Part shown: in pieces, positions 1 to 64,000 of the stretch
Position numbering within the stretch: position 1 is the stretch's first letter
Layout of the letters: each line of letters starts with the position of its first letter
Source: Somniosus microcephalus
Taxonomy: Eukaryota
Assembly (NCBI GenBank): GCA_052327205.1
Contig: JBMRGM010000043.1
Span: forward strand, 31,310,001 to 31,374,000
Length of the DNA: 64,000 nucleotides
Reading direction: 5' to 3'
The notes under the pieces: generated by a model
The model's input: only the letters and a program-made list of their open reading frames with translations
Databases searched by the model: none
Told to the model about the DNA's origin: nothing
Program-made: the position numbers and the translations under genes

Positions 1-244
1 GGGCAGAGTGTCGGCGTTAAATGGATGGTAAGTCTACCGACCCCATGTCGAGGCCATTACCACCCGATTTCAGCAAGTTAATTTCACTTCATGAATAGAA
101 ATTTCGATCAATAGACACCCGATATGTCTCACCTGGTTGGGACACTGAGTAGAAATTACCCACTGTACTTACTACAGTGTATAGTGCAAAGACTGGAAGT
201 TTCCAAATTTCTAATCATAAATTCCATTTATTGTCTTTCTGCAG

Positions 245-496
245 CTCCTGGGCCGGAAGTGCTGGTTAGTTTTCCCAGCAGTGGTGTGGTAAAGGAAGGA
301 GAGGAATTTAAGCTGCAGTGTCGATACAGTGGCAAAGCTATTTACACTAATTGGTTAAAAAATAATATACATTTACATGAACCTCAGAGTGAGTTTTATG
401 AATCACTAGCAGACAGCAGCAGTGGAGGCTCTTACCAGTGTGATGTATGGTCAAACAAATCGGAGAGGAGTGAGGCTCTGGAAGTGGTCACAATCG
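245..496 (+). CDS. Gene A Ig exon 1 (APGPEV..LQCRY..W..GSYQC..VVTI)
   Basis: ctgcag acceptor, g/gtaggt donor, phase 1-1, two canonical Cys and Trp. Confidence 0.9.
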
Positions 497-549
497 GTAG
501 GTGAACTTTGACACTTAATAGCATAGAAAATAGACACAAGACAGAATAA

Positions 550-903
550 TAAGCATTCATATAGCGTCTATCACGACCTCCGATTGCACTGCACAGACAA
601 TTAATTACTTTTCAATATATTCACTGATGTAACGTGAGATAAGTGACAGCTAGTTCGGGCAGAGCAAAGCTCCCACAAAGAGCATTGTAATAATGACCAG
701 ATCATTTTACACTTCTATGCTTGCTCTAATGATTGCTCTTTCAATTATTTTTGTTGGATTTTTGACGTCCATCTAAGTGGGGATATGGGGCCTCAGTATA
801 ATGTCTCATTGGAAAGGAACCGTTTCCTGCAATAACGACACCGGGAGTCTCTGGTGTGGGATTCGAACCAACGCCTTATTGTCGCAGAGGCGATTGAGCC
901 ACG
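550..903 (-). mobile_element. Degenerate DeuSINE-like tRNA-derived SINE
   Basis: Reverse complement resembles the SINE at 32669-33065 (gattcgaacc B-box region, aatgaccagat core, tatagcg tail); boundaries approximate. Confidence 0.6.
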
Positions 904-1493
904 CCTACTGTTGATTATTGGCTGCTGAGTCAAACCGCTGGAAGTGGCCACCATCAGTCGCTGAACTTTGACCCATAGTCAGCTCAGCTCTTGTCACGAA
1001 AATTTACTGTTTTAAAGAGGACTCTCAGTATATATTGTGAGACAGTGTATCAAACATATTACTTACTTGAGCAAAATTGCCAAGTGGACACTGGGATGAA
1101 TGATACCATTCTGCCGCACCTCCCTTCAACCAGCTCTGCTCTAAATAGAACAATCCCAGCTCCTTTAGTCTCACCACACCCAATGAACAAATACCAGTCG
1201 TTCCTTGAAAGAGTGCCGAGTTTGTTGCTGATTTGTAGAATCGGGTTTCGAAGTAAAAGTTATTTGATGAACGTTTGAAGGACAACATACGGGGCATCAG
1301 CTGAACATAAGAAGGGACACGTGACTTTCTAATGCCACATTTGTCACTACAGCTTTTCGGGTTATAGGCCTGTTGTTCTTTACTGAAGTGATTACTATAG
1401 ATGCACTCTAATGGAAATATACTATAGGATGTCATACCTGTAGTTTAACATATTACAATTTGTACTTACTTAATATTTCTTACATATTTTCAG

Positions 1494-1754
1494 CTTCTGA
1501 TATGATTTTAACTCTTGAAGTAAAACCAAGAGCCACGCTGTCAGGTGAAAGAATTATCCTGAATTGTTTGGTGTCTGACCAGAAAGGGAGAGGATACTTC
1601 CTGTGGTATCAGAAAGAAGAGATAATACATGGAAGTTCTCAATCTCAGTACATCATAACTAAAGCAGAAATTGCAGATGGGGCATCTTATCGGTGTGAAT
1701 GCAAAATAGGCTACAGGAAGTGGGTCTCGCAGGAAGTAAACCTCACCGTAACAG
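1494..1754 (+). CDS. Gene A Ig exon 2 (SDMILTLEV..LNC..FLWY..DGASYRCEC..VNLTVT)
   Basis: tttcag acceptor, ag/gttggt donor, 261 nt, Ig motifs. Confidence 0.9.
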
Positions 1755-2134
1755 GTTGGTCGCTGGCTTTGCTGTTTTCCTCCCAAAGTTGCTGCTTGTT
1801 AATTTGCTGAAAGATGGAAAACGATGCGAAGAACATTCTTTGGCTCGACAATTTTTGTTGAAGTTGGTAAATATTTGCAATTACTGGGAAAACATTCCAA
1901 GCTGTGCATTGTAGGCAAGCTTCTGGGTCGCATGTGGCAAAATCAGCCACTGCGTTAACTGTAAGGGCCCCATGAATCCGTAGGAGTGCATGTCTCCTTC
2001 TCGGTTGCTCCTGAGAATTATCGGGAAATGTCGTTGGAGTTCATCTGCATTTCATTTCCGTGCTCTCACGCTGCTGGGCGATTGCATGGGCATCCCCGTG
2101 CTCATATCATTAGGCCTGCATATGGGCTAGTAAT

Positions 2135-2350
2135 AAGAGGGTGGTTAGAATGTGGAACTCGCTCCCACAGGGAGTAGTTGAGGGAACTGCAATTAAGGTG
2201 AAGCTAGATAATTACATGAGCGAGAAAGGAATTGAAGGATATCTTGATGGGGTAGATGATGAAGGCTGGGAAGAGACCCGTGTGGAAGATAAGCACCTGC
2301 ATGGACCTATTAGGCCGAATGGCCTGGCTCTCTGCTGTAAATATCGTGTA
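2135..2350 (+). mobile_element. CR1 LINE 3' end fragment
   Basis: VRMWNSLPQGVVE C-terminal ORF2 motif followed by ggccgaatggcct 3'UTR. Confidence 0.75.
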
Positions 2351-3335
2351 CAATGTACTATGAGTCAGGAGGGATGTTTCTGGTCTTCCACAAAAGTTTC
2401 CTATTCATTTACAATGGCGGACCCCAAGAGAGGAGGGCTCTTGAAGGACACTGGTGGTGGAGCTTTCGTCCGCTTAATCTGCCAACCAAAGTCTTTGTGA
2501 GGATCCAAGGGCATCCTAAAGTGGTAGCAAGGTAGGTAGTTATTTGAATTAAATTCTCACCCCCAAACTCCTGCCTGTCGATCGTAGGTATTGGAAGATT
2601 TTGAACTGCTAATCTTTGGCTGCAACCAGAAAGCCCCATTTCAAAGTTAACATGAGTCTCCTGGCAGTGATCTCGGTCCTACTGATGTGTATGCAAACCA
2701 ACGTAAGACCATCCCAACATAGGCGGATTTGATGCTAATGGATGGAAGATTGTAGCTGGTTCAGGCTTATAGCTGAGGCCTGGAATATTTGGGGCACTCT
2801 TTACCTTATGTTGACAACGCATCTCTGGGACCTTGTGCCCACTGGCCGATTCAGAAGGCAAAATGAGCTGGATGCACTCCTTCCAGAATCTGGTGCTGTG
2901 GATGGAATGCTCCTCAAAAAATCCGGCGTAATTTCCTTCTTTTGAAATCAAAAGTGTACATATACGGCGGGTTCAGTGAGCAATACGTGATCCTTTGTGC
3001 CGGATTTTCTATTCCCTTTTCTGCTTATGAGTTTCTTAACCGCCGTGCCCAACGTAGATTATTTTCAGTGTTCCAACCTAAGAGTAGCTGGGCCAAATGG
3101 TGGGGAAGTGCTGCAGGAGGAGAGCAATACCAATGAACCCAAATTGGAACCATCAGTATATTCAACAGCAACTGTCCACTGCTTCCTTTCTGTTCTGTAT
3201 TTGCCCCAGCCTGGATTGGATTTGGGATTGGGATTATATAACGTGTCCAATGTATTCGGGCTGTTGTCGAAGCAGTTCTTCGTTTGATTTCATCATTTGT
3301 TAAACTAAACTACGAAATTTTGTTCCCAACATTAG

Positions 3336-3590
3336 ATGGCGATGTGGCCTTCCAGGTCGACCCACCTTCGGTTTTGGAAGGAGATGTTCTGAATCTGAAT
3401 TGTCGGTACAGAAAATATTATTTGTGGAAAGATGTTGGCTTTTACAAAGGAAATAGAAGGATCCACTCAATGAAGTTGTATTATTGGAACGCTCTGCATA
3501 GCATTAGAGTGAATAGTTCAAAAGACAGTGGATCATACCATTGTACTATTGACGAGAAAATTTATCGAAGTGTTCATGTTCACGTTCACG
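3336..3590 (+). CDS. Gene A Ig exon 3 (DGDVAFQVDPPSVLEGD..C..FYKG..DSGSYHC..VHVH)
   Basis: attag acceptor, g/gtacgt donor, 255 nt. Confidence 0.9.
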
Positions 3591-4637
3591 GTACGTATGC
3601 AAAATTTCAATTGGTGATACCCCTCTTTAATATTTATAAATATTACTGGTCCGAGAATTTCTGAATCTGTACAAAGTTATATATAGTTCTGTGATCTCGG
3701 AATAATTTGTTCACGTTAGGTCATATGATGTTTGTCTAACAACGTGCTACTTTAGTCGATATTTAACACGGGCGGGTCTCCTCCCATGCCAGCTCCAGCA
3801 GATTTCTTTCTCCTCCCGACCCACCTTTGAGGAGAATTTGGCGGCTTCCTCCATTACCACCATGTGACATCTAGAGGCTGACGGGCAGTTTTCTGCCACG
3901 AAACCGAAATTTGATGCTGCCTCTGTCCTTAATAAGCACGATGAGTATATTTGACAAAGTACCAGCAGGTCCTCGTGAGACCCTGGAACGTCAGTGGTCG
4001 GTCCGCTGACGAACATTGTGGAAGGATAGAATAAGCAGTGTGCTCCTCTCCACTCTGTTTTGCTATTTTCACTTACGTGTTTGGCGCAAACTTCGCCACA
4101 GACCCCTAATAAACTATGGGAGCAGATTCCCTTGGATGCCCTTGTCATCGCAGCGGGTGTGTTATATCATCACTGATCCATCACCCTGGCCGTGAGAATC
4201 TGGAGTCTTTGTAAATTCAGATGGTGACAACGGAGCAGGGGGCTTTGTTGGGGACAGAGCGATTTTGCTGCGACCAATTGTGGAGTTCACCGTGGTCATA
4301 ATAGATGGAGAGACACGGCAGATAATGGCTAAAAGAGAAAAGAGCTATGGGAGGATCCCTGCTGAAATATAAGTCTTGTCCTGGTTGGAATTTCTGTTTC
4401 AGCACTTTATATTAAGCAGATTAAGATCTCCGCAAACAAAGCAGCGAGAGGAATTCCACAACAATATAGTAATGCTTCCTGCTCTAGTGTTCCACAATAC
4501 AGCTGCTAGTTACCGTTAATTGTAGACGCCCCTCGTGGCGATTTGCGGTATTGCCTTGCTCCTATTAAAAAGCTCTGCTGTCTGTTTAACTCAGTGATAG
4601 GAAATGTTACCTGTCAATCCAGATTCTGCTTTCACAG

Positions 4638-4913
4638 AACTCTTCTCCAAACCTAAACTGAGGACTGACCCTGCAGTTGAAATATTTGAGGGACACCAGT
4701 TAGTATTCATCTGTATTATTGAAACAATGCCGTACAGTAATGGGCTTCAATACTCATTTTACAAAAATGGCAAAGCTCTGATATTGACTTCATACAACAC
4801 ATTTAAGCTCACGGAGACAGCTTCTTTGAAGGACTCGGGGACTTACCTGTGTGAAGCAAATATTTCCTACCGCGTTGTGAAAAAGAGTGATGAGGTTTCC
4901 ATTGCAGTTAAAG
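4638..4913 (+). CDS. Gene A Ig exon 4 (ELFSKPKL..FIC..YSFYKNG..DSGTYLCEA..KKSDEVSIAVK)
   Basis: cacag acceptor, ag/gtaagg donor, 276 nt; FCRL D3/PECAM-like start. Confidence 0.9.
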
Positions 4914-5459
4914 GTAAGGACAGCCAGCTGTAATTATAGTTGAATGAAAGAATTCTTCAGGGGATTATACTTAAATAAACATACGAGAGGGATCCAGTCT
5001 GGTAAAGGATTTACCCACAAGTTTATCACGTAATAATCAATTTTGAATGCAACCTGCTAAATGACAGCGCCACCTGGTTCTTACACTATCCATACATTTG
5101 CTGAAAACCGAAGTTTTAAAAGCTGCTACGTTTGAGGACCAGCGCCCACTCCCAGTGGGTAATAGTAGCTTCCTGAAATAGTGTGGAATTGGGCGATATT
5201 GAATTTATCTCCCATTATATGTCCCGACCGTTTTTGCATCCATTGATCTTCAATGGACAGGAATATCGCGCGTAGTGTAGAATTGGTGCAAGATTCGATG
5301 CCGTGCATTTTAACCCATAGCCCCAAGGTAAAGTTACCTTCCCTGTTTCTAACTGGCATATTCAGCAGCGAGCAGAACCTGGTCAGGAACAGCAGGGTGA
5401 TTAATCAGCCAATGCCTTACCACTTACTAGCCCCGGAAATCTTCTATAGTTGAAAACTC

Positions 5460-5593
5460 GGGGGTAAAATTTAACATTGACAGCGCTAAAACTGAACGGC
5501 AGAAAATTGAATTGAAATTGGCCTGTGTTTATAAAGGGTGATCAATCTGCTACCACCGGTTTTTTACCCCAGACAAACTTGAATTTTCACCCC
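5460..5593. mobile_element. Short palindromic MITE-like element (GGGGTAAAATT..AATTTTCACCCC); relatives near 11543-11675 and 39917-40028
   Basis: Terminal inverted repeats visible; copies at the same position in each cassette. Confidence 0.55.
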
Positions 5594-6242
5594 CTCCAAT
5601 TTCAGTAGCGGTGGATGCAAAATGCCCGAGGTCACTAACGTCTGTGCCTCTGGTGCCCGGGGATTCCTTCCCAATCTTTTAGATCCGACCAATCATAACT
5701 CGAGCTTTGCATTTTCAATGGGGCAGGCAATCTGAAAACAAGGTGGGAGTTATCAATCCTGTGTCGGCAGTGGATTTCAGAAAAATTGTATTGATAGTAG
5801 CTGAGCGTTTAACATGAAGGTCCTAAAATTTGCAGTTGCTGCCACAACGACCAAGGATATTTCAGTATTTAAGACCCGGGAGTAAAGCATCGCCTGGGCT
5901 GAGAGCTGAGTTCAAATGATGGGGTTGTGGGGTTGGGGTGTTGGGGGATAATCTCACAGGATCCGCAGGATGTTTCTTCCATTCATTTCAATGGAAGGGT
6001 TAACTTGTTCCCAAATCTAGCCACGACAGGATGTTCAGACCTCAAGTGATAACTGTGTCAAGGTCCCGAACTGCATATTCCCGTAGCAGAGCGCAATCAA
6101 GGATTATTGAAAGCCTCTTTCTCTGAGCTGCTGTCGGCTTTTCATTCTTCTGCTCATTAACGTGAGTTGTCCAAACACATAAATTGTTAAGTCTGTGATG
6201 GATGTGGAACCCGGAAAATCCATGCATTATTCTATTTTATAG

Positions 6243-6521
6243 AGGTCTTCTCCATACCTACACTGAGGGCTGAGTCTGGAGCTCAATTATTTGTGGACCA
6301 ACAGTTAAATCTCGCCTGTTTGGTTAAAATATTTCGATCCAATACTTCCTTGAGACTCGTATTTTACAAAGATGGACAATCTCTCACTTCAGCGGCAGAC
6401 AACAACTATTACATCAAGAAGGCATCTCGGCCGGACGATTCGGGGAATTACTGGAGCGAAGCAACTACTTTGAACAGTGAGGTGAAGAAACTGAGTAATC
6501 AGGTTTCCGTTTCAGTCAGAC
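6243..6521 (+). CDS. Gene A Ig exon 5 (EVFSIPTL..LAC..VFYKDG..DDSGNYWSEA; second Cys absent)
   Basis: ttatag acceptor, c/gtgagt donor, 279 nt open frame. Confidence 0.85.
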
Positions 6522-7595
6522 GTGAGTACAATTTAAGACAATGTTATAACACTTTTAAAGAGAACATGAAAATCATAGAATACGGGTAGCGCTGATTCAA
6601 CAGTACACCAGGGAAGTAAAAGTGTATTCACCAGGATAGACTTGAGGTATTGGGACTAACACTACCGGGTTAGCCATAGCTAAAGGTTATTTCATTAGTG
6701 GTTTTTAAATGCAAATTCCGAAATTGGGCGATTAGGGAAAGATATTTTCTCTGATTGCGAAGACAGGAAGGAGGGATCAGTAATGTATAATTATCATTAA
6801 AGCGGGAGGGTAGCGCTTAGAAGGACGTTCCGAGTGCTGGAACATAGAATGATTTGCCAGGTGGAGCGGTGGAGTTAGATAGAATTTTACAGTGAACATG
6901 AGGCTAGTGGCAGTGCCCTCGGGCCTACTGATGTGCGCCTGTCACTGCCCTACAGAAACCAGCGTAAGCCCGTCCCAACATAGGCAGATCTCTTGCTAAT
7001 GGATGAGAGAGTGTAGCTGAATCAGGCATGTAGCTGAGGCCAGGAAGGTTTGGCGCACTCTTTCCTTATCGTCACAACGCAACTCGGGCACTGTGTGCCC
7101 TCTGGGAGACTCAGAAAGCAAAAGGAGCTGGATGCACACCTTCCATAATCTGGTCGGAGGGGGGGATGGAATGCACCTCACAGAATCCGGTGGAGTTTCC
7201 TTCTGTTGAGATCAATGGAGTACATTTACTGTGAGTTCGGTAAGCAATAAGTGATCATTAGTGCTAGATTTTCTAATCCCTTATGTGCTCGGGCGTTGCT
7301 TAACCGTCGTTCCCAAAATAGTTTATTTTCAGTGTATCAAACTAAGAAGAGCTGGGCCAAATGGTGGGGAGCTGCTGCACGAGGATAGATTATCAATAAA
7401 CCCCATTTACAACCATCAGTAAATTCAACACCACCCGACTGCTGTTTCCTTTCTGTTCTTCTTTTTCCCAGACTTGCCTGGAGTTGGGATTGGGGTTTTC
7501 TCGTGTCCAATGTATACGGGCTGTTGTGGAGCAGTTCTCAGTTTGAGTTAAGCATTTGTTAAGCTAAAACCGCCACATTTTGTTCCCAACATTAG

Positions 7596-7853
7596 ATCGC
7601 AAAGTGGCCTTCAATGTCGACCCACCTTCGGTTTTGGAAGGAGGTGTTCTGAATCTGAATTGTTGGTTCAGAATGCATTATTGGAGGCATAAAGATGTTG
7701 GCTTTTACAAGGGCAATATAAGGATTCACTCAATGAAGTTGACCGATCGGAGAGCTCTGCATAGCATTAGAGTGAATAGTTCAAAAGACAGCAGATCATA
7801 CCATTGCACTGTTGGCAATAAGGAATCACGAAGTGTTCATGTTCACGTTCAAG
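7596..7853 (+). CDS. Gene A Ig exon 6 (paralog of exon 3)
   Basis: attag acceptor, ag/gtacgt donor, 258 nt. Confidence 0.9.
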
Positions 7854-7987
7854 GTACGTCGGCAATATTTCAATTGGCGATATCGCTCTTGGATATTTAT
7901 CCATATTACAGGTCCGAGAGGTTCTGAATCTGTCCACATTTATGCATAGCTGTGTGAGCTCGGAAGAATTTGTTCGTGTTAGGTCAT

Positions 7988-8709
7988 AGAGGCCTTGAAT
8001 TTCCGTTCGGCGATTTCCTGCCGGTAGATGCCTCCAATCGGAAACAAATCTACGAACTTACCTGCTGGTTTGGAGAGCCCGAGGCTTCCGATCCTGGGCC
8101 TCTCCTGTTGGAAATGCGCAGAGGCCCAGGTATCCCAGGGGCACATACGGTTTGCAAGCGCTCCTGGGATCACGTGAGAAAGGCGAACAAATCAAAGAAG
8201 GGAATCCCCCTTCATACATTTGACAGGTCTGTAGGGACTGAACTGTCAAAAGTATGATTGGGAACCACATTTAAAAACACACTAAAACAGTAAATAAACT
8301 ATTTAAAATTACAAAATTAAAATGAATTAAAATTCCATTTAATTAAATATTTTAAACATAATTTATAGAAAAAAAATTAAACATTTTTACTGGGCTATAA
8401 ATAATTTACCGTTTCAAGAGTATTTCTAACTTATAAGTGAGTGATCAAATTTGTTATTTCTAACTTTCATCACTCTTATGCCTACTTTTACCAGTCGGAC
8501 GAATTCTACAGCCTTTCAGCTGCCGGAAGTTGTGCAAACTCTCCAGCCACAGAGGCTCTTTTCTTGGGCAAGTGGATCATCTGTCAAGAGAATTCTTGAC
8601 AGATCGCAGGTGCCGGTTTTAAGCGCATACCTGAAATCGGTACCTGCAAGGCCCCTATGGGTGAGTACACAGCTCGTATGCACCCGTGGGGGTTGGAAAA
8701 CTTGGCCCA
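7988..8709. mobile_element. About 720 bp MITE-like insertion, same family as 29086-29784 in opposite orientation
   Basis: Absent at the homologous site in unit 1 (ggtcatatgatg near 3719-3730); imperfect TIRs; shared internal palindromic motifs. Confidence 0.7.
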
Positions 8710-9523
8710 TGATGGCTGTCTAACACCGTGCTACTTTAGCCAATAATTAACCCAGGGTGGGTCTCCTCCCGTGCTAACGCCGGCAGCTATCTTTCTCCTC
8801 CCGCCCCACCTCAGAGGAGAATTTGGCGGCTTCCCATTACCAGCCTGTTACATCAAGAGGCTGACGGGGAGTATTCCCCCACTAAACCGAAATATGATGG
8901 TGCCTCTCTCCCTAACAACCACGATGATGAGTTGACAAAATGCACCAGCAGGTACTCCTGAAAATTCAGTGGCGGGTCCGCTGATGGACTGTGTGGAAGG
9001 ACACAATAAGCAGTGTGCTCCTCTCCCCTCTCTTTTGCCCTTTCCACTTACCTGTTTGGCATAAGCTTAATCACAGGCTCCTAATAAAATCTGTACGCTG
9101 ATGCCGTTGGATGCCCTTATCATCGCAACGGGTGAGTTATATCATCACTGATCCATCACCCTGGCCGGGAGAATCGGGAGTCTTTTTAATTTCAGATGGT
9201 GACAGCTGAGCTGGGGGCTGGCTAGGGACAGAGCAATGTAGCTGTGGATATTGGTGGAGTTCACCCTGGTCATACTAGATGGTGAAGACGCAGCAGAGAA
9301 TGGCTAAAAGAGAAAAGATCTAAGGGAGGATATTCCTGCTGATAATTAAGCCTTGCCCAGTATGGAATTCCGGTTTCAGCAGAATAAATTAAGCAGGTTA
9401 AGTTCTCCGCAAACAAAGCAGCGAGAGGAAATCCATAAAAACATAATAATGCTTCCTGCTCTAGTGATCCACAATACAGCTGCTGGTTACCATTAAGTAT
9501 AGGCGCCCATCGTGGCTATTCTC

Positions 9524-10614
9524 TAGATGTAATCTCTCCAAATTTGCAGACAACACAAAGCTTGCTGGGCGTGTGTGCTATGAGGAGGATGCCAAGAAAC
9601 TCCAGGCTGATTTGGAGAGATTGGGTGATTGGGCAAAAGCGTGGCAGATGCAATATAACGTGGATAAATGTGAGGTTATCCACTTTGGTGGCAAAAACAG
9701 GAAGGCAGATTATTATCTGAATCGCAATAGATTGGGAGAAGGGGAAGTGCAACGAGACCTGTGTGTCCTTGTGCACCAGTCGCTGAAGGTAAGCATGCAG
9801 GTGCAGCAGGTGGTTAAGAAGGGAATTGGCATGTTGGCCTTCGTAGCGAGATGGTTTGAGTACAGGAACAAGGATGTCTTGCTGCAGTTATACAGGGCCG
9901 TGGTGAGACCACACCTTGAGTATTGTGTGCAGTTTTGGTCAGCTTATCTGAGGAAGGATCACAGATCACAGAAACCCCACAGTGCAGATAGAGGCCATTT
10001 CGGCACATATCCCACCCAATCCCCGTAACCCCTACACCAAAACATATCCCCATTTAATCCCCCTAACACTAAGGGTCAATTTATCATAGCCAATCAACCT
10101 AACCCGCCATGGAAGGAGTTCAGCGAAGATTCACCAGGCTGATACCTGGGATGGCAGGAATGACGTATGAGGAGAGATTGGGTCGATTGGGCTTGTCCTT
10201 GCTGGAGTTTAGAAGAATGAGAGGGGATCTCATTGAAACTTATAAAATTCTGACGGGACTGGACAGACTAGATGCAGGAAGAATGTTCCCGATGGTCGGG
10301 CAGTCCAGAACCAGGGGTCACATTCTAAGGATAAGGGGTAAGCCATTTAGGACAGCAATGAGGAGGAATTTCATCACCCAGAGAGTGGTGAACCTGTGGA
10401 ATTCTCTGCCACAGAAGGCAGTAGAGGCCAATTCATTAAATATATTCAAGAAGGAGTTGTATATATTTCTTAAGGCTAAAGGGATCAAGGGGTATGGGGA
10501 TAAAGCAGTGACCAGGTACTGAATTTGGTTGATCGGCCATGATCGCATTGAATGGCGGAGAAGGCTCGTGGGGCCGAATGCCAACTCCTGCTCCTATCTT
10601 CTATGTTTCTATGT
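9524..10614 (+). mobile_element. 5'-truncated CR1 LINE (RT C-terminus + 3'UTR)
   Basis: LQADLERLGDWAKAWQMQYNVDKC, RPHLEYCVQFW, RRMRGDLIE; (ttctatgt)n tail; candidate TTCTC TSD at 9519-9523 and 10615-10619. Confidence 0.92.
9960..10106 (-). mobile_element. 3' part of HE1/V-SINE-like shark SINE nested in the CR1
   Basis: Reverse complement reads cgggttaggttgattggc..aaattgacccttagtgt..aatggcctc..ctgcactgt; interrupts the CR1 ORF after LRKD. Confidence 0.75.
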
Positions 10615-10710
10615 TTCTCGGTATTGGCTTGCTCTTATTATCAATCTCTGCTATTTGTTTAACACAGTGATAGGAACTGTTACCTATCAATCCATATTCT
10701 GTTTTCACAG

Positions 10711-10989
10711 AACTCTTCACCAAACCTAAACTGAGGTCTGAGCCTGCAGTTGAAATACTTGAGGGAGACCAGTTAAAATTCATCTGTTTTATTGAAAATA
10801 TACCGTCAAATATTTGCTTAAAATATTCATTTTACAAAAATGGCACAGCTCTGATCTTGACCCCATACTACAAATATATTCTCACTGAGGCAGCTTCATT
10901 GAAGGACTCAGGGACTTACCAGTGCGTAGCAAATGCTTTCGACTTTGGTGTGAAAAAGAAGAGTGATGAGGTTTACATTTCGGTAACAG
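10711..10989 (+). CDS. Gene A Ig exon 7 (ELFTKPKLRSEPAVEILEGDQLKFICFIENIPSNICLKYSFYKNG..DSGTYQCVA..VYISVT)
   Basis: Not in the ORF track; translated by hand; ttcacag acceptor, ag/gtatgg donor, 279 nt open. Confidence 0.9.
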
Positions 10990-12177
10990 GTATGGACATT
11001 CAGCTTTAATTATTGTTCATCTTTCATTTAAAGAATTCTTCAGGGCATTATAGTTAAGTAACCATACGGGAGGGATCCGGTCTGGTAAAGGGTTAACCCT
11101 CAAGTTTATCGGGTATAAATCAATTTGAATGCAATCTTTTCAAATCTTATCACCACGTGGCTCTTATACAATCCTTACATTTGCTGAAAACCGCATTTGT
11201 AGGAGCTGCAAAATTTGAAGTCCAGTGCCCACTCTCAGTGGGTAACATTAGCTTCCTTCAGTAGTGTGGAAATGGGCGATTATGAAATTGCCTCCCATTA
11301 TTTGTCCCGCCCGTTTTTGCTTCCCATCATCTTCAGCAGACAGGAAAATCGTGCGTGGTGTACAATTGGCGCAAGCTTCGATATTGGAAATTTTACCCCA
11401 TGGCTCCAAGGTAAAGATACTTGCTCTGTTTCTGTCTGGCTGAATGAGAAACCAGCAGAACCTGGTCAGGAATAGCAGGGTGTTTAATCAGACAAAGCCT
11501 TAGCACTTACTAGTCCCGGAAATCTTTGATAGTTGAATACTCGGGGGTAAAATTTAACTTTGAGAGCGCAGTAGCGGATCAGCAGACAATGGAATTGAAA
11601 TTTGCCTGTGTTTATAACGGGAGGCCAATCTGCGACCACCGGTTTTGCACCCCATCGAAATTTGAAATTTCACCCCGTCCAATTTCAGTAGAGGTGGAAG
11701 AGGATGAGGAAAAACGCCCGAGGTCACTAAAGTGTGAGCCTTTGATGCCCAGGAATTCCGTTTCCACTCCGTTAGATCCGGTCAATCATAACGCTATCTT
11801 TGCATTTTCTATGGAGCAGGCAATCTGATGACAAGGTGGGAGTTATCGATCCTGTGTTGGGAGTGGATTTCCAAAGAATGGCATTGTCAGTTGCTGAGCT
11901 TCTAGCATGAATGTCGCAAAGTTTGCAGGCGCTGCAACAATGACGAAGGAGACTTCAGTATTTAAGGCCTGGGCGCAAAGCATCATCTAGGCAGAGAGCT
12001 GAGTTAAAATTCTGGATCAGGGGCGCGTTCTGGTGTTGTGGGCTAATCTCACAGGACCCGCAGGATGTGTCTTCCACTCAATGTTCCAAAGATTAACATT
12101 TGCTGCACAAATCCGAAATTGTAATGTCTGTGATAGTTGTGGAATCTGTCAAATCCATAATTCGTTCTATTTTATAG

Positions 12178-12456
12178 AGCTCTTCTCCGAACCTACTTTG
12201 CGGGCTGATTCTGGAGCTCAATTATTTGAGGGCCAACAGATAAAACTCGCCTGTTTGGTAGAAATATTTCGATCCAATTCTTCCTTGAGACTCGTATTTT
12301 ACAAAGATGGACAACCTCTCAATTCAGCGGCAGACCACAGCTATTACATCAGGGAAGCATCTCGGCCGGAAGATTCGGGGATTTACCGGTGTGAAGCAAC
12401 TACTTTGAACCGTGAGGTGAAGAAACTGAGTAATCAGGTTTCAGTTTCAGTCAGAC
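12178..12456 (+). CDS. Gene A Ig exon 8 (ELFSEPTL..LAC..DSGIYRCEA)
   Basis: ttatag acceptor, c/gtgagt donor, 279 nt. Confidence 0.9.
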
Positions 12457-13146
12457 GTGAGTACAATTTAAGATAATTGTTTATCACTTTTAAAGAGAAC
12501 AGGAAAATCATAGAGAACGAGTAACGCTGATTCAACAGATGATGCCAGGGAATGGAAATTTTATTCAACAGGATAGACTTGAGCCACTGGGACTAACACG
12601 GGTTTGCCATGCCTAAGAGTTATTTCATCAGTGCTTAGTACATGCCAATTGCGAGATAGGGCGATTAGGGAAAGCTATTCCCTCTGTTTGCGAAGACAGG
12701 AAGGAGGATCAGTAAAGTATAATTATCACTAAAAGCGAGAGGGTAGCGCTTACGTGAACATTTTATGTGTAGCTGACTGCTGGAAAGTAGAATTATTTGT
12801 CAGGTGGAACGGTGAAGTTAGATACCACTGCATTTAGGTAGAGTAATGTTTATGGTATTGGAATAGTGCAGAGTTCCTGCTTTTCACTAGCAGAGTCAGG
12901 AGGAATAAGGACCAGGCCAACATAGTAGGGTGGCCATAAGTGGATTGCAGTAGGAATCATTGTCGTTCCAGGATCAGGCTTTCCTCTATTAATTCCACCT
13001 ACTGCTAAAGTAGGAGAGGGAGACGGGCGCCCAATATTGGTGTGGTAACCTATATGTCGAGCCTTCTTTATTATGATGAGAACCCTATTTCACTTTGAAA
13101 GTAATGCTACAAATTCTGCAAAAGCAATGTAATTAACAATTTGCAG

Positions 13147-13434
13147 GAACCCCAGTGTCAAAACCGGAACTGGCAATCAGCCCTGGTAAAGAGTTAATAG
13201 AAGGAGACACAGCGTCGTTAACCTGCTCAGTGTTCAACGGTTCTACCCCGATTACTTACATTTTCTACAAAGACCCGGATAAAGAACTCTTCCGTGAGGA
13301 GTCCAACCTAACCGAAATTAATTACCAAATCAGTGAAATCAACCAAAGCACCCAAGGGGATTATAGTTGCGGTGTTTCAAACAAAGCGACAGGACGTCCT
13401 CTGCAAAGCGATGTTGTTACAGTTTCAGTGATAG
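13147..13434 (+). CDS. Gene A Ig exon 9 (TPVSKPEL..LTCSVFNGSTPITYIFYK..GDYSCGVSN; FCRL D5-like)
   Basis: tgcag acceptor, ag/gtgagt donor, 288 nt. Confidence 0.9.
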
Positions 13435-13824
13435 GTGAGTTATTATAAGTACCCCTGAGGCAGAACGAAACAAGTGGCTCAAAGTCAGATGAGCCCGGTA
13501 ATCACTGCTTGTGCCATCAGCTTGGATGGTGTAACATTTTCTTTGACATTCCTCTATGTGAAGTGAGGCACTGCACCATTTACATTAAACAGGTGAATTA
13601 CTAAAAAGAACTAGAATGTCATCTGATCGCATCAAGTATTGGTCTATAAACTGCAACAGTTATTTGTAGGTTTAAAAAGGCCGATCAGTATGTTTAATTG
13701 ACAAATTGAGGGAAGTAATACGGATAATTTAAGGACTCAAAACTTAATGCCATAGGTAGTAGTTTCTGGGCTATATGTTTTAGACCACCATTTCTCGACA
13801 GTTGTTGCTAATATATTTGTATTC

Positions 13825-14416
13825 GTTTATGTGATGTGGGTATCTCTGGCAATGCCAGAATTTATTGCCTATCCCTAATTGCCCTTGAGAAGGTAGTGCT
13901 GAGCGGCCTTCTTGAACCGTTGCTGTCCGTGTGTTGACGGTACTCCCGTAGTGCTGTGAGGGAGGGAGTTCCAGGAATTTGACGCAGTGACGATGAAGGA
14001 TCGGCGATAAACTTTTAAATCAGGATGGTAGATGATTTGTAAAGGATCTTACAGGTGCGGTGTCCCCATGCCTCTTCTGCTCTTGTCCTTCTAAATGGAA
14101 GAAGTATCGGGTTTGGGAGGTGCTGCCGAAGAAGTCTTGGCATGTTGCTGCAGTGCATCTTGTAGATGGTGCACACTGCAGCCATGATACGCTGGTGGTG
14201 GAGGGAGTGAATTTGTTACTTGTTGGATGATGTGCCAATCAAGGAGGCTGCTTTGTACTGGCTGGTGTCGAGCTTCTTGAGTGTTGTTGGAGCTGCACTT
14301 ATCCAGGCAAGTGGAGAGTATTCCGTCACACGACTTACTTGTGCCTTGTAGATGGTTGAAAGGCTTTGGGGAGTCAGGAGGTGAGACACACGCCGCGGAT
14401 TACCCAGCCTCTGCCC
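13825..14416 (-). mobile_element. LINE 3' end fragment (family with ccaccttctcaagggcaattaggg tail); ortholog at about 41800-42395
   Basis: The paralogous copy translates HSLHHWHTVAAVCTIYKMHCSNSPRLLRQHLP; shared 3' tail. Confidence 0.75.
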
Positions 14417-14438
14417 TATATCGATATCATGGTACCAG
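14417..14438 (+). pseudogene. Remnant 3' end (YIDIMVP + donor) of the membrane-proximal Ig exon deleted in gene A
   Basis: tatatcgatatcatggtaccag/gtag matches 43353-43374; downstream intron aligns. Confidence 0.75.
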
Positions 14439-15287
14439 GTAGAAGTTTCATAAAGCTTGATCTGATTTCATGAAATACTTTTCTTTCGACAACGCAAACA
14501 GTATATTGATTTCGTATGATTTATACGTCATAAAGGACACATCACACCTCAGGTGAACATTTATAAGTCTAGTTTCTGATTAAGAAATTGATCGTAACTA
14601 GATGGAAATAGACCTGAAATAAACTAGCAGAATTTCCCACAAGCGCTTTAGAATTTGAAATTGATAAGGTCAAAAGCAGAGCCATGGTTATAAAGCGAGA
14701 GAGAGGGAGAGATTGGAAGGGGTGAGCAAAAAACTGGCTGCAAATATGGGTCTTGTAGGAAGTTTGAAGCAGGCTGTAGTAGAGATGTAAATGCGATTAA
14801 TGAGATGGTTTAAGAGAGCAGAATCAAATTACTTTCACTAATGGTGTGACAAAGGAAGCGTATATGCCCAATCGGCCACAAATCAATTGACTAAACTGTG
14901 TAAAGACAGAGATAAAATTGGAGGAGATTTGTCAGAGATATAGTGAACAGGAGGACCAGGAGTTTAAGTTTATTACATTGGAGGACAGGGAGCTAGATGA
15001 AAACAATGGCGAGTAAGAATTAACGTGGGACAGGGACGTTTGGATTAGTTGGAATTAGTGGACAGCGGGGTCAGGAGCCCAGAAAGGAAGTCATTGTAAT
15101 AATCGAGGCTAGAGCTTGCAAATCCACGGATCAGTGTTTCAGCGTGCAGGGGTTGAGGTGGGTAGAAAGGGAATCAATTTAGTGCAGATTAAAAAATAAA
15201 AATTAATTCTGCGTATGGTGCGAGGTTGAATTTGTTATGATTGGAACGGTTTTATATGATTCATGGAATAATTTTGTTTGATTCCAG

Positions 15288-15389
15288 CACAAAGTCACAC
15301 AACCGCGATCACAGCAGCCGTTGTTCCACTTTTTCTGATCGCTACCCTGATTGCACTGGTTTCCTTCAAACTTCGGAAAAAGAAACAAG
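15288..15389 (+). CDS. Gene A transmembrane exon (QSHTTAITAAVVPLFLIATLIALVSFKLRKKKQ)
   Basis: ttccag acceptor, ag/gtgagc donor; hydrophobic helix without charged residue followed by basic stop-transfer. Confidence 0.92.
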
Positions 15390-15916
15390 GTGAGCAGTGT
15401 CTTACGGGCAGCTGAGTGGCTTGACAGTTACGTGAGGGGATTCAATCCCCTCCATATTCAGATGCAGCATTCGAAATGTAACAGAATGATTTGAGAGGGA
15501 GACCAATAGTGTGGGCTGGAGAACGAAGACTTAATTACCAGGATAAGTTCGGATCATGAAGTCAGCTTACTGGTTTGAGGGTATTTTTCCACCTTCTTCC
15601 ATTTTGAAAAGGTCTGCATCTTGGCGAGGGACAGACAAATAACTGGCAGGTGGTTAGTAAGAGAATGTGAAATCTGATAGCGGATGTCTAATGCCTGGTA
15701 ACATCTTAAAGTTTCCCAGACGCTCTTTGTGCATTCGTCCTCTGTTTTATTTAGTGATTCACTTAAATGCACTTTTGCAACAGTTTCTGATTAATAATCA
15801 ACGAAAAAGTTTACTGTTTGGAGATTACTTAAGGTAACTCAAGCCAGCTCTAGCCAGGAAGAGCGCAATATTTACTGCACAACTTGCTGAAATATGTCTC
15901 TTCCTATTTTATCTAG

Positions 15917-15947
15917 ACAATTCCTCAAGTGTTTCACAGCCGCAGGG
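15917..15947 (+). CDS. Gene A cytoplasmic exon 1 (DNSSSVSQPQG)
   Basis: tctag and gg/gtaagt; identical in gene B. Confidence 0.85.
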
Positions 15948-16244
15948 GTAAGTCTGCAAAATATTTGTATTTGTCAGTCATAACTATATCCATGATTATA
16001 CTGAAAGGGTGAAAATCGTCTTTGGCATGGTTGCAAATCAGGCGGCATTGCATCTACCACCATTTATACGCCCCTGAATTGAACTGAATATTGGATGGAC
16101 ATTGATGGGCGGTAGGGGCTCTTCAGTCAGTTATTCCTCCACGCCCAATTCGAATTTCTCCCCGTAGTATCTGATATAGCTCCGCTGGAGACAGTTACAA
16201 TTTTTAAGAGCTAAATATTACCTTATTTTTGTTTTTGCTTTTTA

Positions 16245-17860
16245 GTTTATCAACAGGCCAGTCAGCCTAACATAGTTATTTGGAACCATTATTAGGGAAA
16301 AAATAAACTTTTATTTGGAAATCATGGTTTAATCAAGGAGATCCAACATGGATTTGTTGAAGGCAAATCGTGTCTGACAAACTCGATTGAATTCTTTGAT
16401 GAGGTAACAGAAACTTTTGATCAAGGTAGTGTAGCAAATGTATATATAGACTTTCGGAAGGCAGTCGACCGAGGCTTGTTAAAAAATATGTAAACTCATG
16501 GGATTAAGGGAACGTGGTGGTATGGATAGGGAATTGGCTCGGTGACAGGATGCAGAGTGTGGTGGTGGATGGATGTTTCTCAGACTGGGAGGTGGTTTTG
16601 CAGTTGTGTTCCCCAAGGGCCAGTTTGGGGTCCATAACTCTTTGCAATTGCAATGAGCGACCGAGATTAAGGTGTAGGGGGCAACATTGTAAACTTGCAG
16701 ATGACACATAACTTGGCCAGGTAGTAGATAGTGATGAGGATACTTGTAGTCTTCAGGGTAACATAGACAGGAATGGTTAAATGGGCAGAAGCATGGCAGT
16801 TGGAGTTCAACCCTGAGAACTGTGAAGTGATGTACTTCTGGAGAACTAATCTGGAAAGACAATATACAATAAAGGACTCGATTTTGAAAATGGTGGATGA
16901 GCAGAGATGACTTGGTGTGCTTGTAAACAAATTCTTAAATATGGCAGGACAAGTTGCTAAGTTGGTTAAAGCAGCATAGGGAACACTTGTATTTTTTAAA
17001 TAGCGGCTTAGAATATAAAAGCAAAGAGAACATGCTAGAACTTTTGAAATCAGTGGTTAGGCCTCAGCTGGACAATTCTAGGCAGCAACTTGCCAAGGCT
17101 GCTTCGACAGCACCTCCGAAACCCGCTATCTCTTCCACCTAGAAGGACAAGGCGCATCAGAACACCACCTCCGAGTTCCCCTCCAAGTCAAACACCATCC
17201 TGCCTTAGAAGTATATCGCCGCTCCTTAATCGTCGCTTGGGCCAATGTCCTGGAAATCCCTCCCTAACAGCGCTGTGGGAGCACCTTCACCGCACGGACT
17301 GCAGCGGTTCAAGAAGGCGGCTAACCACCACCTTCTCAAGGGCAATTAGCGATGGGAAGTATATGCTGGCGTTGTCAGCGACGCCCACATCCCAAATACG
17401 AATAAAATCACACTTCAGGAAACGTGTAAGAGGCAAAGAAAGCATACAGAGGATGTTTACAGGATATTACCAGGGATGAGGGACTTTATTTACCAGGAGT
17501 GGTTGGAAAATTAGGAGGTGGAAGAGAGAAGGTTAAGGGGTGAGTCAATAGTGATTTTCAAGAGGACGAGAGGTTTTGTTAGAGTAGATAGAGAAACAAT
17601 ATTCCCTCTTGATCAATAACTAGAGTTCATAGATTTAACATCATTGTAAAAAGATCTTGAGGGGAGATGTGGAGAACTATTTTTCATTCAGAGAGTTGTC
17701 GGTATCTAGAACACTCCAACTGAAAATTTGGTGGAAGCTATTTCCATCAATAACTTTAGCAGTTAATTGGACGGATCTTTGAGGATGAGGACCTTACAGG
17801 GCTGCAGACAAAAGCCAGGGATATGGAACTAAGCAGGATTGCTCCTTCAAGGAGTTCGAT
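16245..17860 (+). mobile_element. Old degraded CR1 RT fragment with nested LINE-tail insertion (about 17075-17405)
   Basis: QHGF..GKSCLT and LADDT-like motifs; shared with 45130-46760. Confidence 0.75.
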
Positions 17861-17973
17861 GTTCTCTGTAGCTACTGCTGAATGTTTCTATGATGCTGTA
17901 ACATTTCGTTGAAAGTGAACTTTGAGTTGTTGATGCATGAATCCTTAATATCTAAGAATATTTTCGTGCAAAG

Positions 17974-18065
17974 GGTGACAACTGAAAATAGATCTGTACC
18001 TCCGAGTGAAGAAACATCTGCGAGCAATTTCGAGTATGCAGTTGGGGGATCAGCCCCAAATACTG
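17974..18065 (+). CDS. Gene A cytoplasmic exon 2 (VTTENRSVPPSEETSASNFEYAVGGSAPNT)
   Basis: aag acceptor (cag in gene B), g/gtaagc donor, phase 2 to 1. Confidence 0.8.
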
Positions 18066-19046
18066 GTAAGCATGAACTGACACTTGAAAAATATGGTAGA
18101 TTGTTCACGGTAACATTTGTTCTGCTGGTAACCCACTGTCACATCAGTGGAAGTTCAGTGAAAACTTTAGGGAGACGGCCGTTTCACATGACTTGCACCA
18201 ATATTCCGCCGACATTGCGACGGGACATGGTGGAAATCGACCATGGACATTGGAGATCTTCATCTGCAAGCATTCAGCATACTCTAGTTAGATTTATAAC
18301 TTACTGCCTGGACAGGTAGCATCGCATGGGTTGAGCATACGAAGGGAAATAGTTTGGGGTCGTTGGCACGGTCCATTTGAACCATGTTGATAGAAAGAAA
18401 TGCAGGTGGTTCAGTAAAGGATGTGCCTGTTGCCCCAGCAGACTGAGCTGTCTGCGCTCTTTGCAGATGATGCTAACTGCTCCGACGCCAAGACAAAAAG
18501 CTACCCCTTATTCCCTTTTCCTTTTGAATTAATTATTTCCTCTACTTCTCATTCTTCTTTTTCTGAAGTTAGTGGGTCCCAATCGGCCGGGATTGATAGG
18601 AAGGCATCTGGGTGCTAGTCCATATGTGTTAATCTCAGAAACTGATAATCAGACATAATGAGCAATATCTTGAGTACTCAATTGACATTGGGACCTGTCT
18701 CCTCACAACCACTACAAATCAAATTTCCAAGCAAAGAATGATGGAACTGGACCTCTCACCGCTATCTGGGTGAAAGGAATGGAGAGAATGAGAGAATGTG
18801 CTGCTCACCGCCACCCTGTTTATAAGCAAGTGACTCAGCCCAGCCCCATGGCTTGGGACCAAGACACTTCATGACTTTGCTCACGGGACTTTGGATCAGC
18901 TTGTATTGATCAGCGTAAATAGTTGCTAGCTTTTAAAACCAGTGAACACAGCTGTAAATTTCCAATCATGAATTGTAGGATGGGTCTGGTATCTAAGTGC
19001 TTCCTTGATTATCATTGATCGCAGTTTCCTCTTTCTCTCTCTACAG

Positions 19047-19103
19047 CTTCTAGTTCTGATCAGGTAACCTACAGTTTAGTACAAGGCACGAAGCCCATGG
19101 AAG
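19047..19103 (+). CDS. Gene A cytoplasmic exon 3 with ITIM VTYSLV
   Basis: Polypyrimidine-ctacag acceptor, ag/gtaagg donor, 57 nt. Confidence 0.88.
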
Positions 19104-19669
19104 GTAAGGAATCGCTGCATTACTTTGCTAGAGGGCTTGTTAACTACTGTAAGTGTAGCGTCTGTCTTCAGTTTGTGAGACGTCATCTGGGAAGAGCCTG
19201 AATCGATTGATGCATTATAGGACTGACACCACAATACCAGTATTTGTAAAAGAAAAAATCACTATAGGCTCTTTGTAAGTTCCATCTCTCGGGATTAGTA
19301 TCCTTAGAACCTGCACACAAACTCCCCTGTTCTGGTTTTTTGATAACATCATAACTGGCCGGACTATTAGTGTTGCCATAAACTGCAATGACGATAACAA
19401 ATGCTTAATATAAGTCGATCGATACATTTGAAGGCAAATAATGTGTACTTTTGGTGGCAAACATCATCCATTCTTGGACATTTAAATCAATGCTATTCAA
19501 TTAATGATTATATATCATCCTTATTAAACTGATGGAAATGACATGATCTATTCCCATGCACTATATTCATATGGATACTAATACGGTTGTCTCAATTCAT
19601 TATCGCTATCAATTAATTTATATCAAGTAATCAATCAGTCTACCTTTGTAAATGGCTGTCCATTTATCC

Positions 19670-19800
19670 ATCAATATGTTTCTATCTATTTATCTATCTA
19701 TCTTTATATCTATTTTCCAAATATCTATATCTTTCTATCTATCTCCCCGTGTCTTCCTCCCTATTTCTCTATATATATCTATCGTCTCTCTATCATCTAT
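19670..19800. repeat. Degenerate (TCTA)n microsatellite; paralog about 49400-49540
   Basis: tctatctatttatctatcta repeats. Confidence 0.7.
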
Positions 19801-19849
19801 ATATTAATCCCTCGTTTTTGTCTTGTTTTCTCTTTTTGTTTCTGTTTAG

Positions 19850-19915
19850 ATATTACCGGAAATGCTGCCAATTTAGTGTATTCGGAGGTCACGATCAGAA
19901 AGTCACGAGAATGTG
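19850..19915 (+). CDS. Gene A cytoplasmic exon 4 with ITIM LVYSEV
   Basis: Long pyrimidine tract-tttag, g/gtaaat donor, 66 nt. Confidence 0.88.
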
Positions 19916-20039
19916 GTAAATTCTGTGAATTGTTCGCTGCTGTTGCTAAGGGAGATGATAATTACAGTTCTAGATAATGTTGGGATATTCCTGTGCTTGG
20001 TACAGTGGGAATGAGGCACATGGACTGTAAACTAAATAG

Positions 20040-23000
20040 TGGGGGTTGGGAATCAGGTGAAGGGGAACTTCGAAAGTCAAAGAGAAGGTTGAAGGTAATA
20101 GTGCAAGGTAGCGATAGGGTTAATGATAACTAGAGAGTGACAGAAGGAGATAGAGCATACAAACATAAACCTGCAACTACACATAGATTCAGAGTCGGTA
20201 AAAATGGTATAAAATAAATAAAGGTTATTTATCTGAATGCACACAGCATTCGTAACAAGATAGATGAGTTGGTGGCATGAAGAGAAATAAATGTGTGTGA
20301 TCTGAAAGCCATTACAGAGACGGGGTTGCAAGGTGACCAAGGCTGGGAACTGAATATTCAGGGGTATTTGACATTTCGGAAGAATAGGCAGAAAGCAAAA
20401 GGAGTTGGGTAGCTCTTTTAATAAAGGATGATATCAGTGCAGTGACGAGAAATGAAATTGCCTCAGGAAATCAAGATGAAGATATAGTTTAAACGGAGAT
20501 AAGAAATAATAAGTGAAATAAGTCACTAGAGGGAGCAATCTATAGGCCTCGTAAAAGTACCTACACTGTAGGACAGAGTATAAATCTTGAAATAAGATTG
20601 GCTTGTAAGAAATGTACTGTGATAATCATGGGCAATTTTAATCTTTATATAGATGGAACAAATCGAATTGACAAGGTTAGCCTTGAGGACGAGTTCATAG
20701 AATGGATTCAGGATGGTTTGCTAGAACAATACGTTGTGGAATCAACCAGGGAGAAGGCTATTTTAGACCTGGCAATATGTAATGAGGCAGGATTAATTCA
20801 TGATCTCATGGTAAAGGATTCTCTAGGGAACAGTGATCATAGCATGATGAATTTCTAATTCAGTTTGAGGGTGAGAAACTTGGGTCTGAAACTAGTGTCC
20901 TAAACTTAAATAAAGGCAGTTACAAAGGTATGAAGGCAGAGTTGGCTAACGTAGACTGGGAAAATAGATTAATGAGTAAGACGGTAGAAAATCAGTGACA
21001 GATATTTAAGGATATTTTTCGTAACTCTCAGCAAAGATTTATTCCAGCGTCAAAGGCAGACTCTACGAGAAGGATGAACATCTGTGGCTAACTAAAGAAG
21101 TTAAAGACGGTATCAAATTGAAAGAAAAGGCAGATAATGTTGCAAAAATTAGTGGTAGGTCAGAGGATTGGGAGATTTTTGGAATTCGGCAAAGGATGAA
21201 TAAAAAACTAATAAAGAGGAAGAAATAGATTATGAAAGGAAACTAGCACAAAATATAAAGGAACAGACAGTAAGAGCTTCTACATGTATATAAACGGGAA
21301 GAGAATAGCTAAAGTAAATGTTGGTCACTTAGAGGATGGGACTGGGGAATTAATAATGGGAAATAGGGAAATGGCAGAGACTTTGAATACACTAAAAGCA
21401 TCACAATAATAATTGGTAATCAAGGGGCTATGTTCACAATATATATCAGTAATTTAGGTGAGGGTACCAAATGTAATATTTCCAAGTTTGCTGACGTCAC
21501 GAAACCAGGTGGGATTGTGAGTTGTGAGGAGGATGCAAAGAGGCTTCAAGGTGATTTGGAGAAGTTGAGTGAATGGGCAAATACATGGCAGATGCAGTAT
21601 AACGTGGATAAATGTGAAGTTATCCATTTCGGTACAAAAAACAGAACGGCTGAATATTATTTAAATGTTGATAGATTGGGAAATGCTGAATTACAGAAGG
21701 ACCTGGCCGTCCCTGTACACCAGTCACTGAAAGCAAACATGGAGGTGCAGCAAGCAGTTAGGATGGCAAATTATATGTTGGCCTCCATTGCAAGATGACT
21801 TAAGTAGAGGAAAAAGGAAATCTTACTACATTATACGTGGCCTTGGTGAGACCTTGTGCATTTTTGGTCTCCTCACCTAAGAAAGGATAAACTTGCCACA
21901 GAGGGAGTGCAGCGAATGTTCACCAGTCTGATTCCTGGGAAGGCAGGACTGTCGGATGAGCAGAGATTTGGTCGACTAGGCCTGTATTCACTAGAGTTTA
22001 TAAGAATGAGAGGGGATCTCATTGAAACGTATAAAATTCTGACAGTGCTAGACAGACGGGATGCAGGGAGGATGTTTCCCTGGCTGGGCGGGTGGGGTCT
22101 AGAACGATGGGTCACAGTCTCAGGATGCGGGGTAGGACATTTAGGACTGAGATGAGGAGAAATTTCTTCACTCAGAGGGTGGTGAACCTATGTAATTCTC
22201 TACCACAGATGGCTGTCGAGGCCAAATAACTGAATATATTTTTAGAAGGAGATAGCTAGATTTCCAGACACAAAAGGCATCAAGGGGTATGAGTAGAGAG
22301 CGCGAATATGATATTGAAATAGATAATCAGCCATGATCACATTGAATGGCGAGCAGGCTCAAAGGGATGAATGGCCTACTCCTGCTACTAATTTTCAATT
22401 CACTATGTTTTCTAAATCAATGACTATCACTAGAGAAAAACTGCGAGGCAAATTAATGAGACTAAAGACTGACAATTGCCCTGGACCTGATGGCCTACTT
22501 TCAAGGGTCTTAAAAGAAGAGGCTCCAGAGATACTGGATGCGTTGTTTGTAATCGACCAAAATTCCATGGATTCTGGCAAGCTCCCAGTGCCTTGGAGAA
22601 CCGCAAATGTAGCACTTCTATTAAAGAAAGGAGGGAGGCAAAAAGCAGGAAACTATAGGCCAGTTAGCCTAACATCTGTCATTGGGAAAATGCGGGAATC
22701 CATTATTAAGGAAGTCATAGCAGGACATTTAGAAAATCCTAATGCAAACAAGCAGAGTGAACATGGTTTTATGGAAGGGAAATTGTGCTTGACAAATTTA
22801 CCAGAGTTCTTTGAGGATGTAACGAGCAGGGTGGATAAAGGGGAACCATTAGATGTGGTGTATTTGAATTTCCAGAAGGCATTCGATAAGGTGCCACATA
22901 AAAGGTTACTGCACAAGATAAGAGCTCATGGGGTTGGGAGTAATATATTAGCATGGATAGTGGATAGGATAACTAACAGAAAAATGAAAAGCCGGGATAA

Positions 23001-23995
23001 ATGGGTCATTTTCCAGTTGGCAAACTTTAACTAGTGGGGTGCCACAAGAATCAGTGCTGGGGCCTCAACTATTTACACTCTATAGTAATGACCGGGCCAA
23101 ATTTGCTGATGATACAAAGATAGGTGGGAAACAAATTGTGAGGAGTACACAATTAGTTTGCAAATATAGATATGTTAAGTAAGTGGGCAAAAATATCGCA
23201 GATGAAGTTTAATGTGGGAAAATGTGAGATTATCAACTTTGGTAAGAAAATTAAAATAACAAATTATTATTTAAATGGAGGGAGACTATTTAATCCTGCC
23301 ATACAGAGGGATCTGGGTGTCCTCGTATTTGAAACACAAAAGGTTAGCATTCAGGTACAGAAAGTAATTAGGAAGGCAAATGGAATGTTGTCCTTTATTG
23401 CCAGGGGGTGGAGCATTAAAGTAGGGAAATCTTGCTACAACTGGAGTACTGCGTGCAGTTTTGGTCTCCTTATTTCAGGCGGGATATACCTGCATTGGAG
23501 ATAGTTCAGAGAGGGTTCACTAGGCTAATTCCTGAGATGAAGCGATTGTCTTCTGAAGAAACGTTGAGCAGGATGGGCCCATACACATTGGTGTTTAGAA
23601 GAATGAGAGGTGATCCTATTGAAACATATAAGATTCTGAGGGAGCCTGACAGGGTAGATTTAGGGAGGATGTTTCCCCTCGTGGGGGAATCTAGAAGTAG
23701 GGAGCACAGTCTCAGGATAAGGGATCGCCCATTTAAAATGGCGATGAGGAGTAATTTCTTCTCTGAGGTTCGTGAATCTTTGGAATTCTCTACCCCAGTG
23801 AGCTGTGGAGGCGGAGTCATTGATTGTATTCAAGGCGGAGATAGACATATATGTGAGCTACAGGGGAGCGAAGGGTTTTGAGGAGCGGATGGGAAAGTGG
23901 CGTTGAGGGCAATATCAGATGAGAAATGATCTTATTGAATGGTGGTGCTGGTTCGAGGGACCGAATGGCCTACTCTTGCTCCTATTGCTTATGTT
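20040..23995 (+). mobile_element. Composite of two decayed CR1 LINEs (EN + RT C-terminus to about 22395; second RT copy about 22400-23995)
   Basis: LYLNAHSIRNK, ILDL..LGNSDH endonuclease motifs; PGPDG, NYRPVSLTS, FQKAFDKVPH, KFADD; frameshifts and stops. Confidence 0.9.
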
Positions 23996-24289
23996 TCTTA
24001 TGAAATATCACGTAGATGTTATTAGCACATGTAATTTTTACCTTACTCAGCCTGGCCGAAAATGGACAGGGTCTGGTGAAATGCGGTTCTCAATCGCACC
24101 CATTTTTACCCTCCTACTACAATGGAGAGAAAATCCACTGGGGATAAACCCAGAAATTGTCCCGATCCCTTCAGTTTACCGGCAGGGTAGGTGAGATTAA
24201 AATGACCCCGGATTAGGCTGGATTCATCTAATTCTGTTCATCAACTTCCCCAGATTGTTTCATTTATAATGCGTCTCCTTTATTTACAG

Positions 24290-24321
24290 GTAATGATGGT
24301 GGCGCCTCAGGAAGGAAACAG
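24290..24321 (+). CDS. Gene A cytoplasmic exon 5 (GNDGGASGRKQ)
   Basis: ttacag acceptor, cag/gtaagt donor, phase 1 to 0; conserved in gene B. Confidence 0.82.
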
Positions 24322-24912
24322 GTAAGTTATCTTTATAGGGGAAAGATGCTGCTGATAAATACCACGACCAATGCGGGTAGATTTCTAACTTACCTTCGCA
24401 AAGTAAAGTGTCAGCCATCAGTTATAGCAATGGCCCGATTGATACACACACCCTTATTGAAAAGATAGTCGTTTGGACTGTGAACCGAGCAGCACATTCG
24501 CTGTCACCCGTTATGGTCCCATACTGCCCAAAAGCAATTTTAAACCTGATGTCTATTATTCTCTATCATTGGGGCAGATATTCTGCTTGCTTCTTGGGCT
24601 TAATAGAGGCAATCAGGATCTTTCACGCAGAATAGAAAACGCACACATTTAATTTGCATTGATTTGAATTAAAAGTAGAATCCGGCGGTTCCGATCACTG
24701 CAAGTTTTAAGCCTTGACCCAATTTCTAATATCCACATCATTCTGTCTGCAAAGGTCATCACTAAACTGAATATATTGTCTCCACCCCACTCAAGCAGCC
24801 AGTGAATAATAATTTAATTCCCGACGATTATTTTAAAAATTCAGTTACCAGTTGTTTACAAAATGGTAAAGACAATTGTAGATTCATTCCCCCGAAAGTT
24901 CATTGCAATCAT

Positions 24913-25503
24913 GGGTGCAGTAGCTTAGTGGTGACATAACTGGACTAATAATCCAGAGGCTTCGACTAATGATCCGAAGAAATGAATTCAAATCCCACCA
25001 CCGGCAGCTGGGGAATGTAAACTCAGTTAAATAAATAAATCTGGGATAAAAAGCTGATAACAGTAAAGGCGACCACGACACTCTCAGGTTGTTGTAAAAC
25101 CCAACTAATGTCCTCCAGGAAGGAAATTGGCTGTCCTTACCTGGTCTACCCTATATGTGACTCCAGACCCACTGCCAATGTGGTTGACAGTTAACTGCCC
25201 CTGAAATGGCCGAGCAAGCGGCGCAATTGCAACAAACCATTACGAAAAGATGTTACCCCTATGGTAACACCTTCCCCTCCAAGTCACACACCATCCTGAC
25301 TTGGAAGTACATTGCCATTCCTTCATCGTCGCTGGGTCAAACTCCTGGAACTCCCTGTCTAACAGCACTGTGGGATAACCTTCACCACACAGATGCAGCA
25401 TTCCAAGAAGGCGGCTCACCACCACCTTCTCCAAGGCAATTAGGGAGGAGCAATAAATGCGGGCCTTGCCAGTGATGCCCACATCCTGTGAATGAATAAA
25501 AAA
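24913..25503 (+). mobile_element. tRNA-headed non-autonomous retroelement with LINE 3' tail; paralog 54316-54906
   Basis: A-box tagcttagtgg, B-box-like gaattcaaatccc; 3' half equals the LINE tail ending aatgaataaaaa. Confidence 0.75.
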
Positions 25504-25804
25504 TTATCATCCCTTGTTTAAATTTAGTCATTGGTTTATTCATTGCTCGTTTCATTCCAACCATTTTCTTTAATTTTTTTGCTATAAAATAAATTCAGAG
25601 AGGAATCATAAGTGTATTTTTGTGTGACCTCAGCCAGTTAATTGTCAGTAGTTTTGAACACACTGAAAATCGGGCGAAATTGAATTGGCCATCCATTATC
25701 CATCTCTCCCGACTTCCCTTCCACTGAAATAACCACTGATTCTACCTCGCCAGCTGTGCACCACCGCCTGAGACCAATTTCAGCTTCCTGTTCATTAATT
25801 CCAG

Positions 25805-25933
25805 GCTAACAAGAATGGTCCCAACGACTATTGTGTCACATACGCCATAGTTAACCGTGCAAACACTGAAGCTAGTTTGGAAGGAGGCCCAATGGAAGAA
25901 GGCTGTGTCTACGAAAACTTTCCACGGAAATAA
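25805..25933 (+). CDS. Gene A last coding exon (ANKNGPNDYCVTYAIVNRANTEASLEGGPMEEGCVYENFPRK*)
   Basis: tccag acceptor, phase 0, ITIM VTYAIV, terminal YENF, TAA at 25931-25933; frame and stop conserved in gene B. Confidence 0.88.
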   Translation, partial: ANKNGPNDYCVTYAIVNRANTEASLEGGPMEEGCVYENFPRK

Positions 25934-26909
25934 GAGCAAAGCAGGATTAACAAGCATAGAAACAACAAAGAAAACAGAATGGAGGCAACGGCAATCAACT
26001 TGTGCTCTGCGCAAATTACCTGCCCTCAGGGACTTTAGTCTGAAGGCAGGTTAGGCCATTGTTCCTTGTGCAAGGCCTTCTAGGCACAGAGTTCGTGCCC
26101 GCCAGCCATTCAATTTATACGTATGTTTTACTCTGACAGGACTTTATATCTCTGCAGCTTATATTTTGCAGAGGGCTCCTACCTCTGGCTTTGGTGGTGC
26201 TACCTGCAAGACTATACTGTTTGTAAGACCATTACATCAGAATGTATACCCATTTTATCCATGTTAAAATGCAATTAACTAATGGGCGTGTTGGGGCTCT
26301 TGCTCTAATATTCTGCCAGTGTTCTTGAATGCTTCCGTAACTGCAGAGGGAGATCAGTAGATCTTCTGGAGAAATTATGCAAATGGCCGAAGGTGGGAGA
26401 AAACCTGTAGCAATTTCCAGGGTCAATTTTTTCTTTAATAATGTTGTAAAATGAATGCTATCAAATTGACCGCTTGTATAACCCCACGGCCTATTTACTT
26501 TTCCATTATTTTCAATAAAGGAAAAGCGGGCATGATGTACAATGGGAGCCTTGATTGATATCATACATTTCCCATCCTCACCCAAATTCCAATCTATCTG
26601 ACTGCCACAAATAAACTGTGTATAGAGTAACTGGTTACTGCTTAATCTTCATCACCTTGGGGTTTAGCATTCGAGGGGCAGAGCGCAGGATAATACATCT
26701 GGCGGGGAGGATGGCTTGTTACTTGCAAAACCCATCGAATTTTGCTTTCTTTCAGCCTTTAAACATCAGGCCATTCCATTACCGGTATCCCTCTTGCCAA
26801 ATCTTCCATCCACATTCTGGCGGTAAAGTCTGAACTCTACCTCACCATATATTAGTGCCAAATGCATAAGACATAGCGTTTTGTATTGCTACATGATATG
26901 ATGGGATTT

Positions 26910-28160
26910 TAAAAATTACACAGAATTTAAAGCACAGTAACCGGCCATTCTGACCAACTGGTCTGTGCTTGTGTTTATGATGCACACGAGACTCTTCTCA
27001 CCTTCTTTCGTCTAATCCTATCAATATCTCCTTTAATTCCTTTCTCTCATATGTACTTATCTAGATTACCCTTTAAGATATCTGTGTTGTTCGCCTCCAC
27101 CACCTAAACTTCTGGAATTTCTATAAGTGGACTCCTCTTCTCTATGCCTACCCTATCAAACCCCTTCATAATTTAAAATAACTCTACTCGTTCTCCCCTC
27201 AGACTTCTGTTTTCTACAGAAAAGAATCCCGATCTATTAGTTATATCTTGAGAGTTAAGACGTTTCATTTCTGGTATAATGCTCCTCAATACGTTTTACC
27301 TTCTCTTTTTCCTCTATGCATTTTGTAATATATAACAATAAAGAACATAAGAAGTAGGAGCAGGAGTAGACCATATGGAGCCTCGAGGCTGCTCTTGCAT
27401 TCAATAAGATCATGGCTGATCTTCAAACTTAACTGCACTTGTTTGCCATGTCCCATGTATCCACTAGAATCCAAAAATCGATCTTATCTCAGCCTTGAAT
27501 GTACTGAACGATTCTGCATGCACAGCTAATTGGGAAAGAGAATTCCAAAGAGTAACTAACCTCTGAGTGAAGACATTTCTCCTCATCGCTGACCCATATC
27601 TTGAGACTATGCCCCCTAGTTATAGACTCTCCAGCCAGGGGATACAGCCTGTCAGCATATAACCTGCAAATCCCCCTCTGAATCTTATGTTTCAATGAGC
27701 TCACCCCTCATTCTTCTAAAATCCAGTGCTTATGGTCTCAATCTACTCAATCTCTCCTCATCGGACAACCCTCTCATCCCGGGAATCAATCTAGTGGAGC
27801 TGCATTGAACCGCCTCTAAAATGGAGACCACAAGTGTACACAATACTTTAATGTGGCCCAACTACGTTTCTATACAAATTTAACATGGCTTCTCTGCCTT
27901 TCAATGCATTTCCTCTAGAAATGCACTCCAATACTTTGGTAGCATTTTTAGGGCCTTGTCAAATTGCGTTACTAATTTTAATGATTTGTGAATGTGTACC
28001 CCTGGATACCTTTGCTCCTCTGCCACATTTAGATTCTTATTTTGCGAGGATAAAGTGCTTCCTCATTCCTTCGACCAAAATTCACAAACTAACTATGTTA
28101 AAATTCGCTTGCCATGTAGATGCCCATTCATCATGATTATTACCGTCTTTTTATATTTTA
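26910..28160 (-). mobile_element. Old CR1 fragment with a nested younger CR1 3' end (about 27330-27822); paralog about 56345-57310
   Basis: aacataagaagtaggagcaggagtag reverse tail; RGHSLKI motif on the minus strand. Confidence 0.75.
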
Positions 28161-28729
28161 TCGTGCTTCGACAATAACTTTTTATCGCTGAATAATAAAT
28201 ATAATGTTAAGAAATATTCCCTGTTGTTCACAGATTGAGACATAAGTGTAAGTCTATTCACTAGGATTTCAACCAAACCTTCTGCTAATTCAATGCACAA
28301 ATAAAGTGGCTTTAGTTTGAAACTGGGCAATGACCATGCCTTTCTGCCGGTGTTTCACTGGAGACTCTCTCCCAATGATTGGGTAGGACAGGGGAGGAAA
28401 AATGTATTTCTGGTGTCTTTCACTCATATTCCGGTGCATATTTAAAATATATATATTTATTTTAATCAATAAGTATTCTTGGATGCAGCACAATATGAAT
28501 ATGGTAACAATTAATTCTGAAGATGGCTCCAAAATGATTAATTACTTTTTCGGAAAATTAGAGAATGTAATAACAAAAAATTTGTTAGTTTCTTATGGGC
28601 ATTCCATATATTTATATAGCGCATTCTCAGTCTGTTTTAATCTACCTATCGAACTAACTCTCTGTGTTTGACTTACGACCTATCTAAATATCTGTCTGTT
28701 TCTTCATCCTCAGTCTAACAAATAATCAA

Positions 28730-30110
28730 AGGCATGCATCAATAGGACAGTTTTAGTTCCAATGATAGATTTTATCAGTAGAATCGTACAGGTACCAACC
28801 ATAGAACTCTTTCAGTCGGCAAGTATATGTAATCAACATAGGCCTGTACGAGTAGGAGTATAAAGTTTGAAAAATGTTCCTGTAACAAAAGGACAGTATA
28901 CTCACTAATCAAAGATCCGCAGCACTAGGACAATGTAAACAGTCATTAAAATATCTGAGCCAGTATGACAGTTAAGTTATTAATCAAAGGCCTGTACCAA
29001 TAGGACAGTATAGATAATGATTAGAGACCTGCAGCAGTCGGACATTATAGGCACTAGTCATAGACCTGTAGCAAAAGGACAGATATTGGCCCAGAAATTT
29101 GGGTCTCCATGGGTGAGTACGCACGGGGTACTCACCAGTAAGGCCGATGGAAGTGCCGGTTTCCTGCATGCACTGCGCATTCGCGCGAAACCGGCACTTT
29201 CTTTCCACTGAAAGCAGGGGTTCAGAGGTCACGTGCGCGGGGGAGGCTGCGTGTGCGCATCTAACTTACGTTTTTCTTACAGGTTTTTCCGTGAGGGTAA
29301 GTCTGCAGAATTTAGAAATACAAAAAGCAGGCGTAAGGTCTGCTTCTTACAAGGTAAATGGTGAATTAATTAAATTAAAACATTTTTTTCCACAGGTTTA
29401 TTATTTTTAAATACTTTACAGCTAGGTAAGTTGATTATTAGTCCCGTTAGAATAAAAAAATATTTTTTTCAAAAATTTCTATTATTGTTTATAAATAGTT
29501 ATTCCTTGTCATTTATAGTTTGTTTAGTGCTATTTTGGGGCCGTAGCACTTCCTGTCAAGACTTATGAATGGAGCATTCCCTGCTCCGATTGGCTGCTCA
29601 TGGCCCACGTAATCCCAGGGGACGCTTCAAATTAACTCTGCCCCTGGGATACGCAAGCACTGTGCGCCGGCAGTTTGACCAGGACCCGGATCGGAATCCC
29701 ACGACTCAACCGCTGGCGCGCTAGGTTAGTGCAGATCAGGGGCTTACACCCGCAGGAAGCAACCGACCTACAATTCTGGGCCAATGTAATGAGCAATGAC
29801 CGGCACCTCTAGGGCTATATATGTGCTAATAACGAACGGCACGGTTAGTAAATTACAGGTTGCTTATCCAGTAGCTCTGTATCGGTCCCAGTCATAGACC
29901 AACACCAATGGAACTGTGCAGATTCTAATTAGAGTTTGCCACAATATTATAGATTGGGTATTTATCGGAGATCTGTGCAAAGAGGACAGTATAGCTACTA
30001 ATAGCTGGCCTGTACTAGAAGTCGTGTCTAAGTACTGATCATATACATTCTGCAGTAGGACAGTCGAGGCAGCAATCATAGACCTGCACCAGTAGGTGAT
30101 ACCTACAGTG
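28730..30110. repeat. Degenerate 37-38 bp minisatellite (core cctgtaccagtaggacagtata) split by a MITE; paralog about 57855-58500
   Basis: ggaca-like cores recur near 28890, 28928, 28966, 29003, 29040, 29076. Confidence 0.7.
29086..29784. mobile_element. About 700 bp MITE with TIRs ttggcccagaa..ttctgggccaa
   Basis: Perfect 11 bp TIR (about 20 bp imperfect); absent at the homologous site near 58160. Confidence 0.82.
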
Positions 30111-30575
30111 AGCCCGAGAGAGGAACAATATTGTGTGGCTCAAGGAGATGCCCCATTTAAGCCTCGTTTTGGGCTTCAGTTATTTGAGAGTCGAATCACC
30201 TATTTGCTAAACATTATTGACGGAATTAAGCTCTCGGGACTTAAATGGTTAATCGTGCCAGGGTGTACCACCTCCCTTACCCCTCTACCGTTGTACCAGG
30301 CCACATACACAGAGCGGGAGTTGACCACTTCCCTAAGCCCGTGAAAAAAACAAGCCTTCACCCTGGGGCCACAGACCAGGCCAGTCTCTCTGTTAACGTT
30401 ATAAACTGCGGTTAGAATAAATCATATTTGAAACAGTTTGAACAGATTACTACGGCCTGGATTCCAACTGTTCGCTTCTGATAAGAATTCAGTTTAAAAC
30501 TGACAGGGCTCAGGTAACTTTTCAGCGTTAGGGTGGATTCGTCATCGTGTCCGGTTTAATTTCCTCTTGGCTCCA

Positions 30576-30692
30576 ATGTGGTCAGAAGTCACAGTGATCA
30601 CAGTGTGCAGTCGGCTGGTGCATGGGCAGCGAGCAATACAGCTGCAGACTGCTCTCGGGGAACTCGCTCCAGCCGCTGTCTCCTCATTCCCC
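30576..30692 (+). other. Putative non-coding first exon of gene B (5' end unknown)
   Basis: cc/gtaagt donor conserved at 59110; possible acceptor ttttcag at 30790 gives a 98 nt intron. Confidence 0.4.
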
Positions 30693-30874
30693 GTAAGTAC
30701 CGACTCGGGATCTGCGCGTGCGGGCATTTGGTAATGAAGAAGTCGAACAGTGTCAGCGGCTGAATGTGATTCTATGATATCAGTTTTCAGGTGAACAGAA
30801 CTGAAAACAGCTGATCCGAAGCGCGGGTCTTCACAGAGGGAGGTGGACTGCTTCTCGGATCCCCCGCATTCGAA

Positions 30875-30905
30875 ATGATTCACATCTGTCGCCTTCTGAC
30901 CTTGT
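30875..30905 (+). CDS. Gene B leader exon S1 (MIHICRLLTL)
   Basis: ATG + 31 nt then t/gtaagt; length, ATG and donor conserved at 59293. Confidence 0.75.
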
Positions 30906-31475
30906 GTAAGTAAATCTCAAATATTTCCAGTGCCTTTGAAAATCAACGTCACTCACCCCTGACCGTTAACCAGATTAATAAGACTCATTCAGTGAGAGGG
31001 TGCTTCACAGTAAATTAATATTCAGACTTTATTAAGGTCAAACATTCAATTATACTGCATTGAAATGTCATTTCCATGCTTCAGTTTTAATCAGAATTTA
31101 GTGGAACAACAGAAATAAGTTTGATTAGTCAGGCAAACAGGATCTTTCTGCTCATCTAAGGTTGCAGCCGACCTTAGTCACATCTAAACGGTCCAATATT
31201 TATTATTTCACCAATTATTTAGCCTCACCTGCAGAAATTGCTTGCACGTTTCTTATTGTTGTCGTTTTGTTTATTAGAAAAAAATAAAGTTTTTATGCGC
31301 TTCATCTCAAGTATCAGCGTTGGCTCAGTTGACTCACTCTTACAAATTGCTCTTAATACATGCGGTGAGATTTACAGTGCGTGGGTTCTGTGGCTAGATG
31401 TTAAACTTGGTCCATGTCATTGCTTGATGATTTCGTGTGCGGCAGGCACGCTTCTTGTTAACAACTGCCACAGTG

Positions 31476-31640
31476 CGAGAGAGAGAGAGAGAGGGAGAGA
31501 GAGAGGCGGAGCGGGAGAGGGAGTCAGTGCGAAAGACAATCAGATAGGGACAGAGAGAGACAGATAGACAGAGATTGTAAGAAAGTAACAATTAAGCTGT
31601 CCACGAAGGAGAGTGACAGAGAGAGAGAGAGAGAGGGCAG
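31476..31640. repeat. GA-rich microsatellite in the leader intron; paralog about 59910-60066
   Basis: (GA)n and (GACA)n runs. Confidence 0.85.
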
Positions 31641-32668
31641 GAGTTTTTTTTTCAACTCAGTTTTGCAGATTCACGATGAAGGGCTTCTTTTATTTTCTGT
31701 TGTGAGGGAGAAAATAGACATTAACGGGATGACAACACTTGAGCTAACAAAGCTGAGGAGAACATATTTACTATGATTATACTTGACCTAAACTGACGGA
31801 TTAAGGGTGTTTGGCAAGGAAATTTAAAATGCTGCATCTTTAAAATTAATTTCTGATGCTGTTTATTGGAATTTAGACAGAAATGACTCTTTATGGCCAC
31901 AGGACATTGAGGCTGCCTTCCTGTGAGATGCTGACGTCAGCGCTCTATTGGCTTGTTAACCACTGGATCACAAGCCCAGCAAACAGGAACAAACAACAGG
32001 GTTTGCATCTTTAATGTACCACCGACTCTTTCACCAGAATCTCATCTATTTTAGTAACTTGACATTAGTTGTGGGACCATGTTGGTCACAGCTACTTCCA
32101 CAGATTAATGAGGTAGAGCTTAAAATATGTGAAGTTAACCTCAAGTTGTTCATTCTTGAGCATATAATAGGCCCCATGATTTATTTGTTGCACAGCACAT
32201 GAAACCCACTTTTTGGAAATATTGGCCTAACTGAATGCTTGAAACATTCACCCTATTGAATCCTAGCTGGACAAAAGTCCCAGGTTCTACATGTTGAACA
32301 ATGAAATACAGACACATCTGCATTGACCATTGACCCTTTTGCAATTATATTTGCAAGGTTTGCAGCAGCAGGCATTGCCTTAGTAGTCTGATTCCTGTGG
32401 CCTGAGGCGCGACAAAAGCTTCCTGCTGCTTTCTGCTGCTAGCGGCTGGGTCATGTATTGTCTTCACGAGTATCAGTTGCAACCCAGGTAATACTTGTGA
32501 TTCTGAATCGATTAAAGATGAGTTAACTGATGATAGGAACATACCAACAGGAGTAGGCCATTCAGCCCTTCGACGCTGCTCTGTCATTCAATTATATGAT
32601 GGTTAATCTGTACCTCCACTCCAATTACCCCACTTTGCTCAACATCCATTGTTACGCTTACTCAACTC

Positions 32669-33065
32669 GTGTCAGCCGTGGCTCAGTGTATAGCATTCTC
32701 GCCTCTGAGTCAGAAGGTTCGTGTGATTCCGGTCCCACTACAGGGACTTGAGCACAATCAACTAAGCTGATACTCCAGTGCAGTGCTGAGGGAGTGCCGC
32801 ACTGTCGGATTGGCCGTTTTTTATAATAGACGTTAAAGTGAGGCCCCTTCCAGGGTGTTTATCCCTGGTGCCCTGGGCAATATTTGTCCCTCAATCAACA
32901 TGACAAAAACAGATAATCTGGTCATTATCAACATCATTGTGTGAACATTGGCTGCCACATTTCCTACACTGACTAAACTTTAAAAGTCCTTCATTGGTTT
33001 TAAAACGCTTTGGGAAGTTCGGAGGTCTTGAAAGGCGCTATAGGAATGCAACTATTTCTTTCATT
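32669..33065 (+). mobile_element. DeuSINE-like (SacSINE1-type) tRNA SINE inserted in a minus-strand CR1 3' end; paralog about 61098-61490
   Basis: tggctcagtg A-box, gcctctgagtcagaaggtt head, aatctggtcattatca core, gaaaggcgctata tail. Confidence 0.7.
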
Positions 33066-33628
33066 TTTTAACGAAGATCTATCGATCTCCGTCTTGGAAG
33101 TACCAATTTACCCGCAAAATCCACAGCGGTTTTTGTAAAGAGCGTTGAAATTTCTCACTACACATTGTGTGAAAAAGTGCTTCCTGATTTCCATCCTAAA
33201 TGGCCTATAAACAATTTTAATGAAATATTCCCTTCTCCTTGACAGAACAATCACACTCATTGGCTCTCAGAACAATGATACATTTCAATATTTGTCAGTT
33301 TCCTTTCATCCGGCAGCAACTTTTCCATATAGTCCTCAGACCATGGGGAACTTCCACAAAATAACAATTTATCTTTGTCCGTGAGAGGGACAATTGGCAT
33401 CATTCGATATATTAATATTTTACATTTACTTCAACTGAACTGAATACCTCGTGGCATGTATGGACTGGCAGCAAATGTGTTTCCGCCTGTTTTGTGTCCC
33501 TGCCGAAGTCAAATTTCAACCCCTGGGTGTTTCCTCTATTCAGCTGCCTTACAGCTGAGCAGCTGAGGTCAAACTTGAAGATGGTCTCAGATAATGAAAC
33601 ATATTTTACATTGTCTTCTCTCTTGCAG

Positions 33629-33658
33629 TGCAAATTACTCATCAGGCGACCACACAAG
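33629..33658 (+). CDS. Gene B leader mini-exon S2, 30 nt (LQITHQATTQA)
   Basis: cttctctcttgcag acceptor, aag/gtatga donor, phase 1-1, identical to 62051-62080. Confidence 0.8.
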
Positions 33659-34039
33659 GTATGATGACAATAATGTCCTTTATTGATAATAATCCAGTTG
33701 TGGAATGAACGCTTCCAATTTATATCTATAGGACAACAACAATCCAGCAATGGAGTAATTATCAGCTGTTCGCCCGTGCGTAAAACTGTGGTTCTGGACT
33801 CGCCACCTATGAGAAACTTTCGGTCATCATTTTCATTGATTCGGTGGGAATGTAAAGTGGGCGGTTTCTCTCACGGTCGGCCAATCAGAACCCCAGTTTT
33901 AAGCCTCGGCGCCAAGTTTAATGTCTACCACAATATATTAAAGAAAAAGCGACCTAGAAATTTGTCTGTGTAACTGCTAGATCATTTAACTGTGGGTTGG
34001 CAGCGAGTAATCATAACTGAGTAAATAAATGGATGGATA

Positions 34040-35645
34040 GATAGACAGTTCTTTGTTGAAGTAACAGGGAATGCTAATCAAATTAGTGCAGTTCACTGTC
34101 GTGTATATAGACTTTCAAAAAATGCCTAATGAAGTACCACACAACTGACTTGTTCGCAAAAATCGTATTGTTATCATTGCGATTAAGGGGTACGGACAGC
34201 GTGGATAAGAAATTGTCTGAGACAAGGAAGCAGAGAATAGTTTTCAATTTTCGTTTTCTGTGATTGGAAGGGAATATTCAGTGTTATTCATAGTCATAGA
34301 GTTATACAGCACAGAAAGAGGCCCTTCGGCCCATCGTGTACACGCCAGCCATCAAGCCCTATCTATTCTAATCCCATTTTCGAGCTCTTGATCCGTAGCC
34401 TTGTATGCTGTTGCGTTTCAAGTGCTCATCTGAATGCTTCTTGAATGTTGTGAGGGTTCCTGCATCTACCATTTCATGATGATATGGAAATATATGGAAA
34501 GCGTACTTATTCTGTGTCGCTTTTATGCTTTCGCTAGTAAATCTGATGGGAGAGTGCATGGAGCACACTCCGACCATTCTGTTCTGCAATGACATACGGG
34601 GTGGGAGGCGGTGACTAGTGGTGTTTTGCAAGGATCAGTGCTTGGGCACCAGCTATTCACAATAAATATCAATGATTTGGATGAGGGAACCAAATATAAT
34701 ATTTCCAAGTTTGCTGATGAAATGACACGAGGTGGGATCGTGAGTTGTTATTAGGAGGCAAAGTGTCTTCAAGGAGATTTAGACAAGTTGAGTGAGTGGG
34801 CAAAACCATTGCAGATGCAGCATAACGTGGATAAATGTGAAGTTATCCACTTCGGTTGGAAAAACAGAAAGGCAGAGTACTAAATAAATGGTGATAGATT
34901 GGGAAATGTTCATGTATAAAGGGACCTGTGTGTCCTTGTACCCCAAACACTGAAAGCAAATATGCAGGTACAGCAAGCAGTTAGGAAGGCAAGTGGTATG
35001 TTGATATTCATTGCAAGAGGATTTGAGTACAGGAGCAAGGATGTCTTTCTACAGTTATAGAGGGCCTTGGTGAGACAACACCTGGAGTACTGTGTGCAGT
35101 TTTGGTCTCCTTACCTAAGAAAGGATGTACTTGACATAGAGGGAGTGCAGCGAAAGTTCACCAGACTGGTTGCCGGGATGGCAGGACTGTCGTATGAGGA
35201 CAGACTGGGTCGACTAGGCCTGTGTTCACTACAGTTTAGAAGAATGTGTGGATCTCATTGAAACGGTTAAAATTCTGGCAGGGCTACGCAGACTGGATGC
35301 AGGGAGGATGTTTCCCCTGGCTGGCGTGTCTAGAACGAGGGGTCACAGTCTCAGGATACGGGGTAGGAAGTTTAGGACTGAGACGAGGAGAAACGTCTTC
35401 ACTCATAGGGTGGTGAACCTGTGGAATTCTCTACCACAGAAGGCTGTGGAGGGCGAGTCACTGAATATATTTAAGAAGGGGATAGATAGATTTCTAGACA
35501 CAAAAGGCATCAAGGGGCATGGGGAGAGAGCTGGAATATGTTTGTGAGACGTAGGATCTGCCATGATCATATTGAATGGCAGAGCATGCTCGAAGGGCTG
35601 AATGGCCTACTCCTTCTCCTATTTTTCCATGTTTCTGTCTTTCTA
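34040..35645 (+). mobile_element. CR1 fragments (old RT piece, minus-strand 3' end at about 34270-34470, RT-3'UTR copy at about 34600-35645)
   Basis: SVLG, KFAD, HLEYCVQFWSPYLRKD, RVVNLWNSLP motifs. Confidence 0.85.
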
Positions 35646-35957
35646 AGCTGGGTCCGGTGTAAATCACAAAATCCTGATTTGCATGGTGACAGAGGAGTAC
35701 CGCCAGGAAAAGGCAGGTGCTTCTGCCGCCCAAAGGTCGGCCATTCTAAAAGTTTAAGCAGCCAGGGAGTTTCCGTTTACAACGTGCTGAGGTCGATATC
35801 AACGATGTAAAGTCATCACCAACTCAAAAGATCGATCCATGGGCACCCGATAGGTAGCGCCCATTTTGGACAGCGACTAGAAATTCTCTGTAGTGGATAT
35901 TGCACAGATTAGTTTCAACAATTCTAATCAGAACATTATTTTAATTTCATTCTACAG

Positions 35958-36212
35958 CCCATGTCCCAGAAGTAGTCCTTAGCAATCCGAGCGATGGAAT
36001 CGTGAAAGAAGGGGAGACATTTTACCTGCAGTGTCGATACAGAGGCATGGAAAAATTGGCTTATTGGTATAAAGATGAGACTTATATTCATTTTAAATAT
36101 ATGTTCTTTGAAAGATATGCAGATAGTCGCAGTGGAGCGTCTTACCAGTGTTCAGTGCCGCTGCCTTGGTCCTCCTCTGAGAAGAGTAAACCTCTGGATT
36201 TAGTCACCATTG
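35958..36212 (+). CDS. Gene B Ig exon 1 (AHVPEVVL..LQCRY..YWYK..SYQC..LDLVTI)
   Basis: ctacag acceptor, g/gtaggt donor, 255 nt. Confidence 0.9.
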
Positions 36213-38028
36213 GTAGGTAAACTTCGACACCAATGATCATAGCACAGTTTTAGTCGAGAAATGTGTCGCTTATAAAGGGGCCTCACAGTCAAATATAGTA
36301 CAGGATATCAAGCACATGCAATACTGGGATAAAATTGGACCACTGGGCAGAAGTGTATCTTCATCCCTCCTCCTAACAGGGGGACCTCTCGGTTTCCCCA
36401 GAGTTGAAATATATGCCGCTATTTTGTGCGGTAGTATCAGCCAGTTTCACCTCCCATTTATATCACATTAACTTCAATTGAAATATCGCACAGAGTCTAA
36501 ATCTACCCAAATTCTTACATGTTGTTAGGTCAATCAAATGTTATTTATTTCAAGAGAGACCTTAAACCGCTAATTGTGCATGGAACAGCGGCTCTCTAAA
36601 ACAGCAGATACGAGAAAGCCACCGTTAATATCTCCTAGAGTAATTTTAAGACTGTGTTGAAAGCTTAAATTCTATTTCCAAAGTTCAAACTACAAAATCT
36701 GTGATCTGCAAACTAGTTTATATTAATAATAATGACATCTGAGAATTGCTGTGTCGCCTTCTGGCTGCGTTGTGTCGCTGGTCTGATATGCAATGACTTC
36801 TCCATTTAAACATTACTTCATCCTCTGCGAAATAGGTTGTAGGGTGACCCATCACAGGTTTAAAATCCAACTTTGGTGGAAGCACGTAATGGGCTCTACT
36901 CTCTCCAACCCTGTTACAAATCAAATGTAAAAGTCATAAAACCGACTGCTGTTTCGTATTCGCTCATTTGCCGCCAATGTGTATTGCAAATTTATACCGG
37001 AGTGGGAATAACTTTACCTTTCATCGCAGGGTGAAATAAACAGGCGAGGTCCAATCAATCGCCATGTTTTAGATTCAGGTGGAGTCGCATTTCTATTTAC
37101 TTCAGTGTTAAATAAATCGAGAGTGGTTTGAAACTTATGGCTGCTCCATTACTGCCCTTTGGCCTCTTGGCGGTAAAAGTGAAAAGTAGCTCAAGTGTAT
37201 CCTCCCGGCGCTCCCCTGGGATCAGGATTGGTTGGAAGTGCATCTGCAGACCCGAGGCATGGTGAGAAGTGGAGTGTACATTTATCTTGTGTCTCTCAGA
37301 AAACAAATTATTATGAGGTGCAACGAATGCTTTTATCTAGGTAATAAGCAATGCTAGAAAAATTGTTGATAGGTGACTAACTAGGGGCGCTCCTTGAGCA
37401 CTGCCACAAGTTTATTGTATGTGCAGTGCAAAAACCCTTTACATACATAAATGGGGTTCCCTTCCGCACACCTGGCGAAGTTACAGCGGAGGAGCGAAGG
37501 CAGGAAATTGCCCTGTGTTTCCACAAAAGGTAATGGGACAATGAGCAGCTAATTTGTTTGGTCTTGCTGGACGAACGAGCAATACCCCAGGACACTGGAA
37601 CGACTTCTTCGTCTTGGCGTCGTTCAATGGGATTTTTAACTGATATCAGAAGCACCTGAACAGGTGAAAGCGGCCACGGTTTTAATATCTTGATTCCACA
37701 ACATTTACAAATACCAGACGTTTATTTAGAGAGGGCTGGGCATCTGCCTGGCTGTTGAATCGATCCTCGCCATTGAACTTAGTTGATGAAACCTTGAAGG
37801 GCAATATGAGCAGTGATAGCTCAGCATTAGAAAGGGAACGGTCACTCTCTGAACCAATAAACATTAGTTTGGCTTTTCAGGTCTTAAAATTACTTTTAGT
37901 TACTGAGGTGATACCGATTGCTCTGGATATTGAGCTGCACTTTCAAGCCAATGTTTTTTAACATTGAAGAATGGTGCTTTAACATATTTTAATTTGTATT
38001 TCGTTCATATGTTTCACTTTTTTTGCAG

Positions 38029-38295
38029 CTTCTGATATGAATTTAACTCTGGAAGTGAATCCAACATCCGCACTGTCAGGTGACAGTATTATCCTGAAAT
38101 GTTTGATGCCTTCCTGGAAATGGAGAGAAGGTTTTCCCTTCCTGTGGTATCGAGATAAACAGTTAATAGCAGAAACTGACGAATCTCAGTACACCATAGA
38201 AAACGCAAAAGAGTCAGATACGGCACCATATCGGTGTGAACTCAAAATACGTTACAGGAAGTGGATCTCCCCGAATGTAACCATCACCATAAAAA
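38029..38295 (+). CDS. Gene B Ig exon 2 (SDMNLTLEV..LKC..FLWY..YRCELK..VTITIK)
   Basis: tttgcag acceptor, a/gttggt donor, 267 nt. Confidence 0.88.
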
Positions 38296-38377
38296 GTTGG
38301 TCACTGCTTTTCTTTTTCATTTTCTTTATTTGATCTGGTAATGAGCTGTTGAAGGATGTGAAGTATTCTAAGAATCC

Positions 38378-38680
38378 TTGGCCTATATATGACTGCACAA
38401 CCACAGAAATGTGGTTGACTCTTAATCCCCTCTGAAATGGCTTGGCAAGCTACTAAGTTTTATCAAAGCACTAGAAAAAACTGTAAGATTAAAACTTGGA
38501 GGAACACCTGGCATTGAACTAGGCATCATATTCGGACACAGATAAGACACACAGTCAACCCTGCAAAGCCCTCCTCCCTAACATCTGGGGACTTCTGCAA
38601 AAATTGGGACAGCTGTCCCACAGACCAGTCAAGCAATAGCCTGTCATAGTGATGATCACAGAATCATACCTTCCAACCAA
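38378..38680 (+). mobile_element. LINE 5'UTR plus endonuclease N-terminal fragment
   Basis: Translates LLPNIWGLLQKLGQL..*PVIVMITESYL (APE motifs); upstream part aligns with 25140-25240. Confidence 0.65.
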
Positions 38681-39083
38681 TGTGGTGGCTGGGTGGTGAC
38701 AGAGTGATGTAACTGTGAATATTTGCAGAATTCACAGTGATCATAGTAGATGTTGAGACACAGCAGGGAATAGCGAAAAGAGCAAAGTTCTATTGAAGGA
38801 TTCATACTTGAATAAGTCTTGCACAGCGTGGAGTTTCTGTATCAGCAGAATATATTAAGCAGATTAAGTTCTCCGCAAACAAAGCAGCGAGTGGAAATCC
38901 ATAACAATATAGTAATGCTGCCTACTGGAGTGTTCCACAATACAGCTGCTGGTTACCATTTAGTACAGTCGCACCTCGTGGTGGTTCTTGGTATATCCTT
39001 GCTCTTGTTATCAATAATCTCTGCTATTTGTTTAACTATATGAGATGAATTCTTACCTCCCAATCCATATTCTGTTTTCACCG

Positions 39084-39360
39084 AACTCTTCTCCAAACCT
39101 AAACTGAGGACTGAGCCTGCAGTTAAAATATTTGAGGTAGACCAGTTAAAATTCATTTTTTTATTGAAACAATGCTGTTCAATATTAGGCTTCAATACAC
39201 ATTTCACAAAAATGGCAAAGCTCTGCAGTTGAATTCATACATCAACTCTAAGCACATGGGGGCAGCTTCTTTGAAGGGCTCGGTGACTTAGCCTTGTTGA
39301 GCAAATGCTTTCTACCACCGTGATAACAACAGAGTGATGAGGTTTCCATTACGGTAGAAG
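39084..39360 (+). pseudogene. Pseudo-exon homologous to gene A Ig exons 4/7
   Basis: Acceptor cag changed to ccg, frameshift at the first Cys, in-frame tag/tga near the second Cys. Confidence 0.85.
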
Positions 39361-41122
39361 GTAAATAGAACCAGCTGTAATTACTGTTCATCTTTCATTT
39401 AAAGAATTCTTCAGGGGATTATAGATAAATAAATATACGGGAGGGATCCAATGTGGAAAAAGATTTACTCCCAGCTTTATCACATAATAAATCAATTTTG
39501 GATGTGATCTGTTTAAATCAAAGCGCCACCTGGTTCTATAAAAAATCCATACATTTACTGAAACCCACACTTGTAATAGCTGCAACGTTTGAAGACCAGT
39601 GTCCACTCCCAGTGGCTAATATTAGCTTCCTGCAATAGTGTCGAATGGGCGATACTGAATTTGCCTCCCATTATATGTCTCTCCCGTGTTTGCTTCGCAT
39701 CATTATCATTGGACAGGAACATCGTGCGTGGTGTACAATTGGTGCAAGATTCGATACCACGCGTTTTACACCATGGATCCAAGGTCAAGTTACCTCCTCT
39801 GTTTCTGTCTGACTGAATCAGCAACGAGCAGAACCTGGTCAGGAACAGCACGGTGTTTAATCAGACAGTGCCTTACCACTTACTAGTCCCGGCAATCGTT
39901 GCTAGCTGAAATCTCGGTGCTAAAATTTAACTTGGAGAGTGCAGTAGATAATTGGCAGACAAGGAAATCGAATTTCACCTGTGTGTAGATAGTATGGCCA
40001 ATGAGCTACTACCGGTTTTGCACCCCAGACAAACTTGAATTTCCACCCCTCCAATTTCAGTAGAGGGGGATGACGGGGTGGCAAAACGCCGGAGGCTATT
40101 GAAGGCTGAGCCTCTGATGTCCGGCCTCTCGATTGCATTCAGTTAGAATCTGCCAATCATAACTCTATCTTTACATTTTAAAAGGAGCAGGCAATCAGAA
40201 CACCAAGTGGGTGTTATCGATCCTGTGTCATCAGTGGATTTTCAAAGAATTGCATTGTCCATAGCTGAGCGTTTAACATGAATGTCCTAAAATGTGAAGG
40301 TTCGCACACAGGGATTGATCCGTGAAGTAAGGGCCTTACCTATATGTTCAACATGCACTGAATACATAAATAACTAAATTATTGTCGCATAGACAACAGG
40401 GGAAAGGAAATAATAGCATGTTTATACAACACATTCGTGAGGCCACAGATACTGTGTCCAATGTCCTGCCTTCCATTTTAAAGAGAACAGTAAAATCACA
40501 GAAAACGGGCAGCGTTGATTCACCAGATGACGCCAGGGATGGAAAACTTTATTCACCAGAATAGACTTGAGCTACTGGCACGAACACTACCGGAGTAGCC
40601 ATGGCTAAGAGTTATTTCATTACTGTTTATTACATGATAAGACCGAGATAGGGTGATAAGGGAATGGTATTTACTCTGATTGCGAAGACAGGAAGGAGGG
40701 ATCATTGATGTATAATTATCAATATAAGCGGGAGGATAGCTTAGAAGAACGTTCTTTATTCGAGGATTGCTGGAACAAAGAATGATTGGCCAAGTGGAGC
40801 AGTGGAGTTAGATGCAATTGCATTTAGGTAGATAGTGTTTATGGTACTGGAATAGTGCAGAGTTAGTAGGAATCAGTACCAGGCCAGAGATAGTAGGGTG
40901 GCCACTAGTGGAATGCAATAGGAATCATTGCAGTTCCAGAATCAGTTTTTCCTCTATTAATTCCACTGACTGCTGAAGTAGGAGAGGGGCACGGGCGCCC
41001 AAGATTGGAGTGGTAACCTAAATGACGAGGCTCTTTATTTTGATGAGAGCCCTATTTCACTTTGAAAGTAATACTACAAATTCCACAAAAGCAATGTAAT
41101 TGACAAATGGTTATATTTACAG

Positions 41123-41410
41123 GAATCCCAGTGTCCAAACCGGAACTGGCAATCAGCCCTGGTAAAGAGTTACTGGAAGGTGACACAGCGTCGTTAACCT
41201 GCTCAGTGTTCAACGGTTCTACCCCGATTACCTACATATTCTACAAAGGCCCAAATAAAGAACTCTTCCGAGAGGAGTCCAACCTAACCGAAATTACTTA
41301 CCAAATCGGTAAAGTCAACCAAAGCACCCAAGGGGATTATATTTGTGGTGTTTCAAACGAAGCGACCAGACGTCCTCTACACAGCGATTTTGTTACGGTT
41401 GCAGTGCTAG
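41123..41410 (+). CDS. Gene B Ig exon 3 (IPVSKPEL..; paralog of gene A exon 9)
   Basis: ttacag acceptor, ag/gtgagt donor, 288 nt. Confidence 0.9.
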
Positions 41411-43071
41411 GTGAGTTATTATAAATACCTCTGAGGCAGAACGAAACAAGTGACTCAGTGAGAACAGTCCGGGAATCACTGCTTTTGCCAATAGCTTGGA
41501 CGTTGTAACATCTTCTTTGACATTCTTCTGTGTGAAGTGAGGCACTGCGCCATTTACATTAAACAGGTGAATGCCTAAAAAGAACAAGAATGTCATCTGA
41601 TTGCATCAAGTATTGGTCTACAAACTGCAACTGTTAGTTGTAGATTTAAAACGGCCGATCAGTCTGTTTAATTGACAAATTGAGAGAAGTTATACAGAGA
41701 GGTTAATGACGACTCAAATCTTAATACCATCGGCAGTAATTTTTGGGCTATAAATTTTAGAACATCATCTCTTAACCGTAGCTGCTAATACTTTTGTATT
41801 TGTATATGGGATTGGGCGTCGCTGGCAACATTTGCTTTAATTGGCCATCCCTAATTGCCCTTGAGAAGGTAGTGGTGAGCCACCTTCTTGAACCGCTGCA
41901 GTCCACGTGGTGAAGGTACTCCCACAGTGCTGTGAGGGAGGGAGTTCCAGGATATTGACGCAGCAGCGATGAAGGATCGGCGATATACTTCTAAATCAGG
42001 GCAATGTGTGGCTTGGAGGGGACCTTGGAGGTGATGGTGTTTCCATGCCCCTGCGGCCCTTGTCCTTCTTGGGGGAAGAGGTCGCGGGTTTGGGAGGTGC
42101 TGCCGAAGAAGCCTTGGCGAGTTGCTGCAGTGCATCTTGTAGATGGTGCACACTGCAGCCACGGTGTGCCAGTGGTGGAGGGAGTGAATGTTTAAGGTGG
42201 TGGATGGGGTGACAATCAAGGGGGCTGCATTGTCCTGATGGTGTTAAGATTCTTTAGTGTTGTTGGAGCTGCACTCACTAGAAAAGTGGAGAGTATTCCA
42301 TCACACTCCTTAATTGTGCCTTGTAGATGGTGGAAAGTCTTTGTGGAGTCAGGAAGTGAGATACGCGCCAGAGATTACCTAGACTCTGACCTGCTCGTGC
42401 TGATGATATATTTCAAGCTCAGTTGGACAATATAGGTTCCATCCCTATATTATTGGAAGATTGGCAACAGTGGAGCCCTCAGGCTTTCGGCCCGAATTAG
42501 GCTTTGCTCTGAAGCGGGCCATTGTAACTTTAGCCGAAGGTGAAACATGGGTCATATCGTAGAGTTCGCCCATTATAATCAACGTCATATGTTTCCTTCC
42601 ATTGCCTGGTGGATTCCCCCCGCATTGTTCTGTATGTAACTCAGCGCAAGTTGTACTGATGGCTCATTGTCACCACCACATTGAGGCCGGTGACAAAGGA
42701 AATCTGCACATGTTTCAGTGCATTAACGAACCTACCTGAAAACAATCATCTTGTTTGTCCACTCGCTATATTTCCCGTTTCATATACAGTCCTGTTGAAA
42801 ACTTTCAATTTTGGAAGAAAACCTACTATTTGGTGTTATGTGTCGAAACATTAGTTAGAACTAATATTCACTATCACTAATGGAACAGCGCAAGGACAAT
42901 TCTGAACTAAATATTTTCGCCAATGCATTTACACCTGATCAACAATTCTTGCACCAGTCTGATTTATTTATCTGATTTAATCTAAGATAGTACTCAAAAT
43001 AGGTTTCAATGTTGAATTGTAACTTGCAGAATTAATTCTCTACATCTTTAATCTGATCTGCTTTCCACTAG

Positions 43072-43374
43072 TTCCTGCAGCTGGTGCTTCTCTCACTTCC
43101 AATGCCAACAAAACTGAGATTTCAGCGGGGGACCGTCTCTTTCTCCAGTGCCTGGTGAAGAGAGGCACTGCACTGCTTTTCCGCTGGTACCTGAACAACC
43201 AACAGTTAGGAAACAACAGCGAATCTTATCACTTAAGCAGGGACGGGAGTGAACTCATTATCAATTCATTCCAGACAGGCCATGGAGGTCGATATCACTG
43301 TGTAGCGACCAACAGAGGGAGCTTTGAAGGAATAGTAATGACAACCAGCAATTATATCGATGTCACGGTACCAT
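43072..43374 (+). CDS. Gene B Ig exon 4, membrane proximal (VPAAGASL..LQCLVKRGT..FRWY..GRYHCVATN..IDVTVP)
   Basis: cactag acceptor (alternative in-frame ctgcag at 43080), weak t/gtaaca donor, 303 nt. Confidence 0.8.
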
Positions 43375-44204
43375 GTAACAGAACATTGTGCTTGATCTAA
43401 TTTTATGAAATACTTTTCTTCCGTCAAAGTAAACAGTATATTGAATTTGCATGACTTATATCTCATAAAGAAAACATCGCAGCTCAGGTGAAAATTTATA
43501 AGTATAGTTTCTGATTAAGAAATTGAACTTAACTAGGTGAAAATCGTGCTGAAATAAACGAGCAAATTTTCACAAGGGTGCTTTTGAAGTTGAAATTGAT
43601 AAGGATACAAAGCAGAGCCATGGTCATAAAGTGACAGAGAGGGGAAGTTTGGGAGGGGTGAGCAAAAACCTGGCTGCAAATATGGTTCCTGTGAGGATGT
43701 TTGAAGCAGGCTGTAGTAGAGGTGGTTTAGGAGAGTAGAGCCAAAGCACTTTCACTAATGGTGTGACACAGGAAGCGCGTGAGCCCAATAGGCCACAAAT
43801 TAACTGACTGAGGGCTGTAAGGATGGAGATATAATTGGAGGATATATGTAAGAAATATAGTGAACATGAGGACCAGGTGTTTAAAATTGTTACATTCGAG
43901 GACAGGAAGCTAGATTGGAAAAGTGGCGAGTAGGAATTGGTGTGGGACAGGGATGTCTTGTTTAGTTGTAGTTTGTGGATGGCGGCGTTGGGAGCTCAGA
44001 AAGGAAGGCATGGTAATAATCGACCCTAGAGCTGACAAATCCATGGACCAATGTTCCAGGTTCGTGGGTCTCAGGTGGGTAGAAATGGAATCCATTCAGT
44101 GCAGATTTTAAAAACAATTTTAATTTGGTGTATGGTGCGGTGTTGAATTTGTAATGCTTGGAATGGTTTTATGCTATTCATGTAATAAGTTTGTTTGATT
44201 CCAG

Positions 44205-44306
44205 CACAAAGTCACACAACCGCGATCACAGCAACAGTTCTTCCACTTTTTCTGATCGCTGCCCTGATTGCACTGGTTTTCTTCAAACTTCGGAAGCAGA
44301 AACAAG
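44205..44306 (+). CDS. Gene B transmembrane exon (TAITATVLPLFLIAALIALVFFKLRKQKQ)
   Basis: ttccag and ag/gtgagc; uncharged helix. Confidence 0.92.
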
Positions 44307-44831
44307 GTGAGCAGTGTCTTCCGGGCAGGTGATTGGCTCGACAGACACGGGATGGGATTCATTACCCAACATATTCAGTTGCATCATTCGAAATGTAACA
44401 GACTGATTTGAGAGGGAGAGGCACAGTTTGGGCAGGAGTGCAAAGAGTTATTTACATGGATGAATTCGGTTGATGAACTCAGCTTGCTTAGTTGAGGATA
44501 TGTTTCCGCTTCTACCATTCTCAAAAGGAATAAATCTGTGCCAGGGGGAGAATAATAACTGGCACGTGGTTAGGAAGAGAATGTGAAATCTGCTTGATGA
44601 TTTGTAATGATTGGTGATATCTTAAATTTTTCCAGAAGTTCTTTGTGCATTCGTGCTCTGTTTTATTTAATTATTGATATAAATGCACGTGTGTAACAGT
44701 TTTTAATTATTAACAATGAAAATGCTTACTGTCTGACGATTATTTAAGGAAACCAAAACCATCTCTAGGCAGTAGAAGTGCCATATTTATTGCACAACTT
44801 GCTGAAATATGTCTCTTTCTATTTTATCCAG

Positions 44832-44862
44832 ACAATTCCTCAAGTGTTTCACAGCCGCAGGG
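44832..44862 (+). CDS. Gene B cytoplasmic exon 1
   Basis: Identical to 15917-15947. Confidence 0.85.
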
Positions 44863-45129
44863 GTAAGTCTGCAAAATCTTTATATTAGTCCATCGTAACT
44901 ATATCCATGATTATACTGAAAGCTGAAAATCCTCTTTGGCCCGGGTGCAAATTATACGCCCCCAATTGGAACTGAATATTGGACTCGACATAGACGGTCG
45001 CTAGTTGCGCCTTTTATGCCTCCACGTACAAGTGGAATTTCACGCCATAGTCCCTGATATAGCTCCGATGGAGACGGTTGGAATGTTTAAGTGCTGAATA
45101 CTCTCTTTTTTGGTTCTTGCTTTTTAGTT

Positions 45130-46760
45130 TATCAACAGGTCAGTCAGCCTAACATAGTTATTGGAAACCATTATTAGGGAAAAAATAAACATTAATTTGT
45201 AAAGACATTGTTTAATCAAGGAGATGCAACATGGATTTGTTAAAGGAAATCATGTGTGACTAACTTGATTGAATATTTGATGAGTTAACAGAGACTTTTG
45301 ATCAAGATGGTGTAGTAGATGTTGCATATATTGACTTGCAGAAGGCAGTCATCCGAGGCTTGTTAAAAAAGATGTAAACCCATGGGATTAAGGGAAAGTG
45401 GCGTTATGGATACAGAATGGGCTCGGTGACAGGAAGCAGAGAGTGGTGGTGGATGGATATTTCTCAGACGGGGAGGTGGTTTTGCAGTGGTGTTCCCCAA
45501 CAGTCATTTTGGGGTCCAGTACTCTTTGAATTTTAATGACTGACCTAGACAAAGGTGTAAGGAGCAACATTGTAAATCTGCAGATGATACATAACTTGGC
45601 CAGGTAGTAGATTGTGATGAGGATAGTTGTAGTCTTCAGGGTGACATAGACAGGAATGGTTAAATGGGCAGAAGCATGGCAGATGGAGTTCAACCTGGAA
45701 CTGTGAAGTGATGTACTTTTGGAGAACTAATCTGGAAAGACAATATACAACAAAAGCCACGATTTTGAAAAGTGTAGATGAGCAGAAATACTTTGGTGTG
45801 CATATACACAAATCCTTAAATATGCCATGGCAAGTAGATAAGTTGGTTAAAGCAGCATATGGATCATTTGTTTTTTTTAAATAGCGGCTTATAATGTAAA
45901 AGCAAAGAGAACAAGCTAGAACTTTATGAATCAATGTTTAGGTCTCAGCTGGACAATTCATGGTAGCAACTCATCAAGGCTTCTTCGGCAGCAGCTCCAA
46001 AACACGCAAACTCTTCCAACTAGAAGGACAAGGGCAGCAGGCGCATGGGAACACCACCACCTCCAAGTTCCCCTCCAAGTCACACACCATCCTGACTTAG
46101 AAGTATATCGCCGATCCTTCATCGCCGCTGGGTCAAAATCCTGGAACTCCCTCCCTAACAGCACTGTGGGATTACCTTCACCACACGGACTGCAGCAGTT
46201 CAAGAAGGCGGCTCACCACCACCTTCTCAAGGGGCAACTAGGGATGGGCAATAAATGCTGACCTTGCCAGCGACACCCACATCCAAAATACGAATAAAAC
46301 CACACTTCAGGAAACATAGTAAGAGGCAAAGAAAGGTTACAGCGGAGGTTTACAGGATATTACAAGGGATGAGGGACTTTATTTACAAGCAGTGGTTGGA
46401 TAATTAGGACATGGAATAGAGAAGGTTAAGAGGTGAGCCATTAGAGATTTTCAAGGGGATGAGAAGTTTTGTTAGAGTAGATAGAGAAACAATATTCCCT
46501 CTTGGTCAATAACAGAGGTCATAGATTTAACATCATTGTATAAAGATCTTGAGGGGAGATGTGGAGAAATATTTTTCAATGAGAGAGTTGTCGGGATGTA
46601 GAATGCTCTACCTGAAAATTTGGTGGAAGCTATTTCCATCAATAACTTTAGCAGTGAGTTGGACGGATCGTTGACCATGAGGACCATTTAGGGCTGCGGA
46701 CAACAGCCAGGGATATGGGACTAAGTACGATTGCTCCTTCAAGGCGTTCTATGTTCTGTA
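45130..46760 (+). mobile_element. Old CR1 RT fragment with nested LINE tail (about 45955-46300)
   Basis: Paralogous to 16245-17860. Confidence 0.75.
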
Positions 46761-46862
46761 TATCTACTTCTGAAATCTATGATTCTGTAACATTTCGTTA
46801 AAAGTTAACTTTGCGTTGTTGATGCATGAATCCTAAATATCTGAGAACATTTTCGTGCACAG

Positions 46863-46954
46863 TGTGGCAACTGAAAATAAATCTCTAACCCCGAGTGAAG
46901 AAACATCTGCGAACAATTTCGAGTATGCAGTTGTGGGATCAGCCCGAAATACCG
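46863..46954 (+). CDS. Gene B cytoplasmic exon 2 (..NNFEYAVVGSARNT)
   Basis: cacag and g/gtaagc, 92 nt. Confidence 0.82.
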
Positions 46955-47943
46955 GTAAGCGTGAACTGACACATGTGAAAAATATGGTAGATTGTTCATG
47001 GTAACATTGGTTCTGCCGCTAACCCATCGTATCTTCGGTGGAATATCGGTAAATATTCAGGGAAACGGCCATATATGCATGGCTTGCGGCAATATTCCAC
47101 TGACGTTGTGACAGGACATGGTGGAAATCACCCATGGACATTGGAGTTCTTCATCTGCAAGCATTCAGCATACCCTCGTGTTAGATTCCCATCTTATTGT
47201 CTGGGTATTAAGCATCGCGTGGGTCGAGCATACTCAGGGAAATAGTTGAGGCACTTGGCACGGTTCTATTGAACCATGTTAGTGGAAAGAAAAGCTGGTG
47301 GGTTCCGTAAAGGATGTGCCTGTTGCCCCAGCAGACTGAGCAGTCTGCGCTCTTTGCAGGTGATGCTAACTGTTCCGATGCCAAAACAAAAATCTACCCC
47401 CTATTCCCTTTTAGTTTTGAATTCATTATTTCCTCTACCTCTCATTTTTCTTTTTCTGATGGTAGTGGTTCTCAATCGGCCGGGATTGATAGGTGGACAT
47501 CTGGGTGCTAGTCCAAAGTTTTAATCTCGGAACCTGATAATCCGACATAAGGAACAATATCTTGAGTACTAAATTGATTTGGGGAACTGTCTCCTCCCCA
47601 CCATTACAAATCAACTTTCCAAGCAAAGGATGCTGGAACTGGTCCTCAGCCCGATATCTGGGTGCCTGGAATGGAGTAATCAGAGAATATGCTTCTCACC
47701 GTCACCCTGTTTACAAGCAAGCGACTCAGCCCAGCCCTATGGCTTGGGACCAAAACACTTCATGAATTTGCTCACGGGACGGTGGATCAGCTTGTATTGA
47801 TCAGGATAATTAGTTGCTTAATTTTAATACCAGTAAACACAGCAGTAAATTTCCAATCATGAATTGTAGGTTGTGTCTGGTATCTAAATGCTTCCTTAAT
47901 TAACTATGTCATTGAGCACAGTTTCCATTTTTTCTCTCTGCAG

Positions 47944-48000
47944 CTTCTATTTCCAATCATATAATCTACAGTGTAGTCCAAGGCACGAAACCTATGGAAG
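47944..48000 (+). CDS. Gene B cytoplasmic exon 3a with ITIM IIYSVV
   Basis: ctgcag and ag/gtaaga, 57 nt. Confidence 0.85.
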
Positions 48001-48779
48001 GTAAGAATTCGCCTTGTTACTTGGCTGGAGGGATTTGTATATCTCATAGGGCTTCATAACTACTGTGAGGGTAGCGACTGTCTTCAGACTGTGAGAAGTA
48101 ATCTGGGAAGGGTCTGAATCGATTGATGCATTATAGGACTGGCACCACAATTACAGTATTTGTAAATGACAAAATCACTATTGGCACTTTGTAAGTTCCA
48201 TCTCTCGGGAGTAGTATCCTTAGAACCTGCACACGAACTCCACTGTTCTGGTTTTTAGATAACTATTGTGTGGAATATCGTAATTGGCCAGACTCTTAAT
48301 GTCACCATAAAATGCAACGACGATAACAAATCCTTAATATAACTCGATCGATACAGTTGAAGGCAAGTAACGTGTACATTTGGCAAACATAATCCATTCT
48401 TGGACATTTAAATCAATGCTATGCAATTAATGGTTATATAACTGAGGGGAATGATATGCTCTAATTCCATGCACTATATACATATTATGGATACTAATAC
48501 GATTTTCTCAATTCATTATCGCTGTCAATTAATTTATACCAAGCAATCAGTCAGTCTAGCTCTGTAAATAGGTATCCATGTGTCCATCAATATCTTTCTA
48601 TCTATGACTTTGCTCACGGGCCTGTGGAGCAGCTTTTATTGATCAGGTTAATTAGTTGCTTCATTTTAAAACCAGTGAACACAGCAGTAAATTTCCAATC
48701 ATGAATTGTAGGATGGATCTGGTATCTAAGTGCTTCCTTGATTATCATTGATCGCAGTTTCCTCTTTCTCGCTCTACAG

Positions 48780-48836
48780 CTTCTAGTTCTGATCAGATAA
48801 CCCACAGTTTAGTACAAGGCACGAAGCCCATGGAAG
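48780..48836 (+). CDS. Gene B cytoplasmic exon 3b (ITHSLV, Tyr lost)
   Basis: ctacag and ag/gtaagg, 57 nt; lies in an about 840 bp tandem duplication. Confidence 0.78.
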
Positions 48837-49601
48837 GTAAGGATTCGCTGTGTTACTTTGCTGGAGGGCTTGTTAACTACTGTAAGGGTAGTGACTGTCT
48901 TCAGATTGTGAGACATCATCTGGGAAGAGCCTGAATCGATTGATGCATTATAGGACTGAAACCACAATACCAGTATTTGTAAATGAAAAAAATCACTATA
49001 GGCACTTTGTAAGTTCCATCTCTCGGGAGTAGTATCCTTAGAACCTGCACACAAACTCCCCTGTTCTGATTCTTAGATAACATCATAATTGGCCGGACAA
49101 TTAATGTTGCCATAAACTGCAATGACGATAACAAATGCTTAATATAAGTCGATCAATAAAGTTGAAGGCAAATAATGTGTACTTTTGGTGGCAAACATCA
49201 TCCATTCTTGGACATTTAAAACAATGCTATTCAATTAATGGTTATATATCATCCTTATTAAACTTATGGAAATGACATCATCTATTCCCATGCACTAAAT
49301 TCATATTATGGATACTAATACGGTTGTCTCAATACATTATCGCTAGCAATTAATTTATATCAAGCAATCAATCAGTCTACCTCTGTAAATAGCTATCCAT
49401 GTATCCATCAATATCTTTCTATCTATGTATCTATCTATCTTTATATCTATCTTCCAAATATCTATGTATCTTTCTATCTATCACTCCATGTCTTCCTCCC
49501 TATTTCTCTATATATATCTATCGTCCCTCTATCATCTATATATTAATCCATCTTAATGAAGCCTTATTTTTGTCTTGTTTTCTCTTTTTGTTTCTGTTTA
49601 G

Positions 49602-49667
49602 ATATTACCGGAAATGCTGCCAATTTAGTGTATTCGGAGGTCACGATCAGAAAGTCACGAGGCTGTG
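49602..49667 (+). CDS. Gene B cytoplasmic exon 4 with ITIM LVYSEV
   Basis: tttag and g/gtaatt, 66 nt. Confidence 0.88.
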
Positions 49668-49789
49668 GTAATTTCTGTCAATTGTTCGCAGCTGTTGCTA
49701 AGCAAGATGATAATTACAGTTCTACATAATGTTGGGTTATTCCTCTGCTTGATATAGTGGGAATGAGGTACATGGACTGTAAACTAAAT

Positions 49790-52700
49790 AGTGGGGAGGG
49801 GGGAGGGTTCAGTTGAAGGGGAATTTAGAAAGTCAAACAGAAAGGAGGAGGTAACAGTGCAAGGTAGCGATAGGGGTAATGATAACCAGAGATTGACAGG
49901 AGGAGACAAAGCATACAGACATAAACGTGCACTTGCAAACAGATTCAGAGTAGTTAAAAATGGTATAAAAATAAATAAAAGCTCTTTAACTGAATGCATG
50001 CAGCATTCATAACAGGATAGATGAGTTGCCGGCACAAATCGAAATAAATGGGCATGATCTGATAGTCATTACAGAGACGGGGTTGCAAGGTGACCAATTC
50101 TGGGAACTGAATATTCAAGGGTATTTGATATTTCGGAAGAATAGGCAGAAAGCAAAAGGAGTTGGGTAACTCTTTTAATAAAGGATGTGATCAGTGCAGT
50201 GGTGAGAAATGATATTGGCTCAGAATATCAAAATATAGAATTTGTTTTAACGGAGATAATAAATAGTAAGGGAAATAAATCATTAGCGGGAGCAGTCTAT
50301 AGCACTCCTAACTGTAGCTACACTGTGTAGGACAGTGTATAAATCAAGAACTAATAGGGGCTTGTAAGTAAGGTACTGCGATAATCATGGGCGATTTTAA
50401 TATTCATATAGCTAGAACAAATCTAATTGACAAGGTTAGCCTTGAGGTCGAGTTCATAGAATGTATTCGGTATGGTTTCTTAGAACAATACGTTGTGGAA
50501 TCAACCAGGGTGATGGCTATTTTAAATCTGGTAATATGTAATGGGGCAGGATTAATTAATGATCTCATGGTAAAGGATCCTCTTGTGAAGAGCGATCATA
50601 GCATGATGAATTTCTAATTCAGATTCAGGGTGAGAAACTTGGGTCTGAAACTTAAATAAATTCAATTACAAAAGGTATGAAGAAAGAGTTGGCTAAAGTA
50701 GACTGGGAAAATAGATTAAAGTGTAAGACGGTAGATAGGCAGTGACAGATATTTAATGAGATTTTTCATAACTCTCAGCAAAGATTTATTGCAGCGTGCA
50801 AGAAAGACTCTACGAGAAGGATGAACATCCGGGGCTAACTGACGAAGTTTAGGATGGTATCAAATTGAAAGAAAATGCATAACATGTTGCAAAGATTCGT
50901 AGTAGGTGAGAATTGGGAAATTTTTGAAAATCAGCAAAGGATGACTAAAAAATTAATAGAGGTAGAAGATAGATTATGAAAGTAAACTAGCAAAGAATAT
51001 AAAAAACAGAGACTAAGAGCTTCAACAGGTATATAAATGAAAGATAATAGCTAAAGTAAACGTTGGTCCCTTAGATGATGGGACTGGGGAATTAATAATG
51101 GGAAACGGGGAAATTGCAGAGACATTTAACAAATATTTTGTATTGGTTTTCACGGTAGAAGACACAAAAAGCATCCCAATGATAATTGATAATCAAGGTG
51201 CTGTATTCACAATATATATCTAAAATTTGGGTGAGGGTCCCAAATGTAATATTTCCAAGTTTGCTGACATCACGAAACTAGGTGGGATTGTGAGTTGTGA
51301 GGAGGAGGCTAATAGGCTTCAAGCTAATTTAGACAAGTTGATTGAGTGGGCAAATACATGGCAGATGCAGTATAACGTGGATAAATCTGAAGTTATCCAT
51401 TTCAGTACGAAAAACAGAAATGCAGAATATTATTTAAATGTTGATAGATTGGGAAATGTTGATGTACAGACGGACCTGGGCGTCCCTGTACACCAGTCAC
51501 TGAAAGCAAACATGCAGGTGCAGCAAGCAGTTAGGAAGGGAAATTGAATGTTGGCCTTCATTGCAAGAGGAGTTGAGTACAGGAGCGAGGATGTACATTT
51601 ATACAGGGCCTTGATGAGACCTTGGGAGTACGGTGTACAGTTTTGTTTTCCTTACCTAAGAAAGGATATACTTACGATAGAGGGAGTGCAGCGAGGGTTC
51701 ATCAGACTGATTCCTGGGATGGCAGGACTGTCGTCTGAGGAGCGATTGGGCCGACTAAGCTTTATTCACGAGAGTTTAAAAGAATGTGAGTGTATCTCAT
51801 TCAAACGTATAAAATTCTGACAGGGCTAGACAGACTGGATGCAGGGAGGATGTTTCCCCCGGCTGGTGGATCTAGAAGGATTGGTTACATTCTCAGGATG
51901 GCGTACATTCAAGGTTCTTAAATGAAGTGGCTGCAAAGATAGTCGATGCATTGGTTGTAATCAACCAAATTTCCCTGGATTCTAGAGAGCTCCCAGCGGC
52001 TTGGAAATTCGCAAATTTAACGCTCCAATTGAAGAAAGGAAAGAGGCCAAAAGCAGGAAGCTATTGGCCAGTTAGCCTTACATCTGTCATTGGGAAAATG
52101 ATGGAATCCATTATTAAGGAATGAATAGCAGGACATATAGAAAATCATAATGCCATCTACTTGAGTCAACATGGTTTTATGGAAGGGAAATTGTGCTTGA
52201 CAAATTTATTGGAGTCCTTTGAGGATGTAACGAGGAGTGTGGATAAAGGGGAACCAGTAGATGTAGTGTATTTGAATTTGCAAAAGTCATTCGCTAAGGT
52301 GCCAGATAAAAGGTTACTGCACAAGATAAGAGCTCTCGGGCTTGGGGGTAATATATTAGCATGGATAGAGGATTGGCTAACTAACAGAAAACAAAGAGTC
52401 GGGATAAATGGGTCATTTTCCGGTTGGCTAACTGTAACTAGTGGGATGCCACAGGTATCAGTTCTGGGGCCTCCACTATTTACAATCTATATTTATGACC
52501 TGGCCAAATTTGCTGACGATACAAAGGTACATGAGAAACAAGTTGTGAGGAGGACACAATTAGTTTGCAAAGGGATATAAATATGTTAAGTGAGTGGGCA
52601 GAAATTCGGCACATGCAGTATAATGTGGGAAAATATGAGATTATCCACTTTGGTAAGAAAACTAATGAAACAAATTATTATTTAAATGGGGAGAGACTAC

Positions 52701-53400
52701 CTAATGCTGCCATACATAGGGGACTGGGTGTCCTCATACTTGAAACACAAACGGTTAGCATGCAAGTACAGCAAGTAATTAGGAAGGCAAATGGAATGTT
52801 GACCTTTATTGCCAGGGGGTGGAGCATAATAGTAGGGAAGTCTTGCTACAACTGGAGTATTGCGTGTAGTTCTGGTCCCCTTATTTCAGGCGGGATACAC
52901 TTGCATTGGAGGCAGTTCAGAGATGGTTCACTAGGTTAATTCCTGAGATGAAGGGGTTGTCTAAAGAAGAAATGTTGAGCAGGGTGGGCATTTACGCATT
53001 GGAGTTTAGAAGAATGAGAGGTGATCTTATTGAAACATATAAGATTCTGAGGGTGCTTGACAGGGTAGATTCAGGGAGGATGTTCCCCCTCGTGGGGGAA
53101 TCTAGCAGTAGTGGACAAAGTTACAGGATATGGGATCGCTCTTTTAAAACGATGATGAGGAGGAATTTCTTCTCTGAGGTTGTGAATCTTTGGAATTGTC
53201 TAACCCAATGAGCTGTGGAGGCAGAGTCATTGAGTATATTCAAGGTGGAGATAGACATATATTTGAGCTACAGGGGAGTTAAGGGTTTTGAGGAGCGGAT
53301 GGGAAAGTGGGGATGAGGCCAAGTCAGATCAGTCATGGTCGTATTGAATGGTGGTGCAGGTTCGAGGGGCCGAATGGCCTACTCTTGCTCCTATTTATGT
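49790..53400 (+). mobile_element. Composite decayed CR1 LINEs, paralogous to 20040-23995
   Basis: EN and RT motifs; same internal junctions as the gene A copy. Confidence 0.9.
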
Positions 53401-53701
53401 TTCTCATGAAATATCACGTAGATGTTATTAGCAGGTGTAATTTTAACCTAACTCAGCCTGGTCGAAAAGGGACTGGGTCTGGTGAAATCCCTGTTGTCAA
53501 TCGCACCCAATTTTACTCTCCTACTACAAGGGAGAGTAAAGTCCATTGGGTGTACACCCACCCTGAAATTGTCCCGATCTCGTCAGTTTACTGCCAGGGT
53601 GGGTGATACTAAAATGACCCCGGATTAGGCTGGATTAATCTGATTCTGTTCATCAACTTCCCCAGATTGTTGCCTTTATAATGCATCTGCTTTATTTACA
53701 G

Positions 53702-53733
53702 ATAATGATGATGGCGCCTCAGGAAGGAAACAG
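53702..53733 (+). CDS. Gene B cytoplasmic exon 5 (DNDDGASGRKQ)
   Basis: ttacag and cag/gtaagt. Confidence 0.82.
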
Positions 53734-55205
53734 GTAAGTTTTCTTTAGAGGGGAAAGATGCTGGTGAGAAATATCACGACCAATGCGGGTAGATTTCTAA
53801 CTAACCTTCGCAAAGTAAACTGTCGGCCATCAGTTTTAGCAATGGCCCGATTGAAACACACACCCTTATCAATAAGATATTCCTTTGGACTGTGAAACGA
53901 GCAGCACATTCGCTGTCCACCCGTTATGGTCCCACACTGCCCAAAAGCAATTTTAACCCCGATGTCTATTATTCTCTATCATTGGGACAGATATGCTGCT
54001 TGCGACTTGGGCTTAAAGAGGGCGATGACGGTCTTTCACACAGAATAGAAAACACACATTTTTAATTTGCAATGATTTTAATTAAAAATAGAATCCGGCG
54101 GTTCCAGTCGACGCCAGTTTTAAGCCTGGGCCGAATTTGTGAAATCTAAATCATTCTGTCTGCAAAGGTCGCTGCTAAACTTGCTCCACACCACTAAAGT
54201 AGCCCCTGATTAGTAATTTAAATCCCGACCATTATTTTAAAATTCAGTTGCCAGTTGTTTACAGAATAATAAAGAACATTTTAGTTTCGTTCCACCGAAA
54301 GATCATTGCAAACATGGGTGCAGTAGATTATTGGTTACATAACTGGATCAATAATCCAGAGGTCTCGAATAATGGTCCGAAGATATGAGTTCAAATCCCA
54401 GCACTGGCAGCTGGGGAAAGTAAATTCAGTTAATTAAATACATCTGGAATAAAAAGCTCATAACAGTAATGGTGACCATGACACTCTCTGGTTGTTGTAA
54501 AACCCAACTAATGTCCTCAAGGAAGGAAATTGGCTGTCCTTACCTGGTCTACCCTATATGTGACTCCAGACTCACTAGCAATGAGGTTGACCCTTAACTG
54601 CCCCTAAAATGGCCGAGCAAGCCAATCAATTGTACCAAACTGCAAGAAAAGGCATTAACCCTATGGGAACACCTCCCCCTCCAAGTCACACACCATCCTG
54701 ACTTGGAAGTATATCGCCATTCCTTCAGCGCTGCCGGGTCAAACTCCTGGAACTCCCTCCCTACCAGCACTGTGGGAGCACCTTCACGACACAGACTGCA
54801 GCGTTTCAAGAAGGCGGCTCGCCACCATCTTCTCAAGGGCAATTAGGAATGGGCAATAAATGCTGGCCTTGCCAGCGACGCCCACATCCCGTCAATGAAT
54901 AAAAAATTATCATCGCTTGTTTAAATTTAGTCGGTGGTTTATTCATTGCTCGTTTCAATCCAACCATTTTATTTTGATTTTTAACTATAAAAGTAAATTA
55001 ATAGAGGAATTATAAGTGAAATTGTGTGAGCTCAGCCAGTTAATTGTCAGTAGTTTTGACCATACTGTAAATCTGGCAATATTGAATTGGCCATCCATTA
55101 TCCATCTCTCCCGACTTCCCTTCCACTGAAATCACCACTGATTCTCTCTCGGCAGCTGTGCACCATCACCTGAGACAATTTCAGCCCGATATTCTTTAAT
55201 TGCAG

Positions 55206-55334
55206 GATAACAAGAATGGCCCCATTGACTATTGTGTCACATACGCCTCAGTTAACTGCGCAAATACTGAAGCTAGTTTGGAAGGAGGTCCAATGGAAGA
55301 AGGCTGTGTCTACGAAAACCTTCCACGGAAATAA
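55206..55334 (+). CDS. Gene B last coding exon (DNKNGPIDYCVTYASVNCANTEASLEGGPMEEGCVYENLPRK*)
   Basis: tgcag acceptor; ITIM VTYASV, terminal YENL, TAA at 55332-55334. Confidence 0.88.
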   Translation, partial: DNKNGPIDYCVTYASVNCANTEASLEGGPMEEGCVYENLPRK

Positions 55335-58300
55335 GAGTGAAGCAGGATTAAGAAGCATGGATACAACAAGAAAACAGAATGGAGGCAACGTCAATCAACT
55401 TGTGCTCTGTGCAAACTACCTGCTCTCAGGGACTTTAATCTGAAGGCAGGTTAAGCCATTGTTCCTTGTGCAAGGCCTTCTAGGCACAGCGTTCCTGCCC
55501 GCCAGCCATTCAATTTATACATATGTTTTACTCTGACAGGACTTTATATCTCGAGGGACATCATGTCGCAACCTTTGCAGCTGATATTTTGCACAGGGAA
55601 CCTACGTGTGGCTTTGGTGGTGCTACGTGCAAGTCTATACAGTGTGTAAGAATATTGCACCGGAACGTACACCCAGGCTAGCCATGTTCTAATGCAATTA
55701 GTTAATGGATGCGTTGGGGCTCTTGCTCTCTTTTTCCGCCAGTGATCCTGCATTCTTCCAAAACTGCAGAGGGAGATCAGTGGATCCCCTGGAGAAATTA
55801 TGCAAATGCCCGAAGATGACGGGAGAAATCCTGTAGCAATTTCTAGGGTCACTTTTATCTTAAGTCATGTTGTAGAATGAATGTCATCAAACCGATATAG
55901 CCCCACGACATATTTCCTTTTCCATTAACGTCAATGTAAAGTAAAACAGGGCATGCTGTATAATGGGAGCCTTGAATGATATCGTCCATTTCCCACTCTC
56001 GCCCAAAATTCAAATTATTCCAATCTATATGAATGCCACAAAAAAACTGTGTATAGAGTAAGTGGTTACTGTTTAATCTTCATCGCTTGGGAGTTTAGCA
56101 TTGCATTGGCAGATCGCAGGATAGAATATCTGGCGGGAAGGATGGCCCATTACTTGCCAAGCCCATCGAATTTTGCTTTCTTTCAACCTTCAAAAAGCAG
56201 GCCGTTCCGTTACCAGTATCCCTTGTGCCAAACTTTCCTTCCACGTTCCGGCAGTACAGACTGAACTCTACCTCACCATATATTAGTGCCAAATGCATAA
56301 GACATAGCGTTTTGTAATGCTACATGGATGATGGGAATTTTAAAATTTACACAGAATTTAAAGCACAGTAACTGGCCATTCTGCCCAAGTGGTCTGTGCT
56401 GGCGTTTATGTTCCACACGAGACTCTTCTCACCTTCCCTCATCTAATCCTATCAACATATCCATTTTGTAACATATAACATAAAAACATAAGAATTAGGA
56501 GCAGGAGTAGACCATATGGTCCCTCGAGGCTGCTCTGGCGTTCAGTAAGATCGTGGCAGATCTTCGACCTTAACTCCACTTGCCTGCCCGATTTCCATTT
56601 CCCTTGTTTGAACTAGAATCCAGAAATCGATTTTATCTCAGCCTTGAATGTACTCAATGATTCTGCATACACACCAAATTGGGGAAGTGCATTACAAAGA
56701 CTCACAACCCTCTGAGTTAAGAAATTCCACCTCATGGCTGACCCCATAACCTCAGACTATGTTCCCGAGTTTTAGAATCTCCAGCCAGGGGAAACTGCCT
56801 CTCAACATCTATCCTGTAAATCCCCCCAGAATCCTAGATCATCTCTCATTCTTCTAAATCCCAGTGAGTATGGTCCCAATCTACTCAATATGTCCTCTTC
56901 GGACAACCCTCTCATCCCGGGAATCAATCTAGTGGACCTTAATGGAACCGCCTCTGTGATGGAGACTACAAAAGGACACAATACTGTAATGTGGTCCAAT
57001 AACACTTCTATACAAATTTAACACGGCTTCTCTGCTTTTCCATTCATTTCCTCTAGAAATGGACTCCAATACTTCGGCAGCATTTTTAAGGCCTTGTCAA
57101 CTTGTTTTTCTAATTTTAATGATTTGTGAATGTGCACGCCTGGATCCCTTTACTCCTCTACCCCATTTAGATTCAAATTTTTCGAGAATAATGTGGCTTC
57201 CTCATTCCTCGTACCAAAATTCACAACCTAACTATGTTAAAATTCGCTTGCCATGTACACGCCCATTCAGCATGTTTATTAACGTCTTTTTGTATTTTAT
57301 CGTGCTTCAACAATAACTGTTTTTATCGTTGAATAATAAATACAATTTTAAGAAATATTCCCCGTTGTTCACAGATTGACATCAAGTGTAAGTCTATTCA
57401 GCACGATTTCAACCAAACCTTCTGCTAATTCAATGCACAAAGTTTGTATCTGGGGAATGACCATACGGTTCTGCCTGTCTTTCCCTGGAGACTCCCTCCA
57501 AATGATTGGCTAAGACAGGGGAGGGAAAATGTATTTCTGGTGACTTTCACTCATATTCTGCTGCATATTTAAAATATATATATTTATTTTAATCAATAAA
57601 TATTCTGGGATGCGGCACAATACGAAAATGGAAACAATTAATTTTGGTGATGGTGCCAAAAAGTTTAATCTCTTTTTCTGAAAGTTAGAGAAAGGAATAA
57701 CAAAAATTCTGTTGGTTCCTTATGGGCATTCCATATATTGTTATAGCGCATTGTCGGTCTGTTTTATCTATTTATCGATCTATCTTTTTGTGTTTGATTT
57801 ACTAATTATCTAACTATGTGTCTGTTTATTCATCATCAGTATCACAAATAATCAAAGGCATGCACCAATAGGACAATTGAAGTTCCAATTATGGATTGTA
57901 CCAGTAGAATAGTACAGGTTCTAACCATAGATTCTATCAGTGGGACAGTATAATTGACAAACTAAGGCCTGTACGAGTAGGACAATAAAGTTTCAAAAAG
58001 ACCTGCAGCAATAGGACAATTTAAACAGTCAACAAAATATCTGAGCTAGTATCGGTACTATTCATATGCATGCACATATAGGACAGTATAACAAATGATT
58101 AGAGACATGCTGCAGTCGGACATTATAGGCACTATTTATAGACCTGTACCAGAAGGACAGTGAATGTACTGAGCATTGCCCGGCACCTGTAGGGCTATAT
58201 ATGTACTAATTACTAACTGCACGAGTAGTAATTACAAATTCCTTATCCAGTGTCTCTTTATCGCTCCCAGTCATAGACAAACACCAATTGAACTGCGCAG

Positions 58301-59292
58301 ATTCTAATTAGAGTTCGCCACAATAGTAAAGAGTTGGTATTTATTGCAGATCTGGGCAAAGAGGACAATATGGCTACCAATAGCTGACCTGTACTAGAAG
58401 TAGTGTCTACGTACTGATCATATACATTCTGCAGTAGGAGAGTCGAAGCAGTAGTCATGGACCTGCACCAGTAGGTGATACCTAGAGTGAGCCCGAGAGA
58501 GGAACAATACTGTGCGACTCAAGGAGATGCCCCATATAAGTCTGGTATTAGGCTTCAGCAATTTGAGGTTCGAATCACCCATTTGCTAAACATTAATGAC
58601 GAGATTGAACTCGCGGGACTTAAATGGTTAATTGTGCCAGAGTGTAACAGGTTCAGTGGTCTGATTTTTCGCTGGTATCAGCACTTCGCCTCCCTTCCCC
58701 CTCTAACGTTGTACCAGGCCATATACACAGAGCTGGGGTGACCGCTTCCCTAAGCCTGTGAAAAAAACAAGCCTTCAGACTGGGGCCACAGAGCAGGCCA
58801 GTCTCTCTGTTAACGGTATAAGCTGTGGTTAGAATAAATCATATTTAAAACAGTTTGAAGAGATGTCTCCAGCATGGATGCCAACTGTTCCCTTCTGATA
58901 AGAATTTATTATAAAACTGACAGGGCTCAGTTAACTTTTCAGCGTTAGGGTGGACTCGTCATCACGTCTGGTTTGATTTCCTATTGTCTCCAATGTGGTC
59001 AGCAGTCAGACTGATCTCAGTGTGCAGTCGCCTGGTGCATGAACAGTGAGCTCCACAGCTGTAGACTGCTTCTTGGGGAACTCGCTCCAGCCGCTGTCTC
59101 CTCATTCACCGTAAGTACAGACTCGGGATCTGCGCGTGCAGGCGTTTGGTACTGAAGAATTAGAACAGTGTCAGCGGCTGAATGTGATTCTATGATTTCA
59201 CTTTTCACGTGAACAGAACTGAAAACAGCTGATCCGAAGCGCGGGTCTTCACAGAGGGAGGTGGACTGCTGCTCGGATCCCCCGCATTCAAA

Positions 59293-59323
59293 ATGAAGCA
59301 CATCTGTCGCCTTCTGATCTTCT
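59293..59323 (+). CDS. Gene C leader exon S1 (MKHICRLLIF)
   Basis: ATG + 31 nt, t/gtaagt donor. Confidence 0.75.
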
Positions 59324-62050
59324 GTAAGTGAATCACAAATACTTCCAGTGCCTTTGAAAATCAACGTCACTCACCCCGGACCGTTAATCAGATTAATAAG
59401 ACTCATTCTGTGAGAGGGATCATCACTCTAAATTAATATTCAGACTTTATTAAGGTCAAACATTCAATTAAAAAGCATTGAAATGTCATTTCTATGCTTC
59501 AGTTTTAATCAGAATTGAATGCAACAACAGAAATATGTTTGCTTAGTCAGGCTAACAGGATCTTTCTGCTCATCTAAGGGGAACCTTCTTTACTATTAAA
59601 GGTTGCAGCCCAATTAAGATTGCTTCTAAACGGTCCAATGTTCATTATTTTACCAATTATTTAGCCTCACCTGCAGAATCTGGTTGGACATTTCTTATTG
59701 TTCTAGTTTTGCTTATTAGGAAAAAAAAAAAAATTTATACGCTTCATATCAAATATCAGCGTTGGCTCAGTTAACTCACTCTTACAAATTGCTATTAATA
59801 CATGCGGTGAGATTTACAGTGTGTGGCTTCTGTAGCTAGATGTTAAACCTGGTCCGTATCATTGCTTGATGATTCGAGTACCACAGGCAAGTTTCTTGTT
59901 AACATCTGCCACAGAGAGAGAGAGAAAGATAGAGAGCGAGAGAACGGCAGAGCGAGAGAGAGAGTCAGAGCGAGAGACAGATAGGGACAGAGAGAGACAG
60001 ATAGACAGAGATTGGAAGAAAGTAACAATCTCGATGTGCACGAGGGAGAGTGACAGAGAGAGAGAACGGACAGGAGTGGTTTTCAACTCAGCTTTTCACA
60101 TTCTTTATGAAGGGCTTATTTTATTTTCAGGTGTGAGGGACAAAATAGATATTAGCGGGATGACATCCCTTGAGTTAACAAAGCTGAGGAGAACACATTT
60201 ACTATGATTTTACTTGAGCTAAACTGACGGCTTTAGGGGGTTTGGCAGGGAATTTTAAAATGCTGGATCTTCAATATTAATTTCTGATGCTGTTTCCTGG
60301 AATTTAGACAGAAGTGACTCTTTATGGTCACATGACATTGAGGCTGCCTTCCTGTGAGATGCTGACCTCAGCGCTCTATTGTCTTGTTACCCACTGGACC
60401 ACAAGACCAGCAAACACGAAAAAACAACAGGGCTTGCATCTTTAATGTACCATCGACTCCTTCACCAGAATCTCATCTATTTTAGTAACTTGACATTAGT
60501 TGTGGGACCATGTTGATTAAATCTAGTTCGACAGATTAATGAGGTAGAGCATAAAAGATGTGAAGTTAATCTCAAATTGATCATTCTTAAGCATATAATA
60601 GGCCCCATGATTTATGTGTTGCACAGCACATGAAACCCACTTTTTGGAAATATTGGCCTAACTGAATGCTTGAAACATTCACCCTATTGAGTCCTAGCTG
60701 GACGAAAGTCCCAGGGTCTACATGTTGAACAATGAAATGCAGACACATCTGCATTGATCATTGACCTGTTTGCAATTATTTCTGCAAAGTTTGCAGCAAC
60801 AAGCATTGCCTTAGTAGTGTGATTCCTGTGGTCTGAGGTGTGACAAAAGCTTTGCTGCTTTCTGCTTCTAGCTGCTGGGTCATGTACTGTCTTCACGAGT
60901 AGCAGTTGCAACCCTGGCAAAACTTGTAATTCTGATTAGGTTAAAGATGAGTTAACTGATAATAGGAACATTACAACAGGAGTAGGCCATTCAGCCCTTG
61001 GAGACTGCTCTGTCATTCAACTATATCATGATTGATCTGTACCTCCACTCCAATTACCCCACTTGCTCAACATCCATTGTTACCCATACTCAACTCGTGT
61101 CAGCCATGGCTCAGTGTATAGCATTCTCGCCTCTGAGTCAGAAGGTTCGTGGATTCCGGTCCCAATCCAGGGACTTGAGCACAATCATCTAAGCTGATAC
61201 TCCAGTGCAGTGCTGAGGGAGTGCTGCACTGTCGGATTGGCTGTCTTTCGGATGAGATGTTAAAGTGACGCCCCTTCCAGGGCGTTTATCCCTGGTGCCC
61301 TGGGCAATATTTGTCCATCAATGACGTAACAAAAACAGATAATCTGCTCATTATCAACATCATTGTGTGAACATTGGCTGCCACATTTCCTACAGTCACT
61401 TAACTTTAAAAGTCTTTCATTGGTTTTAAAACGCTTTCGGAAGTTCGGAGGTCTTGAAAGGTGCTATAGAAATGCAACCATTTCTTTCATTTTTAACAAT
61501 AAATTATCGATCTCCATCTTGATAGCAGCAATTTACCCCCAGAATCCACAGCGTTTTTTGCAAAGAGCGATGCAATTTCTCACTACACATTGTGTGAAAA
61601 AGTGCTTCCTGATTTCCATCCTAAATGGCCTATAAACAATTTTAAAGAAATGTTCCCTGCTCCTTGACAGAACAATCACACTCAGTGGCTCTCAGAACAA
61701 TGAACATTTCAATCTTTGTCAGTTTCCTTTCATCTGGCAGCAGCTTTTCCATGTAGTCCTCAGAGCATTAGGAACTTAAATAAAAACAATTTATCTATGT
61801 TCGTGAGAGGGTCAACTGGAATAATTCGATGTATTAATATTTTACATTTACTTCAACTGAACTGAATACCTGGCGGCACATATAGACGGGCGGCAGATGT
61901 GTTACTGATTGTTTTATGTCCCTGCTGAAGTAGAATTTCACGCCCTGGGTTTTTCCTGTATTCAGCTGCCTTACAGCTTAGCAGCTTAGGTCAACCTTGA
62001 AGATGGTCTCAGATAATGAAACATATTTTACATTGTCTTCTCTCTTTCAG

Positions 62051-62080
62051 TGCAAATTACTCATCAGGCGACCACACAAG
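62051..62080 (+). CDS. Gene C leader mini-exon S2 (rest of the gene lies beyond the window)
   Basis: Identical to 33629-33658 with tttcag and ag/gtatga. Confidence 0.8.
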
Positions 62081-62608
62081 GTATGATGACAATAATGTTC
62101 ACTATTGATAATAATCCAGTTTGTGGAATGAACGTTTCCAATTTATAGCAGTAGGACAACAAGAATCCAGCAATGGAGTAATTATCAACTGTTCGCCCAA
62201 GCATAAAACTGACGTTCTGGATACGCGAATATAAGAGAGACGCCCGATCATCATTTTCATTGATTTGGTGGGGATGTAAATTGGGTGGTTTCTCTCATGG
62301 TCTTCCAATCTGAAAACCAATTTTAAGCCTCCATGCCAAATTTAATGTCTAAAACAATACAATAAAGATAACGTGGCCTAGAAATTGGTCTGTGTACCTA
62401 CCAAATCATTTCACTGAGGATTGGCAGTGAGTAATAATAATTGAGTAAAGAAATGGATGGCTAGATAGACAGCTCTTTGAAGAAGTAACAGAGAATGCTG
62501 ATGAAATTAGTGCGGTAAAATGTTATGTATATAGACTTTCAAAAAATGCTTTATGAAGTACCACATAACAGAGTTGTTAGCAAAAATGGTATTGTGATCG
62601 TGGTGACT

Positions 62609-64000
62609 ATAGAAACATAGAAACATAGAAAATAGGAGCAGGAGTAGGCCATTCGGCCCTTCGAGCCTGCTCCGCCATTCAATGCGATCATGGCTGATCA
62701 TCCAAATTCAGTACCCTGTCCCTGCCTTTTCCCCATATCCCTTGATCCGTTTAGCCTCAAGAAATATATCCAACTCTTTCTTGAATATATTTAATGAACT
62801 GCCCTCCACCGCCCTCTATGGTAGAGAATTCCACAGGTTCACCACTCTCTGGGTGAAGAAATTCCTTCTCATTTCAGTCATAAATGGCTTACCCCTTATC
62901 CTTAGACTATGACCCCTGGTTCTGGACACCCCGGCCATCAGAAACATCCTTCCTGCATCTAGTCTGTCCAGGCCTGACAGAATTTTATAGGTTTCGATGA
63001 GATCTCCTCTCAACCTTCCAAACTCCAGTGAGTATACGCACAATCGACACAATCTCTCCTCATACGTCATTCCTGCCATCCCAGGTATCAGCCTGGTGAA
63101 TCTTCGCTGCACTCCCTCCAGGGCAAGAACATCCATCCTCAGGTAAGGTGAACAAAACTGCACACAATACTCAAGGTGTGGTCTCACCAAGGCCCTGTAC
63201 AACTGTAGCAAGACATCCTTGTTCCTGTACTCGAACCCTCTTGCTACGAAGGCCAACATACCATTTCCCTTCGTAACCGCCTGCTGCACCTGCATGCTTA
63301 CCTTCAGCGATTGGTGCACAAGGACACCCAGGTCTCTTTGCACTTCCCCTTCTCCCAATCTATTGCCATTCAAATAATAATCTGCCTTCCTGTTTTTGCC
63401 ACCAAAGTGGATAATCTCACATTTATCCACATTATAGTGCATTTGCCATGTTTCTGCCCAATCACCCAACCTGTCCAAATTGTACTGGAGTTTCCCGACA
63501 TCCTCCTCGCAGCTTACCCTCCCACCCAGCTTTGTGTCGTCTGCAAATTTGGAGATATTACATCCAATTCCCTCGTCCAGATCATTAATATATATTGTGA
63601 ACAGCTGGGGTCCTAGGACCGATCCTTGAGGTACCCCACTGGTCACTGCCTGCCACTCAGAAAACGACCCGTTTATTCCAACACTTGGCTTTCTGTCCGC
63701 CAACCAGTTCTCTATCCACGTCAATACCATGCCCCCAATCCCATGTGCCTTAATTGTGCACGCTAATCTCTTATGTGGGACCTTATCGAAAGCCTTCTGA
63801 AAGTCCAAATACACCACATCCACTCGTTCTCCCTTATCTATTTTACCAGTTACATCCTCAAAAATTTCCAGTACATTAGTCAAGCATGATTTACCTTTTG
63901 TAAATCCATGTTGACTTTGTCCGATCCTGTCGCTGCTTTCCAAGTGCTCTGCTATTACATCTTTATAATAGACTCTAGCATTTTCCCCACTATCGTTTTC
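62609..64000 (-). mobile_element. Young CR1 LINE, RT region largely intact, runs off the window
   Basis: 375 aa ORF with QHGF, DFQKAFDKVPH, GVPQGSVLGP, FADD; (tagaaaca)n reverse tail; absent at the homologous site near 34180. Confidence 0.95.

Follow-up and report, generated by a model that had tools for sequence, protein, structure and literature searches.

Teleost LITR and chondrostean FCRL-like proteins were reportedly linked to vangl2 by Wang, Belosevic and Stafford in 2021. Teleost LITRs are reported to lack D3–D5 and tetrapod FCRLs to be linked to 1q23 markers (PMC2413239). The leader of FcR/FCRL genes is split, with a second exon of 21 bp (PMC7940838 and PMC2413239), a rule followed by just a fraction of XFL genes in Xenopus (PMC2413239). 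Sharks have been described as devoid of FCRL, C2-only LRC genes and FcRgamma (Akula 2014, PMC4016189), and a 2026 review (PMC13337447), which also describes them as without FCRLs, asks how their antibodies work lacking Fc receptors. Contrary to both accounts, the genome of Somniosus microcephalus holds FCRL-type, C2-only LRC and FcRgamma genes. We describe here genuine shark inhibitory immune receptor genes with Fc-receptor-type domains, and put at roughly 70% the probability that their cluster represents the FcR/FCRL domain family in elasmobranchs, encoding type I inhibitory leukocyte receptors and evolving by birth and death within the shark leukocyte receptor complex (LRC).

The window is a stretch of 64,000 nt from assembly GCA_052327205.1 (contig JBMRGM010000043.1, hereafter C43, positions 31,310,001–31,374,000). 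A preliminary description of the window had claimed three head-to-tail paralogs with a split leader, one phase-1 exon per Ig domain, an uncharged transmembrane (TM) segment and a multi-exon tyrosine-motif tail. This architecture was borne out in the gene models read: genes A, B and C all lie on the + strand, the TM exon measures 102 nt and the tail comprises six to seven exons, although B alone is complete within the window. The claimed spacing of about 28.4–29.4 kb agrees with the leaders of B and C (28.4 kb), the TM exons (28.9 kb) and the last exons (29.4 kb), but not with the first Ig exons of A and B, which lie 35.7 kb apart because an internal c-d-e triplet is duplicated in gene A. The two leader exons measure 31 and 30 nt in all three genes; the split leader, put forward as an FCRL hallmark, is not diagnostic, and the 30-nt second exon breaks the 21-bp rule.

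Gene A is open across 16 exons (977 codons) with GT-AG junctions, its leader lying upstream of the window at C43:31,304,961 and C43:31,308,921. Nine phase-1 Ig exons begin with the N-terminal a (245–496), which is weakly D1-like and finds no placement in the tree, and the FcR D1-like b (1494–1754). These are followed by c1 of FcR D2 type (3336–3590), d1 of D3 type (4638–4913) and e1, also of D3 type with Ser in place of the second Cys (6243–6521), then by the internal duplicate c2 (7596–7853), d2 (10711–10989) and e2 (12178–12456), whose top solved-structure match is FcgammaRI D3. The last Ig exon, f (13147–13434), belongs to the FCRL D4/D5–PECAM1 D6 group, and the uncharged TM exon follows (15288–15389). 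Six tail exons lie at 15917–15947, 17974–18065 (FEYAVG), 19047–19103 (ITIM VTYSLV), 19850–19915 (ITIM LVYSEV), 24290–24321 and 25805–25933, the last carrying the ITIM VTYAIV, a terminal VYENF and the stop; its motifs also close the proteins of ray relatives. Three ITIM-consensus hexamers in a tail of 134 aa were matched by 0.05% of 20,000 shuffles.

Gene B is open across 14 exons (579 aa), provided that a frameshifted D3-type exon at approximately 39085–39360 is skipped, as it presumably is. Its leader exons (30875–30905, 31 coding nt, and 33629–33658, 30 nt) precede Ig exons a (35958–36212), b (38029–38295), f (41123–41410) and g (43072–43374), the last clustering with membrane-proximal domains of amphibian FCRL, and an uncharged TM exon (44205–44306). 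The tail spans 44832–55334 in seven exons (44832–44862, 46863–46954, 47944–48000, 48780–48836, 49602–49667, 53702–53733 and 55206–55334) and carries the ITIMs IIYSVV, LVYSEV and VTYASV; tail exon 3 is present twice, with Tyr changed to His in one copy. Gene C contributes only its two leader exons to the window (59293–59323 and the 30-nt 62051–62080). The remainder lies beyond the window end. There the first Ig exon of C is disrupted, and no tail exons 3–5 were found ahead of the next leader downstream.

Profile comparisons typed c as D2 in 16/16 exons and d/e as D3 in 31 of 40, with b weakly D1, so that the domain order is the D1-D2-D3 of Fc receptors and the ectodomain is of FcR subtype, f excepted. 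HHalign scored c at 129 for D2 versus 90 for the next class, with none of the PECAM classes above 75, and d/e at 168–170 for D3 versus 139–148 for PECAM D4. Against solved structures the family profile matched FCRL5 best (5.8e-78), with FCRL4 and FcgammaRI also found; singly, b matched FcgammaRI/III best, c matched the D2 domains of FCRL5 and FcepsilonRI weakly, and e matched FcgammaRI D3 best. The per-domain phylogeny called for in the preliminary description grouped b with tetrapod D1 (support 88/90) and c with D2 (97/69), and placed g among FCRL domains from caecilian and frog (99/98). For d/e and f it gave no resolved FCRL or PECAM1 clade, and the AU test rejected none of three groupings (p 0.18, 0.62 and 0.37). 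Tryptophans at two D2 positions of classical Fc receptors are absent in all 16 shark D2 domains and seen in echidna and caecilian. In classical Fc receptors these two residues take part in binding immunoglobulin Fc. Foldseek gave its top target-normalised TM-scores, 0.56–0.60, to FCRL3/4/5 and FcgammaRI among the matches listed; its E-value ranking was dropped as identity evidence because long Ig chains dominate it (PirB first). ESM Atlas clusters were rejected as a discriminator, FCRL- and PECAM-named ones appearing alike (0.97–0.98). The names fcrl5, fcrl3 and fcgr1a were not found in four supplement files of PMC11372145, whose gene names are thus not tied to the shark family.

A placement at an FCRL-type locus did not hold up: the cluster sits on an LRC-type contig. 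TTYH1 lies at 26.9–27.1 Mb of C43, between blocks of the cluster, and PRPF31 at 16.3 Mb, which at scaffold level places the family within the TTYH1/PRPF31 framework. FCRL-type sites at 21.5, 25.3–25.7 and 30.3–31.9 Mb are interleaved with LRC-type genes. Matches to TM segments with arginine (Arg-TM) fell on C43 in 38 of 39 cases, giving 38 Arg-TM exons of LILR-type genes around the cluster, and all seven Arg-TM genes examined carry LRC-type domains. Window domains averaged only 8–27 bits on a one-protein LRC profile, which was never their top class. A string resembling NxxR at C43 30.245 Mb was set aside as chance, with no Ig exon nearby in the sequence examined. Members of the 1q21–23 group lie off C43, with FcRgamma and a VANGL on contig C40, UFC1 on C41 and RGS-RhoGEFs on C26 and C12. 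It is unlikely, in our view, that the genes are true FCRL orthologs of a 1q23-type locus that moved to the LRC chromosome in sharks or were misplaced by scaffolding. The tetrapod linkage to 1q23 markers (PMC2413239) is consistent with such an origin, as are the 500-N gaps, at C43 25,238,421, 30,236,404 and 31,887,578, that interrupt each of the three FCRL/LRC junctions examined, and a 150-kb gap-free walk (C43 25.625–25.775 Mb) that reached no identifiable neighbour gene. However, three separate FCRL-type sites all lie on C43 with LRC-type genes between them, and a caecilian D1-D2 query, at low sensitivity, matched the genome only twice, on C43 both times, while C40 gave no hit. Residence of the cluster in the shark LRC hints that FcR-type and KIR/LILR-type families were once one cluster. 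We tentatively consider that sharks keep an ancestral jawed-vertebrate FcR and KIR/LILR complex around TTYH1, with about 40 FcR-type inhibitory genes alongside about 38 activating ones of LILR type that pair with FcRgamma, that the 1q23 location in bony vertebrates reflects a later translocation, and that some members may be receptors for IgM, IgW or IgNAR.

At least 40 TM exons of the family lie on C43, and intact relatives occur in 14 other shark and ray species, in whose proteins the ITIMs and YEN recur. Copy number, relatives and domain profiles support the earlier proposal of an expanding elasmobranch ITIM-receptor family with FcR-type domains. Its description as poorly characterised stands insofar as our literature search found no published characterisation, but RefSeq already lists the proteins under automatic names (FCRL, PECAM-like, hemicentin-like). 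All 30 of the 40 TM exons that were read are uncharged, with no charged-TM activating partner on the same ectodomains among them; together with the ITIM tail this places the family in the inhibitory class. Within the same C43 blocks lies a second subfamily whose D1 and D5 domains are clear; a search for its 18–36-nt leader mini-exon found none. Most copies, those of the window included, could instead be redundant recent duplicates or haplotype artefacts, many of them unexpressed, which we consider quite improbable. Ten A-type copies are 98.9–99.7% identical to the window copy across 2.6–3.1 kb and lie about 70 kb apart in five of eight intervals, gene C is broken, as are several g exons, and RNA read depth is minimal (no higher than 1.6x, reached in one of two same-species runs, with splice-joint listings dominated by repeats and displaying no joint). 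Against this, A and B are open through all exons, the other species hold intact relatives and the copies carry substitutions. The ratio dN/dS, calculated without a significance test, is about 1–1.4 in several b, c and d pairs versus 0.42 in f; values near 1 are also compatible with drift among redundant copies.

The FCRL-like identity first proposed is upheld by the domain order but qualified at the membrane-proximal f, which scored best with PECAM1 D6 in 15 of 16 exons. When the FCRL profiles were built from mammals alone, PECAM D4 was the best class for 37 of 40 d/e domains, and a tree constraining d/e with PECAM D3/D4 lay 3.56 lnL above the free tree. Domain g also clusters with a gene at 57 Mb on contig C21, which holds another Tweety gene; C21 and C43 may thus stem from an ancient regional duplication. 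These results, the near-tie of d/e with PECAM D4, a grouping left standing by the AU test, the tail spread over many exons and the PECAM-like RefSeq names of several members fit a shark-specific expansion within the lineage of PECAM1, MILR1 and C17orf99, or a chimera that joins FcR-like tips to a PECAM-like stalk, yielding ITIM adhesion or checkpoint receptors whose FCRL resemblance reflects common superfamily ancestry. We regard this as less probable still, as D2-type c has no PECAM1 counterpart in HHalign, the domain order is that of FCRL and PECAM1 has its own locus (PECAM1-best exons on C21 at 69.8–69.9 Mb), which also rules out a PECAM1 ortholog, a single six-domain gene. A CD22, Siglec or CEACAM identity was rejected, since the first domain is of Ig_2 type rather than an N-terminal V-set and, weak as the typing of a and b is, Siglec C2 was best for merely 1/9 a and 6/14 b.

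In mammalian ITIM receptors, ligand clustering leads to phosphorylation by Src-family kinases and recruitment of SHP-1/SHP-2 or SHIP. By analogy, ligand would cluster the shark receptors, whose a-b-c-d-e-f-g domain order has been shuffled by exon duplication and loss; a Src-family kinase would phosphorylate the ITIMs, SHP-1/SHP-2 or SHIP would dampen B-cell or myeloid activation and the terminal YEN may recruit Grb2. The neighbouring LILR-type Arg-TM genes are the likely activating counterweight and would pair with FcRgamma. Ligand probably binds the variable N-terminal D1-D3 unit. A microbial or other fast-changing ligand is a tentative first candidate, an immunoglobulin bound non-classically in the manner of FCRL5 is a doubtful one, MHC or another self protein is rather unlikely, and homophilic binding very much so. 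The ectodomains are concrete candidates for Ig-binding assays.

Among known systems, PECAM1 shares D3/D4- and D5/D6-type domains akin to d/e and f and a multi-exon ITIM tail, but its separate ortholog on C21 lacks FcR-type D1/D2 and is not a multigene cluster. The LRC receptors LILR, KIR, CHIR and OSCAR share the TTYH1/PRPF31 framework, massive expansion and inhibitory and activating members together (PMC6557307); they differ in domain type, given the low LRC-profile scores of the window domains, the inhibitory members of sharks being FcR-type and the Arg-TM ones LILR-type. Mammalian FCRL3/4/5 and FcgammaRI share domain order and ITIMs and are the best solved-structure matches, whereas the shark genes have a 30-nt instead of a 21-nt second leader exon, an extra a domain, a different chromosome, an f nearer to PECAM D6 and no D2 tryptophans. 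Among chondrostean FCRL-like proteins, sturgeon and paddlefish D2 domains cluster with shark c and tetrapod D2. Xenopus XFL, as described in PMC2413239, are paired, with NxxR in the TM of about half, and belong to a syntenic group of 1q23 type, in contrast to the uniformly uncharged TM exons and LRC location of the shark family. With the shark family they share a large lineage-specific cluster, a D1-D2-D3 core in which D3 is repeated, shuffling of exons, a two-exon leader and ITIM tails.

Self-comparison of the window, C43:31,310,001-31,374,000 in a genome of 6.4 Gb, revealed long tandem duplications of 78-87% identity. Gene A, the first of the head-to-tail paralogs, comprises nine phase-1 Ig exons, a 102-nt transmembrane (TM) exon and six tail exons, which when joined by coordinates give 977 open codons with a stop at the end; its leader exons lie outside the window, 5.0 and 1.1 kb upstream. 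The gene A tail carries three ITIM hexamers (shuffling p 0.0005) and a YEN motif at its terminus. The preliminary description of one phase-1 exon per Ig domain, an uncharged TM and a multi-exon tyrosine tail holds. Three paralogs had also been proposed. Gene B is complete in the window (14 exons, 579 aa) and, like gene A, open, provided that a frameshifted D3-type exon is skipped, whereas gene C contributes only two leader exons; its first Ig exon, downstream of the window, is interrupted, and its tail exons 3-5 were not found when sought there. All nine exons submitted to Pfam returned Ig-family matches. The Ig exon order is a-b-c-d-e-c-d-e-f in gene A and a-b-f-g in gene B, the full family architecture being a-b-c-d-e-f-g. 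Upstream of gene A (C43:31,294,900-31,305,000, on the contig that holds the window), there are three copies of leader exon 1 and two of leader exon 2, which may serve as additional or alternative first exons.

We scored 13 window exons, together with domains cut out of 16 among 26 shark proteins, against profiles of tetrapod FCRL D1-D5, PECAM1 D1-D6, Siglec/CD22-like domains and one lizard LRC-like protein. The D-type labels were our own, based on domain position and on the scores of a first round. Broad tetrapod profiles assigned c to D2 in 16/16 and f to PECAM D6 in 15/16, while a and b leaned weakly to D1/D2. The g domain fell in the D4 class in 12/12, because that class contained amphibian membrane-proximal domains, with which g also grouped in a tree (99/98), together with one gene on contig C21. 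The d and e domains scored as D3 in 31 and PECAM D4 in 9 of 40, but mammal-only profiles favoured PECAM D4 in 37/40, so that their assignment depends on the breadth of the reference. A second tree joined b with D1 (88/90) and c with D2 (97/69), and placed d/e among D3 and PECAM D3/D4 without clear grouping. All three groupings compared survived AU tests, and the one of d/e with PECAM scored 3.56 lnL above the free tree. Against solved structures, the family profile placed FCRL5, FCRL4 and FcgammaRI at the top, and b, c and e individually placed Fc receptors there; for f, CD276 gave the best single stretch and FCRL5 led by summed score only. When a Heterodontus model (pLDDT 72) was used for a fold search, target-normalised TM-scores were highest for FCRL5 and FcgammaRI (0.49-0.60; other listed rows ≤0.32), although this score favours short targets and the E-value order puts PirB first. 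PECAM1 itself has a separate locus on C21. On that contig, PECAM1-best exons occur twice, ~110 kb apart, at 69.78-69.92 Mb (a PECAM1 duplicate or a MILR1-like gene), and a gene at 57.08 Mb, perhaps C17orf99-related, combines PECAM D5-like exons with a g-type exon that clusters with the shark g domain.

The family is thus of FcR-type domain build and predicted to act as an inhibitory FCRL, but strict FCRL membership failed on leader and synteny. The FCRL-like identity first proposed is supported in part, by the domains (c as D2 throughout) and the ITIM tail, but not by these two tests. The second leader exon is 30 nt in genes A, B and C, against the 21-bp rule that is set out, with the D1-D6 scheme, in PMC2413239 and PMC7940838. 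The usual FCRL synteny is absent, with 0/4 1q23-type markers on C43: C40 carries FcRgamma and a VANGL, C41 carries UFC1, and RGS-RhoGEFs are found on C26 and C12. We take the C40 gene to be FcRgamma, not CD3zeta, from its sequence features. Its TM exon, at C40:10.6 Mb, is contrary to a 2014 report of no FcRgamma in sharks. VANGL exons with equal scores and spacing also occur at C1:309,052-321,916 and C14:77,357,105-77,369,962, a duplication or an assembly error.

In contrast to the 1q23-type markers, both LRC markers tried are on C43, PRPF31 at 16.3 Mb and, at 26.9-27.1 Mb, a Tweety gene whose exon matched TTYH1 alone among solved structures. Ttyh1 and Prpf31 are LRC framework genes (PMC6557307), and PMC4536121 shows TTYH1 linkage in Xenopus. 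The order along C43 is LRC-type, FCRL-type, TTYH1, LRC-type, FCRL-type, LRC-type. Each of the three FCRL/LRC junctions examined contains a 500-N gap, so the adjacency rests on scaffolding in one species. This LRC placement is the part that deserves further attention. Our literature search, which covered few subscription journals, found no paper on the cluster or its LRC position. In 2021, Wang, Belosevic and Stafford reportedly described two elephant shark fcrl genes along with a single LRC-like gene, so chondrichthyan FCRL-like genes as such are probably not new. PMC4016189 states that no FCRL, FcRgamma or C2-only LRC genes were found in sharks, and PMC13337447 restated the FCRL absence in 2026.

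The TM exon has at least 40 genomic matches, a lower bound as 40 of 46 candidates were scored, all on C43 (21.5, 25.3-25.5 and 30.3-31.9 Mb); all 30 read out of the 40 are uncharged. Ten A-type copies share 98.9-99.7% identity with the one in the window, so the amplification is very recent or in part an assembly artefact. The nearest named proteins are from Pristiophorus (67%) and Heptranchias (63%), which points to a shark host, probably a squalomorph, and relatives occur in 14 species (Narcine, Pristis, Mobula, Hemitrygon, Heptranchias, Pristiophorus, Heterodontus, Mustelus, Cetorhinus, Carcharodon, two Scyliorhinus, Stegostoma and Chiloscyllium); none of the family proteins found by protein search was from a chimaera. 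Their automatic names disagree (FCRL2-6, FcgammaRI-like, PECAM-like, hemicentin-like, perlecan-like). Such naming is unreliable across the superfamily, a salmon 'Fc receptor-like protein 5' resembling PECAM1.

One of two RNA runs covered 12 of the 13 bins poor in repeats with reads whose first mate maps to the minus strand (in one bin also plus), at depths of 0.03-1.57; the reads may derive from any near-identical copy. Weak sense transcription would give this pattern if the library was stranded. The second run gave almost no reads in these bins, and the joints listed for the two runs included no splice joint of the family. Most RNA reads are drawn by decayed, intronic LINE-like reverse transcriptase fragments (window 9468-10618, 21367-23998, 34601-35645, 51204-53404 and 62610-63987). 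In bamboo shark B cells, 'fcgr1a-like, fcrl3, fcrl5' are high according to PMC11372145; one bamboo shark protein named FcgammaRI-like is a family member and may correspond to one of these genes.

By its anatomy the family is a predicted inhibitory receptor. As in known ITIM receptors, ligand would cluster the receptor, and clustering would lead to ITIM phosphorylation and SHP/SHIP recruitment. Crude pairwise dN/dS is higher in b and c (0.8-1.4) and d (0.5-1.35) than in f (0.42), with e at 0.5-0.9 and a at 0.36, which suggests a putative variable binding unit, b-c-d, atop a conserved stalk, though drift would fit too. Classical Fc binding seems unlikely, since 16/16 shark D2 lack the two tryptophans that echidna and caecilian D2 domains have. 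Ig binding could still occur, as goat FCRL5 D2 likewise lacks both and a solved complex of human FCRL5 with IgG-Fc exists.

A second FCRL-type subfamily, at C43:25,634,320-25,656,750 (-), 25,273,662 (+) and 30,272,095-30,285,922 (+), shows unambiguous D1 and D5 domains, which score 53 and 80 bits respectively. Compared with the genes in the window, this subfamily is closer to tetrapod FCRL. Its make-up is a canonical D1, a D4-like domain, two D5 and an uncharged TM.

Two-domain genes start 10 kb beyond the last family exon; solved-structure matches of their exon are LILR, PIR or OSCAR in 23/25, and an Atlas search with a similar exon returned FCAR, A1BG, IGSF1, KIR and LILR clusters. The TM exon of these two-domain genes encodes an arginine as well as a C-terminal glutamate, and has 39 matches, 38 of them on C43 at 23.2-42.2 Mb. 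The ectodomains of seven such genes examined are LRC-type, not a-g, with first domains that frequently tie between the LRC and FCRL D1 profiles. At C43:32,059,387 (-), an uncharged TM-like exon follows an LILR-type gene (~32.06 Mb), a possible inhibitory LRC member. We predict from sequence that the at least 38 LILR-like genes at 23.2-42.2 Mb, two- or three-domain and short-tailed, form a large activating shark LRC family. Although without the asparagine of NxxR, their arginine-bearing TM is like that of LRC activating receptors.

Follow-up and report, generated by a model that had tools for sequence, protein, structure and literature searches.

This locus raises the question of why two Ig exons of a single shark gene, closely alike over most of their length, differ in a few short patches, and whether those patches mark a ligand-binding face under selection. 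The window is the whole stretch of DNA analyzed, 64,000 nucleotides of Somniosus microcephalus, and its features are listed in Table 1. Judged from its exons, the gene is likely an ITIM-bearing FCRL-type receptor gene and a putative immune receptor. First, as in the FcR/FCRL family, each Ig domain occupies a single phase-1 exon, and weak matches point to a two-exon leader. Second, the type I transmembrane segment is followed by an ITIM-type tail. Third, Ig types of the D1–D5 series are present with D1-D2-D3 in order: exon 2 matches FcγR D1, exons 3 and 6 match D2, exons 4 and 8 match D3 (exon 4 scores on D1 as well), and exon 9 matches FCRL5 D6–7, all of these being matches with modest single-domain E-values rather than placements in a tree. 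FCRL5 gives the best match for exon types 3/6 (by profile), 8 and 9, and the D2-type identity given to exons 3 and 6 in the preliminary description is supported. Longer relatives were recovered by a HMMER profile search, and none by a word-based protein search.

Table 1. Features of the receptor gene, with positions in the window.
Feature	Position	Strand	Remarks
Two likely leader exons	upstream of window (L049)		suggested by weak matches
Ig exon 1, weakly D1-like	245..496	+	
Ig exon 2, D1-type	1494..1754	+	best matches mostly FcγR domain 1
Internal tandem duplication of D2-D3-D3 unit	2638..12824	+	2638-6881 vs 6884-12824
Ig exon 3, first D2-type domain	3336..3590	+	255 nt
Exon 3 patch 1, BC loop with end of strand B	3404..3427	+	main carrier of selection signal
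Exon 3 C' strand	3455..3478	+	conserved across paralogs, dN/dS 0.44
Exon 3 patch 2, C'E loop	3479..3490	+	
Exon 3 patch 3, FG loop	3548..3565	+	aligns to FcγRI 171-176
Ig exon 4, D3-type	4638..4913	+	diversified BC loop
Ig exon 5, D3-type	6243..6521	+	serine in place of second cysteine
Ig exon 6, second D2-type domain, internal duplicate	7596..7853	+	258 nt
Exon 6 patch 1, BC loop	7664..7690	+	longer by one codon than its exon 3 counterpart
Exon 6 patch 2, C'E loop	7742..7753	+	
Exon 6 patch 3, FG loop	7811..7828	+	
Ig exon 7, D3-type	10711..10989	+	duplicate of exon 4
Ig exon 8, D3-type	12178..12456	+	duplicate of exon 5
Ig exon 9, D4/D5-type	13147..13434	+	best matches FCRL5 domains 6-7
Transmembrane exon, uncharged	15288..15389	+	
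Cytoplasmic exon	19047..19103	+	ITIM-type motif VTYSLV
Cytoplasmic exon	19850..19915	+	ITIM-type motif LVYSEV
Last coding exon	25805..25933	+	ITIM-type motif VTYAIV, terminal YENF, stop

The two halves of the D2-D3-D3 tandem repeat are 80–84% identical, introns included, and exons 3 and 6 both have AG/GT borders, 1-1 phasing and an open reading frame. An assembly artefact as the origin of the pair is ruled out, because their introns differ by 16–19% and two other DNA runs cover both regions. Over the full exon the copies share 85% DNA identity, and the four flanking intron stretches are 81–84% identical. The framework, at 14 differences in 198 bases (93% identity), is highly similar, although to call it near-identical, as was done initially, is slightly too strong. 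There are 22 amino acid differences in 84 aligned codons, and 15 of these lie in three patches totaling 18 codons, which together with the one extra codon are exactly those of the preliminary description. The differences are clustered rather than scattered: when codon columns were shuffled and the three best windows chosen freely each time, the mean was 11.0 and only 1 of 5000 shuffles reached 15. Patch pN is 0.47, against 0.16–0.19 in the introns. The richness in aromatic and basic residues proposed for all three patches holds for the BC loop (7/8 and 8/9 in the two exons) and partly for C'E (3/4 and 2/4), but not for FG (2/6 and 1/6); the framework values are 18/66 and 19/66. Seven differences lie outside the patches, and two of them (codons 1–2) map to that same face at the D1-D2 hinge, forming a fourth patch absent from the earlier description.

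An AlphaFold model of the D2-type domain (pLDDT 88.6) has a C2-type fold with strands B (17–24), C (32–37), C' (40–46), E (51–57), F (65–71) and G (79–83), and its top Foldseek matches are the D2 domains of classical FcγR/FcεRI (TM 0.73–0.79). It agrees with the initial assignment of the patches to the BC, C'E and FG loops. By strand topology the patches and codons 1–2 are all at the N-terminal pole, and the loops and the D1-D2 hinge are predicted to make up a single face. In classical FcγR/FcεRI a sharp bend between D1 and D2 leaves the D2 face exposed. The full-length model of a relative, P0005 (pTM 0.46), gives TM 0.50–0.58 to FcγRI D1–D3 with an rmsd of about 20, the domain angles being of low confidence.

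The gene is one of 29 or more clustered paralogs with a D2, and DNA and single-protein searches gave D2 matches on contig C43 only. Of the 28 transmembrane exons found, 19 are uncharged, seven carry an arginine and two are unreadable in the transmembrane frame. The arginine-type exons share 77–79% DNA identity with the uncharged one. Their motif is TxxR in 5/7 and NxxR in 2/7, the latter two belonging to genes whose Ig exons are broken, and their cytoplasmic exons lie separately downstream; in the DNA fetched, their genes are without ITIM exons. Inhibitory and arginine-bearing genes with related ectodomains are thus intermingled, as in XFL-like paired receptors. A candidate adaptor is encoded by a chain exon on contig C40, which we take to be FcR-gamma rather than CD247. 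Human 1q23 synteny, which supports but does not define membership of the FcR/FCRL family, was sought with three presumed markers of the human FcR region, and none is on C43 (FcR-gamma-like and PEX19 are on C40, PRCC on C41); a search for the marker DNAAF3 had no match anywhere. Two LRC-neighbour genes share the contig with the cluster. Among the paralogs, L020 and exon 6 have a short tract in common, and no D1 exon was detected in the fetched DNA upstream of the two most divergent D2s, L037 and L039.

Selection across these paralogs was assessed with codon models in our own implementation, not codeml. Among 20 distinct intact D2 exons, M2a is preferred over M1a (LRT 20.0, P 4.6e-5), with 21% of sites assigned to a class at 3.3, and M8 over M8a (P 7e-6). 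In a structure-defined test on 12 lineages, dN/dS is 2.12 in the top loops (P 0.0004), 0.84 in the bottom loops and 0.86 in the strands. The signal is mainly that of the BC loop (2.97, P 2e-5), since C'E (1.9, P 0.09) and FG (1.4, P 0.24) are not significant alone, and BC remains at 2.96–4.23 in all six gap placements and at 3.72 in the nine ungapped lineages. As had been suggested, dN/dS across paralogs is above one in the patches, even without the exon-3, exon-6 and L020 lineages (2.24, P 0.0007). Given a separate synonymous rate, the patches are no more than marginally above one (2.08, P 0.044), and masking codons 28–31 lowers the value to 1.61 (P 0.22). Without L037 and L039 the top loops fall to 1.51 (P 0.12) and BC to 1.83 (P 0.06), and without exon 6 as well the M2a P value is 0.7. 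Diversifying selection, the central proposal of the preliminary description, is therefore likely family-wide and for BC, but not supported for C'E or FG individually, and its significance is mostly lost without those two lineages. Framework dN/dS is 0.8–0.9, and the whole domain is therefore weakly constrained. The signal is not confined to D2. BC loops are raised both in the following D3 (3.2) and in the preceding D1 (2.0), which rules out a D2-only effect; the D3 next to D2 is equally diversified. Proximal domain types have BC loops at 0.3–0.8, and tests of the membrane-proximal domain types and exon 1 gave no selection signal.

The loops had also been described as CDR-like and hypervariable. 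This is overstated, because the 11 recent copies of exon 6 are almost invariant in the patches, with only one patch change among them. Most of the exon 3/6 change is assigned to the exon-6 lineage, and the loop variation is germline divergence between older paralog lineages. The domain is of C2-type rather than V-type, and the window has no exact RSS consensus match that could flank rearranging segments; with the near-invariance of recent copies, this rules out somatic or RAG-type diversity.

For these observations of exon structure, duplication, clustering, cluster size and dN/dS, the explanation that we lean toward is that exons 3 and 6 are germline D2 duplicates in an ITIM-bearing FCRL-type gene, and that the predicted membrane-distal face carrying their differences has diversified under selection across a large paired-receptor cluster in response to a changing ligand rather than for IgG-style Fc binding. 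Following the internal duplication of the D2-D3-D3 unit, most of the changes accrued on the exon-6 lineage, which has since been almost fixed in the 11 recent copies. The loops, BC above all, evolve faster than neutral DNA, likely because the putative partner they grip changes, the probable driver being a microbial surface or a polymorphic self molecule. The receptor would inhibit through its ITIMs and the arginine-bearing paralogs would signal activation via an FcR-gamma-like chain; specificity may be set by the D2-D3 unit, chiefly by its BC loops. A second, differently tuned site in exon 6 is possible. There is a precedent in FCRL3 and FCRL5, which bind a bacterium directly (PMC12534707).

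Four other explanations must be weighed. The first is that these are true shark Fc receptors in which the D2 face binds Ig constant regions, with the C' strand as anchor and the rim tuned to IgM, IgW, IgNAR or their gene clusters, so that exons 3 and 6 would serve two isotypes. The D1-D2-D3 order is that of FcγRI and FCRL5, and with the FcγRI footprint placed on the D2s by sequence alignment, seven of the nine sites with posterior ≥0.9 lie inside its 30 columns (P 0.008); the footprint combines a conserved C' strand (0.44) with a rim at 2.21. The variable loops therefore do fall on the face that classical receptors use for Fc, as proposed at the outset, but Fc binding is not implied. FcγRs bind IgG through a sandwich of Trp104 and Trp127 at the D1-D2 hinge and BC loop, and tryptophan is at neither equivalent column in 18/18 aligned D2s. 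Human FCRL4 and FCRL5 nonetheless bind Ig, FCRL5 via D1–D3 on a surface different from that of FcγRs (PMC12757038), and to that extent the tryptophan pair is not needed for Ig binding generally. Birth-and-death turnover in at least 29 genes would be easier to reconcile with a ligand that changes quickly than with a small number of isotypes, and we regard this explanation as unlikely.

Also unlikely, in our estimation, is relaxed constraint: selection would act across the family, yet exons 3 and 6 would differ through loosened constraint or decay of the internal duplicate, exon 6 being a stalk or dispensable domain. Four of the 11 exon-6 copies have a stop (two of these also carry an insertion at the 3' end), exon 5 has lost its second cysteine, exon 6 has a Gly to Arg change in the motif preceding its second Cys, only 4/11 double-D2 genes are intact in every Ig exon examined, and on structure-defined loops the exon-6 branch is not significant (2.39, P 0.13). 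Decay would scatter changes, however, and those private to exon 6 are concentrated (10/19 patch codons versus 4/66 framework codons); the framework on this branch is at 0.43–0.67, 7/11 copies remain intact, and sequence almost identical to exon 6 turns up in a run from the same study that carries another organism label. In two repeat-dominated RNA runs of unknown tissue, chosen by species label, 19 and 23 reads fall on 3250–7950, with none on exon 6 and no splice joints among the rows shown; the runs listed with exon 6 sequence include no RNA run, and these counts speak neither for nor against expression.

An improbable alternative is that the patches reflect an inter-domain joint, the exon-6 loops, which would point toward the domain before them, having re-adapted to a new neighbour, as the preceding domain is D1-type for exon 3 and D3-type for exon 6. 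This would fit the location of the patches and codons 1–2 at one pole, the excess of change on the exon-6 lineage, and the missing upstream D1 exon of L037 and L039, which carry much of the signal. However, BC loops differ also among D2s behind a D1 exon, D3 BC loops are diversified too, and FcγRs keep the corresponding face free for ligand (PMC9940316). Most improbable is that there is no selection, the signal being spuriously produced by tolerant loops, gene conversion and misalignment: the recombination signal (PHI-like P 0.03–0.07), the L020/exon 6 tract, the BC-loop indel and the loss of significance in close lineages are outweighed by the low values of bottom loops and proximal-domain BC loops, a patch pN that exceeds intron divergence in 16 of 19 pairs (those with >300 aligned intron bases, of 66 examined), null simulations with recombination (maximum LRT 6.8 in 15 runs versus 21.1 observed), and M2a with doublet mutations (P 0.0004).

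The cluster has close parallels among known receptor families. The Xenopus XFLs (PMC2413239) form large tandem clusters with shuffled D1–D5 types and exon recombination, have uncharged transmembrane segments with ITIM tails beside arginine-bearing ones, and vary in the FG and C'-F regions of D2 without keeping Fc-contact residues. In contrast, the shark variation centres on the BC loop, with dN/dS above one measured; XFL TM1 and tail share one exon, unlike the separate cytoplasmic exons here, and the arginine-type segments differ in being mostly TxxR and in their DNA identity to the uncharged exon. Mammalian FCRL3/4/5 share D1-D2-D3 followed by D4/D5-type domains and an ITIM tail, but not the extra N-terminal domain, the internal repeat or the large number of paralogs. 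Classical FcγR/FcεRI resemble the shark D2 in fold and in the location of the face, but there the face is conserved, the tryptophan sandwich is present, and the transmembrane motif differs from the arginine type of the putative activating shark genes. LRC receptors (LILR, KIR, CHIR) and teleost LITRs share paired signalling, arginine transmembrane segments and turnover, although the shark Ig domains match FcR/FCRL better than LILR, the LRC member compared by sequence. The family is already present in public gene sets: proteins of Heterodontus, Hemitrygon, Stegostoma and Chiloscyllium have the same domain types, order and tail motifs under the automatic labels 'Fc receptor-like protein 5' or 'PECAM-like', which are labels only. 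Of 23 annotated proteins tabulated, none places a D2 immediately after a D3-type domain in the manner of exon 6.

FCRLs have been reported absent from cartilaginous fish by a 2014 survey (PMC4016189), which did not find the FcR-gamma chain either, and by a 2026 review (PMC13337447), which raises the question of how antibody serves phagocytosis in such fish. The present cluster, with 29 or more genes that have FCRL domain types and fall into both signalling classes, and with a candidate adaptor encoded in the same genome, contrasts with those statements and, if true, dates the family to the origin of jawed vertebrates. A bolder reading, which we consider distinctly unlikely, is that this is the missing cartilaginous-fish Fc-receptor family, paired through ITIMs and FcR-gamma, with D2 faces tuned to different shark Igs and exon 6 as a second site; lying on a chromosome with LRC-neighbour genes, it would therefore preserve the state of the FcR/LRC common ancestor. 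Variation of the loops as such is to be expected in paired receptors and is known from the Xenopus XFLs (PMC2413239), and the selected loops point to residues relevant to a ligand search.

The gene at the start of the window comprises nine Ig exons, an uncharged transmembrane (TM) exon and six cytoplasmic exons, all in phase, with three ITIM-type motifs in the cytoplasmic tail; further upstream, outside the window, are two likely leader exons. Matches to solved structures identify exon 2 as D1-type, exons 3 and 6 as D2, exons 4 and 8, together with the respective duplicate exons 7 and 5, as D3, and exon 9 as D4/D5. The structure model of exon 3 is confident, with FceRI and FcgR chains as best fold matches. 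Ten relatives were looked up (the nine best matches and the twelfth), six of them shark or ray proteins that match this gene domain for domain and four of them frog proteins, which makes a cartilaginous fish the likely source of the DNA. Automated public annotations already label such proteins FCRL5-like, including three of the six from sharks and rays.

Exons 3 and 6 belong to an internal duplication of three exons plus introns (80–84% identity). Of the 84 codons that align, 22 differ between the two exons, in addition to one extra codon, and 15 of these differences fall within the 18 codons of three patches in the predicted BC, C'E and FG loops. When columns were shuffled and the windows left free, one run in 5000 reached this degree of clustering; the patchiness reported in the preliminary description is thus borne out. 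At non-synonymous sites the patches diverge by 0.47 and the framework by 0.06, compared with 0.16–0.19 for four stretches of the surrounding introns. Codons 1–2, part of the same face, also differ. The aromatic and basic richness ascribed to the patches holds for the BC loop, but not as a bias in C'E and FG.

Coordinates of features in the window (G000:C43:31310001-31374000) and on contigs (C) of the assembly (G000)
Feature	Location	Strand	Remarks
Exon 3	window 3336-3590	+	open, phase 1
D2 C' strand	window 3455-3478		most conserved element of the cluster
Exon 5	window 6243-6521		second cysteine missing in 11 of 11 copies compared
Exon 6	window 7596-7853	+	open, phase 1
Second paralog	window 35958-55350		no D2; exon-1 and exon-2 types
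Broken D3 exon of second paralog	window near 39085-39360
Likely leader exons of third paralog	window 59287-62082		Arg-TM gene running past window end
Interspersed repeat fragments	window 9526-10618, 13816-14417, 21431-24000, 34601-35645, 62610-63987
FCRL-type gene cluster (29 or more genes with D2)	G000:C43:30.38-31.91 Mb and 25.39-25.48 Mb
Arginine TM exons	G000:C43:30500743, 30784792, 30843273, 31394560, 31540866, 31613510, 31830938		TxxR in five, NxxR in two
Arg-TM genes L020, L019	G000:C43:31382717, 31601907
NDUFA3 and PRPF31 exons	C43:16219709-16296005		~15 Mb from window
Zeta/gamma-family TM exon L112	G000:C40:10607082-10607165
Zeta/gamma-family TM exon L111	C14:86659861

A DNA search of the genome located 40 D2 exons (a lower bound), every one on C43, with 25 distinct sequences, 33 of the 40 open, spread over 29 genes of which 11 carry two D2s. 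The double-D2 genes are ~99% identical across kilobases, and in four of the 11 all Ig exons examined are intact. The minus-strand genes at 30.40–30.65 Mb are in part a mirror image of those at 30.69–30.88 Mb and form with them an inverted duplication whose centre is near 30.67 Mb. The 804 kb of the cluster region covered here yielded 28 TM exons: 19 uncharged, seven with an N-terminal arginine and 77–79% identical to the uncharged type, and two unreadable in the TM frame. No ITIM exons were found behind the arginine TMs within these 804 kb, and the Arg-TM genes are likely activating partners. We infer a paired-receptor cluster with birth-and-death turnover. L020 and L019 show no differences over 670 upstream intron bases; L020, but not L019, has three FG-loop bases in common with the inhibitory gene's exon 6, likely a micro-conversion.

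Selection was assessed with our own implementation of codon models. Site models used 20 D2 exon sequences, all distinct and intact (broken copies excluded), and loop tests used 12 lineages from these. M2a is favored over M1a (P 4.6e-5) and M8 over M8a (P 7e-6). In model-defined regions dN/dS is 2.12 for the top face (the BC, C'E and FG side), 0.84 for the bottom loops and 0.86 for the strands. The patches retain a dN/dS of 2.24 after removal of the exon-3, exon-6 and L020 lineages, and the result is therefore not circular. The signal also withstands six gap placements, doublet mutations and 15 null simulations with recombination. Several observations limit it. First, dN/dS exceeds 1 in each loop (BC 2.97, C'E 1.9, FG 1.42), but significance is reached for BC only. 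Second, dropping two loci, L037 and L039, lowers the top face to 1.51 (P 0.12). Third, once the synonymous rate is left free, the patch signal becomes marginal (P 0.044, or P 0.22 after masking of the gap region). Fourth, the M2a signal is absent in one 8-lineage subset. Finally, recombination is detectable among the D2 exons, which counts against the selection result. The proposal of diversifying selection on the predicted face stands in part: the signal of such selection on the predicted distal face of this FCRL-type paired receptor family, mainly on the BC loop, is real and moderately robust. Among control exons, M2a is also significant for the exon-2 and exon-4 types (BC-loop dN/dS 2.0 and 3.2), and not for the exon-1, -8 and -9 types and a further proximal type (0.3–0.9). 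What has diversified is D1-D2-D3 as a unit rather than D2 alone.

FcgRI contacts Fc through the hinge (102–104), BC (127–133), C strand (133–136), C' (142–148), C'E (148–149) and FG (171–176), and a Trp104/Trp127 sandwich is conserved in all FcgRs (PMC9940316). With this footprint carried over by sequence alignment, seven of the nine best-supported selected sites fall within it (P 0.008), which bears out the mapping of the patches to the Fc-binding face. Within the footprint, dN/dS is 2.21 at the rim and 0.44 in the C' strand. The latter is similar in other sharks (related proteins P0001, P0004, P0007 and P0012), though a main Fc contact in FcgRs. Neither tryptophan has an equivalent in any of 18 D2s, and IgG-style binding is therefore not indicated. 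FCRL5, however, uses another surface for IgG (PMC12757038), so Ig binding by these receptors may still occur.

Exon 6 carries ten private residues at patch codons and exon 3 two, and the internal copy is therefore the one that changed. On its branch dN/dS is 3.94 in the patches (P 0.011), which were chosen post hoc; for loops defined from the structure model it is 2.39 (P 0.13), not above other lineages. Exon 6 has since been nearly fixed, with one patch change among 11 copies, and four of the 11 contain a stop codon. Among ten exon-3 copies, FG occurs in three variants, with no variation in BC and C'E. Exon 5, the new neighbor of exon 6, is without its second cysteine. Exon 6 may be the second of two differently tuned binding sites, as envisaged earlier, a decaying stalk or a re-tuned domain joint. 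RNA data are too sparse to show splicing.

The loop variation is of an already-known kind. In Xenopus, XFLs likewise combine these domain types with both TM classes, and their D2 loops vary in the absence of Fc-contact residues (PMC2413239). The interest lies in the presence of an FCRL-type family in the shark lineage. A 2014 survey (PMC4016189) reports FcRL, FcR-gamma and LRC-type genes as not found in sharks, PMC13337447 restates the absence of FCRLs, and we found no description of a shark FCRL-type family among the open-licence papers listed by our literature searches. All three human FcR-region markers examined map to contigs other than C43. Two zeta/gamma-family TM exons were found, L112, which we take to be FcR-gamma-like, and L111, presumably CD247-like. 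PRPF31 and NDUFA3 are LRC neighbors (PMC6557307); their exons on C43 form a single block and are only a hint of LRC linkage, and CNOT3 is on C28.

Elsewhere in the window, the second paralog has two proximal domains, an uncharged TM and ITIM-type exons, with one cytoplasmic exon in duplicate. RNA reads on the first 20 kb mostly fall on repeats near 9.5–10.6 kb and 14.2–14.4 kb.
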